A stretch of 64,000 bases of DNA, from assembly GCA_965261395.1 (NCBI GenBank), contig OZ253462.1, positions 5,184,001 through 5,248,000 on the forward strand. The letters are read 5' to 3'. Origin of the DNA: Candidatus Latescibacterota bacterium. GTDB lineage: Bacteria; Latescibacterota; UBA2968; UBA8231. Shown here piece by piece: positions 1 to 64,000 of the stretch. A model generated the notes under the pieces. That model was given only the letters and a program-made list of their open reading frames with translations. It did not search any database and was not told where the DNA came from. Position 1 is the stretch's first letter. Each line of letters starts with the position of its first letter. A program made the translations under genes and the position numbers.

Positions 1-1404
1 CAGGGTTACTTCTGGCTGAAAGCCCCGCCCGTAGAGCTGAATCTCGGCTGGCTGGCCGGAGCCGCCGCCAAAGCCACCGCCCGCCTCGAACTGCTTCCAG
101 ACGAGATGGAAGAAGCGCGCCTTAATCCGCTTGAAGTTGTTGCCTTCGTAGAGGCCGAAACCCAACCCCTGACTGCTGCCATAGTCGCTGTTTTCTGTGC
201 GATTGACCGCGACCGACCACTTGAGGCTGCCGTCGGCTTCGAGGCTGCCGTCGGAAAAGTCCAGATGGTAGGCTTGAAAGGCCCCGCCAGCGTAGGCGAT
301 GCGGAAGGCGTCGATCCAGTAGAAGGCCCCTAAATCGAACAAGACCCCGCCCTCTGGGGATTTCAGCGATCCCCGGCCGAAGAGGGTGATAAATTGGACC
401 CTGCTTTCGATCTCGCCGTCGATCATGTTGCTGATTGAGGCCGTCTGCGTCGCCGTACCGGAACCACCGCGCTCCAGCATCTCGGAGAGGATCTCGTCGC
501 CTTCGGCCAGAATCTCCAACTCCGCCAGCCGCGGACGCTCCTTGCGGTAGTAGCGGATCGCGCCTCGGCGGTCGGCATCGAGGCGGTCGAAAACTTTCTG
601 CTCCACTAGGGTCTCGCGGCCCCCAGCGAGTTTTTTGAAGTAGTCGATCGCCCCCTGCTCTCCTGCCGGCAGGGCCTCGTACTCGGCTTGGCTCAGCTCC
701 CGACCGCGGTCGAAATCGCTGCCGGTCACCACGATCTGCACGAAGCGGAGGCCGGTGCCGGCGAAATCATCTCCCAACTGGTCCATGTCGATCTCGAAGA
801 CGCGCTGTTCTTTGTTGGGCCGCAAGGTGCGCAACAGTGTGCTGAACTCTGGCAGCGGCGAGCGCTGGTTGCCCTTGGGCTTGTTGCCCTGTGAGGCCAG
901 TACATCGAACTGCAAAAATGGATCTCCCAAATCCTCGGCGACGAATTTGAGTACGATCTTCTTGGCGATCGCCAACCGGCCCAAGTCAACGACGAACCAC
1001 CACTGCGAAGCGAGGTCGGACTCCCCGCTCGCCGAGGCTGGTTCCCAGTAGGTCGTCAAATCTCCATCAAAAATATTGGGCACCGCGGCGATATTCGCCG
1101 TGGCCCCGCCCTGTACCGCGTCGAGTGGAACGATGTCTTCGGGGTCTTTTTTGATTCTTTCTGGGGGACGCAAACGCAGGTAATCAACGATATCCTGCAC
1201 CGCATTGATGTCGCGGCGGACGTTCTGGGGCCGCACCGAGCCATCGGCACCTAGTTCCAGCACCCCCGGTGGAAAGCTCCAGTTCTGCCAGTGGGCGCGG
1301 CTATTGACGACTACCTGACTCGCCGTCACTCGATGCCCGGATTGAGCCGAGACGCCCACTGCCCAACCAAGCACTAATAAGACGCTGATACGCTGCATAC
1401 CCAT
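1..1404 (-). CDS. Secreted discoidin/F5-8-like domain protein (runs off the left window edge; probably related to the neighbouring FlgD/CHU_C-tailed proteins)
   Basis: Absent from the ORF track because it is truncated. Manual translation from ATG 1404 gives MGMQRISVLLVLGWAVGVSAQ (signal-peptide-like) ... IFDGDLTTYWEP ... WWFVVDLGR, a discoidin-type motif. It starts 3 nt after the stop of the upstream gene. Confidence 0.75.
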   Translation of the reverse strand, partial: MGMQRISVLLVLGWAVGVSAQSGHRVTASQVVVNSRAHWQNWSFPPGVLELGADGSVRPQNVRRDINAVQDIVDYLRLRPPERIKKDPEDIVPLDAVQGGATANIAAVPNIFDGDLTTYWEPASASGESDLASQWWFVVDLGRLAIAKKIVLKFVAEDLGDPFLQFDVLASQGNKPKGNQRSPLPEFSTLLRTLRPNKEQRVFEIDMDQLGDDFAGTGLRFVQIVVTGSDFDRGRELSQAEYEALPAGEQGAIDYFKKLAGGRETLVEQKVFDRLDADRRGAIRYYRKERPRLAELEILAEGDEILSEMLERGGSGTATQTASISNMIDGEIESRVQFITLFGRGSLKSPEGGVLFDLGAFYWIDAFRIAYAGGAFQAYHLDFSDGSLEADGSLKWSVAVNRTENSDYGSSQGLGFGLYEGNNFKRIKARFFHLVWKQFEAGGGFGGGSGQPAEIQLYGRGFQPEVTL

Positions 1405-1407
1405 CTT

Positions 1408-3348
1408 TCAGTAGGCTAAAACGACAACGCGCTGGCGTGCTTCTTTACCTTGGTCGCTTTCTACTTCCAGCCGCAGCAGGTATAATCCCGGCACAGCCAC
1501 CGACCCGTCCGCTAACTTCCCGTCCCAGCGCAGCGCGACCCGGCCGCTCGCCGCCGTGCCCCGATCCACCGCTCCGATCCACCGCCCTGACAAGTCGTAC
1601 AAGTCCAACATCACTGGCACGGCACCAAAAAGGTTCAACAACTCGTATTCGATCTCAAGGGCGTCGTTGATGCCATCGCCGTTGGGCGTAAACACCGATG
1701 AGGATAGCTTGAGCGCGTTGACTGCTTTCTCTCCGACCTCGGCTAACTCCACGCTCAGGGTATTGCTATCGATCAGCGGGTCAGCATCGCCCGGGGTTAA
1801 CGCCTGCCGCACCTCAAAGGGCTTTTCGCTATCGGAGATCCGGCCAGTGAACACCGTTCCAAACTTGAACACTTCCACGGCGAAATCTACCTCGATCCGT
1901 TCGCTGGTTTGCTGCACGTCCATCCGTGGGATTTTGAGGACAAAGCCGGCGGCGTCCGAGTGTACGACCTCAAAGCCAACTTCCTGGCCGGCGATTCGCA
2001 CGCCGTCGATGCTGACCACTTCGACTGGTGTCTCAATCTCGATGGTGTCAAATCCCAAATCTTCGCGCTCGAATTGCGGCAGAATACTATAGGTAAATTG
2101 GGTGATGTCCCCGGCTTGGGCACTCGGCGGCGAAATTTCGGCCAACACTTGCGTCGCTACTGGCGGGTCCGAGATGCTAAACTGCAAGAAATCTAGCTGC
2201 CCACCAGCGTTCTTCTGCGCGGTGAAATCGGCTTTGAGCTGTACGTAGCGACGCGGTTTGTCGGCTTGCATCGCCCCCGAACCGGCCGCAAAGGCGTAGG
2301 CCTGACTCCAAGACTCCCAGTTCTGGGTATCGGGCGTGATCCCGGCCTTCTCGCCTTTGTTGAGCCGGTCGTAGGCTCGGGCCGTAAGCGGCTGGCCCTT
2401 GGCATCAAAGCGGCTCTGCTCGTCGCCGCGGAAGGTGAAGCGCCAATAGATGCTCGGGTCTAGCACGTCGCCACTGCGCATCACTAAGTCGATCTGGGCA
2501 CCAGTATTGACTTCGCCCGACCAACTCAAGTCGCCCAAGGCCACCGGCTTACCCAAATCGATAATGTTACTAGTATAATTGGAAAGGGGCGCAAAACCCG
2601 AACCGTAGAGCTCCAGCTCGGCCAATTCCCAAATCCCCCGCGTATTCTCCGGTGCCCGGAAGAGCAACTTGCGGATCGGCTCGTCGGGCATCTTCAACTC
2701 AATGACCGGCTGCGTATTGTCGCGAATATTGTGAATCACATCGAAGGGCACATAATCGCCCCGCGCCCCAGCCTGCAGTTCCCGCTGTGGATCCTTGAGC
2801 GGATCGCCGTCGCTGGTGCCGATAATGAAGCGCTCGACAAAGCGATCGGTCAGGTGGCTGGGCCGCGGGTAAAACTTGACCCGGTCGATAAAAAACAGCC
2901 CGCCAAAATCGAAGATCAGGTTTTTGGTATTCGGCCCATGCGAGGCGAAATGACCGTCTCCCAGATAGGCCGTATTGGGATCCTCGTCCCAAATAAGCTC
3001 ATCGTCGTCGTCGAACCCTCCCCAGCCGATCCAAGTCAGGTAGAGGATATCGCCGAGAAAATCGGCCTGCGGCAGAAGTGGTGTCAGATTGACTGTGGGG
3101 TCGAGTTGCCGCGGCGCGATGTGGCTGCCGGACACTGCTAGCAAGTTGATACTACCGTGCAAATCCTCGTCGGTATCGGCCCAATCGATCTGCACGAACT
3201 CCACCCCCTCAACCGATGCCAGCTCCGGCGCGGGTAGGTCGGCACCCCCGATTCGGTAGATGGTTAGAGCACCCAGATTGCCTGCTCCAACCGCCAGCGA
3301 CCCCACCGCCCACAATGCGACTATGTACCTCATCTGGCTCATCCCCAT
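1408..3348 (-). CDS. Secreted protein with discoidin-like N-terminal region and C-terminal FlgD-Ig/CHU_C-like domain
   Basis: Signal peptide; LIFDFGG..IDRVKFYPR; C-terminal VFTPNGDGIND...WDGK...PGLYLLRLEV...VLAY. Start codon uncertain (3354/3348/3342/3333). Confidence 0.8.
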   Translation of the reverse strand: MGMSQMRYIVALWAVGSLAVGAGNLGALTIYRIGGADLPAPELASVEGVEFVQIDWADTDEDLHGSINLLAVSGSHIAPRQLDPTVNLTPLLPQADFLGDILYLTWIGWGGFDDDDELIWDEDPNTAYLGDGHFASHGPNTKNLIFDFGGLFFIDRVKFYPRPSHLTDRFVERFIIGTSDGDPLKDPQRELQAGARGDYVPFDVIHNIRDNTQPVIELKMPDEPIRKLLFRAPENTRGIWELAELELYGSGFAPLSNYTSNIIDLGKPVALGDLSWSGEVNTGAQIDLVMRSGDVLDPSIYWRFTFRGDEQSRFDAKGQPLTARAYDRLNKGEKAGITPDTQNWESWSQAYAFAAGSGAMQADKPRRYVQLKADFTAQKNAGGQLDFLQFSISDPPVATQVLAEISPPSAQAGDITQFTYSILPQFEREDLGFDTIEIETPVEVVSIDGVRIAGQEVGFEVVHSDAAGFVLKIPRMDVQQTSERIEVDFAVEVFKFGTVFTGRISDSEKPFEVRQALTPGDADPLIDSNTLSVELAEVGEKAVNALKLSSSVFTPNGDGINDALEIEYELLNLFGAVPVMLDLYDLSGRWIGAVDRGTAASGRVALRWDGKLADGSVAVPGLYLLRLEVESDQGKEARQRVVVLAY

Positions 3349-3350
3349 CC

Positions 3351-5276
3351 TCAATAGGCTAGGGCAATGACGCGCTGACGCGCTTCCTTACCTTGGTCGC
3401 TGTCAACTTCTAATCGCAGTAGATACAGCCCTGGCGCTGTCACGGCCCCATTCGCTAGCATTCCGTCCCACATCAGCGCAAATCGTCCGCTCGCCGCCGT
3501 CCCTCGATGCACCATCCCTACCCGCCGTCCCGATAGATCGTATAGCTCCAGCGCCACCGGCACTGCGCCGAAGAGGTTCAACAGCTCGTATTCAATCTCG
3601 AGGACGTCGTTGATGCCATCGCCGTTGGGCGTAAACACCGGCGAGGACAGCTTGAGCGAGTTGACCGCCTTCTCATCCACATTGACCAGCCCCACGCTCA
3701 GCGTATTGCTTTCCACCAGTGGATCGGCGTTACCGGCGGTCAGTGCCTGCCGCACCTCAAAGGGCTTCTCGCTGTCGGAGACCCTCCCGGTGAACACCGT
3801 CCCGAACTTGAATACTTCCGCCGCAAAGTCAATCTCAATTAGTTCGCCCGTCTGTTGCGGGTCTATACGCGGGATCCGCAGTGCGAATCCTCGTGCGTCC
3901 GAGCGCACAACGGCAAAGCTGACCTCTTGGCCATCGATCCGCAACGCGTCGATGCTCGCAACCTCGACCGGGGTCTCAATCTCAATAGTATCAAACCCCA
4001 AATCCTCGTCGCGCAACTGGGGCAGAATCGCATAAGTAAAAGACGTCACCGCGCCGGCACGAGCACTCGCCGGCACGATTTCGGCTAGGGCTTGGGTCGC
4101 CACCGGCGGATTCGAGACGCTGAACTGCAAAAAGTCCAGACGACCGCCAGCTTCTTTCTGGGAAGTAAAATCGGCCTTGAGTTGCACGTAGTGACGCGGT
4201 CTATCCGCTAGCAGCACATCCCCTCCGGCGGCGAAGTTGTATGGCGGACTCCAGTCGGACCAGTTTTCGGTATCAGGTGTGATCCCGGCCTTTTCGCCCT
4301 TTTCCAATCGGTTGTACGTGCTGAGCGTCAGGGCGCTACCGTTGGTAGCGAAGAGACTGCGCTCGTCGCCGCGAAAGGTCAGACGCCAATAGGAATTGGG
4401 ATCGTCGTCATCGCCGCTGCGCATCGCTAGCGCCACCTTTGCCCCTCCCTCGGCCTCCCCCGACCACGTTAGGTCGCCCAAACTAGCCATACCGCCTAAG
4501 TCGATGACGTTGGTTGTGTATTGGCTCTTGGGCGCGAAGCCGATACCGTAGAGTTCAAACTCGGCGATCTCCCAAACGCCGCGGGTGTTGGGCGGTGCCT
4601 CAAACATGAGTTGGCGGATAGGCAGATCTGGGATACTCAGCTCGATCACCGACTGCGTGTTCTCGGTGATGTTGTACACCAAGTCGTAGTCGCGAAACTG
4701 GCCACCTTCGCCGCCGACGACGTACTCACGCGTATCCTTCTTGAGCGGGTCGCCGTCGCTGGTGCCGACGACGAAGCGCTCGATGAAGCGGGTGTCGAGA
4801 AAGCGTTCGCGGGGGTAAAACTTGATGCGATCGACGATGAAATTGCCGCCCAAGTCGAAGATCAGAAGCTTGTTTTTGACCCGACCATAGTCTCCGCCCC
4901 AATCGCCATCGCCGAGAAAGTGCGTCGTTGGGTCGCCGTCGAACATTGGTGCATCGCGGGCCGGAAAGCCTGCGAAACCAACGATCGTCTGCAAGGTCTC
5001 AATCCGACCACCGCGCTCGTTCAAAAGGGGAGTCAGGTTGACTGTCGGGTCTAGCTGCTGCGGCACGATCCCATCGGGGGCGAGCGCCATTTGTACCGCG
5101 CTACCATGCGCTTTGGCATTTATGGCCTCCCACTCGAGCTGGACAAATTGATAGGGCACGTCCAACTCTGGCGCAGGCAAATCCGCTGCGCCGATGCGGT
5201 AAATGGTCAGCGCACCGCTGCCCCCACTCCATCCTACCACCGCCCAAAGCGCCAAGAACCATAAGCCCCTCTTCAT
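3351..5276 (-). CDS. Secreted protein with C-terminal FlgD-Ig/CHU_C-like domain (tandem paralog of 1408-3348)
   Basis: MKRGLWFLALWAVVGWSGGSGA signal peptide; MFDGDPTT...FDLGG; VFTPNGDGIND...PGLYLLRLEV...ALAY. Colinear with the adjacent paralog. Confidence 0.82.
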   Translation of the reverse strand: MKRGLWFLALWAVVGWSGGSGALTIYRIGAADLPAPELDVPYQFVQLEWEAINAKAHGSAVQMALAPDGIVPQQLDPTVNLTPLLNERGGRIETLQTIVGFAGFPARDAPMFDGDPTTHFLGDGDWGGDYGRVKNKLLIFDLGGNFIVDRIKFYPRERFLDTRFIERFVVGTSDGDPLKKDTREYVVGGEGGQFRDYDLVYNITENTQSVIELSIPDLPIRQLMFEAPPNTRGVWEIAEFELYGIGFAPKSQYTTNVIDLGGMASLGDLTWSGEAEGGAKVALAMRSGDDDDPNSYWRLTFRGDERSLFATNGSALTLSTYNRLEKGEKAGITPDTENWSDWSPPYNFAAGGDVLLADRPRHYVQLKADFTSQKEAGGRLDFLQFSVSNPPVATQALAEIVPASARAGAVTSFTYAILPQLRDEDLGFDTIEIETPVEVASIDALRIDGQEVSFAVVRSDARGFALRIPRIDPQQTGELIEIDFAAEVFKFGTVFTGRVSDSEKPFEVRQALTAGNADPLVESNTLSVGLVNVDEKAVNSLKLSSPVFTPNGDGINDVLEIEYELLNLFGAVPVALELYDLSGRRVGMVHRGTAASGRFALMWDGMLANGAVTAPGLYLLRLEVDSDQGKEARQRVIALAY

Positions 5277-5319
5277 GCTCGCGATCCCCAAGGTTTGTAG
5301 AATGTACAAATCATAATAC

Positions 5320-5356
5320 AAGGAGGGAGGGTAGAGCAACTCTACCCTCCCTCCTT
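5320..5356 (-). terminator. Perfect 17-bp stem-loop after the CBM9-like gene (terminator or mRNA-stabilising hairpin)
   Basis: AAGGAGGGAGGGTAGAG-caa-CTCTACCCTCCCTCCTT, 32 nt past the stop at 5389; only a weak U-tract follows. Confidence 0.65.
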
Positions 5357-5388
5357 AATTGGTACTTAAAACTACTAGCTGTTTGCGC

Positions 5389-6315
5389 CTATTGGCCGAA
5401 CGAAGCCTTGATATGGCCCCAGCTATTGCCCTCGACAGCCGTCGTCTGCTCCGGCAGCAGCTCGGTTTGGACCGGCAGCAGAATGTAGTCGCTACCGCAG
5501 GCACCGTCGCCGTTGATGCAGGGCTGACCGCCCAGCGCCCACTTGGCGGTGCGAGGATCTTCCGAACTCGGGCCGTTGTCGTTATCGACGACTTGGATAC
5601 CGACGCCGATAATCTCATTCTCGACAAAGTCGTGGAGGATGCTGTTTTCGGGGCTGTTGTGATCGAAATCATCCCAACCAACCGTGTACCATTCGGCCTG
5701 GAAGTTGGACTCGGTGCCGTGGGCACCATCGAGGTTGAAAGAGGTCGCGCAGCACGAATAAGGCTCTTTATCGTGCCAAGTCGAGCTGCTCAGCCAGAAC
5801 CAGTAGAAGCCAAAAGGCTCAAGAGCCGGCCAGCGATAGTGCCCCGTCTGGTTGGTGCGGCCGTTGTTGCGGGCCCGTTCCTCCGGGTCTTCGTAGTCGG
5901 CATCCCAGAAGGCGTGGCGATCGGCGCTGTGGTCAGCGTCGAGGAAAATCTCAATGCTGTCGTCTTGGCCACAGCAGCCAAAGCCGCCGGCATCGCGATC
6001 CCAAATGTCATCGAAGCGATCATAGACATAATAGATGCGATCCAACTCGTCGTTCCAACCAATGGCGACGCGGAAGTTGAGGTTAGCCGTGTCGATCTCG
6101 CGACCGATATCGCCCTCGGCGACTTCCGTCTGGAAGATGTCGATCCACAACTCCGCCGGCAGCACATTCCACTCGGAGATGTCGCCATCCAAGTTGGGAA
6201 GGTGGGTCGACGGCCACTGCCACGCCCCGAAGATCTGGCCTTCTGGGAAGTGGGCGAGGCTAGCCGTGCTAGTCAGCATCAACGCCGTAGCGGCAAAAGC
6301 TAACAATTTTCTCAT
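5389..6315 (-). CDS. Secreted CBM9/DOMON-like sugar-binding-fold protein with C-terminal AVE..SWGxIK motif
   Basis: Signal peptide MRKLLAFAATALMLTSTASLA; LDGDISEW, DSIEIFLDADHS and IGVGIQVVDND are CBM9-like motifs; tail TTAVEGNSWGHIKASFGQ; strong RBS (AGGAGG). Confidence 0.7.
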   Translation of the reverse strand: MRKLLAFAATALMLTSTASLAHFPEGQIFGAWQWPSTHLPNLDGDISEWNVLPAELWIDIFQTEVAEGDIGREIDTANLNFRVAIGWNDELDRIYYVYDRFDDIWDRDAGGFGCCGQDDSIEIFLDADHSADRHAFWDADYEDPEERARNNGRTNQTGHYRWPALEPFGFYWFWLSSSTWHDKEPYSCCATSFNLDGAHGTESNFQAEWYTVGWDDFDHNSPENSILHDFVENEIIGVGIQVVDNDNGPSSEDPRTAKWALGGQPCINGDGACGSDYILLPVQTELLPEQTTAVEGNSWGHIKASFGQ

Positions 6316-6470
6316 TGTTGCGACCTCCTAGATAAGGTTAAATAAAAAAAGCGGCGTCACATCTACCACCGTTGGCGACCGCCTTTACTTGAGAGCATTT
6401 ACGCCGAATACTCCCTATACAAACTGCCAACTAACAAAAAAAGGATTGAATAATTTGTCAATGATTTTTC

Positions 6471-8213
6471 TCAGCGAGTGTTATCGGCCAGTACCGTGCC
6501 CGTAGCCCACGGCATCGCGCTGCGGCTTAACTCCCTGCGCTGAGCTGCCTTTTCTAGGTTATGGACCAGGGCGGAAATTCTGATATGATCTGCTCTGTTT
6601 TCCTGTTTTTTATACACTTGAGCTAGTGCCTGATATGCGCGAATATACTGGCTATCCTCCTCAATTGACCGCTTGAAAGCCCGCTCCGCCTCGACTAGCT
6701 TGCCCATTTTCCAATAATCTACACCTAGATTGTAATGGGCCTGGGCCATTTCTGGATCCAAATCGATGGCCTTGAGGTGGAATTCTATGGCTCGATTCGG
6801 GTCGCCAGATAGCGAATAGGCGATGCCAAGATGGGTATAGGCCGGTGCGAATTCAGGAGCTAGGTCCACCGCTTTTTGGTGCTCTTCTATCGCGCGCTCG
6901 TACTGGCCTTGCCGCACGTAGGTCCTGCCCAAGTCGTCGTGGATTTTGCCCACGTTCGGCGTCACCCGCGCCATGTATTCTCCCATTTCCAGATCCGACA
7001 CCGAATAGGTGGCGTCGCTCCAAGCCAAAAAGAGAATGGGTACGCCGAAGTAGAGCACCTGTCGCCCTGTCTCGAATGCATAGCGCAATCCCACCCAGCG
7101 ACCAACGCTTTCCTGTAGCCTTTCGCGCAGCCCCTTGCGCCCGACCGCGACCGCTTCGCCCTCGTCCCCGGCGACGAAGTTCTGGCGGATCTCTTTTCTT
7201 CGCACTTTCCACATAAAACCGTCGTAGTAGTAATGCAAAAAAGCCGAAGCGGCGATGATGACCTTAGCCACATCGTACATCAGGTAGTTCTCTGTCGCTC
7301 GGGCCAAGGCCTCAATTCCGCCATAAGCCAAAATCAGAACCACGTAGAACAACACGATGCGGAAGCGGCCGTCGGCGAACAAGAAGCGAAAGAAGGACGC
7401 GCCCAACTCCTTCGAGCGCTTGAGCACCCCGTGGTTGTAAATCCAGACGATGGCAAAGTACTGAATATCGTGGGCCAAGGCCGTAATCGCGTAGCCGAGG
7501 ATGATATCTTCAAGGACGATATAGGCGTAATAAACAGTGGCGAAGGTCGTCAGCGAAATTGCCAGCTTCGGCCAAACCACTGGTATGCCCCGCGCTCGCT
7601 CGACGACCATGTTTACCACGTAGAGAACGGCTATTCCGACAGCCAGATAGAAAACCCACTCCCTAAGCTCTAAGACAAACTCCGGTGTGATCCAAGTGTA
7701 GAGGCCGAAACCGTAGCGGTGGCAGCGTTCGAGGAAATTGATCAAGTAATGGGGGCTGTCGATGATGATATAGCCGAACCAAACGGCCGTCAGCCACCAG
7801 TCCAGCCGCGAGCTAAGGCGTGAGGGCTTGCGGCGTTTGACATCGTAGATCCTCATGAAGCCGTAGTGCTGCATGAAGAAATGCCACAGGTCCCACAGGG
7901 CCAAAAAGATGAAGAAGCCCAGATGGCCGTTGAATACACTCCAAGCCACGAAGGCGGTCACCACCAGCGGCGAGACGAGGAAGGTCGCCTTGTGGCGGTC
8001 GAAAAGCTCTCTTTCGCCGTAGGCGCGCATGAAGCCGGGTAAGTGATGGCCTACCGCAAAGAACGCCAACACGAACCAAGCAATGTCCGCCGAGCTGAAG
8101 TATTGTGAAGCAATGAGTAACGCGACCAGCGACAAAAGGGGCGTGCCGATAAAAAAGATCGCATCGCAGCCGCGATTGATGATCCAGCCTTGCACCGTAG
8201 AGACACCGCTCAT
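6471..8213 (-). CDS. Polytopic His-rich membrane protein with C-terminal TPR repeats
   Basis: About 9-10 hydrophobic segments with GHH, WHFFMQHYGF, HDIQYF and HYYYDGFMWK motifs; about four TPRs (AYTHLGIAY, AHYNLGVDY). Confidence 0.75.
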   Translation of the reverse strand: MSGVSTVQGWIINRGCDAIFFIGTPLLSLVALLIASQYFSSADIAWFVLAFFAVGHHLPGFMRAYGERELFDRHKATFLVSPLVVTAFVAWSVFNGHLGFFIFLALWDLWHFFMQHYGFMRIYDVKRRKPSRLSSRLDWWLTAVWFGYIIIDSPHYLINFLERCHRYGFGLYTWITPEFVLELREWVFYLAVGIAVLYVVNMVVERARGIPVVWPKLAISLTTFATVYYAYIVLEDIILGYAITALAHDIQYFAIVWIYNHGVLKRSKELGASFFRFLFADGRFRIVLFYVVLILAYGGIEALARATENYLMYDVAKVIIAASAFLHYYYDGFMWKVRRKEIRQNFVAGDEGEAVAVGRKGLRERLQESVGRWVGLRYAFETGRQVLYFGVPILFLAWSDATYSVSDLEMGEYMARVTPNVGKIHDDLGRTYVRQGQYERAIEEHQKAVDLAPEFAPAYTHLGIAYSLSGDPNRAIEFHLKAIDLDPEMAQAHYNLGVDYWKMGKLVEAERAFKRSIEEDSQYIRAYQALAQVYKKQENRADHIRISALVHNLEKAAQRRELSRSAMPWATGTVLADNTR

Positions 8214-8226
8214 GTCGTGGGTTTAT

Positions 8227-11205
8227 CTATCTCAGACTGGCGAAAATCGAGAGGAAGGCCAGCCCCGCCGTGCGCGTCTCAGCGTCGCCATCGACAATCT
8301 CGATCGCACGTCGGTCGTAGCGTATGCCGAGCTGGGCGGTGAGTTCGTAGCCCAAGTAATCCCTGCGGTTGGTCAGTTGCACGGCCAAAACCGTGCCTCT
8401 GAAATCTCCAGTCCGCTCCCCTGCCGCCAATTTATCTTCGTCGGCTATGAGGTTGTAGAACTGGCGCTGTTCAACGCCGATGTCAACACTGGAGCGCACT
8501 AAGACCGGGAAGCGCACCAAAAACGACCACAGGGCGTCCCAAGAGCGCCGCTCAGCTAAGTCGCGATTAAATGGCACTTGGCGTAGAAATTCGCTTTTGA
8601 ACCTAGGTGAAATCCACAGCTGTCGCCAGTTAAAGGCGTAGTCAATTTTGTCGATTAGCCCAATGAAGCCCGAGGTCTTACGGCCATTGCGCCCCTCGGG
8701 ACCGAGCGGGTCGAAAAGCACCACCGGATCCCCCTCCGCATCGAGAATCCTCTCCCCAGCCTCGTCGAAGGCGAAGACCGCGTCCTCATCGCGCTGGTGC
8801 CACCAATCCCACTTAAAGCGGTGCCGCGTGGCCCAGCGTCGCGGACTCTTGTATTCCCAGTCGGCATAGAACGTATTGATCCAAGTGTCCTCGGCGGCCA
8901 ACAGGTCGGGCACTGGAACGTTGCGCCCACTGACCTCTTCGACGACGCTACCCAACTCCAGTTCGGGTAGAATCCACTGCGAGAGGGGGTCGGGGATGGT
9001 GTCCTCAGCCCTTTTGAGCATGTCATAGACCCGCAAGGCACCCCAAGTAGGCCCAGCCTGCTGATAGGTCAAAATTCCATAGGCCGTCTCATTGCGGCGA
9101 TTAGTCTCGCGCTGGTCCTGATAGAGGAAACCGCCCATCAGGCGCATCTCTGGGTTGACTTGGACTCGGGCGTAGGTGTTGTAGCCCCAGTGGTCCTTTT
9201 TGTAGGGGTAATCAGGCAAATCGTCGTTTTCAAAGCGCTCGGCCCAGCCATTGTTGTTTAAGTCGATGCCAAAAAGGAACTCCGGCCGGTCCGAGTGGTA
9301 GCGCAGGAAAGGCTCTTCGTAGTCGGGAAAAAGATTCTCGGTGTCGTCATTGCCATTCTGGTTGAAATCCGAGATAAAGTCGCCGTTTTCGTCGTAGCCG
9401 GGGAAAACCGCTGGATCGGCCACGCCTTCGGAAGTCACCGTGAAGTTGTTGAGCGAGGTCGTCTGTGGCGGGATCAAACTCCCTTGAAAAATCCGCAATT
9501 GATCCGGGTGCCTGTCGTTGTCGTCGTTGTCGTCAACGAAGTCGTAGAGCAGGTTGGTGGCCTCGGGTGAGTAGTCGGCCACACCGCGGCCATCGACCGG
9601 CAACACACTGGTAGAGTACGTCTCGTCCATGCCGAAGCCCTCCAGAAAAAGCAACCACGGACCGGACTTCCGCGCTAAATTGAACATCCAGCCGAGTGCG
9701 GTCTCGTCGTCGACGATCCCCGAGAAGCTCTCGTGCTTTTTGCGATTGATCGAGGGGTATTGACGGTATTGGTTGCTGACGTTGAACTCGCCGTAAAAGT
9801 CGAAGCCGTAAAAGTCCCGCAGTTCGGCGCTGGCCCCGAAGATCTGGCTGGCCGTCGGCAGGCCGTAGTCGATGACGACCTCGCGCTGATTGAGTTCATT
9901 CTTGATATTGCCCGGTGCCCGCTCCATGACGATGAACTGGGGCTGGCCCGAGCGGTTAGGCTGGCGATCGGACGACACCTCCACCCGGTAGTCGTTGGCC
10001 AGCACCAAGCGGAATCTCACGTTCTTGATTGCGGTGACCGCGTCGGCGGCCTCGGCCAAAGTCAGCCCTAGATGCTGCTGCAAAAGCAAGCGCAGGGAGC
10101 CTTCCTCAGAAGCATCATCCTCGGGTGCCAGTATGTACTTAAGTACAATGCTCTCAGCGCCATCGGCGCGTAAAAAGCCGTCGCGGAGTTCACCGCCGTC
10201 GCGCACCGGGCGAAAGCCTATGCCGCTGCCGACGATGGTGGTGTCGCGCGCTACTAGCTGTACGCTGTCGCCGACTGCAACCTCGCGGATCAGAGTGGTA
10301 GTGATTTCCACGTCGTCGCTGAAGAGCACCGCCCCTCCTTCGCCATCTTCGGGCGAATCATCCGCAAGCCTGACTACCAGCAGGTTCAATTGGCGATCGA
10401 GTTGACCCGAAGTCAACAGGCCTTTAAGTGGGTTGCCCTGAAAACTTTCGCGTGCGCCGTTGCCGTTGTGGACGTTGACCAACGTTAGCCCCAGAGTCGC
10501 CTGGTCGGCCACGTCGAGTTCAAAACGGCCAGCCGCCAAGTTCGAAAAATTCTCCAGCGAAGCCGTCGGGACATCCCCGTCAATATCGACGATGGGCAGG
10601 GTCACCCGCGAAAACAGGCCCGTAGCCCGGGTGCGCCCCGCCGCGAAGCTGGTCACCAAGCCGTTGAAGCCGACCTTGTTGAAGGTCATCGGCGTCAACG
10701 TGGTGCGGATCTCGTCGCCGACGGTAATCGAGTAGCTGTAGGTGCTGGTTTGGTCTGAGGTGATAACCAAGCGGTTAAACCAGCTCGCGTAGCGGCCCGT
10801 CTTGGTGATCGAACTGCTCTCAAAAGCACGCGGCTGGGTCTGACGCCAGTCGTAGATGACGTAGCCGCGGGTGATGAAATCCCCGTAGGCGTCGTAGAAG
10901 TAGTTGCCATCGAGATTGCGGTTTAGGTAGCGGCGATAGGATTCTCTGGCGTAGTTGGTATAGCTCCATTGGCGACGCCCGTGCTCGCTGAAGAGCTCCT
11001 GCGGCATGTACCAGCGCATGATCGTCGGGTCAAACACGTCCATATCGACCGCTGCGCCAACCGAGGAGTAGCGCACCTGTTCGCCCACGCGGTACCCCAA
11101 GCGGTTGCCGTAATCCATGCGCTGAGCCTCCGCCTCACCCAGCGCTAGAGATAGGACGACGACGAAAATCGCCGTGCACCTCGACATTGTTCGCTCCCGT
11201 CTCAT
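8227..11205 (-). CDS. Large secreted, probably outer-membrane beta-rich protein (paralog of 11207-14029)
   Basis: 992-aa ORF with signal peptide, Asp-rich motifs (FVDDNDDNDRHPD, GIDLNNNGW) and alternating beta-strand pattern towards the C-terminus, ending LSIFASLR. Confidence 0.7.
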   Translation of the reverse strand: MRRERTMSRCTAIFVVVLSLALGEAEAQRMDYGNRLGYRVGEQVRYSSVGAAVDMDVFDPTIMRWYMPQELFSEHGRRQWSYTNYARESYRRYLNRNLDGNYFYDAYGDFITRGYVIYDWRQTQPRAFESSSITKTGRYASWFNRLVITSDQTSTYSYSITVGDEIRTTLTPMTFNKVGFNGLVTSFAAGRTRATGLFSRVTLPIVDIDGDVPTASLENFSNLAAGRFELDVADQATLGLTLVNVHNGNGARESFQGNPLKGLLTSGQLDRQLNLLVVRLADDSPEDGEGGAVLFSDDVEITTTLIREVAVGDSVQLVARDTTIVGSGIGFRPVRDGGELRDGFLRADGAESIVLKYILAPEDDASEEGSLRLLLQQHLGLTLAEAADAVTAIKNVRFRLVLANDYRVEVSSDRQPNRSGQPQFIVMERAPGNIKNELNQREVVIDYGLPTASQIFGASAELRDFYGFDFYGEFNVSNQYRQYPSINRKKHESFSGIVDDETALGWMFNLARKSGPWLLFLEGFGMDETYSTSVLPVDGRGVADYSPEATNLLYDFVDDNDDNDRHPDQLRIFQGSLIPPQTTSLNNFTVTSEGVADPAVFPGYDENGDFISDFNQNGNDDTENLFPDYEEPFLRYHSDRPEFLFGIDLNNNGWAERFENDDLPDYPYKKDHWGYNTYARVQVNPEMRLMGGFLYQDQRETNRRNETAYGILTYQQAGPTWGALRVYDMLKRAEDTIPDPLSQWILPELELGSVVEEVSGRNVPVPDLLAAEDTWINTFYADWEYKSPRRWATRHRFKWDWWHQRDEDAVFAFDEAGERILDAEGDPVVLFDPLGPEGRNGRKTSGFIGLIDKIDYAFNWRQLWISPRFKSEFLRQVPFNRDLAERRSWDALWSFLVRFPVLVRSSVDIGVEQRQFYNLIADEDKLAAGERTGDFRGTVLAVQLTNRRDYLGYELTAQLGIRYDRRAIEIVDGDAETRTAGLAFLSIFASLR

Positions 11206-11206
11206 A

Positions 11207-14029
11207 TTACTCTAGCCCGGCGAAGACCGTAATAAAACTGGTCGTCTCGTTGCTACTCTCGTCGCCAATCACAAAGGTACCCGGCCGGCCGCTGTCCTCA
11301 ATCACCTGTTCGGTGAAAATCCGGCCGTAGCGCAGACCGATCTGAGTCGTCAGCCGGTAGCCCAGATAATCCGAAGTGGTCGAAAGCTGTACGGCGACAT
11401 TAGTAGAACTCAGGTCACCCGTCTCCTGCTGGCGACCGGCGGCAATAAGCGCGTTCTCGTCCAAGCTCTGGTCGCTGAACCACAACTGCTCCAGTCCGGC
11501 CTGAATAATCGTATGGCGGAGCACCGGCAAGGTCACTATCAACTGCGCCGTCGCCGTCCATTCCTCGCGATCATCTTCTACGACGAGAAAGGCCGTCTGA
11601 CGCAGCAGCTCGCTTTTGAACCTCGGCTGCAAATTCAAACGTCCCAAGCCGTAGGTGTAATCAACCTTGTTGATCAAGCCGAAAAAGCTGGCGTCGTCCT
11701 CCATCAGGCGACCGTTGGCGTCGCGAGTCTCGGCTTGGTTCTGACGGAAGGTCTCCCACTTGAGCTTGTTGACCACGTTCAAGCCCTCGATGCCCTTGTA
11801 GTCGAACTGCACAAAGGCGGTGTTGATCCAAGTATCCTGCGCTGGGAGGATATCGCGGACTACTGGCTGGATCGGCGCGCCCTCAAAGGGCGTAGGCTCG
11901 CGGCGGGCATCGGGGATGGTGTCCTTGGCCTGCTTGACCATATCGAAGACCCGCAGGCGCCCCAAGCCCGCGTAGTTCTTGTCGAAGGTGAACATCGCGT
12001 AGTTGGTCGCGTTGATCGCGTCGGTCGTCTGCGACTCCTCGTCGGTGCGGCCGATGATCAGCCGAGCCTCCGGCATCAGGTGCACTCCGCCAAAGACATT
12101 GAACCCCCGCCGATCGGGTTTATAGGGAAAATCGGGCAAGTCGTCGTCCTCAAAGCGGTCGATCCAGTTGTTGTTGTTGAGGTCAATGCCGAAGAGAAAC
12201 TCCGGCCGATCGACGTTGTAACGCAGGAACGGCTCCTCGTAGTCGGGGGTGATATTGCCTACGGTGGCGTTGTCGTTCTGGTTGAAGTCGGATATGAAGT
12301 CGTTGTTCTGGTCCCAACCTGGGTAGATTGCCCGGTCGTTGATCGTGCCGAAGCGAACCCAGTCGGGGTAGCGATCTTGATCGTCGTTGTCGTCGACAAA
12401 CTCGTAGAAGTGCCGCTGGCTATTGTCGTATTGCACATCGCCGTTGGCGTTGACCAGAAAGGTAGTACTCGAATAGGCTTGATCGATGGCGTAGGCCTCG
12501 CCGTAGAAGAAATAAGGAAAAACATCGCGCGAGACGTTGAAATACCAGGCGTCGGACGTCTCTGAAGAGATCGCGTGTTTCTTTCCCTCGTTGAATAGCG
12601 CGGCGTTGGGGTACTGAGCATAGCGCTTGTTGCGGTCCCACTCGCCGTAGAAGTCGAAGCCGAAGGCATCGGCTCCCTCAATGGTAAAGCCGCCGATTAG
12701 GTTGGCGGTCGGCAAGCCATAGTCGAACTTGATCCGCTGCAAATTGGAGATGTCCTTCACGTTGCCCTCGGCGCGCCGAAGTACTAGGAAGGCCGGCTGG
12801 CTGTTGTCGATTACTTCGCTGGTCAGCGGGGCCGCCGGTACCGCCCGCTGGCCCGTCTGGCGGTCGGACCACAATTCGATCTTGAAGTCGTTGGCCAGCA
12901 CGTAGTTGAAGTCGACCCCGACAATGGTCGTCGGGTCCGGGCCGATATAGGCCGGATCGTTGAAGTCGTAGTTGACGATGATCCGCTCCGGGCCATCCGC
13001 TGCCAAAAAACCCGGACGCCGGAACCCGCCGAAGATGACCGGCCACTCGGAGCCGGGCCGGACCACCTCCTGCAAGGTGGAGACCGTCTCCCCGCCGGTG
13101 TCAAAGTCGCGGCTGGTGATCCGCACATCGTGACTGAACAGCGCCGCACCCCCCTCGCCGTCTTCGGGCGAATCGTCGCTCAGGATCACTGCAATCGCCG
13201 TCAGCGGTGTAGTGCTCTGTCCAGCGGTGAGGCTGCCGGCGACTAGGTCGCCAGCAAAGAGATCGAGGGTGGTGTTGGCGTTGCGGGCATCGACTAGCGT
13301 GGCTCCCAGCGTGATGAAGTCGCCGACCTGAAACGTCGCCCGCCCACCAAACATCGAGGTCGTGTTGGTCTGGGTGACCGGCGCGGTGCTGCCGCCGAGG
13401 CCCTGCGAGGAGCCGCGGATCGGCTCGCTGATACGCGAGGCGAGGATCGTCGCCTGGTACTTGTCCGAGGCAAAGTCGATCTGCACCCCGTTGAAGTCCG
13501 GCTTGGAAAAGGTCATCGGCGTCAGCGTCGTGCGGATTCGGTCGCCGACCGTAATCGCGTAGTTGTACTGCCCCTGCGAGTCGCCGCTGATGGTCACCGC
13601 GTTGAACCAAGTATTAAAACGCGTACCCTGGAAGATGCCACTGCCCAAGGGCAACGGCTGGTCCTGGCGCCAGTCGTAGATCAGCCAACCATGGGTGGTG
13701 AAATTGCCGTACACATCGTAGAAGTAAGCACCCTCGCGGGTCGTGTTGACATAGCGCTCATACGGGGTGCGGGCGTAGTTGGAGTACTGCCACTGGCGCC
13801 AGCCATAGTCGGCGTATAGCTCCTGCGGCACGTACCACTTTTTGACAGTCGGGTCCAGGGCACCAAATATTACGCCTGGGCCGATAGGCTCAAAACTGAC
13901 AGCACCACCGCGCTGTACCCCTAACCGACCCCGGTAGTCTTCCTGCCCATGCGCCGGGGTTAGGCCAAGTAAAGCGCCGATCACTGCAAGACTTCGCATC
14001 GCTTTCAACACTGCTCTCCCTCGTTCCAA
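11207..14029 (-). CDS. Large secreted, probably outer-membrane beta-rich protein
   Basis: 940-aa ORF (start may be ATG 13999). Shares IRTTLTPMTF, DDSPEDGEGGA, FVDDNDD and RPEFLFGIDLNNN with its neighbour; ends ITVFAGLE. Confidence 0.7.
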   Translation of the reverse strand: MERGRAVLKAMRSLAVIGALLGLTPAHGQEDYRGRLGVQRGGAVSFEPIGPGVIFGALDPTVKKWYVPQELYADYGWRQWQYSNYARTPYERYVNTTREGAYFYDVYGNFTTHGWLIYDWRQDQPLPLGSGIFQGTRFNTWFNAVTISGDSQGQYNYAITVGDRIRTTLTPMTFSKPDFNGVQIDFASDKYQATILASRISEPIRGSSQGLGGSTAPVTQTNTTSMFGGRATFQVGDFITLGATLVDARNANTTLDLFAGDLVAGSLTAGQSTTPLTAIAVILSDDSPEDGEGGAALFSHDVRITSRDFDTGGETVSTLQEVVRPGSEWPVIFGGFRRPGFLAADGPERIIVNYDFNDPAYIGPDPTTIVGVDFNYVLANDFKIELWSDRQTGQRAVPAAPLTSEVIDNSQPAFLVLRRAEGNVKDISNLQRIKFDYGLPTANLIGGFTIEGADAFGFDFYGEWDRNKRYAQYPNAALFNEGKKHAISSETSDAWYFNVSRDVFPYFFYGEAYAIDQAYSSTTFLVNANGDVQYDNSQRHFYEFVDDNDDQDRYPDWVRFGTINDRAIYPGWDQNNDFISDFNQNDNATVGNITPDYEEPFLRYNVDRPEFLFGIDLNNNNWIDRFEDDDLPDFPYKPDRRGFNVFGGVHLMPEARLIIGRTDEESQTTDAINATNYAMFTFDKNYAGLGRLRVFDMVKQAKDTIPDARREPTPFEGAPIQPVVRDILPAQDTWINTAFVQFDYKGIEGLNVVNKLKWETFRQNQAETRDANGRLMEDDASFFGLINKVDYTYGLGRLNLQPRFKSELLRQTAFLVVEDDREEWTATAQLIVTLPVLRHTIIQAGLEQLWFSDQSLDENALIAAGRQQETGDLSSTNVAVQLSTTSDYLGYRLTTQIGLRYGRIFTEQVIEDSGRPGTFVIGDESSNETTSFITVFAGLE

Positions 14030-14043
14030 AAAAGGCTAGTGCC

Positions 14044-16269
14044 TTAATAAGCCAAGCTGACCATGCCGAGGCCGCGTTCCTGGCCGGTGCCAGCGTCCAG
14101 CGTCACGCTGAACAGATAGTTGCCTGGAGGCAGCGCCTTCCCGGCGTCGTTTTTGCCGTCCCAAGGACGAGCATGGCGCCCGCTGCTGTCGAGTCCGCGA
14201 TAGAGCTTCCGCACCGGCCGCCCCGCCAAGTCGCGCACCACGATTTCTACATCGGTCGGGCGGGCGATATTGGTGATGTCGTACTGGACCGCAGCTTGGT
14301 CGTTTATGCCGTCCCCGTTGGGGCTAAAGGCCCCGGGGACCGCACGCACGTTGACTAGCAGGTCGCCGACGATCGGTACGGCCACCGAGAGGTTCCCGCT
14401 GAAAGGCGTACCCAAAGGCTGCAAATCCGGGTCAACCTCACCCAGATCGGCGGCGTTACCCGATACCACATCTTGGGCAATCTGCACTTCCTCGTCCGAA
14501 TTGAACGCCCGCGTCGTAAAGGTTGTGCCAAAGCGCAAAACCGCGTTGTCGAAGGTCACCCGCACCTCGGTGCCATCCTCGGTGACCGTTGGAAACTCAA
14601 AGATGAAGCTGTTGTCGGCGACCTCAATCACCGCAAAGTCGCCGCGCTGGAGCGGCAACTGGTCGAGTGCCGCGCCGCTGAAATCGGCCTCATCCACCGT
14701 GCCGTCCGGACGCCGGACCTCCATCAGTGCCACATTTTCGACCTTGAGCGGAGTATCGACCTGTAGCCGATTGAAGCCGCGATCGCGGCCCGGACGGAGC
14801 TTGCTCAACACGGCGAGAGTAAAGTCCGTCTTTTCGCCTAGCGCCGCTTGGCGCGGGACGATCTCGGCGATTAACTCCTCGGCAAAAGGCGACGGCAGAA
14901 CTTCAAAGGAAATCCCCCCAACGCCGGTGGCCGACTCGAACTCGTCGCTAGAGAATTCAACCGCGAACTGGAAATAGCGGCGCGGACTCGGCGAGACCAC
15001 CGGTATCCCCAGCAACGCGTCGGCCAAATCGGCGTCCGCACCAACCAGCGCGCTGACCGGATAGGGGGGTGACCAAGCGCTCCAGTTGGTCACGTCGTTG
15101 CGGATATTGCCCTTGTCCTCATTGCGCAACCGGCCGAAGTCGGCGGCTGTCAGCGAGATCTGCTCCTGCTGCTCCAGCGGCAGATCCTTGAATATCTGCA
15201 GCGCCTCGCGCAAATCGACATCCTCGTTGTCGAGCACCGTCTCAACTAGGGTTTTTAGCTCGGCATCCTCGATGTCGGCGGCGAATTTCCACGGCACTTC
15301 GTCGCCGCGGGCCGTGGTCCCCGTTTGGCTGGCCCCGCCGCCCAAGCGGAAGATCTGCTCACCCGGGCGAATTTTGTTGTATTCGACTGGCTGTGGGTCA
15401 TTGCCGGTGCGGGTGCGGATCAGGACCCGCGACAGCCCGCTGTCACCCGCTTTCTGCTCGACCCAGCGCAGCATTCCAAAAAGCGACAGGTCACCGAAGT
15501 CAAAGACATTGGAAATATAGAAGGCCTCGGGCACAAAGCCGGTGCCAAAGACTTGGAACTCGGCCAAGTCAAAACCCGTCGCCGTCAGCGACTTGAGCCG
15601 CACGAACCGCACGTACTGAGGCGGGATATGCACATCAACTACTGGGTCTTCGTTCTGGTTGGCCAGCACCACGGTCTCGCGGATCGGCACCCCCTCGCGC
15701 TGGGTCTCAGGCGTACCGTCGTTGATAAATATCTCGAAGGCGCGCATAAAATCGTTCTGGTATGGGAATGCCGGAGCGGGGAACGCCGGGTCGGCATTGC
15801 GGGGAAAGAACTTGAAGCGATTGATCCCGAAGCGGGCCCCTAAGTCCAAATCGATAATAATGCCCAACACGCGCGCGCTCTGACCACCGGCACTGGCGCG
15901 CAAATCCAGTGCCGTCTCGCCGTTGTTGTCGATGATACTGGGCAGTTCCGGCCGGATGTTGATGGTATTGGGCGAGGTGATTGAGCCGCCGCGGGCTTCG
16001 GAATTAGCCCCGATGGCGATATTGAGCGTAGTATCGGCACGCTGCGGAAAAATCCAGTTTCTGAAACCCTCGGCATTGAAGTCGATAACTCCGCCAGGCG
16101 CGTTGGTATTTTCCACCGAAGTCGCACTGCGGATGACCGTAGCCTGAATCTCTCCGCCGCCACTGACCCAATCCAAACCGCCTTCGCCGCCGACGATTAC
16201 GACTTCAGCGGCGACCGGCCGACCGCCGAGTAGGCACAATAAGAGAGCATATACACTAGCGCGTTTCAT
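14044..16269 (-). CDS. Secreted protein with discoidin-like region and C-terminal FlgD-Ig/CHU_C-like domain
   Basis: MKRASVYALLLCLLGGRPVAA signal; IDLDLGARFGINRFKFFPR; FSPNGDGIND...WDGKNDAGKALPPGNY...SLAY. Confidence 0.82.
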   Translation of the reverse strand: MKRASVYALLLCLLGGRPVAAEVVIVGGEGGLDWVSGGGEIQATVIRSATSVENTNAPGGVIDFNAEGFRNWIFPQRADTTLNIAIGANSEARGGSITSPNTINIRPELPSIIDNNGETALDLRASAGGQSARVLGIIIDLDLGARFGINRFKFFPRNADPAFPAPAFPYQNDFMRAFEIFINDGTPETQREGVPIRETVVLANQNEDPVVDVHIPPQYVRFVRLKSLTATGFDLAEFQVFGTGFVPEAFYISNVFDFGDLSLFGMLRWVEQKAGDSGLSRVLIRTRTGNDPQPVEYNKIRPGEQIFRLGGGASQTGTTARGDEVPWKFAADIEDAELKTLVETVLDNEDVDLREALQIFKDLPLEQQEQISLTAADFGRLRNEDKGNIRNDVTNWSAWSPPYPVSALVGADADLADALLGIPVVSPSPRRYFQFAVEFSSDEFESATGVGGISFEVLPSPFAEELIAEIVPRQAALGEKTDFTLAVLSKLRPGRDRGFNRLQVDTPLKVENVALMEVRRPDGTVDEADFSGAALDQLPLQRGDFAVIEVADNSFIFEFPTVTEDGTEVRVTFDNAVLRFGTTFTTRAFNSDEEVQIAQDVVSGNAADLGEVDPDLQPLGTPFSGNLSVAVPIVGDLLVNVRAVPGAFSPNGDGINDQAAVQYDITNIARPTDVEIVVRDLAGRPVRKLYRGLDSSGRHARPWDGKNDAGKALPPGNYLFSVTLDAGTGQERGLGMVSLAY

Positions 16270-16517
16270 AAGCAGAAGTTCGTCGACAAGTGAATTCGGA
16301 CCCGAAAAATTCAATAAGTTCATTATTATAAAGACATTATGCACAGCTTATTACCGCGTAATCCTCTAGCAGGCCAACTATTTATAATCAATAGCTCTTA
16401 GCGCCGCAAGCATCTTTCAAGCCTTGCCCCATCCTATCGCCCCGGCGTTTTACTTTCATTTCCCCCCTCTTTATATTGGTCTTTTTCCCTTCCTCAAATT
16501 AGGAGCATCCCAGTACT

Positions 16518-18209
16518 ATGAAAACGAAGCATCTCAACGCCCTGCTTTTGCTTAGTTGGCTCTTCGCCGCCTGTGGAGATCAGCAACCGCCGTCCTCGCC
16601 GGCCGAACTCGTCGTTGCCGAGGTTGGCGACAAGTCGATTACCGCGGCTGAGTTCGCCGAGTTCTCCTCCATGATTCCCGAAGGAATGCACCAAGGAGCC
16701 ACGCCGCTGGCCGTCGCCCGCAATCTGCTCAACAGCTTGATCGACAAGGAGTTACTCCTACAAGAAGCCCGGGCGTCCAACATCGAAAATATGATTTGGT
16801 TTATCGACGAGTTGACCAACTACGAACGCTCGCGCATCCTGCGCCTCTACGAGCAACGGGAAATCATCAGCAAACTGAACATCACCGAGGAAATGGTCGA
16901 AGCCCATTACCGCGCAACCCGCCGCGACCGCTCAATCCGCCTCGGCGGCATCATGGCCAATACCGAAGAAGAGGCCAACGCCCTCTACCAGCAGCTTCAA
17001 GGCGGTGCCGATTTCCACGAACTAGCCCGCACCCACTCGGTCCACAGCGAAAGCGCCGAGCGCGGCGGCGATACCGGGCTATACCAGTTGCGCGACCAGC
17101 TCATGCCCGAAGTCGCAGCCAAAGTGGCCGACCTAGAAATCGGCGAGATCGCCCCGCCGGTGCCGCTGTTCGTCGCCCGCGAGCAAAAGTTTGCCATCTT
17201 CACCGTCCTCGACGAAATCCCAGCACCGCTCGAAGCCTCCGAGTCCCGCATCCGCGAAGAATTGCTCATCGCCCAGCGCAACCAGCGCCTGCAAACCATG
17301 CTCGATTCACTACGGGGCGAGTACCATCCCCAACCGCAGCCGCAAAACCTCGCCCTATTGGCCGAGCGCATTGGCCAGTTCACCGGCGAGGAGTTCGCCC
17401 TCGCCGAGGCCGACGCTGCCTTGCCCGTCTGCACCTTCGGCAAGGGAGACCCCATCGACCTAGGAAAATTCGTCGAGACCATCCGCCAGATGAGAATAGC
17501 CCCGCAAATGCTGATCGACACTGAGCGCGCCGCGGAATACCTCGACCGCCGGGTCGTCCCCGAACACCTGTTCATGTCTGAAATCATCAACGCCGGGCTG
17601 GACCAAGACCCCGAATTCCGCGCCAGCATCGCCGCCAAGCGCCAAGAATTCATGATCACCGGCCTACGCAAGCTCATGGTTGACCAGCATCTGTCAGTCT
17701 CCCCAGAAGAGGCCCGTACCTTCTACGACGAGCATCCGGAGAAATTCACCAAACCCACCACCACCGTCGCCATCGAAATTTTAGTTGCCAGTGACTCGCT
17801 AGCCCAGGGTCTGCTCACTGAGTTGGCGCAAGCTACTGAAGCCGAAGCCGAAACCCTCGCCGTACGCCACAGCGAACGCGCCGAGGCCCTCCACCACAAG
17901 GGACGCATCAACCTCAATATATACACCGAGCAATTATTTCCCGGTATCTCCGACTTGGCCCAAGATATCGAGGTCGGCCAAGTGGGCGGCCCAGTCCGCA
18001 CCCAGCGAGGCTATTCGGTATTCAAAGTCGTGGATCGCCAACGCGAACACATCCCCTACACTGAGGACTCAGAGCGACGCGCCCGAGCCTATGTGCTCAT
18101 CGACAAGGCCCAGCAGCGCTACGTCGAATACGTGCGTAGTCTGCATAAAATCTATCCGACAACCATCCACGAAGCCCATTTGAAGCAGTACACCGCCGCC
18201 CAAAGCTGA
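16518..18209 (+). CDS. Lipoprotein peptidyl-prolyl isomerase/foldase (PpiC/parvulin, SurA/PrsA-like, two rotamase domains)
   Basis: Lipobox LFAAC; GADFHELARTHS..SAERGGDTG; second domain GQVGGPVRTQRGYSVFKV. Confidence 0.85.
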   Translation: MKTKHLNALLLLSWLFAACGDQQPPSSPAELVVAEVGDKSITAAEFAEFSSMIPEGMHQGATPLAVARNLLNSLIDKELLLQEARASNIENMIWFIDELTNYERSRILRLYEQREIISKLNITEEMVEAHYRATRRDRSIRLGGIMANTEEEANALYQQLQGGADFHELARTHSVHSESAERGGDTGLYQLRDQLMPEVAAKVADLEIGEIAPPVPLFVAREQKFAIFTVLDEIPAPLEASESRIREELLIAQRNQRLQTMLDSLRGEYHPQPQPQNLALLAERIGQFTGEEFALAEADAALPVCTFGKGDPIDLGKFVETIRQMRIAPQMLIDTERAAEYLDRRVVPEHLFMSEIINAGLDQDPEFRASIAAKRQEFMITGLRKLMVDQHLSVSPEEARTFYDEHPEKFTKPTTTVAIEILVASDSLAQGLLTELAQATEAEAETLAVRHSERAEALHHKGRINLNIYTEQLFPGISDLAQDIEVGQVGGPVRTQRGYSVFKVVDRQREHIPYTEDSERRARAYVLIDKAQQRYVEYVRSLHKIYPTTIHEAHLKQYTAAQS

Positions 18210-19741
18210 TGGTCTCCCGCCTGTGGGCGCTTTGCTGCCTCCTCCTAATACCACTCGGCGCACGTGCCGAGCGCGCCGACACCACCATCGCCGACCAGAC
18301 CTACGCCCTGCTTCCGGCGGCGGACCTGCTCTCGCGCTTACAACGGGCAAAAGGGCCGATCCACCTCCGCGCCACCGCCGTCGTCGGCCCCCTCTACGCC
18401 CCTACCGCCGGCCTCGACACCGTGCGCGCCGCGCTCTATCTCGACGACGTCTTCTTCTTCGACGAGGTCACCCTCAACAACGTGGTCTTCCTCGGTCCGG
18501 TGCAGGGCGAGCGCGCCACATTCGCCAACGGCCTCTCGCTGATAAATACCCGCTTCCACAGCGCATTCGGCCTGCGCGCAAGCCGGTCCGGCAAGCACCT
18601 CAACTGCAAACAGGCGGTCTTTCACGCCGACGCCGACTTTGCCGACGGCGATTTCGCTGGTCCCAATTCGTTTATCAACGCCCGCTTCGCCGGTGCCGCT
18701 CGCTTCGCGCGCACCCGCTTTGCAGCCGCCGCCTACTTTGAAGGCACCCACTTCGCTGGCCAGACCGACTTTGCCGACGCCCGCTTCGCCGGTGTCGCCT
18801 CCTTCAAGGACGCCCGTTGGAATGGCCCGGCTTCCTTTGCCGGTGCCCGCTTTGCCGAACGCGCCCTCTTCTGGCGGACCCAGTTCCGCGCCGCAGCCGA
18901 CTTTGCAGCGGTCCGCGCCGACGGGGAGGTCTCCTTCAACCAAGCCACCTTCGCCAACCAAGCTCATTTCGCCGACTTCACCTTCGCCCAAGCCGCCCAC
19001 TTCACCAACGCGACTTTCGCCCGCGCGAACTTTGGCGGCAGCTACTTCCGCAAAGAGGCCAATTTTAGCGGCGTCCAAGCGCAGACACTGCGTTTCAACT
19101 CCTTTTTCAACCGCACCCTCGACCTGCGTCGCTCCACTATCGGCACCCTCGATCTGCACCCAAGTGCCCAAGCTGATTCTACCTTTGCCGAGAGCGCCCA
19201 ACTCTACTTGCAGCAAGCCTATTTCGAGCGCCTCCGCGTCCGCTGGGCGCACGTGCGCCACCGGCTAGCCGCTACTGACTCGGCGTCGTTCACCGGGCTC
19301 GACCCTGCCTACAACAGCCTGCGGCACCACTTCCTCACCCAAGGACTAAAAGACGACGCCGCAGCCTGCGAGGTCGAGCGTCTAGACCGCCAACGCGGCA
19401 CCCTTAGCTGGGCCGCGCCCAGACGTTGGGCGTTGGAGCTGTGGAACCTCAGTTCCCGCTACGGCACCGCCCCGCTGCAACTCGTCCTCTGTATCCTTGG
19501 CAGCATCCTCCTTTGGGCGCTGATCTACCGGCTGGCCCCTAGCACCTTGCGGTCCGCCAACGGCGACGAACGCCCCACCCTCGCCGACTGCATCGGCTTC
19601 AGCATTCACGCCTTCACCCGCACCGATCCCTACCCCTGGTACGCAACCGGCAAGCTCAAACTCCTCGCCAGCGTCCAAACCCTGCTGGGCTGGGTCTCGC
19701 TCGGCTTAGTGCTCGCCGTGACCTTGGCGCATCTGCTGTGA
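18209..19741 (+). CDS. Pentapeptide-repeat protein with C-terminal membrane (Ion_trans_2-like) segment
   Basis: Many A.F..A.F repeats; C-terminal SRYGTAP...FSIHAFT...LASVQTLLGW hydrophobic helices; N-terminal signal peptide. Confidence 0.75.
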   Translation: MVSRLWALCCLLLIPLGARAERADTTIADQTYALLPAADLLSRLQRAKGPIHLRATAVVGPLYAPTAGLDTVRAALYLDDVFFFDEVTLNNVVFLGPVQGERATFANGLSLINTRFHSAFGLRASRSGKHLNCKQAVFHADADFADGDFAGPNSFINARFAGAARFARTRFAAAAYFEGTHFAGQTDFADARFAGVASFKDARWNGPASFAGARFAERALFWRTQFRAAADFAAVRADGEVSFNQATFANQAHFADFTFAQAAHFTNATFARANFGGSYFRKEANFSGVQAQTLRFNSFFNRTLDLRRSTIGTLDLHPSAQADSTFAESAQLYLQQAYFERLRVRWAHVRHRLAATDSASFTGLDPAYNSLRHHFLTQGLKDDAAACEVERLDRQRGTLSWAAPRRWALELWNLSSRYGTAPLQLVLCILGSILLWALIYRLAPSTLRSANGDERPTLADCIGFSIHAFTRTDPYPWYATGKLKLLASVQTLLGWVSLGLVLAVTLAHLL

Positions 19742-21363
19742 GCACTCCGTGGCCGTGGCTGGCCGCCCTCGCACTGTTGAGCGGCTGCACCTCCGAGCCT
19801 TCTGCGCCCACCGCCTCGACCCACTTTGTCGACGTCGGCCGGGCCGCCGGCTTGGACTTTACCCACTTCAACGGCTTTTCCGGGGAGTACTACTACGTCG
19901 AAACATTTGGTGCCGGGGCCGCCTTCCTCGACTACGACGGCGATTGGGACCTCGACCTCTACTTAGTCAACGGCACCTACCTAAAAGGACTTCCCCCCGA
20001 CCCCCTGCCCCGCAATCACCTCTACCAAAATCACGGGCAAGGAACCTTCCACAACGTCAGTGGCCTCACCGCCGCAGCCGACCCAGGCTATGGCTTCGGG
20101 GTCTCGGCCGCCGACTACGACGCCGATGGCGATCAGGATCTCTTCGTCGCCAACTACGGCCCCAACGCCCTCTACCGCAACGACAACGGCACCTTTGCTC
20201 GCAAGGAGGTCGGCGTCGAAGACCCGCGCTGGGGCACTAGCGCCGGCTTCTTCGACTACGACTTGGACGGCGACCTCGACCTCTTCGTCGCCAACTACGT
20301 TCACTTCAGCCTCGACGCCAATATCGTCTGCAAGGTCGGCAAGACCCGCTCCTACTGCGAGCCGGCCGCCTATTCCCCAATCGGCGACATCCTCTACCGC
20401 AACGACGGTGGCCGCTTCACCGACGTCAGCGAGCCGGCCGGCATTACCCTAGCGGGCCGCGGCCTCGGCGTGGCCTTTGCCGACTACGACTTGGACGGCG
20501 ACACCGACCTCTATGTGGCCAACGACGGGACGATGAACTTTCTCTACGAGAACCAGCGCGGCACTTTCGCCGAGGTCGGGCTGGCGGCCGGCACCCGCTA
20601 CGATGAACACGGCCACGCCGAGGCCGGCATGGGCACTGACTTTGGCGACTACGACCGCGACGGCGATATGGACCTTTTCGTCACTAATTTTGCCTTTGAG
20701 ACCAACACGCTCTACCAAAACGACGGCCAAGGCCAGTTCGCCATCGCCTCTGGGCGACTCGGCCTGGGTGAGGCCTCGTTCCGGCCCCTCGGCTTTGGCA
20801 CCCGCTTCCTCGACTACGACAACGACCGCGATCTCGACCTCTTTGTCGCCAATGGACACGTCATGGACGTAGTCGCCGAATGGGACTCGACCCAGACCTA
20901 CCGCCAGACCAACCAGCTATTCCGCAACGAGGACGGCCAACGCTTCGCCGATGTCTCTGCTAGTATGGGACCAGCCTTTGCCCAAGCCAATGTCGGGCGC
21001 GGCACGGCGGTGGCCGACTACGATGACGACGGCGATCTCGATTTGCTGGTCACCACCGTGGCCGCCCCACCGCGCCTATTGCGCAACGACGGCGGCCACC
21101 GCCACCACTGGCTGCAAATCTTCCTCACCGGTCGGACCCACCCCGATGCCCTCGGTGCCCGCGTGGTCGTCACCGCTGGCGATGTCCGGCAAACGCAGGA
21201 GCGCCAATCGGGCAGCAGCTATCTGTCCAGCCACGACCCACGACTGCACTTCGGCTTGGGAACGGCCACCCGCGCCCGCGTCGAAATCACTTGGCCTTCC
21301 GGCCAAGTGCAGACCCTCGAAAACGTCGCCGCCGACCAAGTCCTCCGCGTCGAGGAACCTTAG
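19738..21363 (+). CDS. CRTAC1/ASPIC-UnbV family FG-GAP repeat lipoprotein
   Basis: Lipobox LSGC; repeated DYDxDGDxDL; C-terminal SYLSSHDPRLHFGLG...VEITWPSG. Confidence 0.9.
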   Translation: MSTPWPWLAALALLSGCTSEPSAPTASTHFVDVGRAAGLDFTHFNGFSGEYYYVETFGAGAAFLDYDGDWDLDLYLVNGTYLKGLPPDPLPRNHLYQNHGQGTFHNVSGLTAAADPGYGFGVSAADYDADGDQDLFVANYGPNALYRNDNGTFARKEVGVEDPRWGTSAGFFDYDLDGDLDLFVANYVHFSLDANIVCKVGKTRSYCEPAAYSPIGDILYRNDGGRFTDVSEPAGITLAGRGLGVAFADYDLDGDTDLYVANDGTMNFLYENQRGTFAEVGLAAGTRYDEHGHAEAGMGTDFGDYDRDGDMDLFVTNFAFETNTLYQNDGQGQFAIASGRLGLGEASFRPLGFGTRFLDYDNDRDLDLFVANGHVMDVVAEWDSTQTYRQTNQLFRNEDGQRFADVSASMGPAFAQANVGRGTAVADYDDDGDLDLLVTTVAAPPRLLRNDGGHRHHWLQIFLTGRTHPDALGARVVVTAGDVRQTQERQSGSSYLSSHDPRLHFGLGTATRARVEITWPSGQVQTLENVAADQVLRVEEP

Positions 21364-21666
21364 ATCGCCACCATGCTCGCTCAGCTTTCGGGACTGCCCA
21401 CCTGCCTCGTGCGCAAACAGGCCAAAGAATACGGCACCTGCAAACTCGCCGAAGGTCCCGACATTGCCAGCAAAAATCTGCTGATCGTTGAAGATGTGGT
21501 CACTTCCGGTGGACAAATTGCTCTTTCCGCTCAGGACCTGCGCAATCTCGGCGCAGAGGTTTCGCAGGCCATCTGCGTGATTGACCGCGAATCCGGCGGC
21601 ACCGAGAGCCTAGCCCGAGCAGGCATTGAACTCCGCGCCTTGTTTCGGATGAGCGAACTGAAGTGA
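21364..21666 (+). pseudogene. pyrE: Orotate phosphoribosyltransferase, C-terminal half only
   Basis: IATMLAQLSG...VRKQAKEYGT...LIVEDVVTSGG (PRPP motif)...VIDRESGG. The N-terminal half is absent and the homology begins immediately after the upstream stop codon. Confidence 0.8.
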
Positions 21667-23147
21667 CGGTGGGTGCCGAAAGCGACTCATCCATGAATCG
21701 TCCCAATATCCTCTTCATCCTCTCCGACCAGCACAGCAAATTCCACCTCGGCTGCTACGGCGACCCGCTGGTGCGCACCCCGCACCTCGACCGCCTAGCC
21801 AGCGAGGGCATGCGCTTTGCCAACGCGTACACTCCCTCGCCTTTGTGCGTACCAGCGCGCATGGCCTTTATGACCGGGCGGCGGCCCAGCGCCAACCAAG
21901 TCTGGGGGAACGACCACATCCTCAACTCGGCGCTGCCGACTTGGGCCCACGCCATGGGAGCGGCCGGATACGAAACCGCGCTGATCGGCCGCATGCACTT
22001 TGTCGGCCCCGACCAGCGCCACGGCTTTGAGCACCGTCCCATCGGCGAGTACAGCGCCCGGCATCCGGGTGCGGCCCAGCAGGGCGGGCCGATGTTCAAG
22101 GACATCCCCGCCAGCACCTCGGGCCAGACCCGCGAATGCGTCGAAATAGCTGGGTACGGTCGCACCACGTACCAAGCCTTTGACGATCGGGTCGCTGAGG
22201 CGGCTTGCGCTTATTTGGAGGAAAAGGCGCAAGCGCACGATCGGCCCTTTGCCGCAGTAGCCGGCTTTGTGCTGCCGCACTGCCCTTTTTTCGCCCCCAA
22301 GGATCTATACGATTATTACTACGACCGCGTCGATGTGCCGCAACCCGACCCGGCCGGGGAGCCAGCGGCGGTGACTAATTTCAAAAAGCGCCGCCTCATT
22401 GACGAACCCCTGCCCAAAGAGCGCATCCGCGTGGCGCGGGCGGCCTATTTTGGTCTGTGCGAATACTTCGACCGCAAAGTCGGCCAGCTCCTCGACAAAC
22501 TCGACGAGACCGGCTTGCGCGACAATACCTTGGTGATCTACGCCAGCGACCACGGCGAGATGGCCGGCGAGCACGGCTGCTGGTGGAAGAGCAACTACTA
22601 CGAAGGCTCGGTAGGCGTCCCCCTCATCGCCCGTTTGCCTGGAGTGATACCAGCGGGCGTGGAAAACCCGGTGCTGTGCAATTTACTCGATTGGGCACCC
22701 ACGGCCGTAGAAGTAACCGGCGGCGAGCCCCTGCCCGCGGCCGACGGCCATTCGCTGTGGCGCGAACTACAAGGTCACGCGGATGACGCCCGCCCCCATA
22801 CCACCTTCAGCGAACTGGGGCCCTCGCGCGGAGGCCCTCCTTCGCGCATGATCCGGCAGGGGCCGTGGAAGCTCTACAAATATCACGACGACACCCCGCC
22901 GGCTTTGTTCAATCTGGCGGACGATCCAGGGGAATGGAACGATTTGGGCAGCGCTGGTGCCTACGCTGCCCTGCGGCAAAATTTGCTCGACCAGCTCTAC
23001 GCTGATTGGGACCCCAAACAGGTGGCCCGACGCAGCGCTGAAATGACGCGGAATGCCCAAGTGCTGACAGCGTGGGGACGGGCGGTGCAGCCCCTGCACG
23101 AAGATACTCTGCCAGTCGAAGACGACGAGGATGTGGTGCGCTGTTGA
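21663..23147 (+). CDS. Sulfatase (choline-sulfatase-like, formylglycine-dependent)
   Basis: RPNILFILSDQH, CVPAR (CxPxR), GRMH and SDHGEM motifs. Start is GTG 21663 or ATG 21693. Confidence 0.92.
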   Translation: MTVGAESDSSMNRPNILFILSDQHSKFHLGCYGDPLVRTPHLDRLASEGMRFANAYTPSPLCVPARMAFMTGRRPSANQVWGNDHILNSALPTWAHAMGAAGYETALIGRMHFVGPDQRHGFEHRPIGEYSARHPGAAQQGGPMFKDIPASTSGQTRECVEIAGYGRTTYQAFDDRVAEAACAYLEEKAQAHDRPFAAVAGFVLPHCPFFAPKDLYDYYYDRVDVPQPDPAGEPAAVTNFKKRRLIDEPLPKERIRVARAAYFGLCEYFDRKVGQLLDKLDETGLRDNTLVIYASDHGEMAGEHGCWWKSNYYEGSVGVPLIARLPGVIPAGVENPVLCNLLDWAPTAVEVTGGEPLPAADGHSLWRELQGHADDARPHTTFSELGPSRGGPPSRMIRQGPWKLYKYHDDTPPALFNLADDPGEWNDLGSAGAYAALRQNLLDQLYADWDPKQVARRSAEMTRNAQVLTAWGRAVQPLHEDTLPVEDDEDVVRC

Positions 23148-23157
23148 GGGAGTCGCC

Positions 23158-26100
23158 TCACATATACGACAGAAAATGCCCAGTCTCCCCCAGCACTCCA
23201 TCAATGCACAGCCACAATCCGGCCGCCGTCGCCTCGCCCAAAATCAGCCCTAAAAAAAATGGCTTGGCCCGCTCGTAAAGCGGCATCCCGCCCCACTTGA
23301 CAATGCCCAGTTTGAGCGCCCACGCGATGCACACTGAAAACCACACTTGATTAGCCAGCCAGCCCACGCTGACGATAAACCCCAACGGGTGCAACGGCCA
23401 CCAATAAAACCGATGGTGCCCCCACAAAAGCACGGCCTCGAAGAGTCCGCCGATGCCGGTAAAAAACCAACCCCGCCCGTCGGCTGGCAGCGGATCGACG
23501 ATCGGCCGCGCCATGTCGGTAAATGTGCGCCCGGCCTGACGGGTCATAAAGAAGGGGTGCAAATTGATCCCGCCGTGCTCGTAACACACCTGAAAAATGA
23601 TCCACGTCGCCCCGGCCAAACTCACCACCAACGCCAGCGCCATCCCCCAAAACAGCCGCCTTTTAGAGCCAACCACCGCCTCGGCCAGCTTGAGCGAATT
23701 GGCCGCGGCAATCATCGGAAAAAGCCGCATCTCGGACTGCCAGATGTAGGTAAAGGTCAGGGCCGTCAGCCCCTTGGCCCCAATCACCGGTGCGCCGACC
23801 GCGGAAATGACGAAAAACGCCGCCACCATCGGCGAACGCGCCGTCGCCAACCCGGCCGTGGCCACCGCCCGCGTGACGAACACGTAGAAGAGCAGGCACA
23901 CCAACAAAAACAGCGGCAAAATCGCCAGTGGCACCCCGGACGCCCACAGCCAGACGCCCACGAAAAACAGGCTGGCCAAAAAGCCAAAGACCGCCACCCG
24001 GTAGGAAAGCATCTCCCCTGAATCATCCACCGTTGGGTCGCCGCGCCACGCCTTGCGCCACACCGCCCCCAAGTGCTGCCGCCCCATCCACAAGGTGTAG
24101 CCGACGAAAATTAGACAAGCCCCCATCACCTCGTGCGTCAGATCCGCGGTCTGCGAGTAGGAGTAGAGACTCAGCTTTTCGCTGCTGGCAATGCCTAAGT
24201 CGGCGAAAATCCCCTCTTGTGCCTTGTTGAAGACGTAGAAGAACCAAATCGAAAAGGAAATGTTCAGGTTGACCAAATAGAAAAAGCCGATCCACGCGTA
24301 CACCCAGTGCAAATTCAGCTTATTGCCGATCCACGACAGGAGCCCAGCCGACTGAATCGGCTGCGGCACCGCCGGGAAGTAGTAGTGCAGCCCCTTGAAC
24401 GACAGCAGGACGAACGGCACCGCAAAGCCGATCCACAACAGCCGCTGCTTAAAAAGCGGTGCCAGCTTAAATCCCGGCCGGCCCTCCTCCACCATCTTGA
24501 GCGGCAGTTGCACCATGGGATAGGCCAGCCGCTCGTGCTGCGACCACTGCCGGTGCAGGATGGAACTCATGCAGAGCATCATAAAGCTCAGCACCAAAAA
24601 GAAGACGTACCAATAGCCCAGGGTCTCGCTCCAAGCCCCCCACGGAATGCTCTCCCCAGGCGGCAGCCCCTCGTGCAAACCGACAATCGCCTGCCGGTCC
24701 TGCGGTGCCAGCCACGGCGTCACGTGCGGAAAGAAAATCTCGCCCCAGTTGTTTTCCGGGGTCGCGTAGTAGTACAGCCCGCTGATGATCGGAATCAGGT
24801 AGCCGACAAACGCCTGCGTTGGCACCGCCGACGCTAGCAGCATCATCGCGTAAATGAGCACCAAATCGGCCCGCCCCAAGGCGAGGCCGCGGCCGAGCGC
24901 CCGCAGCAGGGTATTGCCCCCCACCACCAACACAAAAAACAGAAAGATCGCCCCGGGCGACGAGCTGTTGAGCGCCATGTACGACCCTTGTAGCATAATC
25001 ACCGCATAGGGTGCCCCCATGCCGATGCCCAAGGCCAACAGCGCCCCCACCGCAAACCCCCGCCAAGTAAAGGACGCCGACTGTTCCGCTGCCAACTGTT
25101 GCTCCACCCGCTCCTCGGCCTGCTTAGCCGCCAACGCTCGCGCCGACTCCACGTGCTGGACTCGCTCGGCCTCCCGGAGCGCATACCAAATCAACATCTG
25201 CTTCCGCAGCGCCTCCACCAGCCGCAGATTGAGCCGCTGCCAGTAGTGGTGCTCGCCGCTTAGTCGGCGCAGCCTGACTTCCATCGCCCGTGCACGCGCT
25301 TCGGCCGACACGAACTCCACGACCACCTCTTGGCTCACCCCCAAGTCAAACGGGGCCAACCACAGCGTAAACGAGAGGCGATAGCCGTCGGCCTGCGTAA
25401 CTTGCATATCTTCGACGTAGAAATCCCCCAGCGTCGCCCGACCAAAGGCCCCAAAGTAGTTGGCCAAAAAGCCGCACACCCCCTCGATTTCTCCCTCGCC
25501 GAGCATGAAGGGAAACTCAAACAGCCACTCGTCGCCGCTGGGCGGGTCTGGCCGCCAGCGCCGCACCACGTCCGGCACCGCCTGCCGCGCTGCCTGCCGC
25601 GCCGGATAGATCGTCGAGAGCAACACCACCCCCATCACCGCCAGCGCGGCCCCAATCGCCGCCAGCGACGAGTAGTTCAAGGTAATGCCCTGCAACAACC
25701 CCAGTGCTAACAGAACCCGCCCCAACCCCTGGCCCAGCAAGTAGCCCAGCGTCGTCCCCAGCACCGCATAGACGCAGGCTTCGGCCACAAACAGCAGCGC
25801 GATGTGCAAGGGAGCCAGCCCCACCGAGGAATAGATGCCGATCTCGCGCAGGCGTTCGTGCACCGCCCCCATCATCGCATTGAGCACAATGAGCGCGGCC
25901 ACCAGCGCGGGAATCGCCAGCGCCCCCAGCCCCTCCACAGCCGTCAGCCCCACCGAGCTCAGGGCCGTCACCTCCCCTTCCGGCGAGCCGACAAACAAGG
26001 TAGCCGCCACCCGCGTCAGATAGTCCTCGACCAGCGCCTGCCCGTCGGTCGCCCCCGGAAAGCGCACGGCCACCGAGCGCAAGCTGCCCCCGGCCTCGGC

Positions 26101-29100
26101 CAGCGTTTGATAGGGCACGAGGACCACGTGGTGCGGCTTTAGGTGGATGAAGGGCCGCAGTTCGTGTGGATCCTCCTCGTCGGCAATATCCACATCCTGC
26201 GCTGCCCCTAGCTGGAGCACCTCTGCGCCCGACAGGACAAAATCGGCCGGCATCAGACTCTCGTCGTCGAGGTCGCGCAGTTCACCCAACCGCTCCGGGT
26301 CGGCAATCCCGCGCACCTTCAGCACGCGCCCGAACACTTCGACCTGATCCCCGACCCCGATACCCAACGCCTCAGCCATGTCCAGCGGCAAGATGCAGGT
26401 GGCCTCGTCATCTGCGGCAAAAAACGATCCAGCCACCAAGCTCGCATCCACCCGGGTGATCTGCGCCTCCTCTGGCGTCAGGCCCAACAAGCCCGTGGCC
26501 CGCACCGCGTTTCCAGCCGCCGTCACCGCGATCCAGCCCCCCTTGCCGCCTTCGGCCGCGTACCAGCCGCGTCGCCCCATCCAGCCGCTGCCGCCAAAGT
26601 GCGACTCAGCGTAGTCGAGCGCCTCCGGCGTCAGGCGCTCCCAGCCGCGATCGCGGATGAGGATCCCGGGGTACGATCCAGCGTGTGGTAGCTGGAAACT
26701 CGCGTAGCGGATTTGCTGTTCAAACGAGGTAAAAGAGAGCAGGGTAAACGTCAAAAGCGTCAGCGTCGCCAGCGTCAAACCGGTGCGCAGAGGCCGCCGC
26801 CGCATATTGGAAATCCCCAGCATGAAGGCCGCATAACTCGCGCTCAAGCGGCTCAGGTCCTGAGCGTGGACCCGCATCTGCTGGCTCTGGTGCTGGGCCA
26901 TGACGCGGTTGAACCGGCTTACCAGCATACAGAGCACCAAGGCAGCCATTGCCATGATCGCAAACGCCAACAGCACCACCAGCGGCTCGGCCAGCTCAAA
27001 GGCTGGATGTACCTGCGCCAAAATCAGCCAAATCGCCAGCAATAACAGCCCAAAGCCAGCGAGCTGCCGGCGAATATCGGCCGCGGCAAACAAGAGCCGC
27101 TCCCCGAAAAAGGCCGCCGGCAACAACAGCGCCATAAAGAAGATCACCCCTTCGAGGACGTCGTTGAGCGTCGCCAAGACCTCCGGGTAGGCCCGCGTCT
27201 CCAAGCCCAGCGCCTTGCGGCTCCACGCGATGTACTCATCCCACTTTAGTTGCTCGGCCGCTGCTGCCGCCTCGGCTATGGCCGCCGCCGCCTGCGCGTG
27301 GAGGCGCGTCAACCGCTGATTTTCAATGCCGTGCTCCTTGAGCACTCCCAGCCGCGCCGCATCCAAGTTCCACACGTCTTGCGCCGCCTGCAGCGTCGCG
27401 GCCCCAAATCCCTCCTCGGCCAGCAAAAATCCCCGGCCCCGCGCCTCGACCTCGCTTTGGCTGCCCTCGCTGTTGAGCAACAAAAGCTGACCGTCCAAAA
27501 TCACTTTGACGCGATCGTCGGCCGCGGCATCGACCGGCCCGTAGATTACTCCCACCGAGCCAATGCTGCTTGGACCCAGCGCGTACCCGTACTGGCCCGG
27601 CTCGCCCCCGTCCGCTGACAGCACCTTGACTTGGTTCAACGCGCGCAAAAGGCGCGGCTCGACCAAGCCGTACAGAGGCCGACCCACCCCGGGGAAGAGC
27701 ACGGCGATCTGCTCGTTTTGCGGCCAGCGCACATTAGTGGCCAAGCGGCCATCCGCCCCCGGTTTCCCGTGGTGCGCTTGCGCGCGGGTGCTCAAATCCA
27801 CGACGTGGGTAAGCACCCCCCGCTCGGCGTCCAGCGCCGCCACCGCCAGCGGATACGTCCCCTGCACCAGCCCAGGGACCCGCGCCGTCCCGGCGGCATC
27901 CGCGAGAAAGTAGCGCGTGTCGCGCACTCCTTTGCGCTGTTCTTTTTCTACCTGCACCGCCACCAGCGCCCCGGCCACCGGCCGGTCCGGCACCTGACTG
28001 CGCCGGGGAAACGTCCGCGCTTTGACCCGCAAATCCCGCAGCCGATCCTCCAACGCCTCCTCGAGCCGCTCCCGCCCAGCCAACAGCGCCGTATCGGCCA
28101 ACGCATAGGCCAGTAGATCGGCCACTAGCGCCGCCTGTCCTTCCACATGGTCCCACGCCACGCTCTCGCCCGTGTCCTGCGGCAAATCCAGCGCAAAGCG
28201 GGCATCGCCTACCGTGGCCAGCGTCAGCGACGGGAACCCCGTCTCAAGCGCCAACTCCCCATCCGCGACCAAGCCCCCAGGCATATAGCTGTCCCAATCC
28301 ATTCCCCGAATTGGGCTGATGCCATTGGCCACCGCCTCGGCGCGGCCCAGTGCCTCCGCGTACTCGGTAAAGCGACGGCCAAAGGGCACGAAAAACCGCT
28401 TGAGCGCGTAGCTATCCGTGTTGTTCCACAGTACCACCCGCTCGCCGTGGCTGGACAAATCAAGACCAATGAACAGAGCAATATCCAGCGGCTCGGCCAG
28501 CCGGGCCGCGTAGTACTCTTGGCGGCGAGCGTGCCGGTCGAGAAAGGCGACCATGCCCTGCCGCCCTTGGAAGTGGGCACCCAGCGCGGCGATCACCACC
28601 GTGTGCGCTGGTGGGTTTGCTTGCAAGCGAGCAACCACCTCCAACAGCGCCGCTACACTCACCGCCGCCTCTGCCCCCGGTGCCCGCGCGGGCACCACCG
28701 ACGGCGCGTCGTAGTACGCATGGATGAGTACCGTCTCGTCCCGCGAGGTCCCCGCATCCTTGCCCGGCACCACCGCCCACACGTTGTACGCCACTCGCTC
28801 CTGCCAATCCATCCGCCCCCACAGCCCCACCTCCACCTCTCCATCCACCAACCGCCGCCGCAGCCGCTGTCCAGCGGCCCCCTCCACCCAAAAGCGTGGC
28901 ACATCCAACGGTGCCCGCACGTACTTGCCCTGCGCCTGCTGCGTAGTAGCCGAATCCGCAGCCACAAACACCACCGCCCGCGCCCCCAACGACGCGGCCT
29001 TCAGCCAAGCGTCCCCACTGGCAAAGTCCAGCACCACCACCCGCCCAGCCACCTCCTGCCCATTGAAATCGCCCCAATCCCCATCGCCGCCCCAAATCGC

Positions 29101-29424
29101 CGACGCCCGCAACCCCTCCGGCGGCACGGTCGAAGTCCGCGCCCCATTCGGCCACACCGCGTACAAGGGTACCGACTCATCCTCCCACTCCAACCGCCCA
29201 CCCCGGTCCATCGGCACCACCACTGCAAAGGAGTCGCGTCGCGTCGCCAGCCCCAACGCCTGCAACCGCCCCTCTACATACTCCGCCGCTTGGGCACTCC
29301 CCGGATACCCCGCCACTCGCGATCCCAGTGAGGACAAATGCTCCACAATAGCTCGCGGCTCTGCAGAAGCCGCCACCGGGCCGATGGCAAAGGCGATCAA
29401 AAAGGCGATCATCAGCGCAATCAT
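23158..29424 (-). CDS. Giant fusion: M28-peptidase-like/PA domain + FtsX-like permease + C-terminal polytopic DUF6785-like transporter domain
   Basis: Signal peptide; SRVAGYPG, HAYYD, PGAEAA (M28-like); ERLREIGIYSSVGLAPLHI (FtsX); ERLAYPMVQLP and WWPLHPLGF (DUF6785/6784-like). One continuous ORF of about 2088 aa. Confidence 0.75.
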   Translation of the reverse strand: MIALMIAFLIAFAIGPVAASAEPRAIVEHLSSLGSRVAGYPGSAQAAEYVEGRLQALGLATRRDSFAVVVPMDRGGRLEWEDESVPLYAVWPNGARTSTVPPEGLRASAIWGGDGDWGDFNGQEVAGRVVVLDFASGDAWLKAASLGARAVVFVAADSATTQQAQGKYVRAPLDVPRFWVEGAAGQRLRRRLVDGEVEVGLWGRMDWQERVAYNVWAVVPGKDAGTSRDETVLIHAYYDAPSVVPARAPGAEAAVSVAALLEVVARLQANPPAHTVVIAALGAHFQGRQGMVAFLDRHARRQEYYAARLAEPLDIALFIGLDLSSHGERVVLWNNTDSYALKRFFVPFGRRFTEYAEALGRAEAVANGISPIRGMDWDSYMPGGLVADGELALETGFPSLTLATVGDARFALDLPQDTGESVAWDHVEGQAALVADLLAYALADTALLAGRERLEEALEDRLRDLRVKARTFPRRSQVPDRPVAGALVAVQVEKEQRKGVRDTRYFLADAAGTARVPGLVQGTYPLAVAALDAERGVLTHVVDLSTRAQAHHGKPGADGRLATNVRWPQNEQIAVLFPGVGRPLYGLVEPRLLRALNQVKVLSADGGEPGQYGYALGPSSIGSVGVIYGPVDAAADDRVKVILDGQLLLLNSEGSQSEVEARGRGFLLAEEGFGAATLQAAQDVWNLDAARLGVLKEHGIENQRLTRLHAQAAAAIAEAAAAAEQLKWDEYIAWSRKALGLETRAYPEVLATLNDVLEGVIFFMALLLPAAFFGERLLFAAADIRRQLAGFGLLLLAIWLILAQVHPAFELAEPLVVLLAFAIMAMAALVLCMLVSRFNRVMAQHQSQQMRVHAQDLSRLSASYAAFMLGISNMRRRPLRTGLTLATLTLLTFTLLSFTSFEQQIRYASFQLPHAGSYPGILIRDRGWERLTPEALDYAESHFGGSGWMGRRGWYAAEGGKGGWIAVTAAGNAVRATGLLGLTPEEAQITRVDASLVAGSFFAADDEATCILPLDMAEALGIGVGDQVEVFGRVLKVRGIADPERLGELRDLDDESLMPADFVLSGAEVLQLGAAQDVDIADEEDPHELRPFIHLKPHHVVLVPYQTLAEAGGSLRSVAVRFPGATDGQALVEDYLTRVAATLFVGSPEGEVTALSSVGLTAVEGLGALAIPALVAALIVLNAMMGAVHERLREIGIYSSVGLAPLHIALLFVAEACVYAVLGTTLGYLLGQGLGRVLLALGLLQGITLNYSSLAAIGAALAVMGVVLLSTIYPARQAARQAVPDVVRRWRPDPPSGDEWLFEFPFMLGEGEIEGVCGFLANYFGAFGRATLGDFYVEDMQVTQADGYRLSFTLWLAPFDLGVSQEVVVEFVSAEARARAMEVRLRRLSGEHHYWQRLNLRLVEALRKQMLIWYALREAERVQHVESARALAAKQAEERVEQQLAAEQSASFTWRGFAVGALLALGIGMGAPYAVIMLQGSYMALNSSSPGAIFLFFVLVVGGNTLLRALGRGLALGRADLVLIYAMMLLASAVPTQAFVGYLIPIISGLYYYATPENNWGEIFFPHVTPWLAPQDRQAIVGLHEGLPPGESIPWGAWSETLGYWYVFFLVLSFMMLCMSSILHRQWSQHERLAYPMVQLPLKMVEEGRPGFKLAPLFKQRLLWIGFAVPFVLLSFKGLHYYFPAVPQPIQSAGLLSWIGNKLNLHWVYAWIGFFYLVNLNISFSIWFFYVFNKAQEGIFADLGIASSEKLSLYSYSQTADLTHEVMGACLIFVGYTLWMGRQHLGAVWRKAWRGDPTVDDSGEMLSYRVAVFGFLASLFFVGVWLWASGVPLAILPLFLLVCLLFYVFVTRAVATAGLATARSPMVAAFFVISAVGAPVIGAKGLTALTFTYIWQSEMRLFPMIAAANSLKLAEAVVGSKRRLFWGMALALVVSLAGATWIIFQVCYEHGGINLHPFFMTRQAGRTFTDMARPIVDPLPADGRGWFFTGIGGLFEAVLLWGHHRFYWWPLHPLGFIVSVGWLANQVWFSVCIAWALKLGIVKWGGMPLYERAKPFFLGLILGEATAAGLWLCIDGVLGETGHFLSYM

Positions 29425-29585
29425 AGCGTCCCAATATCGGCCCCCAACGTCCCGTATAGCAAGCAAACTAACGGACGCGGCTTTGTCGGCACGGGCTGGA
29501 GTACCGCTTCTGCGACGATTATCTTTTTGCAAGGGGGAACTTCAGCTATCGGCAAGACGTTCAAACGCAATTGAAGGAGGGCTTC

Positions 29586-30815
29586 ATGCTCTACCGCATC
29601 GCCGCTATCGGCTTCATTTTTGCCTGCACGAGTGTCGCTTGGATCATCTTGGCGCAGGTCGTATCCTACCGCACCCACCACCAAGATACCAAGCTCAAAG
29701 CCGCGGTGGGGCAATTGTGGGGCACCCCTCAGTCCCAACGCGCCCCACTCCTGTACTGGACCACCGAGGAAACCGTCGTCACACAGACCTCCGACGGCCA
29801 AGCGACAGAGCGGCGTCACCTCCTGCCCCTAGAAGCTAGCCGCCTACAAATCGATCTACATCTCGAACACCGCCGCAAGGGCCTGCTGTGGTACGCCACC
29901 TACCAAGTGGCACTAGACGCCACCTATACCGCGACCAACGCGACCGACCATCCCCTCGACCTGACCTTCGATCTAGCCCTGCCTACTTCCCAAGCTGTGT
30001 ACGACGATTTCGCCCTGTCTATCGACGGCCAACCCATCGCTCCGCTGCCTCTAGCGGAAGGGCACTTGCAACAGCCGTTGCATTTAGCGCCGGGCCAGAG
30101 TCGCCAGATCCGTCTTTCCTATCAATCGCAGGGTTTAGAAGAATGGTGGTACCGCTTCGGCGACCACGTCGAGCAAGTCTCCGATTTCGAGTTGATCATG
30201 CACACTGATTTCGACGCCATCGACTTCCCACGCGAAAGCCTAGCACCCACTCAAAAGGAGCGCACGGCCGATGGCTGGCGTCTCACTTGGCAGTACGACC
30301 GCTTGCTCACCGGGGCTTCCCTCGGCATGGTCATGCCCGCCCGACTCAATCCAGGTCCCTGGGTACAAGACGTGACCCAAGCCGCGCCCATATCCCTCTT
30401 TCTCTTTTTCTTTGTGCTATTTGTTTTCGCCGCAGTAAAAGGCATCGATATCCATCCGATGAATTACTTCTTCATCGGCGCGGCCTTTTTCAGCTTTCAC
30501 TTGCTTTTGGCCTACCTAGCAGACCACTTGCTCATCCACTACGCCTTTTTGGTAGCTGCGGTGGTGTCCGTTTTCTTGGTCGTCTCCTACATGCGGCTCG
30601 TGGTCGGCCTGCGGCTGGCCTTGATCGAGGTGGGCTTGGCTCAACTCATTTACTTGGTGCTCTTCTCCTACACCTTCTTCTTCGTCGGCTATACCGGCTT
30701 GGCCATTACCGTCCTGTGCATCGCCACGCTCTTCGCCGCCATGCAGCTTACCGGCCGGATGGACTGGTCGGCCGCTTTTGCCCAACCGCCAGCCACTCCT
30801 CAAAAATCCAAGTAG
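29586..30815 (+). CDS. creD: CreD-like inner membrane protein
   Basis: RBS GAAGGAGG; N-terminal TM, periplasmic domain (RRKGLLWY), C-terminal IHPMNY...FHLLLAYLADH multi-TM region typical of the CreD family. Confidence 0.65.
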   Translation: MLYRIAAIGFIFACTSVAWIILAQVVSYRTHHQDTKLKAAVGQLWGTPQSQRAPLLYWTTEETVVTQTSDGQATERRHLLPLEASRLQIDLHLEHRRKGLLWYATYQVALDATYTATNATDHPLDLTFDLALPTSQAVYDDFALSIDGQPIAPLPLAEGHLQQPLHLAPGQSRQIRLSYQSQGLEEWWYRFGDHVEQVSDFELIMHTDFDAIDFPRESLAPTQKERTADGWRLTWQYDRLLTGASLGMVMPARLNPGPWVQDVTQAAPISLFLFFFVLFVFAAVKGIDIHPMNYFFIGAAFFSFHLLLAYLADHLLIHYAFLVAAVVSVFLVVSYMRLVVGLRLALIEVGLAQLIYLVLFSYTFFFVGYTGLAITVLCIATLFAAMQLTGRMDWSAAFAQPPATPQKSK

Positions 30816-31034
30816 CCTAGCCCATCACCCGCAACCGCTCAGGCACCTCCACCGGCTCCCCCCACGACACACCAGCGGAAAGTGCGAACCGGCCTCGGCC
30901 ATAGGCGCATTATCGGGCAAATCGACGAACTGTTTCATAAGGTGCTCGCCGCTTTGGTCGAAGCGCGCCGCGCCGGTCATGTAGTGGATGGCAATGGCGC
31001 GGCGGGGCCGGGGCGACTGATTGAAGGGCGAGCC
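30811..31034 (-). repeat. Direct repeat copy A: displaced 3' end of the PhyH gene (frameshifted remnant)
   Basis: 224 bp matching 35652-35876 with about 8 substitutions and one 1-bp deletion (manual alignment). Confidence 0.95.
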
Positions 31035-31114
31035 TGAGCCCTTCGGGCAGAGGTTGGCGCTGAGACCAGAGTTAGGAACTACTGCATATCTTTCATCAGG
31101 GAATAAATTGTAGA

Positions 31115-34100
31115 TTATCCAAGACGAAGCTCAACGGTGATCGTAGGTTTGTCCTTCCGTGCTGTCTTCACCGCAGTCGCAGTAGCGACTATATTGCTTC
31201 CTGAGTCGATTTCAGGCGCTAGGCGTTGAGCCAGACCCCGCGATAGGAAGCCGACTTGCCCAGCCTTATGACGTACGGTGACTGCATTTGAGTCTACAGG
31301 GTTGTCATAATCTCGGCGAAGTTCAAGTTTGTCTCCTGATCTAACTCGCAGCGCAGCAATTCGGCGTTTTCCGTAGGACGCCCCAACCACTTCCTGCTGA
31401 AGAGGAAGGACTTCATGGAGCGGCCTAATTGGATTAAGTAATGGATTGATCGCCATTCTTCCCAGCTTGTATCTGAGGTCGTCGAGCACATATCCAGTAA
31501 CCTCATGTTCGTGACGCAGTGAGTCATCAGACAAGCTAGACAGCCAAGCAACGAAGTTTTCGTGGGAAGAAACATCCGAAGCTTGCTCCTCAAAGCCTTC
31601 TGCCAAGCGAAGTGCAACATCCCGCGTGGAAATTCCTATAGACATCGCCCACGAAGCCACTGGGTTAGGTAGTCCATATTTCACCATTGACGGATAGCAT
31701 CGAATGTACTCTGAAAGTCTCTCATCTTGGATGCCTAAAAACTCTTTGGAAATCCGAAGAAGCGCAGAGATAATCCAAGGCAATCTATATCCAAACAACT
31801 CTTCTACATATCGAGATATACTCTCCACCGAGTCCGTATCATCCGGTGTACTCTTAACTATCTCCTTTATAGACATTCCGTCCAACCAGTGACCAAGCAA
31901 GACCTCGGGGTCACCCTCAAAAGCAGTTGTGGTTTCTGCCTCGGGCAATTGAAGACTAGCATCAAGCACTAGGTGGTTCAATGATTCGAGGTCATCGTAT
32001 CCGGCATTGAAAAGCAGATCACGCAATTTATCTGCGTTTGCATCCACGAATTGCCTTAGCGTCTCACAAGAGGAACTGCTTAGGCCAGTTTGGGCATAAA
32101 CCCGTCGCCACGATGGGGCGGGGGCTCGCCTGAACACATTCTCAGCAGCCAGTCGAGCGGACCTGATTAGTGGATCGATATCCACATCCTGACTATAAGC
32201 CTGCTGCAGTGCGTATGTTCCCGCTAGGCTAGTGATCCATTTGTCGGAGTCGCCAAGCTCAAGCCCCTCTTCCACCACAATCGCAAGTATTTCTGGATCT
32301 AGAGTCGCCGCAGCATTCTCTATCGACTCCTCGGAAATGCGAGAGGAAACGAGTTGTTGGAGAAGTTGAAACAGTGCTCCAGAAACGGGCTCCAGATTCT
32401 TAGGATTTCTATAGTGATTATAGTCTCGTCTGTCCGAGGGATTCAGAGTTATGTGGACAACCAAGCCTTCTGTCTCATGCCCGGCACGACCAGCACGACC
32501 AGCTATGTTCCAGTAGTCACGCAGAGGAATTCGCGAGCGTTCGCCTTCTTCGTCTGCACGCCATGTGCTGTGTATAATCACGGTCCTGACAGGCAGGTTA
32601 ACACCTTGTGCTAGAGTATTGGTCGCAACAATCACTTTGTAATGACCGGCACGACAATCAATCTCAATGGCCTCTCGAACGACATTAGGCAACCGTCCGT
32701 GATGAGGAGCGACCCCTTGGGACAAGGCTTGCGTGGCGATATGTTCTTCTCCCAGCCACTCCCTCGCGAGTTTGAGAGATCTGGTCGGCACCGCACCGGC
32801 AAAGTGGGGATGGATCGGTTCTTCAGCCTGTCGCCTATACTGGATAGATTTATTGAGGATCACCTTGCATATACTCTCAACCCATTTTGGTTGTGTGCAG
32901 AACACGAGCACGGGACCTTGCTCCGAAAACACATACGCTAACTCGGCAGCAGTATCTCCCTTACCCGGCTTTGGATACTTCCGAACCCGCCTGCGCCGCG
33001 TATCAGGATTTATGAAAGAATACTCTCGTTGCTGGATAGCTCCAGGAACAAATGAATCCAAATTTGAAATTTCTGGATCCCGCTCGAATCGGATGACACC
33101 ATTAGTACCTTGCCATTCGAATAGCGCTCGTCTTTGAATTGTTGGTCGCCAATTCGACATGACAGTTCTATCAGGCGAATCCGCAAGCCATGTAGCAAAG
33201 TCTTTCAGCGTTGAATCCGGGACCACGGCGGACATTACCAAGAAGCGGCTCGTTGGCAATCTGTTCTTTATTCTGCTTAACAAAAACTCAAACTTGATAC
33301 CGCGATTTGCGTCATCCATGATGTGGACTTCATCCAACACTATCAGCTTGATCTGATCAAATACCTCTGGGCGGAGGCGCAGAACAAGGTCCAGCTTTTC
33401 GGGCGTAAGTATTAGCAGATTGGCTGTTCGCAGAAGAAACTCCTCAAATTCATCCGACTCGTAAGAACCGATGACGGATGAAACTCGATAACCCAAGTCA
33501 TTCAATACCGCCCCCATACTCCTTTCAACTTCTGATGCCAAAGCACGATACGGAGCAACAAACACGCACTTGGCTTCGGGATGCCGCTGAAGAGTGTCAA
33601 GGATGGCCATTTCTGCGATACGTGTCTTACCACCGCTGGTAGGTAAACGAATGATAGCACTATCATTTGAATCCAGGAAACCAGATTCAAGCACTTTTAT
33701 CTGGGATGGCCATAGTTCAGTCACTCCACCAGATAGGGGCCTTGCAAGAAGAGTCAAGTAACGCCTCCACACTTCAGATTTCCTGGAATGGCGCTCAAGC
33801 TGGGACCAAGTGCTTCGCTTTATCATTAGCGGGAGCACTGATTGAATTCCATACGCGATGTTCGAGTGTAATGGAGCGCCGAGTCCAGTGAATATCTTAG
33901 TAGCTTCACCCAACAACTCCATCGCTTCACGATATGCCGGTTGAGCACCACTCAGAAAAAAACGGCACGCTTTGGATAACCCGTCTGCAAGAACGACTTC
34001 ACCCAACTCTAAAGATAGAGCATCTAGGGGCAGCTCAAGGTCTGGTGGGAACTGGAGGAGACGATTGGCAAGCTGCTCAGTAACAATTATCCTCCGTTGT

Positions 34101-34549
34101 ATGAACGACGCGACAAGTGCCAGGGCATCCGCCCTCGAATCGGGTTGAGGCTCGGGCAAGACTTCCTTAGCGAGATATGCTGCGTTGGCTTGGTAGCCTG
34201 CAAGTTCGTATGCTAGGGCAGCATTGAGCAGGGCGGTTGGCCTTGTTATTCCCTCGGTTAGTTCAGCTAGACTCTCCCACGCGAGAGCGAGTTGGCGCGA
34301 GTGTCCTTCATTTCTTTTTGCATAGTCTGGATCAGCAAGGGTCGCTGCCTCAAGCGCGTACAAAGCGGCGGCTGAATTTCGAGAAAAACGATTTGCAACA
34401 TAGGTCCAGTGCGGGGGGTGCTGAAGCTCGCCTATGGCCTGCAATGTTGCCTTCGACCTAACCTGAGCCAGTTCGCTCTGGAATCCTGGGTCGGCCAACA
34501 CAGATTGCATACGAGATTGCAAATCAATGTGAGTGTCATTGGTCATCAT
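31115..34549 (-). CDS. hamB: Hachiman HamB-like SF2 (Ski2-like) DEAD/DEAH helicase with C-terminal HIRAN domain
   Basis: LPTSGGKT, TPEK, DEVH, SAV, HHGRL, TNTLAQGVN and AGRAGR motifs; C-terminal VVGASY...LELRRDYDNPVDSNAV...VGFL (HIRAN); low GC; start overlaps hamA. Confidence 0.82.
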   Translation of the reverse strand: MMTNDTHIDLQSRMQSVLADPGFQSELAQVRSKATLQAIGELQHPPHWTYVANRFSRNSAAALYALEAATLADPDYAKRNEGHSRQLALAWESLAELTEGITRPTALLNAALAYELAGYQANAAYLAKEVLPEPQPDSRADALALVASFIQRRIIVTEQLANRLLQFPPDLELPLDALSLELGEVVLADGLSKACRFFLSGAQPAYREAMELLGEATKIFTGLGAPLHSNIAYGIQSVLPLMIKRSTWSQLERHSRKSEVWRRYLTLLARPLSGGVTELWPSQIKVLESGFLDSNDSAIIRLPTSGGKTRIAEMAILDTLQRHPEAKCVFVAPYRALASEVERSMGAVLNDLGYRVSSVIGSYESDEFEEFLLRTANLLILTPEKLDLVLRLRPEVFDQIKLIVLDEVHIMDDANRGIKFEFLLSRIKNRLPTSRFLVMSAVVPDSTLKDFATWLADSPDRTVMSNWRPTIQRRALFEWQGTNGVIRFERDPEISNLDSFVPGAIQQREYSFINPDTRRRRVRKYPKPGKGDTAAELAYVFSEQGPVLVFCTQPKWVESICKVILNKSIQYRRQAEEPIHPHFAGAVPTRSLKLAREWLGEEHIATQALSQGVAPHHGRLPNVVREAIEIDCRAGHYKVIVATNTLAQGVNLPVRTVIIHSTWRADEEGERSRIPLRDYWNIAGRAGRAGHETEGLVVHITLNPSDRRDYNHYRNPKNLEPVSGALFQLLQQLVSSRISEESIENAAATLDPEILAIVVEEGLELGDSDKWITSLAGTYALQQAYSQDVDIDPLIRSARLAAENVFRRAPAPSWRRVYAQTGLSSSSCETLRQFVDANADKLRDLLFNAGYDDLESLNHLVLDASLQLPEAETTTAFEGDPEVLLGHWLDGMSIKEIVKSTPDDTDSVESISRYVEELFGYRLPWIISALLRISKEFLGIQDERLSEYIRCYPSMVKYGLPNPVASWAMSIGISTRDVALRLAEGFEEQASDVSSHENFVAWLSSLSDDSLRHEHEVTGYVLDDLRYKLGRMAINPLLNPIRPLHEVLPLQQEVVGASYGKRRIAALRVRSGDKLELRRDYDNPVDSNAVTVRHKAGQVGFLSRGLAQRLAPEIDSGSNIVATATAVKTARKDKPTITVELRLG

Positions 34550-35312
34550 CGACTACCTCCACTTCAAGCTCCAAAAATGCCGCGTCAGTGAGTTGCCTAA
34601 GACCAGTGATTCTTGCAATGTACACATGTAGATGTTCAATATCAAGATTTTCGTCTTCAAGATTTTCGAGGATCCGCTCATCCCATATGGTATTTTCATA
34701 TAAGATCATCAAGAGAAACTCATCCAGCTCAGCATCACGATCAAATATGTAGGCTTCGATCAATTCTGTAAGTGGATCACCCGTTTCTCGCAGTTGGCGA
34801 GCCACAAAGGTCAGGATTTCAGAATCCACGTTGTCCGCATCTTCCTGTAGTTGCTTTGTTCCTTGAACAGCTACAGAAAGGTCTGCAGAAGTGCGAAATT
34901 TCGACTCGACGAACGCTACTTTGACGAGCTTACCATCAGAAAATTTAAATGCAATACAGTCGGTTCCGGGTAGGGTCTGATTCGCACTGATTTTGTACCT
35001 GAGCTTCATCACGGGGACACGATAGCCTTCCACGGTCTTGAGATATTCAACGGTTACGGCTTCCCCAAAATCGCCGCGCCTCACTGAGGGCAGCATCCCT
35101 GCACGGGACCTAAGAATTTTGTCGCGAACTTCCCCGTATCCGTATCTTGCTGCTACATTGGCGAGGTAGTCAGTGTCCCAATATGCGTCGGTCATAAGAT
35201 CGGCGAATTCGGCAGCCGATGGTACTGAATTGGTCTCTTTGAGGTCAGTGACCTTAAATGAAAAGCTAGAACCTGCTCGTAGAGCCGGGTTTAGCCAGTT
35301 AACTATATTCAA
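34536..35312 (-). CDS. hamA: Hachiman HamA-like (DUF1837) nuclease
   Basis: RRGDFGE...KLRYK...PGTD...ESK PD-(D/E)xK pattern; lies directly upstream of, and overlaps, the helicase. Confidence 0.8.
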   Translation of the reverse strand: MNIVNWLNPALRAGSSFSFKVTDLKETNSVPSAAEFADLMTDAYWDTDYLANVAARYGYGEVRDKILRSRAGMLPSVRRGDFGEAVTVEYLKTVEGYRVPVMKLRYKISANQTLPGTDCIAFKFSDGKLVKVAFVESKFRTSADLSVAVQGTKQLQEDADNVDSEILTFVARQLRETGDPLTELIEAYIFDRDAELDEFLLMILYENTIWDERILENLEDENLDIEHLHVYIARITGLRQLTDAAFLELEVEVVDDDQ

Positions 35313-35502
35313 GGTGTCCTTTCTTGGAGTATCGAGTAGAATCGAGGTTGTCCTTCGTTTCGGTTGGCAACGGAAGCGTGATACTCATCGGCCTCAAGGC
35401 CCTACTGCCATCTGGTACCCTTATCCGGGCGCGATGACCGCCTCCAAACGCCACTAAACGCCACTAGTGGTGAGACCAGAGTCGTTTCTTTTTAGGTTCC
35501 AT

Positions 35503-35530
35503 GATGGTTATCTCTTTGAGGATAACCATC
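35503..35530. promoter_or_regulatory. Inverted repeat (operator or hairpin) upstream of hamA
   Basis: GATGGTTATC-tctttgag-GATAACCATC, perfect 10-bp arms. Confidence 0.4.
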
Positions 35531-35651
35531 TGAACGGACTCAAGCGTAAATGCAGAAGACCACCCGAGGCGCTTCGTATGGAATTTCTACGTTCCGATCG
35601 CGGCAACGACGGGATTTACCGAACCGTCAGCTAATCCTCGTCAGTCCGAGC

Positions 35652-35876
35652 AGTAGCCTAGCCCATCACCCGCAACCGCGCCGGCACCCCCACCGGCTCC
35701 CCACCGCGACACACCACCGGAAAGTGCGAACCAGCCTCGGCCATAGGCGCATTATCGGGCAAATCGACGAACTGCTTCATCAGGTGCTCGCCGCTTTGGT
35801 CGAAGCGCGCCGCGCCGGTCATGTAGTGGATGGCAATGGCGCGGCGGGGCCGGGGCGACTGATTGAAGGGCGAGCC
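35652..35876 (-). repeat. Direct repeat copy B: 3' end of the intact PhyH gene
   Basis: Matches 30811-31034. Confidence 0.95.
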
Positions 35877-36542
35877 GTGCCAAGTCATCGAGTGATGGAA
35901 GGAGACTTCCCCGCGCATCACGGGGCACGGCCGGGCCTCGACCTCGCGGATCTCGGAGTCGGCTGGCGGAGTAAAGCCCTGTAGGTCCTTGAAGTTTTCC
36001 AGCAGCGACAAATCTCCCTGCGTGCGCAAAAATGCAATCTGGTTGCCCCACTTGTGGCTGCCGGGCACCATCCACATGCAGCCGTTGTCCTCAGTCGCGT
36101 CGTCCAAGGGAATCCACGCCGAGACCGGCGTCATCGGCTTGATAATCGGCCACAAGGGCGCGTCTTGGTGCCAGTGAGTCGAGCCGCCGTAGCGGGCAGG
36201 TTTGTACTGGATTTGGTCGTGCCAGACCTGGAGGTCGTCATGGCCGGTAAGCTGGCTGATCCCCCGGACGACAGCCGGGTGGTAAATTAGCCGCTCCCAA
36301 GCCGACGCGGCCTCCCAGATATTGACGATCTGCCACACCGGATGCTCGCTGACGCCGCCCCCGCCGGCTAGGTCGCGGAAGGATACCGGCTGCGCTTCAC
36401 CTGGGGCAAAGCCGTCCGGGCCTTTGGTCAGAATCTCGTCGAGCGCGTCGCTCAATTCGCCGAGCTCTTCGTCGGAGAGCACCCGCCCGCCGTTGAGAAA
36501 GCCGTTGCAGTGGAATTCGTCGATCTGTGCTTGCGTGAGCAT
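35658..36542 (-). CDS. Phytanoyl-CoA dioxygenase (PhyH) family Fe(II)/2OG oxygenase
   Basis: MLTQAQIDEFHCNGF, WHQD, NGCMWMVPGSHK, WHGS..N.S..PRRA motifs. Confidence 0.9.
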   Translation of the reverse strand: MLTQAQIDEFHCNGFLNGGRVLSDEELGELSDALDEILTKGPDGFAPGEAQPVSFRDLAGGGGVSEHPVWQIVNIWEAASAWERLIYHPAVVRGISQLTGHDDLQVWHDQIQYKPARYGGSTHWHQDAPLWPIIKPMTPVSAWIPLDDATEDNGCMWMVPGSHKWGNQIAFLRTQGDLSLLENFKDLQGFTPPADSEIREVEARPCPVMRGEVSFHHSMTWHGSPFNQSPRPRRAIAIHYMTGAARFDQSGEHLMKQFVDLPDNAPMAEAGSHFPVVCRGGEPVGVPARLRVMG

Positions 36543-36561
36543 CGTCCATCCTTTCACCGAT

Positions 36562-36589
36562 GTAGGGGCGACCGGCCGGTCGCCCCTAC
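36562..36589. repeat. GTAG-type REP-like perfect palindrome
   Basis: GTAGGGGCGACCGG|CCGGTCGCCCCTAC, 28-bp perfect palindrome overlapping the stop codon at 36586. Confidence 0.7.
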
Positions 36590-39072
36590 TGCATTCGCCG
36601 GAGCAGCTCGCCCCGAGCCTCGTTGAACAGGCCAATCAGCCGCTGGCGAATCGCCTCGTCGCGGAAGACGCCGATCCTTTCGGCCCAAGCAATGCCACCT
36701 TCGAGGTGCGTCAGCAGATAATTGCCCTCCGCTGGCGCAAACGCACAGCGTCGGCCCACGTCGATATAGACCGGCGAGGAATGGGCCATCACTGGGCCGG
36801 CGTCCGTGTGGTGCGGCCCCCAGCAACGGGCCGCGACCCAGCAGGAATGCTTGGCCTTGAGCTTGAACTTCAGTTCGATCTGCTGGGCACCGGACGCGGC
36901 GACTTCGCGCGCGACCGACTCGCCATTGCAAATAAGCTCCAGCCCGGTAAGCGGCCAGACGCTGTCGGCAGTCGCTACCACTTCGACGGTGCCGCCATTA
37001 CCGGGTAGGTGGATTTCCTCGCCCATCTCCCGCCCCTCGACCTGTAGGTTGATCATCGCGCCCGTGCTGGCAAAGGTCTGGCCGCGCCGCACGGCTTGAC
37101 ACCAGTTGTCAAAAGTAAATTCCTCGCCGTCGCGCAGCTTAACATACGTGCGCGAGCCGCCCAAAATGCGGCCGTTGGACATCTTGTCGGTGCCGCCGAC
37201 AATCGGCAGCTTCTGACCCACGTTGAGCCAGCGGTAGTAGCCCTGCTCAGCCGAGCTGATCTGCTCGCCCTCCCAAATCCAGCACATCTCACCAGCGTCG
37301 GCGTGGCCCAAGACGATGTTGGCCGCGTTCTCAAAGTCGGGCAGCGGCATGTGCGGCATGATGACCAGCCCGCCCTGTTTTTTGCACTCCTCGGCCCAAT
37401 CGGCCATCAGCGCATCCACCGAGCCGCCAACCCAATCCTCATTGGCCCCGCCGGTACACATCGGCGCGACCAGTTCCTTGAGACCGAGCAAGCTGATGTG
37501 GCCAAGCACGTGTTGCCGGTTCTCCTGGCTGACCCAAACCAAGTGCTCGTCGCTGCTAGTTGGTGCCAGGCCGCCGGTAAACTCCTCCCACGAGGTAAAC
37601 AGCCGACCCCACTGGCTGGCCAACAGATGCACCACATTGAGGTCCTCGCCCTCGGCCTCTAGGTGAGCCGACTGGGAGGAGAGAAAATGCACGTGGGTAT
37701 CCCCCGAATAGTAGCCGCGCTGCTTCATGTCGAAGGCGCGTTTGACCTTGAGAGTCAGCGCGTTCTGTCCGGGCTTGATCTCGACCCGCTGGCGCAGCGG
37801 CTGGTACTCAAAACCGCGCACTACCTCCGCGTACACCGGGCCGATGGGCAAGTCGATCTGGCAGGTACCGTCAATGTACGCGTAGGGCACGCCCCCGGTC
37901 TTGCAGTCGCCGCCCATGTCCTCAAACCACGCCACATTGACGTCGGCTTGGTGGCCGTGCGGTGCCAGATAAGCTCCGTGCTCGGAGCGGAAGTGGACGC
38001 GGGTCCCTACGGGCTGGCCGGTATCCGCGTCCTCGACCCGCACGTGAACCCACTGCTTGCCGGACGGCGCGACGACCTCAATGCGCACTTTGCCTTGGGC
38101 GACCTTCTTTTCTTTCAGCACGTCGCCCCAGCAGATGCGCTCTTCGTCGTCCCCCGTCTTGATGGCGAGTTGACCTTCGGCTGAGCCGTGGATTTCCAGA
38201 TAGCCACCAGCGACCGTTTCTTGGCCGCCTCGTCCCCAGCCTGCCTCCTCGGAAGTGAGGAAATCTGCACTCGGCACCCAGAGCTGATCCCGACGCACGA
38301 TTTCGCCGCGCTCCATCGCCACTTCGGGCGCTCCTGCGGCATCGACCCGCAGCGCCACCTCCTGACGCGCCGGCCAAGCAAAAGGATCGCGCTCCTCGTG
38401 GCAGAGCGTAATCCCGGCCAAAGCTAGCGCCGTAGAGCCAGCCGCCGACACCGCGATCGCTGCAATCTCCTTGTCGGGCGCGGGATTTTCCCAGTCGTAG
38501 AGCCACCAGCCTTGGAGATCGCTACCCTCGCGCGTAAAGGTCCCGGTCTGCACCATGCCATAGCTGTGCTCGCGGCTGTCCAGCGGCACCGAGTAGAAAT
38601 GGCGGCAGTTGCGACAGAGAAAGGGATGGTGCCCCCAAGGCACCTGCACGTCGTGGATTTCAAAGCGACGACGCAGCGGCTGCTCGACCGAACTGCCGTC
38701 GGCATAGAGGACTCGATAGGTGCCAATCTCTTCGCCCGTGCCCTCGACCGTGGCCCATGCCTCCGGCACCGGCGCACAAGCGTGGGCGTAGAGGATGCGT
38801 CGGGCCTTGGCGCTTATCGGGATCTCCGCCGACGCATTCACTCCACCCCCGGCCTTTTGCGCCACCAGCACCACGGCCCGGTCAGCCCCTGCGGCTGCCA
38901 AGCTAAAGGGCACGCCCCAAAACTGCTGCTCGCCCCAAGGCAGATTCACGAGCGGAGTATGGTCGGGCGCGTCGTCGGGCGCCGGCCAGAGCTTGTCGCT
39001 TTCAGACTCAGCATTGCCGGTGCCAGCGTTATACGTTGCGCTCAAATCCAACGGCACAAACGGATCGTTCAT
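36586..39072 (-). CDS. CehA/McbA-family PHP-domain metallohydrolase
   Basis: YSGDTHVHF, ENRQHVLGH, MPH, GGTD and AHSSPVY motifs. Confidence 0.82.
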   Translation of the reverse strand: MNDPFVPLDLSATYNAGTGNAESESDKLWPAPDDAPDHTPLVNLPWGEQQFWGVPFSLAAAGADRAVVLVAQKAGGGVNASAEIPISAKARRILYAHACAPVPEAWATVEGTGEEIGTYRVLYADGSSVEQPLRRRFEIHDVQVPWGHHPFLCRNCRHFYSVPLDSREHSYGMVQTGTFTREGSDLQGWWLYDWENPAPDKEIAAIAVSAAGSTALALAGITLCHEERDPFAWPARQEVALRVDAAGAPEVAMERGEIVRRDQLWVPSADFLTSEEAGWGRGGQETVAGGYLEIHGSAEGQLAIKTGDDEERICWGDVLKEKKVAQGKVRIEVVAPSGKQWVHVRVEDADTGQPVGTRVHFRSEHGAYLAPHGHQADVNVAWFEDMGGDCKTGGVPYAYIDGTCQIDLPIGPVYAEVVRGFEYQPLRQRVEIKPGQNALTLKVKRAFDMKQRGYYSGDTHVHFLSSQSAHLEAEGEDLNVVHLLASQWGRLFTSWEEFTGGLAPTSSDEHLVWVSQENRQHVLGHISLLGLKELVAPMCTGGANEDWVGGSVDALMADWAEECKKQGGLVIMPHMPLPDFENAANIVLGHADAGEMCWIWEGEQISSAEQGYYRWLNVGQKLPIVGGTDKMSNGRILGGSRTYVKLRDGEEFTFDNWCQAVRRGQTFASTGAMINLQVEGREMGEEIHLPGNGGTVEVVATADSVWPLTGLELICNGESVAREVAASGAQQIELKFKLKAKHSCWVAARCWGPHHTDAGPVMAHSSPVYIDVGRRCAFAPAEGNYLLTHLEGGIAWAERIGVFRDEAIRQRLIGLFNEARGELLRRMQ

Positions 39073-39140
39073 CGCAGTTTCCTCTTTAAGGTGAATGGCC
39101 GCTCAATATATCTCCGCCAAAATCCTCGAACAAGGCGGCC

Positions 39141-41624
39141 TTAGTGCGGCACGCCCAACTGGTGCATCCGGCGATGGATCGCCTCTCGCGCTTGCAGGAA
39201 GGGCCGCTCCAGATAGGCGAGGTGATCCGCCTCACCGTGGTGATGCGTAATGTCGTCGCGCAGATGCTGGCGGCTGTTGTGGCGGATGTAGTGCAGTGAG
39301 CCATCCACCAAGGTCAGCATGTACTGCGCCGTCTCTTGGTTGAACATCCACCACTCGCCGCCGCAGGCCAGATACACCGGCGAGGTGTGCGCCATGATCC
39401 CCCGGCCCCATCCATCGAAGTGCTGTACGCTCTGTTCGTAGCCCGGCCCGCTGCACCGCGCCGCCAGCCACGAGTGGCCCTCCACCTTTACCGCAGCCTG
39501 CAGGCGCAACTTGCGCGTCCCCTTGGCCTCTTCCACAGAGGCCACCACCCGCCCCTCCTGCACCACCTCCAGTGTGTGGATCGGCACCACCGACTCGGCC
39601 TCGGCGACCACCTCCACCGTGCCGCCATTGCCCGGCAGCCGCACCGTATCCCCCACCTCATGCCCATCGACGCTGAAGCGGATCAGCGGGCCGCCGCTGT
39701 GGAAGGTGCGACCCGCGGCCATGTACTTGCACCAGTTGTCGTAGGTGAACGGCTCGTCCTTGGGGATCTGCACGTAGGTGCGATAGATCCCCACCGGCAC
39801 ATCGCTGCTCATTTTGTCGGTGCCGCCGACCAGCGGCAGCTTGTAGCCGCAATTGAGGTAGCGGTAGTACTCGCCGTGCATGTACATCCCGTGCCGGAGC
39901 ATCTCCACTGCGTCGGCGCGACCCGTGGCAATCAGGGCGGCTGGCTCGCCGTTGGGGCTGGGCAAATGCGGGATCACCACGCTGCCGCCTTGCGCTCGGC
40001 AGCGGTCGGCCCACTCGGCCATGGGCACTTCGAGCGTTCCGCCCAGTTCGGCTTCGCCCAGGCCGTCCGAACACCACGGCATCACCGGCTCCTTCAGCCC
40101 CATGAGGATCAGATGCCCCAAAAAGTGCTGCCTATTTTCTTGGGATACATAGACGATATGATCGCCATTAGGCGTGGCCATTTCGCCGCCGGTAAATTCT
40201 TCGGTATTGGTAAACAGCCCGCCCCACTGCGATTGCAGCAGGTTGACCACGTTCAAATCCTCACCCTGCGCCTCGGTAAGGCTACCCTGCGCCGAGAGGA
40301 AATGCACGTGCGAGTCGCCGCTGTACCAGCCTTCCTCGTTCATCTGCCGCCAGCGCTTCAACCGCAGCTCCAAGATGCGCTGGCCTGGCTCGATTTCCAC
40401 TTTGGTGCGCAGCGGCTCGTATTCGTAGCCACGCGCCACATCCACGATCACTTCGCCGCGCGGCAGCCAGCCTTGGCAGGTGCCGTCAATGTACGCATAG
40501 GTGATCTGCCCCAAGCGCACATCGCCGCCCACATCGAAGTGCCAAGTCCCCATGTTGGAGTTGACGTGGGCGTGGTGGCCGTGCGGAGCGTAGGGGATGC
40601 CCTCCGGCGAGCGGAAGTGGACGCGGCAGGGCACGGGTTTCCCAGTGGCGTCGTCGATGACCTTGGTATGTACCCAGTTGCGCCCGCGCTCCACCACCTC
40701 CAGCCGCACCCGTGGCGAAGCCTCCACGCGGCCCTGCTGCCGCACCTCCTCCCAGCGGGTCTCGCCCAAAACTTCTCCGTCTCGCTTAACCTGCACGGTG
40801 GCCGAAGGATTGGCGGCAATTTCCACGTATGAAGGGCTGCTGCCCTCGTTTTGGGCTTCGCCCCAGCCCTTGCGCCCATCGAGGAAATCCTCGGCCGTTG
40901 CTTCCGGCAATGGGTAGGGATAGGTCGCAACACCCCGATCTACTTCCACTTCAAGGGCGGCGGATTCGCTCGCGTCCTCTTCTTGCGGCAGAGTGATAAT
41001 GACCTCGCGCATGCCCTCGCGGCAGATCGGCTCTTCGTCCAAATCGCTCAGGGTGATTCCACTAATGACAAAGGCCGGACCCGCAGCCTCGATGGCGATT
41101 TTTTCCAACCCCTTGTCCGGGTGCGGATTCGGCCACGCCCAGAGCACGAAGTGCTGCGCGCGCCCGGCATCGGCCTCGGTCTGGCGACGCCCGACCATGT
41201 CCCACGGGCCCTCGGTGCGCGGCAAGAGTTGATCATTCGTATCGGGCACCGCCACAAACGGCGCACCCCCATACGACGACGGCACAGTCGAGATTTCAAA
41301 GCGATCGCGCACTGGCACCTTGAGCACATCCCCGTCCTCGTAGTGCAGCGCGTATTCAGCTACCGCCACCGCCAGCGGCCCATTGTCGGCGATCCGCGAC
41401 TCCAACAGACGATGCGCCACAATCATCCAAGTCACCCGCCGACCGACCGGGATTTCCACACCGGACCGCTCTCCACCACAGGCGATCAGACAGCGCCCAG
41501 CATCGCTGCCAAGCGCAAAGGGCAAGCCGCGAAAGCATTGTGCGCCGAGCGGGCCTTGGCCCCCCAAGATGTCCAGCCCAGCGTTGTACAGCGCGTTCAA
41601 ATCCAGCGGTGTGTAGGTGCCCAT
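39141..41624 (-). CDS. CehA/McbA-family PHP-domain metallohydrolase (tandem paralog)
   Basis: YSGDSHVHF, ENRQHFLGH, IPH, GGTD and AHTSPVY motifs; RBS AAAGGAGG. Confidence 0.82.
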   Translation of the reverse strand: MGTYTPLDLNALYNAGLDILGGQGPLGAQCFRGLPFALGSDAGRCLIACGGERSGVEIPVGRRVTWMIVAHRLLESRIADNGPLAVAVAEYALHYEDGDVLKVPVRDRFEISTVPSSYGGAPFVAVPDTNDQLLPRTEGPWDMVGRRQTEADAGRAQHFVLWAWPNPHPDKGLEKIAIEAAGPAFVISGITLSDLDEEPICREGMREVIITLPQEEDASESAALEVEVDRGVATYPYPLPEATAEDFLDGRKGWGEAQNEGSSPSYVEIAANPSATVQVKRDGEVLGETRWEEVRQQGRVEASPRVRLEVVERGRNWVHTKVIDDATGKPVPCRVHFRSPEGIPYAPHGHHAHVNSNMGTWHFDVGGDVRLGQITYAYIDGTCQGWLPRGEVIVDVARGYEYEPLRTKVEIEPGQRILELRLKRWRQMNEEGWYSGDSHVHFLSAQGSLTEAQGEDLNVVNLLQSQWGGLFTNTEEFTGGEMATPNGDHIVYVSQENRQHFLGHLILMGLKEPVMPWCSDGLGEAELGGTLEVPMAEWADRCRAQGGSVVIPHLPSPNGEPAALIATGRADAVEMLRHGMYMHGEYYRYLNCGYKLPLVGGTDKMSSDVPVGIYRTYVQIPKDEPFTYDNWCKYMAAGRTFHSGGPLIRFSVDGHEVGDTVRLPGNGGTVEVVAEAESVVPIHTLEVVQEGRVVASVEEAKGTRKLRLQAAVKVEGHSWLAARCSGPGYEQSVQHFDGWGRGIMAHTSPVYLACGGEWWMFNQETAQYMLTLVDGSLHYIRHNSRQHLRDDITHHHGEADHLAYLERPFLQAREAIHRRMHQLGVPH

Positions 41625-41665
41625 GGTCTCCTCCTTTGGAGTTGTCTTGCGTTTGGGCTGATAAA

Positions 41666-42454
41666 ATGGCTTGGGGGACCGAGTTATGCAAAAAAGCAGT
41701 CAGTACAAGGGATGTCAGATTAGTTTTTCTGCGTGTTGACCCACAGGCTCAGACAATAAGCTCAATCCTCGTCCTGACCCCAGATTATATCGAGAGAAAA
41801 TTCGGACGCTTTGGTAAGCCGACGATTAAACACCAAATCATAATTCCGCCAAAAGTTAGAGATAAGGCGCTAGATCAAACTCCGCCGGGCATTTTCTGTT
41901 CAGATACGTCTGCTCTTTCTCAACATGTAACGGGGAAGTATGCTATTCCGACCTCTCCAATAGGTGATAAACCTATTTTGGATCAGCTATTTTCTTTGAA
42001 ATTGCTGCGAGAAATGCTAGTGGATGGGCTAATTGGTGAACCATTGGATCAAATGGCTACAAAAAACAGAGGGCAAGCGTTAGAGCGCTTGGTTGCTTGT
42101 CTATTAGGCTACAAAATTAGTGATGCTGAGCTTTTAGAGGGGAATTTTCCCGATATTCCCAACCAAGCCTTGGAAGTCAAGGTACAGGATTCGCCGACCG
42201 TAGATCTAGGAAAATTCAGTCCCCAGTTCAAAGAGTGCGTACCGTCCTGTCCTAGCTTAACGACGTTAGATGTCCGCTACTTGATAGCCTTGACTGATGC
42301 AGAGACGGGCATTGTTCAGGGGATAATTTTATGTCCTGGTGAGAAGTTAGGTGAGCATTTTTCATACGTAAGCGACACTAGTTTTAAGTGCCAAAGATCA
42401 ATCCCTATGTCTTTTTTTCATACGTACCAAGGCAAAGCACTTTACAATCCCTGA
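41666..42454 (+). pseudogene. Type II restriction endonuclease (probable cognate of the BseCI/ClaI-like MTase), probably 5'-truncated
   Basis: RGQALE...FPDIPNQALEVK PD-(D/E)xK motif; low GC; convergent with and overlapping the MTase 3' end. No convincing start or RBS at the GC transition near 41700. Confidence 0.6.
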
Positions 42455-42573
42455 GACGAGAGTAGCGGCTCGACGCCAAAGGCTTCCGCTACAACAATCT
42501 CTAAATCAGTCTCATATTTCTCGGTCATATTGTCGCCTACGTCAGCCGACACCAACTTTTTCACCAAATCTAC

Positions 42574-43758
42574 GGCTTTGGTGCATGAATTGGTGTTTTT
42601 TTCGGTTGATCGGTTGAATAAAAACAGGCTCCTCAGTAGATTGAGCACGACTTTCGCCAAAAAACCCATGCTTTCTCGTCCAAGGAACCTGTCATGGCCA
42701 ACCTATCGTCTTGCCCCTCTTCCGTCAAGCCTGGTCGCTCGCCTCGCCGTCGCTCCAACGTCGTGTACCGGGTACGTAATTGGGCCGACTATGAGGCCGG
42801 GCTGCAACAGCGCGGTAGTCTGACGGTGTGGTTCACGCCCCAGGCCGTCGAAGCTTGGTATTATCAAGGGCCGCCTCAGCGGGGGGCGCAATATACCTTT
42901 TCGGAGGTCGCCATCCAAACGGCGTTGACGCTGCGTCTTTTGTATCACTTGCCCCTACGCCAAACCGAGGGGTTTGTCGCTTCGGTGTTGGCCCTGATGG
43001 GCTTGGATCTGCGGGTGCCCGATCACACGACCCTGTCGCGCCGTCAGGCGGGTTTAGCCGTGGCGTGGCCGCCCCAGCGGGGAGACCAACCGATGCACTT
43101 GGTGGTGGATTCGACCGGGCTGAAAGTGTATGGCGAAGGCGAATGGAAGGTGCGTCAGCACGGCTGGAGCAAGCGGCGCACGTGGCGCAAATTGCACCTC
43201 GGGGTTAATGAAGCCACCGGCGAGATCGTCGCGCAGACCTTGACGACGAATAGCCACGATGATGCGGGGCAGGTGGAGCCGTTGCTGGCACAGATCGAGG
43301 CCCCCGTGGAGGCGTTGGGCGGCGATGGGGCCTATGACAAACGCAAGGTGTTCAAGGCGTTGGCCGCGCCCGAGCAGGGGGCACCTATTCATCCGATCAT
43401 TCCGCCGCGCAAGGACGCCAAAATCGAGCAACATGGCAACACCAACGCCGAGCCGTTGCCCCGCGATGAGACGATTCGAGCCATCCGCAAACGGGGCCGT
43501 CGAGGTTGGAAACACGAGAGCGGCTATCATCGACGCTCGGTAGCCGAAACGCAGATAGGCCGCTACAAACAGATACTTGGTGACACCTTGCGCACCCGAA
43601 CCCTAACCAACCAACAGACCGAAGCGCGGTTGGGCTGTGCCTTGCTCAACCGGATGCGGGCGTTGGCGAAACCTGAGTCCTATCCGCTAACCAAAAAAGC
43701 GTAAATCACACGCGAAAGAAGCCAACACGGCCCCGACCGGTTTTCATGCAACAAAGCC
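42574..43758 (+). mobile_element. Complete IS5-family (IS903 group) insertion sequence, 1185 bp
   Basis: TIRs GGCTTTGGTGCATGAA and TTCATGCAACAAAGCC (15/16 match); 9-bp target duplication CAAATCTAC at 42565-42573 and 43759-43767. Confidence 0.95.
42694..43704 (+). CDS. IS5 family DDE transposase
   Basis: YRVRNWADY...RGSLTVW, VVDSTGLKVYGEGEW, WRKLHL, DGAYD and YHRRSVAET motifs. Confidence 0.95.
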   Translation: MANLSSCPSSVKPGRSPRRRSNVVYRVRNWADYEAGLQQRGSLTVWFTPQAVEAWYYQGPPQRGAQYTFSEVAIQTALTLRLLYHLPLRQTEGFVASVLALMGLDLRVPDHTTLSRRQAGLAVAWPPQRGDQPMHLVVDSTGLKVYGEGEWKVRQHGWSKRRTWRKLHLGVNEATGEIVAQTLTTNSHDDAGQVEPLLAQIEAPVEALGGDGAYDKRKVFKALAAPEQGAPIHPIIPPRKDAKIEQHGNTNAEPLPRDETIRAIRKRGRRGWKHESGYHRRSVAETQIGRYKQILGDTLRTRTLTNQQTEARLGCALLNRMRALAKPESYPLTKKA

Positions 43759-45691
43759 CAAATCTACTATCCTCCTAGAATACGCAGAATGCCTATCTGG
43801 CATTGGGTATTTTTCTACATATTGAGTTAAATAGCGCCGCCGGCCAGCGTACAGTTTGTTATTAAATACCAGCTCGTGATAACGAGTCATCAGATTTGAA
43901 TTCGCTATCCCTTGGATAAGGAAGAGCATATCCGTGTTTTCTTCTTCTGAGACGATCCAGTAACAGTTGCCATCAACCATCAAACCTTCGTGATCATAAA
44001 AGAACATTGGACTAGGACTAATATCGGGAAAGATGAGCTTGGGGCGCTGCAAAGCTAAAGGATCTTGGGGCACCCAAATCTCGTACCATTTTCTATTAGC
44101 CTCAATTACGTATTTCCGTCTTTCTAATCTCTCACGGTGTTGCCTAAGATATGCCGCCGCGCATGGATACTGTTCTATGTCAATAGCTACTCGTTTCGCG
44201 TCCCTGACTTCATGAGTATATAATATTTTTTTAAGCGATTCATTCCTTGTGCCAGATCGCCAGCGGCTAGCGTCGTCGTGTGAGAATATGGGACGTAGTA
44301 AACAGTCCTCCGGTCGCCTATCTTCAGGTACATCGTCCCAGTCCGAGCGAATAAAAACTCGATCGGCTGTCGTCTTAATACCAACCCTCACCTTCACAAC
44401 GTCGCCAATTCGGCACTTTGCCGCCGATTCTACTTTACCAATCCACTCTTTCTCAAGCGCAGTTGCCATCCGCCAGGGTTCGGAGGGTAAGTTAGAAAAG
44501 GAAAGACTCCCCGTCGAAAATTTGAACCGGGTTTTAGATACCAAATATTCACCGTCAGAATTTTGTCTGAGAATGTCGTACACTGAGTTAACATGGACTG
44601 GCTTTTCTCGATCATCGCGATTATTTGTCCTATTCTCGTAAATTCTGACAAATCTATTTAGCAGCCTCGGATCCATAGAGGAACGCAATGTAGAGGGTAC
44701 TTTTCTAGCGATCAAAATAGCTGGCAGAACGGCAGCCTCGAAAAGCTTGGTGTCGCCAAGGTCAATCAATTCGACGATCTCGTAATTTTCGGCGATGAAC
44801 GCTCTGATGGAGGCTCCACCTTTTGTTGAAATAAACCGATTGGACGTGATGACGCCTATAATGCCACTGTCTTTTAAGCACTGGGTCATCGCCACCAGAA
44901 AAGCTTGGTATAAATCGATTCTGCCTTTCAGGCGAAAGGCTTTTGCTAACTCCTGTGATTTCCGAGCGCCGAGGACCTGCGTTCGGACGTAAGGAGGGTT
45001 GGCGATTATAATATCTACAGGAGGAATAGTCTTGTTAGTTGGAGGCCCGTTGTTAAACAGCCCTATCTGTGCCTCTGAATCGGTGTAAAGTTCCAGGAAA
45101 TCCATCCTCTTGAGAAAATTCGATTTTGAGCTGAGCACTTCTAACCGCTCTTGGGCTTTCCCGAGGGATAAATCGTCGAGCTCTATCCCTGTAATGACGG
45201 TATTTCTTAGTGCATTATCTGGCAGTGAGTTAGCTAAGGCGACTAGTAGTTCTCCATCGCCACAGGCTGGATCCAAAACCCTTAGTTCAGGGAGTTGATG
45301 AAAGTCCGCTTCGGCGACTAGTCTCTCTGCGAGAAAACGAGCAAGTTCAGGAGGTGTGTAATGCGAACCAGTAGCTTTTTGTTTAGTAACAAGTGGCATC
45401 TGGGCATAGCCCTTTGTTTTCAATATTAAGGCTGTAAGAATCAAACTAAGAATCGAATATCAATGGACCCATGTCAACCTGAAAACCTGTGAATGGTTAC
45501 ATTTTTAAACTAAACTTACTACTCACACGCAGATACTTGGGTGCTCTTGCCCCCAATAAGTCTGCTCGCTAACTTGCTGGCCAATGAGGCCGAAGTCCCC
45601 GTTACGCTTCCCGCCATTAGCTTGCGCCTCCTCTCCCACGCCCGTACCTTGGCCGCCCATCGCCTTCCCCGCCCTCAAGGAGCCTCCCAAG

Positions 45692-46927
45692 ATGAAAATC
45701 ACCAACATCGAAGTCATCCCCATCTTCCCCAAGCTGGCCAGCCGCTACGCCGCGCGCCGCGTCGATCTCTACGGCATCGACTGCCGCGTCGTATACAAAG
45801 TCCACACCAACGCCGGCATCATCGGTTACGGCGACATGCGGGTGCGGCCCTACGCCCAACCGTCCCGCGACTCCGTCGCCCAGTTCATTGGCCTCAGCCC
45901 CTTCGACTTCATCAATGACCATCGCTCCGCCGTTCCCTCGGGCCTGCTCTGCGCCCTGTACGACGCGATGGGCAAACACCTCGACCTGCCCGTCCACAAA
46001 CTCCTCGGCCAGAAAAAGCGCAACGCCATCGCCGTGGCCGCCTGGACCCGACCCGCTTCCCCAGAGGTTTTCCGCGACGAGATCAAACGCGCCGCCGCCG
46101 AAGGCTATCGCGTCTTCAAAATCCACACCTGCACCCACCACGACGTCTTCGAGCAGACCCGTCTAGCTACAGAAGTCGCCCCGGAGAGCTTCCGCATCCA
46201 CTACGACTTCAACCACAACCGCAGCCTCGGCAGCGCCCTGCCGATCATCGCCGAACTCGAACGAAATTTCCCCATCGTCGGCTACATCGAAGACCCGCTC
46301 GACAAAAGGGACATCGACGGCTGGAAGCGCCTGCGCCAGCAGACCAGTCTGCCGCTAATCATGCACGGCACGCCCTTGGGCGGGGTCCAAGAACTGATCT
46401 ACGGCCTCGCCGACATGTACATGATCGGCGGCACCCTCGAAGATACCATGGCCGCTGGCTGGGCCTGTGGCCGGGCCAATGTACAAGTTCTGCTGCAATT
46501 TGAAGGTGGTACTCTGGGCAAGGCCATGGCCATGCACATGGCCTCGGTGCTGCCGACCCACACCGCCCATTCGATTAACCTCGACGACCAGTACGCCGAA
46601 GACTACACCACCGAAACCATTCCCGTCGTCGATGGAGCCTCCCCCGTACCCAACGGCCCGGGCTTAGGTTTTGCAGTCGATGAGGACGCGCTGGCGCGGC
46701 TGGCAGCCCAATCGCTCGTCGAGCGTCCAACCCACGTCGGCGTCTTGCAGATGCCCGGCGGACACACGTACTACGGCCCGTCCTACATCTCCCCCACCAG
46801 CATTACCGGCCATCAGGAGGGCGTTGACCGCGGCTTCCGCTCTTCGATTTGGGAAGACGACGGCTCCGCCGAGTTCGCCAAAGTCCACGACCGCGTCAAC
46901 AAGGAAGGCGTCTTCCGCGCCGACTGA
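45692..46927 (+). CDS. Mandelate racemase/muconate lactonizing enzyme (enolase superfamily)
   Basis: MKITNIEVIP, ALYDAMGK..LPVHKLLG, FKIH, YDFN, IEDP and PNGPGLG motifs; RBS AAGGAG. Confidence 0.88.
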   Translation: MKITNIEVIPIFPKLASRYAARRVDLYGIDCRVVYKVHTNAGIIGYGDMRVRPYAQPSRDSVAQFIGLSPFDFINDHRSAVPSGLLCALYDAMGKHLDLPVHKLLGQKKRNAIAVAAWTRPASPEVFRDEIKRAAAEGYRVFKIHTCTHHDVFEQTRLATEVAPESFRIHYDFNHNRSLGSALPIIAELERNFPIVGYIEDPLDKRDIDGWKRLRQQTSLPLIMHGTPLGGVQELIYGLADMYMIGGTLEDTMAAGWACGRANVQVLLQFEGGTLGKAMAMHMASVLPTHTAHSINLDDQYAEDYTTETIPVVDGASPVPNGPGLGFAVDEDALARLAAQSLVERPTHVGVLQMPGGHTYYGPSYISPTSITGHQEGVDRGFRSSIWEDDGSAEFAKVHDRVNKEGVFRAD

Positions 46928-46929
46928 CG
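46881..46929 (+). repeat. Direct repeat copy: 3' end of the enolase-superfamily gene
   Basis: 49 bp with 5 mismatches to 48130-48178. Confidence 0.9.
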
Positions 46930-46951
46930 ATTTTACGTTGTCAAATCGCGG

Positions 46952-48073
46952 CTAGAAGCGCGCCGCGGCTAGAGGGCCGGGGTCGCGTCCGTCCAGGGCC
47001 AGTTCCACCATGCGTTCGGCGGCCAACAGGCCGATGGAGTTGCCGTAACCACTAAAGCCTAGGGCAAAGACCGCGTCGGGCAGATCCGGGAGGGCACCGA
47101 CAGCCGCCCGGCGATCCGGAGTGAAGCCGTGGATGCCGGCCCAGTGGTACTCGATTTCAAAGGAGAGGCCCGGGAACCAGCGGCGCAGATAGGTCTCGAG
47201 GTTCTGTAGCAGATTCGGGGTGACGGCGTCCTCGGCAGTGTACTCCTGCTCCTCAAAAAAAGCCCGAGCACCACCGATCATCAAACGCCCATCTTCAAAC
47301 TGACGGAAGTAATGGTATTCGGTGATGCCGGCGACCTCCATCAGGGGTTCCACTGGGGTGGTCACGAGAATCTGGCCGCGCACTGGGCGCACAATGCGGC
47401 GCAGGTACGGGTGCAGATCGCAGCCATATCCGTTGGTGGCGATGTACACCTTGCGGCAGCGGATATGAGCACGGCGTCCACGCACCCTCAGGCCCTGGCC
47501 CTCCGCTTCGATGCGATAGACCTCATTGTGGTCGTAGAAGGTGGCCCCGGAGGAGGAGGCAATGGCCTCGGTGAGGCGTGCTGGTTGCACCATGAAATCG
47601 CCCTCCACCTGTAGAGATGCCGCGTACCCAGCGCCATAGGGATCGCTCTGGGCAAACTCGACCTCAACGCCGTCGGCTGCAAAGGCGCGGGCCCACTCTT
47701 CCAGTTCACGGGCGTCGGCTTGGGTTTCGGCTAGGTGGATGGCACCCTCTTCCCAGGGCACTTCGTACTGCTTGGCCAAGGCGCGCATCCGGGCGACGTT
47801 GTCGCACACCATGGCGAGGATTTGGCGGGCGGCCGGGTGCCCCACTTGGGCGATGAGGATGGGGTACGTCTCGCGCTGCGAGGTCAGCACAAAGCCGGCG
47901 TTGCGGCCCGATGCACCGGCGGCCGGAAAGCGGGCATCGACCAGGGCCACATCGCGGCCCCGCTGGTGCAGCAAGGTAGCTGCGTACGAGCCGACAATGC
48001 CAGCGCCGATCACCACATCGTCGTGTTCAGCCTGCAACGGCTCAGATACTTCCTGCCATTGGGATACAGTCAT
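46952..48073 (-). CDS. FAD-dependent oxidoreductase (DAO/PuuB-like)
   Basis: VVIGAGIVG, GASGRNAG, ATNGY and GFSGYG motifs. Confidence 0.9.
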   Translation of the reverse strand: MTVSQWQEVSEPLQAEHDDVVIGAGIVGSYAATLLHQRGRDVALVDARFPAAGASGRNAGFVLTSQRETYPILIAQVGHPAARQILAMVCDNVARMRALAKQYEVPWEEGAIHLAETQADARELEEWARAFAADGVEVEFAQSDPYGAGYAASLQVEGDFMVQPARLTEAIASSSGATFYDHNEVYRIEAEGQGLRVRGRRAHIRCRKVYIATNGYGCDLHPYLRRIVRPVRGQILVTTPVEPLMEVAGITEYHYFRQFEDGRLMIGGARAFFEEQEYTAEDAVTPNLLQNLETYLRRWFPGLSFEIEYHWAGIHGFTPDRRAAVGALPDLPDAVFALGFSGYGNSIGLLAAERMVELALDGRDPGPLAAARF

Positions 48074-48129
48074 AATGCCTCCAAGGGGATGATGGCCGTT
48101 CCGGGATTGTCGCCCCCGATAATCGGCCT

Positions 48130-48178
48130 AAGTTGACGACCGCGTCAACAAGGGTGGCGTCTTTCGCGCCGACTGACG
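48130..48178 (+). repeat. Displaced duplicate of the enolase-gene 3' end (…DDRVNKGGVFRAD*)
   Basis: AAGTTGACGACCGCGTCAACAAGGGTGGCGTCTTTCGCGCCGACTGACG versus 46881-46929. Confidence 0.9.
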
Positions 48179-48187
48179 CGAGTGCCT

Positions 48188-49003
48188 CTAAACATCCTGC
48201 ACCCGACGCCAGCGGTCGTAGTAGCCCTGCATCCGCGCCGGTAGCCCGGCCCGCACATTGTCGGCCAGTTGCCAGCGGAAGCGCTCGTCGAGGACTTCGC
48301 GCGGTTGATCTTCCTCGTGCTTGACTAACGCGCCCGTCAGGGTCAGCCGCTCGGCCGCGCCAGCGGGCACGCGACCCCGGTGAATAGTGTTGCCGGTCCA
48401 GAAAATGGTCTGCCCCTTTTGCAGCACGATTTGCTGTGCATTGGGTACGGCACCCTTGCGGTCGTTGATCAGCACTTCGCGCTCGCGCTCGGTGCGGTAG
48501 CGGCGCTGGCTGCCCGGCACCAGCCACAGACAGGCGTCGTCGGCCAAGGCCAAGTGCCATTTGACCAAGTTCTTGCGATAGCGGCCCAAAATCTCCAGCT
48601 CCACCTCCCGGCTGCCGTCGCGCTCCTCGTGGCCAAAGTCGCGGTGCCAGCCCGTGTCGTAGTCCGTCGGGCCGCACAGGACAATCAGCCCCACCCAACC
48701 CAAGCGCAACGGGCCGCCCACCACGGCACGCACGCAGGTCTCCACCGGCTCCGACATGAGGTATTCGGCAAAGATCGGCTCGCCAAACTCGGGCGCGATC
48801 AAGCCCAAGATGTGGCGCGGTTCCACGCCCGGGCCGCCGGTGCTGATCCGCTCGTCCGTAGCCACCACCGCGCCGGAGTGCACCTTTTCCGCCGCGCGCC
48901 GTGCCCCGACCTCCAAGGCCGCTAGCATGTCCGGGGCAACTGCGTCGTCGGCAATGAAATAACCCCGCTCGCGGTATTGCTCAATCTGCAATGATGTCGC
49001 CAT
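48188..49003 (-). CDS. Phytanoyl-CoA dioxygenase (PhyH) family
   Basis: QYRERGYF, WHRD, LVPGSQ and IHRG motifs; RBS before ATG 49003. Confidence 0.85.
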   Translation of the reverse strand: MATSLQIEQYRERGYFIADDAVAPDMLAALEVGARRAAEKVHSGAVVATDERISTGGPGVEPRHILGLIAPEFGEPIFAEYLMSEPVETCVRAVVGGPLRLGWVGLIVLCGPTDYDTGWHRDFGHEERDGSREVELEILGRYRKNLVKWHLALADDACLWLVPGSQRRYRTEREREVLINDRKGAVPNAQQIVLQKGQTIFWTGNTIHRGRVPAGAAERLTLTGALVKHEEDQPREVLDERFRWQLADNVRAGLPARMQGYYDRWRRVQDV

Positions 49004-49023
49004 GTAGCCCTCTCCTCTCCGCG

Positions 49024-49935
49024 CTAGGGCCGGTACGGCTCGCCCGTGCGCCGCAGCTTCTTGGTCACCGCGATCTGACAGGTCGCGTACCCGCCCATGT
49101 AGCCGGTGGCAAAGCCTGGGCGCGCGTCCCCAATGGTGCCGACGATCATGTTGGCGTATTCGTACGTGGTGTCGTAGCGGTCGCAAATGAGGGCCACCAT
49201 TTCGAGCCACGCCGCTTTGAGCGCGTCGCCCCACTCTTCCGCGCGCGCGCTGGTGAGGTATTCCTCGGCGTCTTCCACAACCCTAGTGGTCTCGACCACG
49301 GGGCTGCTGTTGGGAAACCCAGGCGAGCGATCTACCTTGAGCGTGATGGCCGAGTCGATCTCGACCCCCGCCCCGGTCAACTCGCCATCGCCCATGCGCG
49401 CATGGACATCGCCCAACGAGAGCAATCCCCCGGGCTTTTGCGCGCGGATGTGGACGGTGCTGCCGGGCTGGATGGCATTGAAATCCATGTTGCCGCCGTG
49501 ATCGATGGCGTTGGGTGCCCACGATTCGAGCTGGACAACGCCGATCATCGGCCGCACTGGTACGACAAAATCCGGCGGAAAGTAGATCAGCCCGTCGCGT
49601 ACCGGCGCCACGCAGCGCCAATTGCCCCAATTGGGACCGCCGTTGCGATAGAATCCATAGGGGCCAACCTCCATCTCGACGATCTCAATGGCCACCCAAT
49701 CGTCCGGCCCAATGCCCTCGATGAGAAAGGGACCGCCGGGGCGGGCGTAGCGGCGATGGCTCTCCCCAGAAGTAATCATGCCAGCGCGAGTCTCCCCGGC
49801 CGCTTCAAAGTCGTTGTCCGCGCCGCCAATGGTCTCGATGATGACGGTTTCTCCAAGAGCCAAAGTGCCGCGCACTTGGCCGATTTCCGGGTCGTCCGGC
49901 CCGCTGTAATGGGGGGTGCGAGTAAAGCGACGCAT
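49024..49935 (-). CDS. Acetamidase/formamidase family protein
   Basis: PMIGV, HGGNMD and LSLGDVHARMGDGELTG..VE motifs. Confidence 0.88.
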   Translation of the reverse strand: MRRFTRTPHYSGPDDPEIGQVRGTLALGETVIIETIGGADNDFEAAGETRAGMITSGESHRRYARPGGPFLIEGIGPDDWVAIEIVEMEVGPYGFYRNGGPNWGNWRCVAPVRDGLIYFPPDFVVPVRPMIGVVQLESWAPNAIDHGGNMDFNAIQPGSTVHIRAQKPGGLLSLGDVHARMGDGELTGAGVEIDSAITLKVDRSPGFPNSSPVVETTRVVEDAEEYLTSARAEEWGDALKAAWLEMVALICDRYDTTYEYANMIVGTIGDARPGFATGYMGGYATCQIAVTKKLRRTGEPYRP

Positions 49936-50031
49936 AAGCGTTCTCCTTGCTGAGGTCGGCGGCCCAAGCTACAAAAAGGCCCCGCGCCATGATGGATAGG
50001 TTAAGCGGAAAAAAGTGTGTGTGTTAGAATC

Positions 50032-50826
50032 CTAGCGCCCCTCGGCAAACGGAAAGGTCCCGTTGTACCCGAGCGCGGCAATAGCCGGCAGCGGCGAACT
50101 GACAAAAGGAATCCCCGGGAACATCGGCGTCTGCTGATAGTGCAATACCACATTGCCGCGGATGGGTGCGTCGGCATCTTCCTTTAGCTTTGCACCCTGG
50201 TGCGGGATGTGGCTGAAGAACACCACTGCGTCGCCGGTCATGGGATGGAGGTGGATGTGCTCCTGCTGCTCGCACCACTGGTAAAAGGGGTTGTCGGAAT
50301 TGTACCCGCCTAGGTGGCGGATTTCTTCCGGCAGGGCGTTGTGGCAGAAGTTGTTGATGAAGGTCAAGCGCCCGGTCTCTGGCGCGTTGTCCGTCAGGTA
50401 AAACGTGGTGTTTATGCACAGTGGCCGCAGCGCGTGTCGCGCTTCGTCGGGCGCGTCCCAATAATAGCCAAAGTCCTTGTGCCACTCTTGGGTATAAGCC
50501 CCCGGATTGAGGTGCGCGCGAAAGCTCCGCAACTGGCATTGCCGCCCGAGCATGGCCTGTAAATACGACGCGACCGAGGGATGGCCGATCATGGGCCGAG
50601 CCAGCTCGGGTTCCTGCTCCAACAGGTGGTCAAAAGCCACATTGCCCACTTCGTTGCTAATATCCCATTCCCGCCGCTCGTACTTCCGCACCAAGCACTC
50701 CCGCCAAGCCAGCACTACATCCTCGGGCAGCGCGTTGCGCACCAATAGAAAGCCGTGCCGGTCGAGCGCGTCGAGTTGATCTTCCAACTCGGAGATTTGG
50801 GCTGTATCCGCAATGATTTCGCTCAT
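50032..50826 (-). CDS. Phytanoyl-CoA dioxygenase (PhyH) family
   Basis: LDRHGFLLV, WHKD, YLTD...G.L and GDAVVF..HIPHQG motifs. Confidence 0.82.
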   Translation of the reverse strand: MSEIIADTAQISELEDQLDALDRHGFLLVRNALPEDVVLAWRECLVRKYERREWDISNEVGNVAFDHLLEQEPELARPMIGHPSVASYLQAMLGRQCQLRSFRAHLNPGAYTQEWHKDFGYYWDAPDEARHALRPLCINTTFYLTDNAPETGRLTFINNFCHNALPEEIRHLGGYNSDNPFYQWCEQQEHIHLHPMTGDAVVFFSHIPHQGAKLKEDADAPIRGNVVLHYQQTPMFPGIPFVSSPLPAIAALGYNGTFPFAEGR

Positions 50827-50843
50827 GGAAAAGTTCCTAGTCT

Positions 50844-51563
50844 TTAGTGGTCATTTACATTGCGCGCAAAATACCGCTCCCAGCACTCCGTCGGCTCAAA
50901 GCCCAAGATGCGCCGGGCCTTATCGATATTGTACTTTCCGTGCCCCTCCCAGCTAAGCAAGTTGAACTCCTGAAAGCAGTCCGGCACCTCGGGGATTTCC
51001 AACGCCAGCCGACAGGCGTGCTGCAAGTCCTCCCACACCACCGTAAAGGGCGGAAAGTCCCCAGTGCTTTGCGTCGGTCGCGGCCCCAAGCCATTGAACA
51101 CAAAACTGATCGTCTGAATGCCATACGCCCGTGCATACGTCCGGCAAATCTCGCTCGCCAAGCCCTTCGTCAGGCAGTAATAACCCGTGGTCAAAACCGG
51201 CGGCACGTCCGCAATGTCAAAGTCGTGGTCATAGGTGCGGCGGACGAATTGCGGGGCGGAGTGAATCACCTTTTTGATCCCGTGCTCAGCCGCGGCCTGC
51301 ATCGCGTTGAGCGCTCCGCGTGTGTTGACGTGAAAACTCTGCTCAGGATGGTTGCGCACGACCGTAAAATTCATGATCGCGTCCATGCCCGCGGCTGCAT
51401 CCCGCACCTGCTCCCGCGACGACACATCGCAATGCACGATGGGCTTGCCATCCGGGTGCGGGGCGATGTCCGCCAGCGTCATATCGTATGTATCTTCGAG
51501 ACCGGGCAGTAGATTGGGGGCGATCATCCCCGAGGCCCCTAACAGCAACACTTTTTTCTTCAC
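50844..51563 (-). CDS. NAD(P)-dependent epimerase/dehydratase (extended SDR)
   Basis: LLGASGMIA and YCLTK (YxxxK) motifs. Confidence 0.85.
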   Translation of the reverse strand: MKKKVLLLGASGMIAPNLLPGLEDTYDMTLADIAPHPDGKPIVHCDVSSREQVRDAAAGMDAIMNFTVVRNHPEQSFHVNTRGALNAMQAAAEHGIKKVIHSAPQFVRRTYDHDFDIADVPPVLTTGYYCLTKGLASEICRTYARAYGIQTISFVFNGLGPRPTQSTGDFPPFTVVWEDLQHACRLALEIPEVPDCFQEFNLLSWEGHGKYNIDKARRILGFEPTECWERYFARNVNDH

Positions 51564-52285
51564 GCCTTGCCTCCGCGAAACTCGCGCTGCGGCCGATAGC
51601 CCATAGACTTAGCTTGATCGAGCAAAAACTTGGGATGGGCGATGGGCGCGGCGATGTGGTACACAGCCCAGCGCGGCACCCAATTTAGGGACGCGCTCGC
51701 GTCGCGCGCCAACGCCGCGCAAAACGCCTGCGCTGCATCCCGAATATCGACCCACATCAAATCGCGTTCCCGCCCGGCGACCTCCTCCTCCCGCACCAGC
51801 TTGCCGAGGCGCAACGCCGTGACCGTGATGGGATACTCGCGCGCAAATTCGCGGCACGTAATCTCGCCCAAATACCGCGCCAGCACCGCCATCTCGGGGG
51901 CAGGCAATGGCTTGTAATGCTCAGTGACGTACACTGTGTCGGGATACGCGCGAAATACTTCAAGAGTGCTGCCGTACACAAACCGCTTGACGCCGGCCTC
52001 CACCGCCGCCTGAAACAGCACGTGCGTACCGCGCGTCGCTCGGTCGAGCAGGGTCTCTTCGCTCTCGGGCGCAGGCGGCGGCTCGCCCGTGTGGACGACG
52101 GCATCTACATTGCGCACCGCCTGCCATATCGCGTCTGGATCCGTCAGCCGGCCTGCGACCCATTCGACATCTTGCCGCGGCGGCGCGCAGTCGTCCAGCA
52201 GACGCAACTCCGCGTTTTCCGCTTCCAGCGCAGCGGCCACCTCTTGGCCTAGTGCACTAGCCGCGCCCGTAACCAATACCCGCAT
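51560..52285 (-). CDS. NAD(P)-dependent epimerase/dehydratase-like SDR (atypical catalytic motif)
   Basis: MRVLVTGAAS and GVKRFVYGST; lacks a canonical YxxxK. Confidence 0.75.
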   Translation of the reverse strand: MRVLVTGAASALGQEVAAALEAENAELRLLDDCAPPRQDVEWVAGRLTDPDAIWQAVRNVDAVVHTGEPPPAPESEETLLDRATRGTHVLFQAAVEAGVKRFVYGSTLEVFRAYPDTVYVTEHYKPLPAPEMAVLARYLGEITCREFAREYPITVTALRLGKLVREEEVAGRERDLMWVDIRDAAQAFCAALARDASASLNWVPRWAVYHIAAPIAHPKFLLDQAKSMGYRPQREFRGGKA

Positions 52286-52309
52286 CGGCTCGTATCCTTT
52301 GCAATATTT

Positions 52310-53440
52310 CTAACGGAACCAATCGTACGTCAGCGCCAAGCTGCGGTCGGCCAGCGGCAATTCCACCCGCTCGCCGCCTTGGGCCGCCGACCGCTTCAGC
52401 CCCAGTTCCACTTCCAGCGCGACCGCGACCCGCCGCCCGGAATTTTTCGGCTCGTCCAACCGCCCCTCCATGCAGGCGATCAGGTCGTCGAGACAGTACA
52501 CCGTCCGCATCCCCGACAAAAACTGCGGCGCGGGCCACGGCATTTCCACCCGCCCTGCCGCCGGTGTTTCCACGTCTTGATAGAGCCGCCACCGATTGTG
52601 CTCAAAGACCATCTCCCCCCGACTCCCCGAAATCCGCACCTCGGGCGCGCCAGCACGGATGTGGACCACCAAGCCATCGCTGCACGCGATCATTCCCTGC
52701 CCCATGAACTCAGTGCTGCCGCGCTCCCGCCGCGGCTGATCGCCCGTGCCGCACACCCAGATCGGATCGCCGGTCAAAAAGTAGCTCCAGTCCTGATGCT
52801 GAGCGAAAACCGGAACCCGCGCTTCGAGTGACCGCACCTGACCAATCACCCCCTCCTCTACCAACGACTTGGCCCGCGCAAACGACGGATGCGAAACACT
52901 CGTCGCCCCACCCACTAACGGCACCCCGGCCTCGGCGCAAGCTCCGACCATGGCGTCGGCGTCGGCCAGCGAGAACACCATCGGCTTATCTACCAACACG
53001 CCTCGCACCCCAGCGGCGACCGCGGCGACCGTCAGCGCGGACCGCCCCTCCGTGTTCGTCGCAATCGCCACAATGTCTAGCCGCTCCTCGTCCAACATCT
53101 CCTGCGCATCCGCGTACAGAGCTTCAATGCCGTAGCGTTCCCCGTACATAGCCCGCCGCCGTGGATCCCGGTCGGCCCCGGCCACCAATTCCACTTCGGG
53201 CCGGTCGAAAAGGGCCGCAGCATACGAAGTAGCCAGCCCCTCCTGCCCAGGGTGATCGTAGAGGTGAAACGTCCGCTTGACATCGAGTCCGTCCGGCAGG
53301 GGCCGGTCGGCACTTTCAACATCGTATATCGGCGTCTGATACGACCCGCCAATGCGCTCGTAGTCGCGCTTGCCCAAGTCGTAGAGAAACCCCATCCACC
53401 CCAAGCCGATGACGCCGGCGCGATATTTTCTTTGTTCCAT
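52310..53440 (-). CDS. Gfo/Idh/MocA family oxidoreductase
   Basis: GVIGLGWMG, LDIVAIAT and LVDKPM motifs. Confidence 0.85.
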   Translation of the reverse strand: MEQRKYRAGVIGLGWMGFLYDLGKRDYERIGGSYQTPIYDVESADRPLPDGLDVKRTFHLYDHPGQEGLATSYAAALFDRPEVELVAGADRDPRRRAMYGERYGIEALYADAQEMLDEERLDIVAIATNTEGRSALTVAAVAAGVRGVLVDKPMVFSLADADAMVGACAEAGVPLVGGATSVSHPSFARAKSLVEEGVIGQVRSLEARVPVFAQHQDWSYFLTGDPIWVCGTGDQPRRERGSTEFMGQGMIACSDGLVVHIRAGAPEVRISGSRGEMVFEHNRWRLYQDVETPAAGRVEMPWPAPQFLSGMRTVYCLDDLIACMEGRLDEPKNSGRRVAVALEVELGLKRSAAQGGERVELPLADRSLALTYDWFR

Positions 53441-53446
53441 GCGAAA

Positions 53447-54415
53447 TTAATCTCCTCGTCCCGCTCTGTGCCTCCCCGCCATGCGGCGGATCAACTCGTC
53501 GGCGATGACCCCCGCTAAAATCACCGCACCGATAATGGCAAATTCGAGTTGGGTGGGAATGCCGGAGATATTGATGGCATTGTAGAGCAATCTCATGACC
53601 GCCGCGCCAATGACGACCCCCAAAATCGATCCCTCACCGCCGCGTAGGGAACAGCCCCCCAACACGGCCGCGGCAATCGCATACAGCTCGTAGAAATTGC
53701 CGTGGGCGGCCGGTTGCACCGAGTTGACGTCGAGAGCGAAGAGGATACCCCCCAAACCAGCGGTGCCCGAGCATAAGACGTACGCCAACACTTTCATCCG
53801 CTCAATTTGGATCCCGCTGTAGCGCGCCGCGGTCTCGTTGCGGCCCAGTGCCAACAGGTAGCGACCCCATATCGTGCGGTTGAGGAAAAGGGCGGCGAGG
53901 ACTCCGACAATCAGCAAGAGGAAAAACGGAATCGGCAGCGCAAAGCCACTGCCCAACGGGACCTTGCCAATCGCCAGTTGGCGCAGGCCCTCGTAGGACG
54001 AGCCAAAGCCCTGCACTTGGTCGTGGGTCAGCCAGCGGGCAAAGCCTCGGTAGAACAGCAGACCACACAGCGTGACGACAAACGGCTGTAGCCCTAGGCG
54101 CGTGATTAGCAAGCCGTGCATCAACCCAATGGCCAAGGACAAAACCACCACGGCCAACAGCGCAATGGCCGGCGCGTACCCAGCGACCAACAGCATGGGC
54201 AGCAGACAACCGACCAAGCCGATCAACGAGCCAATCGACAAGTCAATACCGCCCGTGATAATGACAAAGGCCACGCCGATGGAAATGATGCCAAATAGCG
54301 AGGTCCAGCGGATGATATTTTGCAAGTTATAGGCGCTGGCAAACTTAGGTTCGACGACCCAAGTGACCACAAAAATCGTCACCAACAAGCCGAGGATACC
54401 CAGTACTTTCTTCAT
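53447..54415 (-). CDS. Sugar ABC transporter permease (RbsC-like)
   Basis: GGIDLSIG, GRNETAARYSGI and YELYAIAAAVLGG motifs. Confidence 0.92.
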   Translation of the reverse strand: MKKVLGILGLLVTIFVVTWVVEPKFASAYNLQNIIRWTSLFGIISIGVAFVIITGGIDLSIGSLIGLVGCLLPMLLVAGYAPAIALLAVVVLSLAIGLMHGLLITRLGLQPFVVTLCGLLFYRGFARWLTHDQVQGFGSSYEGLRQLAIGKVPLGSGFALPIPFFLLLIVGVLAALFLNRTIWGRYLLALGRNETAARYSGIQIERMKVLAYVLCSGTAGLGGILFALDVNSVQPAAHGNFYELYAIAAAVLGGCSLRGGEGSILGVVIGAAVMRLLYNAINISGIPTQLEFAIIGAVILAGVIADELIRRMAGRHRAGRGD

Positions 54416-54418
54416 CTT

Positions 54419-55909
54419 TTAAGCCGCCTTACCCGTCGCCAAGTGCATAATCGCCTCCTCGCTGAGCGCGTCCCGCTGGAGCTGGCCGGTAATGCGGCCC
54501 TCGTGCATGACCAACACCTCATCGGCCATCCCCAGAATTTCCTCCAACTCACTCGACGTAAACAGCACCGCTACGCCGCTTTCGGCCAACTCTTCCATCA
54601 GGCGGTAAATCGCTTGTTTGGCTCCTATGTCGATGCCGCGAGTCGGTTCGTCGAGCAGCAACACGCGGGGCGCGAGAGCCAGCCACTTGGCCAGCACCGC
54701 CTTTTGCTGGTTGCCACCGGATAGGTACTGAACGATTTGGGCCGGGCCGGGGGTGCGGATGGCGAGGCGCTCAATCATCTGGTCGGCGTCTGCGGCTTGG
54801 CGGGCAAAATTGGCCCAACCGGCAAAGTGCTGATAGTGCCCCAAGCCGGGCAAGCCGATGTTGTCGCACAGGGCCATTTCGAGGATCAGGCCCTGTTGCT
54901 TGCGGTCTTCGGGCACGAGGGCTAAGCCAGCGCGAATGGCGTCGGCCGGCGAGCGGATCACCTGCGGTGCGCCGTCGATGAGAACGCGGCCTCCGAGCGC
55001 GGGAACCAGGCCGAACAGCACCTCTAACAGCTCGGTGCGCCCCGCGCCGACCAGACCGGCGATGCCGACGAGCTGACCGCGCCGGATCGCGAAATTGAGC
55101 CGGTGAGCGGGCCAAGCAGGGATGACCAAGTCCTCGGCTTGGAGGGCGATGTCGCCGGCTGGATGTGCTTGGTGCGCGTAGTACTGGGCAATGTCGCGGC
55201 CGACCATCTTCGCCACCATGGCGTCGTGGCTGATCTCCGCGCGGGCCAGCTCGCCGGCGTTTTTCCCGTCGCGGAGGATCATAACCCGGTCGGCTAGAGC
55301 TTCTACCTCTCCGAGGCGGTGGGAGATATAGACGATGGCCACGCCGCGCTCACGCAGCTCGTTGATGACCGCGAATAGGGCCTCGGCCTCTTGGCTGGTG
55401 AGGCTGGAGGTCGGCTCGTCCATAATCAGCACCCGCGCCTCGGTCGAGAGCGCCTTGGCGATTTCGACGAGCTGCTGGTGGCCAATGGGCAAGTCGCCCA
55501 TCAGGGTATCCGGCGACACCTCGAGCCCGAGTTGTGCGAGGGCTTGGACGGCCCCCCGGCGGACGGTAGCGCGGTCGATCAGCCCCCACTTATGCGGCTC
55601 GCGGCCGAGGTAGAGGTTGGCGGCGACCGAGAGATTGGCGCAAAAGTTGAGTTCTTGATGGATCAGGGCGATGCCGAGCGCAGTAGCACGGCGCGGCGAG
55701 TCGATTATCACCGACTCCCCATCGCGCACAATCTGGCCGCTGTCCGGGGTCTCAATGCCGGCGAGAATTTTCATCAGGGTGGATTTGCCAGCCCCGTTTT
55801 CGCCGATGACGGCGAGGACTTCTCCTGCCTCCACCGCCATGTCCACTGCGTCGAGGGCACGGACCCCGGGAAAGCGCTTGCTAATGCCGCGGGCGGCCAA
55901 CAGCGTCAT
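54419..55909 (-). CDS. Sugar ABC transporter ATP-binding protein (RbsA-like, two NBDs)
   Basis: GENGAGKST, MDEPT, LSGGNQQK and DEPTRGID motifs. Confidence 0.93.
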   Translation of the reverse strand: MTLLAARGISKRFPGVRALDAVDMAVEAGEVLAVIGENGAGKSTLMKILAGIETPDSGQIVRDGESVIIDSPRRATALGIALIHQELNFCANLSVAANLYLGREPHKWGLIDRATVRRGAVQALAQLGLEVSPDTLMGDLPIGHQQLVEIAKALSTEARVLIMDEPTSSLTSQEAEALFAVINELRERGVAIVYISHRLGEVEALADRVMILRDGKNAGELARAEISHDAMVAKMVGRDIAQYYAHQAHPAGDIALQAEDLVIPAWPAHRLNFAIRRGQLVGIAGLVGAGRTELLEVLFGLVPALGGRVLIDGAPQVIRSPADAIRAGLALVPEDRKQQGLILEMALCDNIGLPGLGHYQHFAGWANFARQAADADQMIERLAIRTPGPAQIVQYLSGGNQQKAVLAKWLALAPRVLLLDEPTRGIDIGAKQAIYRLMEELAESGVAVLFTSSELEEILGMADEVLVMHEGRITGQLQRDALSEEAIMHLATGKAA

Positions 55910-56901
55910 TAGTGAGTGCCGGTCAGGGTTTTCAGTTCATCCCAAAAGGCTTCGACATTGTCGCGGCGGATGGACCGCGCTGGTACGTCGAGTACTCCAC
56001 CATCGGGCAAGACCGAGCGGTCGCCGCGGGCAAGGGCAGCGAGGATCCGCACCGACTCGTACCCGTAGCGATACGGATTTTGCACCACCGTGCCGTAAAT
56101 GTGGCCGTCGATGATGCCTTGGAGGGTGGGGGCTTCCTCGTCAAAGGCGATGATTTGGATCTGGCCGGTCTTGCCAGCTTCCTTGATCGCTTCGAGGCAC
56201 ATCGGCGGATTGTAGGCAAAGAGGCCGACGACGCCGTGCAGGTCCGGGTACTTGGCAATGGCGTCCTCGACTTGGGCCTTGGCCTTAGCGTAGTCGAACT
56301 GGTCGGTGCGGGTGTCGAGAATGGTGTATTGGTCGCCGGCGATCGGACCGCTGTTCGGGTCGTGGCGCGTCGGATCAAAGGAGCGCCCGAGCAATTCGTC
56401 GATGAGGCCCTGGCGGCGCTGGCGGGCGTTGAGCTGTTCGAGGCGACCAACGAAGATCATGATGTTTCCGCCGTCGGGCAGAGCCTCTTTGACCAGCGCC
56501 CCGCAGACGCGGCCAGCCGAGTAGTTGTCGATGCCAATAAAGCAAAGGCGGTTGCTTTGCGGAGCGTCCGAGTCGTGGGTGAGCAGGTTGGTGCGGGCGG
56601 CGGCTTCGTTGAGCAGGCCAGTCTGATTGTCCGGGTCGATAGGGCTTATGGCCATGCCGTCGATTCCTCGGGCAAGCAGGGCTTGAATGATGCGCTTCTG
56701 ATCGGCGACCCCCTCGCCGGGCATTTGCACCTCAGCGTCGGCGGCAAATTCGGCGGCAGCGGCTTCGACCCCTTTGGTGGCAATGGTCCAAAAGGGGCCA
56801 ACGCCATTGGTGACAAAGGCGATTTGGGGCTTGGCCGCCGGTTGCGGCGCGTCGCTACAGGCGATAACAATCAAGGCGAGGAGCAAAAGGGACGTTTTCA
56901 T
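55909..56901 (-). CDS. Sugar ABC transporter substrate-binding lipoprotein (RbsB-like)
   Basis: Lipobox VIAC; FVTN...FW, GIDNY and [10 protein letters not shown] motifs. Confidence 0.9.
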
Positions 56902-57070
56902 AATTATCTCGCTAGGAGGTTTAAGGACGCGACACCCGCTCTATGGCCGTCGCGCCCTCGACGAGAGCAGGATACTCGTAGGAGCTAACTCTGTTGCCCC
57001 CGCGAATGCGGAATGCCTATGTTACGTCCGGCAAAAAGGAAGCGCAAGATTAACGATAGAAGGAGGGGCC

Positions 57071-58192
57071 ATGCAAAAGTACTTCACCGCGTCTTTAGGC
57101 GTGACCAGCGCAATGTTACTAGCGGTCGCCTTGGCCGCCACCGCAGGAGAGGCCAACGTGAGCAAAGACAGCTTTGGAACCACCGCGACGGGACAGCCCG
57201 TCGATCGCTATACCCTCGCAAACGACCACGGCACTATAGCCCGCGTCATCACCTATGGTGGGATCATCACCGAACTCCTCGTGCGCGATCGCGCCGGCAC
57301 GCTGGGTGATGTAGTGCTAGGCTTTGACCACTTGGAGCAGTACGAGAAGGAAAATCCGTACTTCGGCTGTATCACCGGGCGAGTCGCCAACCGCATCGCC
57401 GGCGGCAAATTCTCCCTAGATGGTCAAGAGTACATGCTCGCAGTCAACAACGGGCCTAATCACCTACACGGTGGGCTAGTGGGCTTCGACAAGGTCGTCT
57501 GGGACGCCGAGGTCGTGGACGATACACGCGGGCCGGCAGTGCGCTTGCGTTACGTGAGTCAAGACGGCGAGGAGGGCTATCCAGGCACTGTGCCGGTGAG
57601 CGTGACGTACACCTTGACCCACGACGATGCCCTAGTCATCGCATACGAGGCGACCACGGACAAGCCTACGCCGATTAATCTGACCAACCACTCCTATTTC
57701 AACTTGGCCGGCAGCGGCCCCGTGCTCGGGCATATCCTCACCCTCCACGCCCGCTACTACACCGAGCCGGACGCCAACCAAGTTCCCACTGGGCGCATTT
57801 TGCCGGTGGCCGACACCCCCCTCGACTTTGTCAAACCAGCCGCCATTGGTGGGCGAATTGGGCAGATCGGGCAGGTCGGCGGCTACGACCACAACTACGT
57901 ACTCGACAATGGGGGTCGGGCTGAGCCGGGGCTAGCCGCCGAGGTGTACGAGCCGGAGAGCGGGCGGGTGATGGAGCTGTACACCACCGAGCCGGGCGTG
58001 CAGTTTTACTCGGCCATCCACCTCGATGGAGTGCAGGGCAAGGGCGGAACAATCTACAATCAGTATCACGGCCTGTGCCTAGAGACCCAGCACTATCCCG
58101 ACTCGATCAATCAGCCGGGCTTTCCGTCGGTGGTATTGCGTCCGGGGGAGATCTACCGGACGGTTACAATCCACAAGTTTTCGACGCGGTAA
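57071..58192 (+). CDS. galM: Aldose 1-epimerase (galactose mutarotase) with signal peptide
   Basis: GRVANRI, NHLHGG, TNHSYFNL, GYDHNY and CLETQHYPD motifs; RBS AGGAGG. Confidence 0.92.
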   Translation: MQKYFTASLGVTSAMLLAVALAATAGEANVSKDSFGTTATGQPVDRYTLANDHGTIARVITYGGIITELLVRDRAGTLGDVVLGFDHLEQYEKENPYFGCITGRVANRIAGGKFSLDGQEYMLAVNNGPNHLHGGLVGFDKVVWDAEVVDDTRGPAVRLRYVSQDGEEGYPGTVPVSVTYTLTHDDALVIAYEATTDKPTPINLTNHSYFNLAGSGPVLGHILTLHARYYTEPDANQVPTGRILPVADTPLDFVKPAAIGGRIGQIGQVGGYDHNYVLDNGGRAEPGLAAEVYEPESGRVMELYTTEPGVQFYSAIHLDGVQGKGGTIYNQYHGLCLETQHYPDSINQPGFPSVVLRPGEIYRTVTIHKFSTR

Positions 58193-58225
58193 GGAGCCGC
58201 TTTTGCAGCGCCGATGGCCTGTGAG

Positions 58226-58984
58226 TTAGCCCGTCCAAGGCTCGGGATCGGCGAATAAGCAGCGGGCCGCCGGGCGCAAGCGCTGAGCGGCTGCCGGGCT
58301 GAGGGCACTGGAAAAGACCATGTGCGGGTCGTCGCGGCGGCAGAAAAAACTGGTGAGACTGCGGCGACTGCTAGCACTGCGGTTGCAGGTGGTGCCGTGC
58401 CAGACGTGGCTGTTGAAGACGGCGACCGTGCCAGCCGCGCCGAGCAACAGCTTTTGACGCGGGTGATCTGCGGCGGGGTCCTCCAGCGCCTCTTTGGGAT
58501 CTCCACCACTTCGATGCGTACCGGGAATCACCCGCGTGGCTCCGTTTTCCAGCGTGAATTCCGTCAGCATCCACAGCGAGTTGCACACGGCGTAGCGGCC
58601 TGCATGGGCCGCTGGACCGTTGTAATCGACGTGCAGAGCCTGCTGCTCGCCGCCGGACGGATGGGGCCGGCCGTGAACGCCGAAGGACTTGATAGAGCCG
58701 TCCAAGACGTGGCAGATGGCGGCCAAAACGCGCGGATGGGTAAAGCAGATGTCGAGCCCAGGGACTTTGTTCTGTATGTAGCTACTTTCGGCCGGGCCAT
58801 CCTTTTGCCCCGTGCCCTCGGCGGCGTACACCCCGTCCATTGCACTGCATATCGCGGCGATCTGCGCAGCCGAGAGGATATTGGGCAGGACCACGTAACC
58901 TTCGCGGTCCAAGTGCGCCTTCTCGCCCTGAGAGAGCGTATCGTCGCGCACCCCCAACTCGTATAAGGCCTCCTGTAGCGTCAT
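58226..58984 (-). CDS. Phytanoyl-CoA dioxygenase (PhyH) family
   Basis: LDREGYVVL, LHVD, NGATRVIPGTH and WHG..N.S...R motifs. Confidence 0.88.
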   Translation of the reverse strand: MTLQEALYELGVRDDTLSQGEKAHLDREGYVVLPNILSAAQIAAICSAMDGVYAAEGTGQKDGPAESSYIQNKVPGLDICFTHPRVLAAICHVLDGSIKSFGVHGRPHPSGGEQQALHVDYNGPAAHAGRYAVCNSLWMLTEFTLENGATRVIPGTHRSGGDPKEALEDPAADHPRQKLLLGAAGTVAVFNSHVWHGTTCNRSASSRRSLTSFFCRRDDPHMVFSSALSPAAAQRLRPAARCLFADPEPWTG

Positions 58985-59037
58985 CCCCGATTATTTCGTT
59001 GCGACTTCACAATGGATTGCAGCTAATGGCTATTTGG

Positions 59038-59307
59038 TTATATCGCAATGACCTTTTTGGCCCCTTTACTCTCCGGCCAGGCAATATGAATACTCACCTC
59101 GCAATTTAGGCGTTCAAGGAACCGCATCAACCGTTCGATGCTGGAATAAGAAAACTTGCCGCTTTTAAGCCTGGAAATTTCTGATTGCTTAACTGCTAGA
59201 ATCCTCGCGGCCTTTGTCTGAGTCAGTTTGCGGTGTTCGAGAATCCGAAAAATTTCCGCACCAAGTTGGGCTTTGAGCAACTCTTCTTTCGATTTCTCGT
59301 CACTAAG
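59038..59307 (-). pseudogene. XRE/HTH_37 (HigA-like) regulator, 5'-truncated
   Basis: LSDEKSKEELLKAQL...LTQTKAARILAVKQSEISRLKSGK...SIERLMRFL. The N-terminus abuts the inverted-repeat element. Confidence 0.65.
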
Positions 59308-59451
59308 AAGCTGTTGAGTTGTTAGGAATAATCTACGAAAAAGGGTTGTTTTCAGCCGTATAACTCCATTTTGAAGGTCCCTGGGTGCAGAAAAATCCCC
59401 GTAGAAATGCCTGATTTTCCCGATATTCGTTTTTAACTCAACAGCTCTTAG
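59303..59451. mobile_element. MITE-like non-autonomous element or IS remnant (~150 bp)
   Basis: Terminal inverted repeats CTAAG(A)AGCTGTTGAGTT ... AACTCAACAGCTCTTAG with no ORF inside. Confidence 0.6.
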
Positions 59452-59501
59452 AGGTCATTTTCCTTGCTTTTTTTGCAAAAAATGCACATATTATTGCCCT
59501 A

Positions 59502-60809
59502 ATGGGTTTGGAGGCCCAAATTATGTTGGTGTCATTTAGTCTACAGAATTATCGCTCGTTCTCATCTCGACAGACCATTTCAATGGTTGCCGGTGCTGGA
59601 GCAAAACGACACGAGGGATTCTCATTCCCCTCGGAAAATCCATTTTCCCCGTACCTTCTGCGGTCCGCCTGCTTGTTCGGGCCGAATGGTGCTGGTAAGT
59701 CGGCTCTGGTGGGAGCTTTAGATTTTTATAAAGATTTCACCGTTTCCTCAGCCAAGAACTCGCAAGAAGGCGAAAAAATCGATACAGTCCCTTTCAAGCT
59801 GGATGAGAAATGGCGAGGACAACCAACCGAACTCGAAGCAACGTTCATCCACAGTGGTGCTTTGTATCAATATGGTTTTGCGGTTGACAGAAATCGAGTG
59901 TGGGGCGAGTGGCTATTCTCCAAGCCAAATGCGCATGATAGAAAAATCCACACTTTATTCCAGCGAGAATATGATCCAGAAGCAGGAGAATATGTTTGGA
60001 ACATAAGCAAGACAAAAGTACGAGGTGAGAAGGAAGTTTGGAAAAATTCTACCCGAGACAATGCACTTTTCCTTTCAACAGCCATTCAATTGAAAGCCGA
60101 AGCCTTCAAGGAACCCTTTGATTGGATTCAGAACTATTTAAGGGTTATTGAGTCCACTGAACGGCTATTACCACGCTTCACCGCTCGCCAATGTGTGGAA
60201 GAAGGATGGAAGGGTAAAGTTCTCAATCTTCTGCGAGCGGTAGATATCAAAATCAAGGACATTGAGATTGATGTACGAGATATAGATCTGAAAGATTTTC
60301 CGGAAGATATGTTTTCAGACACGGTAAGTGAAGAAATAAAAAAGAGCTTGCAAGGGAAAAAACAATTTCAGATCAAGTCCTGTCATCAAGGTGCTGATGG
60401 GAATATAGTCGCCTTAGATTTTGACGAAGAATCTGACGGTAGTCAGGTTGTTTTCAACATTGCCGGTCCATGGCTGGATGTACTCAGCAATGGATACACA
60501 TTAGTTATCGACGAACTGCATAACAGCTTACATCCCCACGCCTTAAAATTCTTAATCAATTTGTTTCACGACACTGATATTAACACTAAGAACGCTCAGT
60601 TGATTCTGACCAGTCATGAAACGTCTGTGATGTCTAAAGGCTTCATGCATCAAGATCAAGTATGGCTTGTAGAAAATAATGAAGCAGAGGGTTCAAAACT
60701 AATCGCACTCTCTAACTATAAAGTACGTGACGTCTCAGCCTTTCAGAAAGCATATCTCGACGGTCGCTATGGTGCTGTCCCAAGTCTGAGAGAATTTGTG
60801 AATGCCTAG
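59502..60809 (+). CDS. AAA_21/ABC-like ATPase (RloA/AbiLi-like)
   Basis: NYRSF, GPNGAGKS, ESDG, IDELHNSLHP, LTSHE and YLDGRYGAVP motifs; low GC. Confidence 0.88.
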   Translation: MGLEAQIMLVSFSLQNYRSFSSRQTISMVAGAGAKRHEGFSFPSENPFSPYLLRSACLFGPNGAGKSALVGALDFYKDFTVSSAKNSQEGEKIDTVPFKLDEKWRGQPTELEATFIHSGALYQYGFAVDRNRVWGEWLFSKPNAHDRKIHTLFQREYDPEAGEYVWNISKTKVRGEKEVWKNSTRDNALFLSTAIQLKAEAFKEPFDWIQNYLRVIESTERLLPRFTARQCVEEGWKGKVLNLLRAVDIKIKDIEIDVRDIDLKDFPEDMFSDTVSEEIKKSLQGKKQFQIKSCHQGADGNIVALDFDEESDGSQVVFNIAGPWLDVLSNGYTLVIDELHNSLHPHALKFLINLFHDTDINTKNAQLILTSHETSVMSKGFMHQDQVWLVENNEAEGSKLIALSNYKVRDVSAFQKAYLDGRYGAVPSLREFVNA

Positions 60810-61566
60810 TCGTAGTGACAAGATTTTTCAAAAAAGGAAGGCGAAAAGTAAAAAAACCTTAAAACGTAGTAGAGCCACCTTTTCCGAAAGGAGAAGGGTA
60901 ATGATCGTCTGCGAAGGCGAAAAAACTGAACCTCTTTATTTTAAGGCGTTGGTGGCTCGCCTAGGTCTTACAACTGCCGAGGTAGAAGTTTGTGGTGAAT
61001 GTGGCTCGGCACCGAAAAGCGTAGTAAGATTTGGTAAGAAAAAATTTGATTGTGACCCCGATTTTGATCTGATTTTTTTTGTTTTTGATAGAGATTCCCA
61101 CCCTGACTACGATGATGCTATAAGGCTAGTACAGCAATTCCAACTCCAGAGAAAACTTAAAGGAAAGACTGTTGCAGCGATTACTTCGAATCCTTGTTTT
61201 GAAGTTTGGTTTATGCTGCATTTTGAGGCATTCAGAAAACCTTGCGCAGTGGGTGGAGGGAAATCTCCATGCGGCAATTTAATTTCTTTGCTAAAAAGAA
61301 AGCCGGAGTTTGGAGATTACGAAAAGGGTCAGGGTAATCACTTTGAGATTCTATATAGTCGTCTGCCGAAAGCAAGACTAAATGCCGCTCTAACCTTGCA
61401 GCAGAGCCGAGAGATAGGAGATCGTGAACATCACGGAAACCCGACAACGTTTGTGCACTTACTGATTGATGAGCTAGAAGGTGTGGCAGCGACATACAAG
61501 AGATATGGGGAGATAACAGAAGAACAGAAGAAGGCCAAAACGGCTCACCCGCATGTGAAAGCCTGA
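60802..61566 (+). CDS. rloB: RloB family protein
   Basis: IVCEGEKTEPLYF, VFDRD, SNPCFEVWFMLHF and NPTT motifs; overlaps the ATPase stop. Confidence 0.88.
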   Translation: MPSRSDKIFQKRKAKSKKTLKRSRATFSERRRVMIVCEGEKTEPLYFKALVARLGLTTAEVEVCGECGSAPKSVVRFGKKKFDCDPDFDLIFFVFDRDSHPDYDDAIRLVQQFQLQRKLKGKTVAAITSNPCFEVWFMLHFEAFRKPCAVGGGKSPCGNLISLLKRKPEFGDYEKGQGNHFEILYSRLPKARLNAALTLQQSREIGDREHHGNPTTFVHLLIDELEGVAATYKRYGEITEEQKKAKTAHPHVKA

Positions 61567-61636
61567 GCTACAATACTGCGACAGAGTGCAGGGGTGCGTC
61601 ACGGTCGGAGGAGTTGCCCACGGCCATCCCTTCTGT

Positions 61637-62560
61637 TCAAGCCATTTCCCACCGCTCCCATCCCCGGTGCTCGTGCGTACCGCCGAAGTGTTGGGGATGG
61701 AAAATCTCGGCGAGAATTTCAGCCGATTCTACCAAGCGCGGCCCTGGACGGTTGAAAAACTGGTTGCCATCAGTAAAGAATACCTGCCCCTGCTGCACGG
61801 CTTGCAGCCGGGACCACAGCGGATGCTGGGTAAGCGCTGGCAATTCGCTTTGCGAACGGGGTATATCAAAACCGCAAGGCATCAAGACGATAATATCCGG
61901 CTGGGCCTTTTTGAGCATCTCCCAAGATAGCCAAGGGGAATGCGTCCCTGCCGCCGCGAAGAGGTTCTGACCACCGGCGATCTCCACCAATTCGGGAATC
62001 CAATTGCCCGCGGCCATCAGCGGCTCAAACCACTCGATGCAGGCAATGCGCGGACGATGGTCGATAGTACGAGTGCGAGCGGCGATTTGGTCCAGCCGAT
62101 CCCGTAATTGGGCCACCAAGGCGCGGCCCCGCTCCTCCACTTCTAGCGCCGCAGCCACCCGCTCAATATCACCCCAGACATCGGCTAACGCGTTAGGCTC
62201 CAACGACAGAATGGAGGGCCGGGAGCGCACCAATTGACAGGCGGCTTCTTCGACGTCTTTGAGACTGACGGCGCAAACCTCGCACTGCGATTGGGTCACC
62301 AACCAATCCGGGGCTAAGTCGTCGAGCAGGTCGGCGTCCACCCGGTACACCGAGGCAGCTTCCTGCAAGATAGCTTTGACCCGCTGATCAACCTGATATG
62401 AGGTCCCATCTGGGTCGAATTTGGGAGCCGTGCAAGCGGGTAGGTCGCCGACGCCGGGCGGATAGTCGCACTCGTGAGAGCGGCCGACCAAGTGCTCGCC
62501 GCAGCCGAGGGCGCAGATGATTTCAGTACTGCTAGGCAGGAGGGAAACGATGCGGCTCAT
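61637..62560 (-). CDS. Cobalamin/iron-siderophore-binding (BtuF-like) protein, no signal peptide
   Basis: RIVSLLPSSTEI, VGRSHECDYP, QSQCEVCAV and FNRPGPRLVE motifs. Confidence 0.82.
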   Translation of the reverse strand: MSRIVSLLPSSTEIICALGCGEHLVGRSHECDYPPGVGDLPACTAPKFDPDGTSYQVDQRVKAILQEAASVYRVDADLLDDLAPDWLVTQSQCEVCAVSLKDVEEAACQLVRSRPSILSLEPNALADVWGDIERVAAALEVEERGRALVAQLRDRLDQIAARTRTIDHRPRIACIEWFEPLMAAGNWIPELVEIAGGQNLFAAAGTHSPWLSWEMLKKAQPDIIVLMPCGFDIPRSQSELPALTQHPLWSRLQAVQQGQVFFTDGNQFFNRPGPRLVESAEILAEIFHPQHFGGTHEHRGWERWEMA

Positions 62561-62820
62561 AGGACAACGCTGCTCAGTTTCCGCATCCGTTTGACGTGGC
62601 TCAAGCGGGCGGCAAAATCCAATACGGCGAGGATGTCCAGCGCTTCCAGATCGTCGTAATCGGCGAGGATGTCCTCGTGCGTCATCCCCGCGCTCAATAG
62701 CTCCAAGATCGTCTCGACGGGATACCGCAGGCCGCGAATGCAGGGTTTCCCATGACAGATTTCAGGATCGATGGTAATTCGGGCGCTCAGATCTGTCGAA
62801 TCGTTCAATTGCTGCGTCAT
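62557..62820 (-). CDS. DUF433 domain protein (putative antitoxin)
   Basis: RITIDPEICHGKPCIRGLRYPVETILELLSAG. Confidence 0.9.
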   Translation of the reverse strand: MTQQLNDSTDLSARITIDPEICHGKPCIRGLRYPVETILELLSAGMTHEDILADYDDLEALDILAVLDFAARLSHVKRMRKLSSVVL

Positions 62821-63126
62821 AGCTATGTCTCCATTTTTAACTTTTTCGCTGACGATACGCCTGCACTTTCCAGCATCGTTGTCCGCCGGGAATTGTAATG
62901 GTCTATCCTTCGCGGGTGTACTCTATAAGGTACCTGCAAAATGCACGATTCGCCTGAGAAGCGTCAAGCGGTTACATCCAACTCGTCGAGGAGGAACACT
63001 GGAAACGTATGGACCGAAGTGGTGCTTCTGCGTCCTCGACAGCGTCCGTCTCCGTTTCCTATCTTCCCCAGTCAGGCACAAAGCCCGCTGTCCGAAATCC
63101 CGGGCAGCCAACCCGTGAGCGCACCC

Positions 63127-64000
63127 ATGACTGCTGAAAACCGAATCGAACGGATGGAAGCGCAGATCCGAGAGGCCGGCGATCTCGCTGCCGCCTTGGC
63201 CCGCGACCCGCATCGGCCAGCCTATCACTTCACGCCGCCAGCCGCGTGGATGAACGACATCAACGGAGCCCTGTTCTGGAAGGGTCGCTACCACATCTTC
63301 TATCAGTACAACCCGGACGGCGCCTACTGGAATCTCATTCAATGGGGCCACGCCTCCAGCACCGACCTCGTGCATTGGGTCCACCATCCGGTGGCGCTGA
63401 CGCCGGAAGCGGACGGACCGGACCGCATCGGCTGCTTTAGCGGCGGGGCCTTGGTCAGCAAGGAAGGGATTCCGACGCTGATCTACTACGGCAATCCCGA
63501 CGGCCTCTGCCTCGCCCGCAGCAGCGACGATCTGCTGATCGAGTGGACGAAAGATCCGGGCAATCCGGTGATCCCCCAGCCGGAAGAAGGAAGCGCCGAC
63601 TTCGGCCGCTACACCATCCACGATCCCTGCGGGTGGTTGGCAGGCGACCTCTACTACGCCGCCATCAACAAACGCGATCCGCAAGACCAAGGGGATGCAG
63701 CGTACCTGTTCAAATCGACGGATCTGCGCACCTGGGAGTTCGCCGGTTTGTTCTACCAGTCGCGACGGGAGTGGACCGAAGGAGGCGAAGACTGCGCCGT
63801 ACCGGACTGTTTTCCACTCGGCGACCGGCACCTGCTGGTCTTCTGTAGCCATTTGCAGGGAACCCAGTACTACATCGGCCAGGTCCGGGACGAACGGTTT
63901 TATCCCGAGGTTCACGGGCGCATGAGCTGGGAAGGAGGTCAGCTCGGCGGCCCGCGAACCCTGCTGGACGCAACAGGCCGGCGCATCTTCTTCGATTGGA
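63127..64000 (+). CDS. Glycoside hydrolase family 32 (beta-fructofuranosidase-like), runs off the right edge
   Basis: Manual translation: DPHRPAYHF..WMNDING...YHIFYQYNP...WGHASSTDLVHW...CFSG...HDP. Confidence 0.88.
   Translation, partial: MTAENRIERMEAQIREAGDLAAALARDPHRPAYHFTPPAAWMNDINGALFWKGRYHIFYQYNPDGAYWNLIQWGHASSTDLVHWVHHPVALTPEADGPDRIGCFSGGALVSKEGIPTLIYYGNPDGLCLARSSDDLLIEWTKDPGNPVIPQPEEGSADFGRYTIHDPCGWLAGDLYYAAINKRDPQDQGDAAYLFKSTDLRTWEFAGLFYQSRREWTEGGEDCAVPDCFPLGDRHLLVFCSHLQGTQYYIGQVRDERFYPEVHGRMSWEGGQLGGPRTLLDATGRRIFFDW

Follow-up and report, generated by a model that had tools for sequence, protein, structure and literature searches.

Repeated gene 3′ ends as probable scars of integrase-free insertion in a Latescibacterota genome

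Two pairs of direct repeats in the genome of a Candidatus Latescibacterota bacterium (GCA_965261395.1) are probably the scars of insertions that occurred without an integrase beside the 3′ ends of genes, both at junctions between convergent genes. The stretch analysed, hereafter called the window, comprises 64,000 nt (contig OZ253462.1, positions 5,184,001–5,248,000) of a 6.55-Mb genome that is assembled as a single contig with no N. An original prediction made from this DNA had described two loci at which an intact gene is followed by cargo, an orphan copy of the gene's 3′ end and the original neighbour, namely a PhyH gene with a Hachiman system and an enolase-family gene with a DAO-family oxidoreductase. 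Comparison with relatives bears out both cases, as single-copy empty sites exist at each locus. Because both repeats align to these single-copy sites, they are not chance similarities.

Table 1 Features of the window, in window coordinates
Feature	Position	Strand	Description
FG-GAP/ASPIC-UnbV gene	19738–21363	+	Pfam; upstream neighbour of pyrE remnant
pyrE 3′ remnant	21364–21666	+	Codons ~72–171; 5′-deleted pseudogene
creD-family gene	29571–30815	+	Pfam CreD; original convergent neighbour of PhyH
Orphan PhyH 3′-end copy	30811–31034	−	224 nt, 1-nt deletion shifting the frame; breakpoint identical in G022
Hachiman cargo	31035–35614	−	HamB, HamA and ~300 nt non-coding (35313–35614); Pfam, PADLOC
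HamB	31115–34549	−	PADLOC E 1.5e-124
HamA (DUF1837)	34536–35312	−	Pfam 38.1 bits (cut-off 25); PADLOC E 2.3e-21
creD 3′-end remnant, with stop	35615–35656	+	42 nt, beside intact PhyH; aligned to creD and empty sites
Intact-gene repeat copy (PhyH 3′ end)	35652–35876	−	225 nt
Intact PhyH gene	35658–36635	−	Pfam
Type II RM cassette	41704–45619	.	REase-like ORF ending 42454; MTase 43744–45444; PADLOC
IS splitting RM cassette	42564–43757		Transposase 42694–43704
Enolase-superfamily gene	45584–46929	+	Stop 46925–46927; last 53 nt (46877–46929) are the intact repeat copy; Pfam
DAO cargo	46930–48125	−	Single gene with ~24 nt 3′ flank and ~50 nt 5′ flank
DAO-family FAD oxidoreductase gene	46952–48073	−	Pfam
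Orphan enolase-family 3′-end copy	48126–48178	+	53 nt, 6 private changes; junction same in G022, G004
PhyH-family gene 2	48188–49234	−	Pfam; original convergent neighbour of enolase-family gene; start codon uncertain

Repeats, cargo and empty sites in the window

The cargo at the creD/PhyH junction belongs to the Hachiman class of defence systems, as adjacent genes for HamA and the HamB helicase are present by both Pfam and PADLOC. This 4.6-kb segment carries these two genes only, with no mobility gene in or beside it, and its GC content is 0.497 versus 0.633 for the flanks. The two copies of the PhyH 3′ end differ by 8 substitutions, and the orphan has lost 1 nt. Third codon positions account for five of these substitutions, a recount that agrees with the earlier tally of five of about 8. 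The repeat extends 6 nt beyond the PhyH stop codon, after which an identity of ~70% continues into the creD remnant, so that the true duplication flanking Hachiman, as judged by alignment, is ~265 nt long (42 nt from creD and 224 nt from PhyH) and spans the convergent creD/PhyH junction. The only microhomology at the Hachiman junction is an offset GAGCC.

For the empty-site count at this junction, 24 other genomes were drawn from the same genus (G001–G024; the source genome is G000). The creD and PhyH genes are contiguous in 11 of them (G001–4, G007–9, G011, G018, G021 and G024). One relative (G022) carries Hachiman with both junctions identical to those of the source genome, and another (G012) shares the right junction, defined by the creD-remnant breakpoint, and has an orphan of ~125 nt. 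Three further relatives hold different cargo at the creD/PhyH junction, either with no orphan (G010 and G013) or with one that is shorter and decayed (G006). The junction is not a fixed att site, since cargo and orphan length vary among relatives and the orphan can be absent. It has been hit repeatedly, with varied cargo, in keeping with the proposed recurrence of cassette capture.

The PhyH copies also carry signs of exchange with each other. At five sites both copies in the source genome differ from both copies in G022, and in G012 the two copies are identical over ~150 nt. This pattern points to concerted evolution through gene conversion between the PhyH copies within G000 and within G022. 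A donor search with HamA returned the sister genome and one weak, unrelated match, and the original source was not found among these. Close to either end of this cargo is a 12-nt direct repeat (31061 and 35471) that is not conserved in G022 and is possibly due to chance.

At the second locus the cargo measures 1.2 kb and consists of the DAO gene alone, again with no mobility gene in or beside it. The two 53-nt copies of the enolase-family 3′ end have 6 mismatches, and the junction has a microhomology of 3 nt (GCC). The enolase-family gene abuts the second PhyH-family gene, forming an empty site, in five relatives (G018, G011, G002, G005 and G020), and two others (G022 and G004) share the DAO junction of the source genome. 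A DAO ortholog with 89–90% identity resides at another locus in 12 relatives, and this ancestral locus is a clean empty site in the source genome. The idea that the window cargos had been captured recently is not upheld, because both events are old, the same insertions and junctions being common to sister species.

As predicted, there is no integrase near either case: none was found in the window cargo or in the cargo of relatives, and no recombinase gene occurs among 129 cargo ORFs at 33 other loci. Throughout the genome, the tyrosine recombinase family PF00589 has four matches (three above the cut-off and one weak), the nearest of them tens of kilobases away, and the serine recombinase families PF00239 and PF07508 have none. 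A Ku homolog was not found in the genome. ComEC is present, which says little about competence because 10 of 14 control genomes also carry it. A diversity-generating retroelement was considered and rejected, as the cargo contains no reverse transcriptase domain and the mismatches are mixed rather than adenine-specific.

The pyrE 3′ half, put forward as a third probable case of 3′-end replacement, proved to be something else. It is the sole pyrE sequence in the genome by blastn and tblastn, with no second copy. Because two relatives (G006 and G018) carry a full 516-nt pyrE in the same position after the FG-GAP gene, the window pyrE is a 5′-deleted remnant; 131 nt of the gene are kept in G022, and the FG-GAP gene directly adjoins a sulfatase gene in G011 and G010. 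Some relatives have and others lack the type II restriction-modification (RM) cassette of the window, and no long repeat flanks it. The IS that splits it has at least nine identical copies and encodes the only transposase in the span, and public contigs join position 42563 directly to 43758.

The scar across the genome

A genome-wide scan for direct-repeat pairs, with crude ORF calls (longest ORF of at least 150 aa), yielded 155 pairs. The orphan lies downstream of the intact gene, and copies its 3′ end, in 42 pairs and lies upstream in 9, versus 23 and 24 for a 5′-end control. The self-alignment thus extends the predicted pattern from the window to the whole genome, with the limits that the 42 pairs form 36 merged regions, so that not all are independent, and that some may be tandem paralogs, such as the LRR array at L072. 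For 22 of these pairs the end of the repeat falls between −3 and +8 nt relative to the stop codon. Inspection by eye noticed no core motif shared by the 42 junctions. Defence systems abound in the cargo, and most of the scars surround defence genes; Hachiman, BREX, CBASS, GmrSD, Mrr plus caspase, and toxin–antitoxin pairs are represented, as are plain metabolic genes. The view that DNA between the repeats is always the newcomer fails as a general rule at two loci (L057 and L069), where this DNA is partly native and foreign DNA lies beyond the orphan.

The copies differ elsewhere in the genome much as functional alleles do, judging from where their mismatches fall. Mismatches at codon positions 1, 2 and 3 number 83, 49 and 212, respectively (62% third-position), codon differences include 181 synonymous versus 92 non-synonymous changes, and only 23 alignment columns contain indels. 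Copy differences were polarised with species-level relatives, 4–10% diverged, as the outgroup. At seven loci treated in this way the 42 orphan-specific changes are distributed as 11, 4 and 27 over the three codon positions, and at 39 sites in the polarised loci both states occur among the functional genes of relatives. The null for this codon-position test is uncertain, as the decaying orphans of the window themselves have 6 of 11 changes at third positions. Polarisation of resident versus donor alleles gives a mixed picture, being mosaic-like at L083 and L069 and interleaved at L055, with the orphan inside a composite block at L057. Mismatches are placed evenly along the repeats (100, 82, 94, 102 and 114 by fifths), and because of this uniformity their placement does not separate the models. 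Four pairs, taken as young events, have repeats at least 97% identical (genome positions 6423708, 2189570, 4996724 and 5990176).

The window presents a different picture. All five polarised changes at PhyH are on the orphan, in addition to the frameshift, as are all six at the enolase-family locus, where they are spread over all codon positions, and the intact copies at both loci match the genus consensus. The two window orphans look like decaying, gene-converted copies, with no foreign allele visible. An allelic origin of the copy differences, as originally suggested, is therefore consistent with the genome-wide pattern but not with the two cases from which the suggestion arose.

Proposed routes of insertion

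Our best reading of these scars is recombinase-independent, homology-anchored insertion at conserved gene 3′ ends, to which we give moderate credence. It builds on what was observed (how the loci are built, the empty sites, junctions that are shared and others that are not, the lack of recombinase genes, the 3′ bias and the allele-like divergence elsewhere), from which we infer a recombination route, a donor and a timing. The cassette would have entered with a second copy of the junction attached (~265 nt for Hachiman and 53 nt for DAO); because this second copy arrives with the cassette, both flanking genes would stay intact and one truncated 3′ end would be left as an orphan. In the first step, incoming DNA in which the cassette adjoins the flanking gene of a relative would pair with the resident gene through host homologous recombination. 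Fixation could follow when a circularised fragment integrates by a single crossover (Campbell type), which itself yields a duplication, or alternatively by one homologous and one illegitimate join, that is, homology-facilitated illegitimate recombination (HFIR). Gene conversion between the copies and decay of the orphan would come afterwards. Integrase-free insertion next to gene 3′ ends, as originally proposed, is retained in this scheme, whereas a single-crossover circle fits at least as well as the accompanying proposal of a 3′-end anchor plus an illegitimate join. Moreover, a simple arrangement in which the anchor lies in the gene and the cargo follows does not fit L057 and L069, as far as their layout of native and foreign DNA indicates.

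A bolder form of homology-anchored insertion, which we offer tentatively and hold to be less likely than its more modest form, is that gene tails serve as attachment sites needing no recombinase. Homologous recombination between the two repeats would release a cassette as a circle, which would then re-enter the empty site of a relative by single crossover, taking one tail allele with it. Such RecA-driven exchange of defence systems (Hachiman, BREX, CBASS, RM and GmrSD) and single metabolic genes might then be how the genus chiefly gains its accessory genes.

True long target-site duplication, which we consider unlikely, would begin at the gene end, where either a double-strand break with staggered ends or a template switch during replication captures any available DNA. 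Fill-in would duplicate tens to hundreds of bases with no homologous donor, and differences between the copies would arise later. Plain duplication of the target followed by decay would fit the window cases just as well as homology-anchored insertion, since every polarised difference there is specific to the orphan, frameshift included. DAO also looks like an intragenomic relocation, given its cleanly empty ancestral locus in the source genome and a junction with only 3 nt of microhomology, and the Kobayashi group reads RM cases in this way in the account given in PMC2853133. Set against this are the genome-wide excess of third-position mismatches with few indels, the orphan-specific changes (27 of the 42 at third codon positions and only 4 at second) and the 39 sites with both states in relatives, a combination that is hard to obtain through decay of an identical copy, together with the lack of a detectable Ku homolog.

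Conventional site-specific integration appears more doubtful still. In that case the repeats would be attL and attR of islands that have lost their integrase or rely on one acting in trans, for which cis-mobilisable elements of streptococcal ICEs offer a comparison. Phage 21 and e14 bring a substitute icd 3′ end, and the resulting anatomy, an intact gene with a substitute 3′ end followed by an island and the displaced 3′ end, is identical to that described here. The frequent halt of homology at the stop codon and the allele-like divergence of the copies likewise count in its favour. However, no cargo examined contains an integrase, and three clear tyrosine and no serine recombinases would have to serve ~36 different target genes. 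The independent creD/PhyH cargos, with differing breakpoints or no repeat, and the lack of a common core among the junctions inspected also speak against it.

It is highly improbable that strain mixing during assembly supplied the second copies from a co-assembled strain, because the gapless single contig, the same structure and junctions in three independently assembled genomes (G022, G012 and G004) and a Logan contig from run X19 that covers 31005–35652 and terminates in both repeats all oppose it, whereas the lower summed depth over Hachiman than over its flanks in public contig sets (X15 and X1) may reflect a mix of strains, some having the cassette and some not, and is not usable as evidence. 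A joint between 31001 and 36202 in public contigs was disregarded, one of its sides being only 27 letters long.

Relation to described insertion systems

'Core' defence hotspots raise the question of how defence systems and other accessory genes move when they have no integrase, transposase or phage attached. As portrayed in PMC10250203 and PMC10121019, core-genome hotspots hold variable defence cargo between conserved genes, often lacking mobility genes, and the loci described here similarly hold variable defence cargo between conserved flanking genes. With ~36 scarred loci, few site-specific recombinases and sister species in empty, shared and alternative states, this genome is an unusually clean natural data set for the question.

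The nearest likeness is to the insertion of RM genes with a long duplication of the target, of which the scar is, on our best reading, a broader variant. According to the account of Furuta, Abe and Kobayashi (2010, NAR, PMC2853133), such inserts are below 20 kb, carry no integrase or transposase and are flanked by direct repeats of >30 to ~420 bp, each pair corresponding to a single copy where the site is empty and some repeats overlapping the 3′ end of a gene; for long target duplication of RM genes that account cites Nobusato et al. (2000). The window inserts (4.6 and 1.2 kb) also fall below 20 kb and lack a mobility gene, and their repeats (224/225 nt plus 42 nt, and 53 nt) exceed 30 bp and correspond to a single copy in empty sites (11 and 5 relatives). 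Unlike the RM cases as described, the window cargos have no R and M genes, and the RM cassette nearby has no long repeat. The RM cases number a few per species with near-identical repeats; here ~36 loci occur in one genome, with varied defence and metabolic cargo and a measured 3′-end bias, and the divergence between copies is allele-like at many loci. A literature search, which was not exhaustive, found no description of this scar for non-RM defence systems.

If homology-anchored insertion is correct, the RM long target duplications seen from 2000 onwards would be a particular instance of a wider process, and in any genome partial copies of flanking-gene 3′ ends could serve to detect integrase-free gene gain and to date it. 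Orphan tails, ordinarily set aside as junk, would then preserve either the donor's allele or that of the resident it displaced.

HFIR, as summarised in PMC3240628 and PMC5361080 (de Vries and Wackernagel 2002; Prudhomme et al. 2002; Meier and Wackernagel 2003), admits foreign DNA through a one-sided homologous anchor with no recombinase and with 3–10 bp of microhomology at the other junction. Its classical form usually deletes recipient DNA, giving insertion plus deletion rather than duplication (PMC3240628). The two window loci differ in that a duplication is present, no recipient DNA is deleted and both neighbours are intact. Campbell-type single crossover leaves a direct duplication of the homologous segment around the inserted DNA, a feature shared with the present loci. 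The reciprocal mosaic that such a crossover of a circle would leave, with the intact copy passing from resident to donor sequence and the orphan from donor to resident, is hinted at in L083 and L069 but not in L055. With one-sided homology in Escherichia coli, Amarir-Bouhram et al. (2011, PMC3240628) report mostly single-crossover products, with duplications of 109–950 bp, in 56 of 60 clones. Theirs is a laboratory plasmid system, whereas the present loci are natural, and a circular intermediate and its transfer would be hypothetical here.

Orphan ends also arise in the Rhs and T6SS C-terminal or effector displacement arrays (Jackson et al. 2009; Kirchberger et al. 2017, PMC5361080), in which, as these arrays are described, a new module arriving on a conserved upstream segment pushes the old 3′ end downstream with no integrase, HFIR being the proposed route. 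The ends displaced in those arrays are distinct toxin domains, retained along with their immunity genes, whereas the orphan described here is a near-copy of an ordinary gene tail, with no apparent function.

Duplicated gene ends at the Hachiman and DAO sites

At two convergent gene junctions in the window, cargo lies between an intact gene and an orphan, a spare, truncated copy of that gene's 3′ end. The window corresponds to G000:C1:5184001-5248000; the genome, G000, is a single contig of 6.55 Mb with no N and 59% GC. The cargo at the creD/PhyH junction is a Hachiman system, an identity borne out by PADLOC (HamA and HamB), with a GC fraction of 0.497 versus 0.633 in the flanks. The orphan differs from the PhyH 3′ end by eight substitutions and a 1-nt deletion, which is in the orphan. 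The repeat extends 6 nt beyond the PhyH stop, creD stop codon included, and past it 42 nt of the creD 3′ end are also homologous, at roughly 70% identity (35615–35656 versus 30777–30810). Because homology spans the 3′ ends of both genes, the duplicated unit is the entire convergent junction of about 265 nt.

Features of the two junctions (window positions)
Feature	Position	Strand	Remarks
creD family gene	29571–30815	+	ORF and Pfam layout
PhyH 3′-end orphan	30811–31034		224 nt; matches 35652–35876
HamB	31115–34549	−	Pfam; PADLOC E 1.5e-124
HamA	34536–35312	−	Pfam; PADLOC E 2.3e-21
Non-coding DNA	between HamA and intact PhyH-family gene		~300 nt
Intact PhyH-family gene	35658–36635	−	ORF and Pfam layout
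Enolase-superfamily gene	45584–46927	+	last stretch, 46877–46929, is the 53-nt repeat copy
DAO-family FAD oxidoreductase gene	46952–48073	−	sole gene between the two repeat copies
Orphan copy of enolase-family 3′ end	48126–48178		53 nt; 6 mismatches versus 46877–46929
Convergent PhyH-family gene	48188–49234	−	beyond the 48126–48178 orphan

The creD/PhyH comparison covered G000 and 40 relatives, of which 24 belong to its genus. In 11 of these 24 (G001, G002, G003, G004, G007, G008, G009, G011, G018, G021 and G024) creD and PhyH are contiguous, forming the empty site. G022 carries the same Hachiman cassette (96% identity to G000 for HamA, 85% for HamB), and its left breakpoint, GAGCC|TGAGCCCTTCGGG, and right breakpoint are those of G000. 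G012 has the same right breakpoint with an orphan of only about 125 nt and rearranged cargo, comprising the C-terminal two thirds of HamB, a PLD/SNF2 fragment and a DprA-like ORF. Orphan-free insertions occur in G010 (a SASA-esterase gene, 2.3 kb) and G013 (an AAA-ATPase/PDDEXK gene, 1.6 kb), and in G006, where secreted NHL/peptidase genes make up 5.8 kb of cargo, the PhyH fragment next to creD is short and decayed. The locus is split over two contig ends in G020, each with a junction copy; contigs break there in G005 and G019, and the remaining same-genus relatives either give no match or lie at too great a distance. No integrase domain was found in any cargo ORF of relatives at this junction. 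The varied cargo and breakpoints show that the junction is a slot used recurrently, with variable breakpoints.

Two further features lie at the cargo ends. A 12-nt word, TGAGACCAGAGT, occurs just within both (31061–31072 and 35471–35482); the right-hand region is absent from G022, and the repeat is possibly due to chance. One contig of a public sequencing run (X1) has a variant at 35414–35652 in which 237 bp of the right non-coding end, creD remnant included, are replaced by 10 other letters, the right junction stopping exactly where the PhyH repeat starts.

The DAO gene also occupies the enolase-family site in G022 and G004, with an identical DAO-side junction; the orphan of G004 has lost an internal stretch and carries a nested insertion of ~230 bp. 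The site is empty in five relatives (G018, G011, G002, G005 and G020), and the DAO/orphan junction has a 3-nt microhomology, GCC. An ortholog 89–90% identical resides in 12 relatives at a different locus, between two convergent genes. In G000 that locus (genome 697903|697904) is cleanly empty, and the stop codons overlap there, GGCCTAGGGC. In each genome, DAO at one locus is absent from the other, and G001 and G012 retain at the enolase-family site a 152-bp scar similar to both ends of the DAO cassette. This two-locus distribution, along with the scar, identifies DAO as a resident gene that switched locus within the genus. The alternative locus may be a variable slot too. There, G001 has roughly 1 kb of additional inserted DNA (L043, G001:C1:3372000-3381000, ~3020–4080), and a DPPY motif read from this sequence suggests a Dam-like N6-adenine methyltransferase.

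Of the three cases in the original prediction, two are real as observed patterns, with repeats and empty sites, and the third, the pyrE 3′ half given there as probable, is rejected. This 303-nt piece (21364–21666) is the sole pyrE sequence in G000, where tblastn with the 171-aa PyrE of G011 matches residues 72–171 only. In G006 and G018 an FG-GAP gene is followed by a 38-bp gap and a full 516-nt pyrE, G022 retains 131 nt of pyrE at this site, and in G011 and G010 the FG-GAP gene directly adjoins a sulfatase gene, with pyrE kept elsewhere. The piece is a 5′-deletion remnant of a pyrE formerly at the site. An intact orotate phosphoribosyltransferase gene is seemingly missing from G000, only codons ~72–171 remaining, and the position of G011's pyrE locus (genome 5085448–5086315) holds other DNA.

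Gene-end repeats across the genome

A plus-strand self-BLAST of G000 for direct repeats of 40–600 bp, at least 85% identical and 0.6–40 kb apart, yielded 155 pairs, classified against ORFs of at least 150 aa. One copy is a gene 3′ end with the orphan downstream of that gene in 42 pairs (36 merged regions), some of which may be tandem paralogs, such as an LRR array at locus L072, and only nine pairs have the orphan upstream (binomial p below 1e-5). The rest comprise 11 paralog pairs, 21 pairs inside ORFs and 72 others. The mirror test with gene 5′ ends gave 23 versus 24, and in 22 of the 42 pairs the repeat end falls between −3 and +8 nt relative to the stop codon.

A scan of 129 cargo ORFs of 33 regions (the two window regions being scanned separately and one 29.9-kb region left out) turned up no domain of an integrase, resolvase or large serine recombinase, and the three or four IS transposases are passengers. 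In the whole genome, PF00589 has four matches (three above cut-off), and PF00239 and PF07508 have none. Cargo includes BREX (DUF6079, PglZ, methylase, helicase), CBASS (SMODS, ThiF, JAB, SAVED), XamI RM, Mrr plus caspase, GmrSD, AAA_15/21 ATPases, a C5 methylase set, IrrE/HTH pairs, toxin-antitoxin parts, Fic, RmuC, and metabolic and surface-protein genes.

Locus L054 (genome 1571881–1580257) has three copies of one gene tail in a row, including a 698-nt partial and then a 121-nt copy, with toxin-antitoxin, IrrE/HTH and methylase genes between them; the arrangement looks as if a single gene end had taken up two insertions in succession, one stacked on the other. At L066 (genome 3989451–4005023) a 15-kb BREX island lies between 314-nt repeats of a gene 3′ end, and G018 (G018:C1:4630141-4644596) has a second partial copy of that tail about 14 kb downstream.

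Repeat divergence and possible routes of insertion

The original prediction correctly counted five third-position changes among the eight PhyH substitutions, but its reading of two functional alleles is not borne out. Polarised against 14 single-copy relatives, all five polarisable differences are orphan-derived (codon positions 3, 3, 1, 3 and 2), as is the frameshift; none is intact-copy-derived and three are ambiguous. All six enolase-family differences are likewise orphan-derived (2/1/3 at positions 1/2/3). In a four-way alignment, five states are common to the two G000 PhyH copies and absent from both G022 copies, only two or three sites set 'orphan' apart from 'intact' across both genomes, and the G012 pair shows no difference over ~150 nt. 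These alignments indicate gene conversion between the PhyH repeats. The unconverted creD remnant is much more diverged (~70% identity to creD), in agreement with a Hachiman insertion that would be old, preceding the G000/G022 split.

Involvement of relatives' DNA is supported elsewhere in the genome rather than at the loci originally used. Coding parts of the 42 pairs have 83/49/212 mismatches at codon positions 1/2/3; 181 codon differences are synonymous and 92 non-synonymous, and indels take up 23 columns. At seven loci, each set against 3–19 relatives, orphan-derived changes number 11/4/27 and intact-copy-derived changes 6/3/22, and at 39 more sites (4/2/33) both states are present among relatives' functional genes. 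The third-position excess and shared states argue that many orphans diverged mostly while still belonging to functional genes of another lineage. As caveats, the neutral codon spectrum is uncalibrated, third positions accounting for 6 of 11 changes even in the decaying window orphans, and the relatives are 4–10% diverged. The original interpretation is partly supported.

The DNA between repeats is not the newcomer in every case. At L069 the RmuC 'cargo' natively follows the same gene in G018 and G006, and private third-position changes are on the orphan; at L057 the copies are separated by a native downstream gene plus an IS, and the orphan is within a 4.4-kb block missing from G020. L083, whose cargo is in none of 30 genus genomes, hints at a reciprocal mosaic, the intact copy being private near the stop codon and the orphan the odd one near the opposite end. 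Given the even distribution of mismatches along repeats, single-crossover integration of a circle and homology-facilitated illegitimate recombination (HFIR) are not separable. Neither would call for more than the host's own recombination and a copy of the flanking gene from a relative. ComEC, which is weak evidence, is present in G000, and Ku is absent. The 3′ bias would most simply be explained by selection, as a promoterless tail fragment would be harmless and convergent junctions would tolerate insertions.

The closest published parallel is the 'insertion with long target duplication' known for RM genes, described as having repeats of >30 to ~420 bp, no mobility genes and an unknown mechanism, mostly in competent species (PMC2853133). 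In E. coli, a design aimed at HFIR yielded a 109–950-bp duplication in 56 of 60 products, through single-crossover entry of a circular molecule (PMC3240628); HFIR is proposed for T6SS effector and Rhs C-terminal displacement (PMC5361080). In G000 the cargo goes beyond RM genes, and a per-genome census, 3′ bias and allele-like repeats are added to the picture.

Other features of the window

A Type II RM cassette (41704–45619; MTase_II E 1e-202, weak REase_II match) has no long flanking repeat, and is gained and lost among relatives without any repeat: eight genus genomes have it, seven lack it (leaving a ~40-bp gap), and G043 bears an internal-deletion scar. It is interrupted by an IS with a DDE_Tnp_1 transposase (42564–43757; at least nine identical copies in G000), and contigs from four of four public runs connect 42563 to 43758, the form without this copy. 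Between the PhyH gene and this cassette, two paralogous ORFs of 827 and 828 aa (36586–39072 and 39141–41624) have no Pfam or PADLOC match. A single 2124-aa ORF at 23158–29532 unites M28 peptidase, MacB/FtsX permease, DUF6785 and DUF6784 domains.

Follow-up and report, generated by a model that had tools for sequence, protein, structure and literature searches.

A Hachiman HamAB cassette of a Latescibacterota bacterium whose helicase carries a C-terminal HIRAN domain

The window analysed here, a 64,000-nt stretch of a Latescibacterota genome, contains a 4.6-kb, low-GC hamAB cassette, in which a pair of genes lies between direct repeats of ~225 nt. The features of the locus are as follows.

30811..31034: left direct repeat, in which the 3' end of the PhyH gene is duplicated
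31115..34549, minus strand: hamB, 1144 aa, Ski2/Hel308-like SF2 helicase
31118..31417, minus strand: HIRAN domain, residues ~1045-1144 of HamB (Pfam match 1053-1132, nt 31154-31393)
32480..33706, minus strand: HamB helicase core, RecA1 and RecA2, placed by Pfam and motif positions
33740..34549, minus strand: all-helical N-terminal bundle of HamB, about residues 1-270
34536..35312, minus strand: hamA, 258 aa, DUF1837/HamA nuclease
35313..35651, minus strand: low-GC spacer at the upstream end of the cassette, which presumably holds the promoter
35652..35876: right direct repeat, formed by the 3' end of the resident gene for a PhyH-family dioxygenase
35658..36635, minus strand: PhyH-family dioxygenase gene, assigned by Pfam

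hamA lies directly upstream of hamB on the same strand, and its stop overlaps the hamB start by 14 nt, the two forming one operon. The GC content drops from 0.61-0.65 to 0.45-0.55 exactly across 31100-35600, with the spacer at 0.50 (35300-35599) versus 0.63-0.65 beyond 35600. A promoter scan of the minus strand of 35313..35651, upstream of hamA, gave no convincing sigma-70 match, and a terminator scan, with 3 terminator-like sites versus 4.7 expected, found none after hamB. The two repeat copies (repeat families D1 and D2) are 94-97% identical and spaced 4841-4842 nt apart. The immediate neighbours of hamAB, a CreD-like gene and the PhyH gene, are not defence genes; no integrase was found among these flanking ORFs, to which the search was limited, and the window holds no tRNA gene that could serve as an integration target.

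Five genomes of the same genus without this hamAB at the site (G130, G135, G131, G129 and G139) were compared. The site is empty in G130, G135 and G131, where a single repeat copy joins the CreD-like gene to PhyH, while G129 carries ~2.3 kb of other DNA in the place of hamAB; for G139 the stretch compared covered the PhyH side of the site only. HIRAN-type hamAB was found at the same site in G142, G146 and G140, with ~6.8 kb of additional DNA in G146 and partial similarity in G140. Because empty sites and other DNA occur at the same position, hamAB represents mobile cargo at a variable site, and this site resembles a small hotspot of variable cargo that lacks both integrase and tRNA. On balance, and judging from sequence, the locus is probably a horizontally acquired two-gene type I Hachiman system with a presumed anti-phage activity.

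Several other features of the window were recorded. Further low-GC stretches at 42000-46000 (0.50-0.53) and 58000-62000 (0.46-0.53), compared with ~0.62 elsewhere in the window, may be other acquired islands. A 30-35-nt element at ~36554-36594, just upstream of the likely PhyH start, is 97-100% identical at many sites of the genome (at least 36 matches in G000, also in genomes of the same genus, on both strands) and looks like a dispersed REP-like repeat. On the minus strand at 23158-29532, a single 2124-aa ORF combines Peptidase_M28, a MacB periplasmic core, an FtsX permease, DUF6785 (404 bits) and DUF6784, an unusually large membrane-protein fusion.

The first-pass annotation had read the two genes as a Hachiman HamA-HamB pair, and the profile searches bear this out. 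The only domain of HamA is DUF1837 (PF08878, 38.1 bits versus a cut-off of 25, E 2e-9), the family expected upstream of hamB. Moreover, HamA matches the PADLOC model HamA1 (PDLC00159) at 2.6e-21 over residues 6-232 and the solved E. coli HamA (8vx9_A) by phmmer at E 1.6e-7. The PD-(D/E)xK residues D118, E136 and K138 are present, leaving an intact D-ExK site in the sequence. In E. coli HamA the catalytic residues are E138/K140, and the window residues fall in the stretch aligned to its T-E-A-K site. Since the HMMER alignment with 8vx9_A runs two residues out of register at the catalytic site, the equivalence of these residues rests on motif and neighbourhood.

The best PADLOC models for the helicase are those of HamB1 (PDLC00192 at 1.5e-124, followed by PDLC00194, PDLC00174 and PDLC00188), and PDC-M23B scores it more weakly (1.2e-80). 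Pfam matches comprise DEAD (282-450), Helicase_C (608-690), ResIII and, at 1053-1132, HIRAN; the helicase motifs are I GGKT (306-309), II DEVH (406-409) and VI GRAGR (684-688). In the structural model, the secondary structure up to ~270 consists of helices only, and the alignment with 8vx9_B starts at chain residue 1; in this solved homologue the helical bundle is the HamA-binding region, as described by Tuck et al. (PMC12278908). As a Ski2-like SF2 helicase with the HamB-specific N-terminal bundle and intact motifs, the protein is a HamB of type I. No NCBIfam family scored above its cut-off for HamA, HamB or the HamB tail.

The C-terminal tail of HamB had been read as a HIRAN domain from a sequence signature, and both profile and fold comparisons confirmed this assignment. 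PF08797 is matched with 38.8 bits versus a cut-off of 24.7 (E 8.6e-10), and with 43.4 bits in a six-frame search of the genome. The last 119 aa alone suffice for phmmer matches to HLTF HIRAN chains (4xzf, E 0.0036) and to lp_0118, a HIRAN protein from bacteria (3k2y, E 0.089). A model of residues 1005-1144, built with an alignment of 52 clade members, reached a pLDDT of 89.1; Foldseek matched it to 3k2y (E 4.7e-6) and to HLTF 4s0n (E 7.6e-6), with 28% identity and an rmsd of 2.2-3.1, and the fold was also compared exhaustively, by VIA-align, with 48,161 representative chains. In the predicted structure the tail is a six-stranded beta-barrel with two helices, superposable on the solved HIRANs. 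A homologue search limited to residues 1040-1144 returned the same clade alone (30 proteins).

According to PMC5773155, D94 of HLTF is the residue that reads the 3'-OH, and the last two bases are pinched by Y72 and Y93. Sequence alignment places N1083-P-V-D1086-S-N1088-A of HamB on N-P-Y-D-K-N-A of HLTF, so that D1086 aligns with D94, and this Asp is invariant in 52 of 52 clade members. R1062, R1079, N1088 and G1100 are likewise invariant in all 52, whose identity goes down to 40%. A further conserved aromatic close by is Y1081, which is Y or F throughout, and the position of Y1059, which we infer to be the equivalent of HLTF Y72 and which falls outside the aligned stretch, is aromatic in 49/52. 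The HLTF Y93 position, on the other hand, is V1085 (V/L/I in 49/52), and this stacking tyrosine is not conserved. The pattern makes a role of the HIRAN tail in 3'-end sensing plausible, and the earlier proposal of a sensor for the 3' ends of phage replication intermediates is a reasonable extrapolation from the invariant 3'-OH-reading Asp.

The fusion had also been regarded as lying outside the known HamB architecture. This view holds for the solved and catalogued forms, as HIRAN is found in none of the 120 clusters of E. coli-type relatives described below and in no PADLOC HamB model, but not for HamB at large, since the domain is standard in a large clade; the fusion is neither rare nor odd. 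Among the best 120 clusters (90% identity) related to the whole HamB, at 40-99% identity, PF08797 was found in 110, and the ten without it comprise six shortened proteins (723-1115 aa) and four of 1098-1170 aa. A phmmer search of 1.84 billion 50%-identity representatives with the 140-aa tail gave 651 matches at E<=1e-3, 70 of them at E<=1e-10; the best 150 of the 651 include 24 proteins of 1119-1174 aa matched at their C-terminal end. When 22 of these best 150 were scanned with Pfam, all had HIRAN above cut-off and 19 also bore DEAD and/or Helicase_C in a HamB-like layout (10 full length, 9 N-terminally cut). The other three (P0227, P0239 and P0130) have related HIRANs in different architectures: a 1309-aa fusion of RecJ (DHH-DHHA1-RecJ_OB), HIRAN and a DEAD helicase, a UvrD-like helicase that bears two HIRANs, and a protein in which four HIRANs stand in tandem.

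In the phylum of the window, 13 of 168 genomes contain a HamB-like match (E<=1e-30). Four of these (the own genome, G142, G146 and G140) match through profile position 1144, and nine match the HamB core only; Pfam found HIRAN in none of the helicase ORFs of these nine, four of which were scanned with PADLOC and proved to be PDC-M23B (three) and E. coli type (one). In a sample of 401 Chloroflexota genomes, with two candidates scored per genome, seven had a match and three of these were of the full-length HIRAN type. Close relatives occur in Latescibacterota, Dehalococcoidia and Chloroflexota MAGs, and a hamA-sized ORF of 256-258 aa lies upstream of hamB in 6/7 related loci. In a Caldilineaceae MAG (L007, 5233-6011), the hamA ahead of a HIRAN-type hamB is broken into two ORFs (101 and 158 aa), whether by a frameshift, as a pseudogene or through an error of assembly. 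Of 105 plasmid records with a tblastn match, five from Streptomyces/Kitasatospora align through residue 1115. In NZ_CP108060.1, a Streptomyces plasmid, RefSeq annotates a "Hachiman antiphage defense system protein HamA" and, after it, a "DEAD/DEAH box helicase" of 1199 aa, which scores 28.7 bits for HIRAN, in the same hamA-hamB order as in the window.

This clade is only partly covered by the defence catalogue. PADLOC calls the genes HamA1 and HamB1, but the 119-aa tail alone matches no HamB model at E<=1, with PDC-M03B as the sole match, and in the HamB1 models PDLC00192 and PDLC00174 the last ~110 positions of the profile find no match. HamB of the window scores 415 bits on its best HamB model versus 1286-1398 bits for members of catalogued subfamilies on theirs. 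Taken together with the uncovered tail, the clade is therefore one without a dedicated model in PADLOC 2.0, common as it is among relatives. A full-text literature search returned no paper linking HIRAN to Hachiman, and no experimental study of a HIRAN-type HamB came up. The main Hachiman papers searched do not contain the word HIRAN, although the supplementary phylogenies of PMC12278908 and PMC11914072 may show the clade unnamed. Within a known defence system, HIRAN-type HamB is a widespread variant that has apparently gone undescribed.

A possible counterpart of the tail is present in the solved E. coli HamB. In the structure alignment, HIRAN appears to occupy the place of the C-terminal "OB-like" barrel that PMC12278908 describes for E. 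coli HamB; HIRAN would then add no new position to HamB and would substitute for an existing barrel instead of adding a new element. Sequence homology between the two domains was not detected: single-sequence and profile alignments with PDB chains end at ~1007 of the query and ~1057 of 8vx9_B, hhalign of full-length profiles of the HIRAN type and the E. coli type stops at columns 1027/1032, and hhalign of the two C-terminal domains alone gives a probability of 0.1%. The genome G137, of the same genus, has a HamB of the E. coli type (PADLOC PDLC00174 at E 0), which scores 735 bits with 8vx9_B in an alignment that reaches chain residue 1156, and PF08797 is absent from all 120 of its best relatives (clusters). 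P0192, a HIRAN-positive protein of 1174 aa, the length of E. coli HamB, was tried as a bridge between the two types and rejected, as its core alone aligns and its distance to 8vx9_B equals that of the query.

For the relationship between the types, an IQ-TREE phylogeny was built on 57 rows picked by trait (38 HIRAN-bearing, 13 E. coli-type and 6 labelled PDC-M23B, 3 of which were confirmed by PADLOC), from which columns beyond residue 1030 were left out and HamB1 subfamilies other than these are absent. The tree needs one change of HIRAN state, with which a single origin would be compatible. The branch of the E. coli type is long (1.86) and joins two HIRAN-bearing groups in a trifurcation that the tree does not resolve and, according to the warning of the tool, long branches may meet artefactually; since the rows were picked by trait and long branches meet, the direction of the change cannot be read from the tree. 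A doubtful extension is that HIRAN could be the ancestral C-terminal module of type I-A HamB, of which the E. coli barrel would be a degenerate remnant. Systems of the HIRAN type would then read 3' ends twice, in the HIRAN pocket and at the threonine of the core. If this were true, HIRAN-type Hachiman would recognise DNA structures such as gapped or forked phage replication and recombination intermediates, and would be a prokaryotic immune counterpart of HLTF/Rad5 fork recognition. A separate observation concerns P0011, which is 84% identical to the window hamB overall and 69-77% identical over residues 500-1000, while the last ~150 residues (~1000-1144, nt 31118-31550) are 98-100% identical. 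This suggests that the HIRAN-bearing C-terminal module may have been exchanged by recombination between hamB alleles.

In the solved E. coli system, as described in PMC12278908, HamB restrains HamA and activates it on engaging damaged or 3'-ended DNA, and it is the HamB core that binds the 3' end, with a conserved threonine on the 3'-OH; the HIRAN tail may therefore not be needed for end sensing. We lean towards an ordinary Hachiman mechanism in which HIRAN would serve as an added or alternative 3'-end-binding head. HIRAN would capture free 3'-OH ends of single-stranded or recessed DNA, such as nicks, gaps, resected ends and replication or recombination intermediates, and would thereby tether HamAB to these ends, with the strand being fed to, or positioned for, the 3'-to-5' helicase core. 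Ratcheting powered by ATP would next free or activate HamA, whose degradation of DNA would lead to abortive infection.

A rival account, which we consider rather unlikely, holds that the tail is a mere structural or generic ssDNA-binding barrel, interchangeable with the E. coli OB-like barrel, which stabilises the helicase or adds unspecific DNA affinity while the core senses 3' ends as in E. coli. The apparently shared position of the two domains fits this account, as does the lack of conservation of one HLTF stacking tyrosine; the available text of PMC12278908 reports no DNA contact by the E. coli barrel in the solved complexes, and type I-B HamB, which according to PMC11914072 has neither a WH nor an OB domain, functions in the absence of such a module. 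However, all 52 sequences, down to 40% identity, keep the HIRAN pocket motif exactly, with the Asp that reads the 3'-OH among its residues, which is more conservation than a scaffold would need, and the C-terminal module has apparently been swapped as a unit between alleles (P0011).

Two further accounts take HIRAN or the gene pair out of phage-DNA detection. That HIRAN is a regulatory or self-control module setting the activation threshold, for example by parking HamAB on host 3' ends or forks or by autoinhibition until displaced, seems quite improbable. It would agree with the presence of HIRAN in the proposed antitoxin/regulatory parts HipN and HipL (PMC8262856) and in PDC-M03B, the PADLOC candidate that best matches the tail, and with the toxicity described for over-active Hachiman in PMC13064477; yet HIRAN sits beside the helicase, far in sequence from the HamA-binding bundle, with no obvious way to gate HamA. 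Least credible of all, and very improbable in our judgement, is a helicase-nuclease for DNA repair or fork remodelling that would correspond in bacteria to HLTF/Rad5 or Hel308. Fork reversal is the process for which HIRAN is best known, and the best NCBIfam matches are Hel308-type repair helicases, but these remain far below their cut-offs (e.g., 178.7 versus 887 bits) and the HamA and HamB defence models fit much better. The pair is, moreover, patchy within one genus, is carried as a low-GC cassette at a variable site and occurs on Streptomyces plasmids, which speaks against repair because vertical conservation would be expected of a housekeeping repair gene.

Hachiman belongs to the more common anti-phage systems, and its published mechanism hinges on the recognition of aberrant DNA, above all of 3' ends, by HamB. 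The one established activity of HIRAN is binding 3'-OH DNA ends. That in a large natural clade the poorly understood barrel of HamB is apparently replaced by a domain known to bind such ends provides a testable handle on the sensing step. It also extends a parallel between eukaryotes and prokaryotes, with helicase-HIRAN fusions in genome maintenance on the one side and in immunity on the other. Hachiman as a whole would still be seen as an abortive-infection system built from a nuclease and a helicase.

The closest known systems include the type I-A Hachiman HamAB of E. coli ECOR31 (PDB 8VX9, 8VXA and 8VXY; Tuck et al. 2024, PMC12278908). PADLOC PDC-M23 and type I-B Hachiman/AbpAB (PDB 8ZUE) are related pairs of a nuclease and a Ski2-like helicase; the window HamB carries HIRAN, whereas none of the nine core-only ORFs of the phylum does, including the three confirmed as PDC-M23B. 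Bacterial HIRANs are known from HipN and HipL of HipA-like kinase modules (PMC8262856), and have also been discussed for diDNase neighbourhoods (PMC11706625) and in CoCoNuT comparisons (PMC10542128). PDC-M03B (PDLC04347) is the nearest PADLOC match of the tail (E 1.5e-7). Like the HIRAN of the window, HipN/HipL and PDC-M03B occur in mobile or defence contexts, but they are small stand-alone or kinase-linked proteins of predicted function, whereas the window HIRAN is fused to a helicase. The own genome also encodes a second, weaker HIRAN-like protein of 265 aa (G000:C1:2828205-2831498; L009, ORF 1378-2175, minus strand), which is itself a PDC-M03B candidate (2.7e-73) and adjoins the gene for a type I restriction R subunit; PDC-M03B also neighbours HsdR in G083, of the same class, beside a PDC-M23 pair, and L024 (8889-9662) belongs to the same observation. 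The solved HIRANs are those of HLTF/Rad5 (PDB 4S0N, 4XZF, 4XZG, 5BNH and 6L8O) and bacterial lp_0118 (3K2Y). In HLTF/Rad5, HIRAN is N-terminal on a SWI2/SNF2 dsDNA translocase with a RING domain and serves fork reversal; in the window HamB, by comparison, it is C-terminal on a Ski2/Hel308-like helicase paired with a nuclease, and the HLTF Y93 position is Val.
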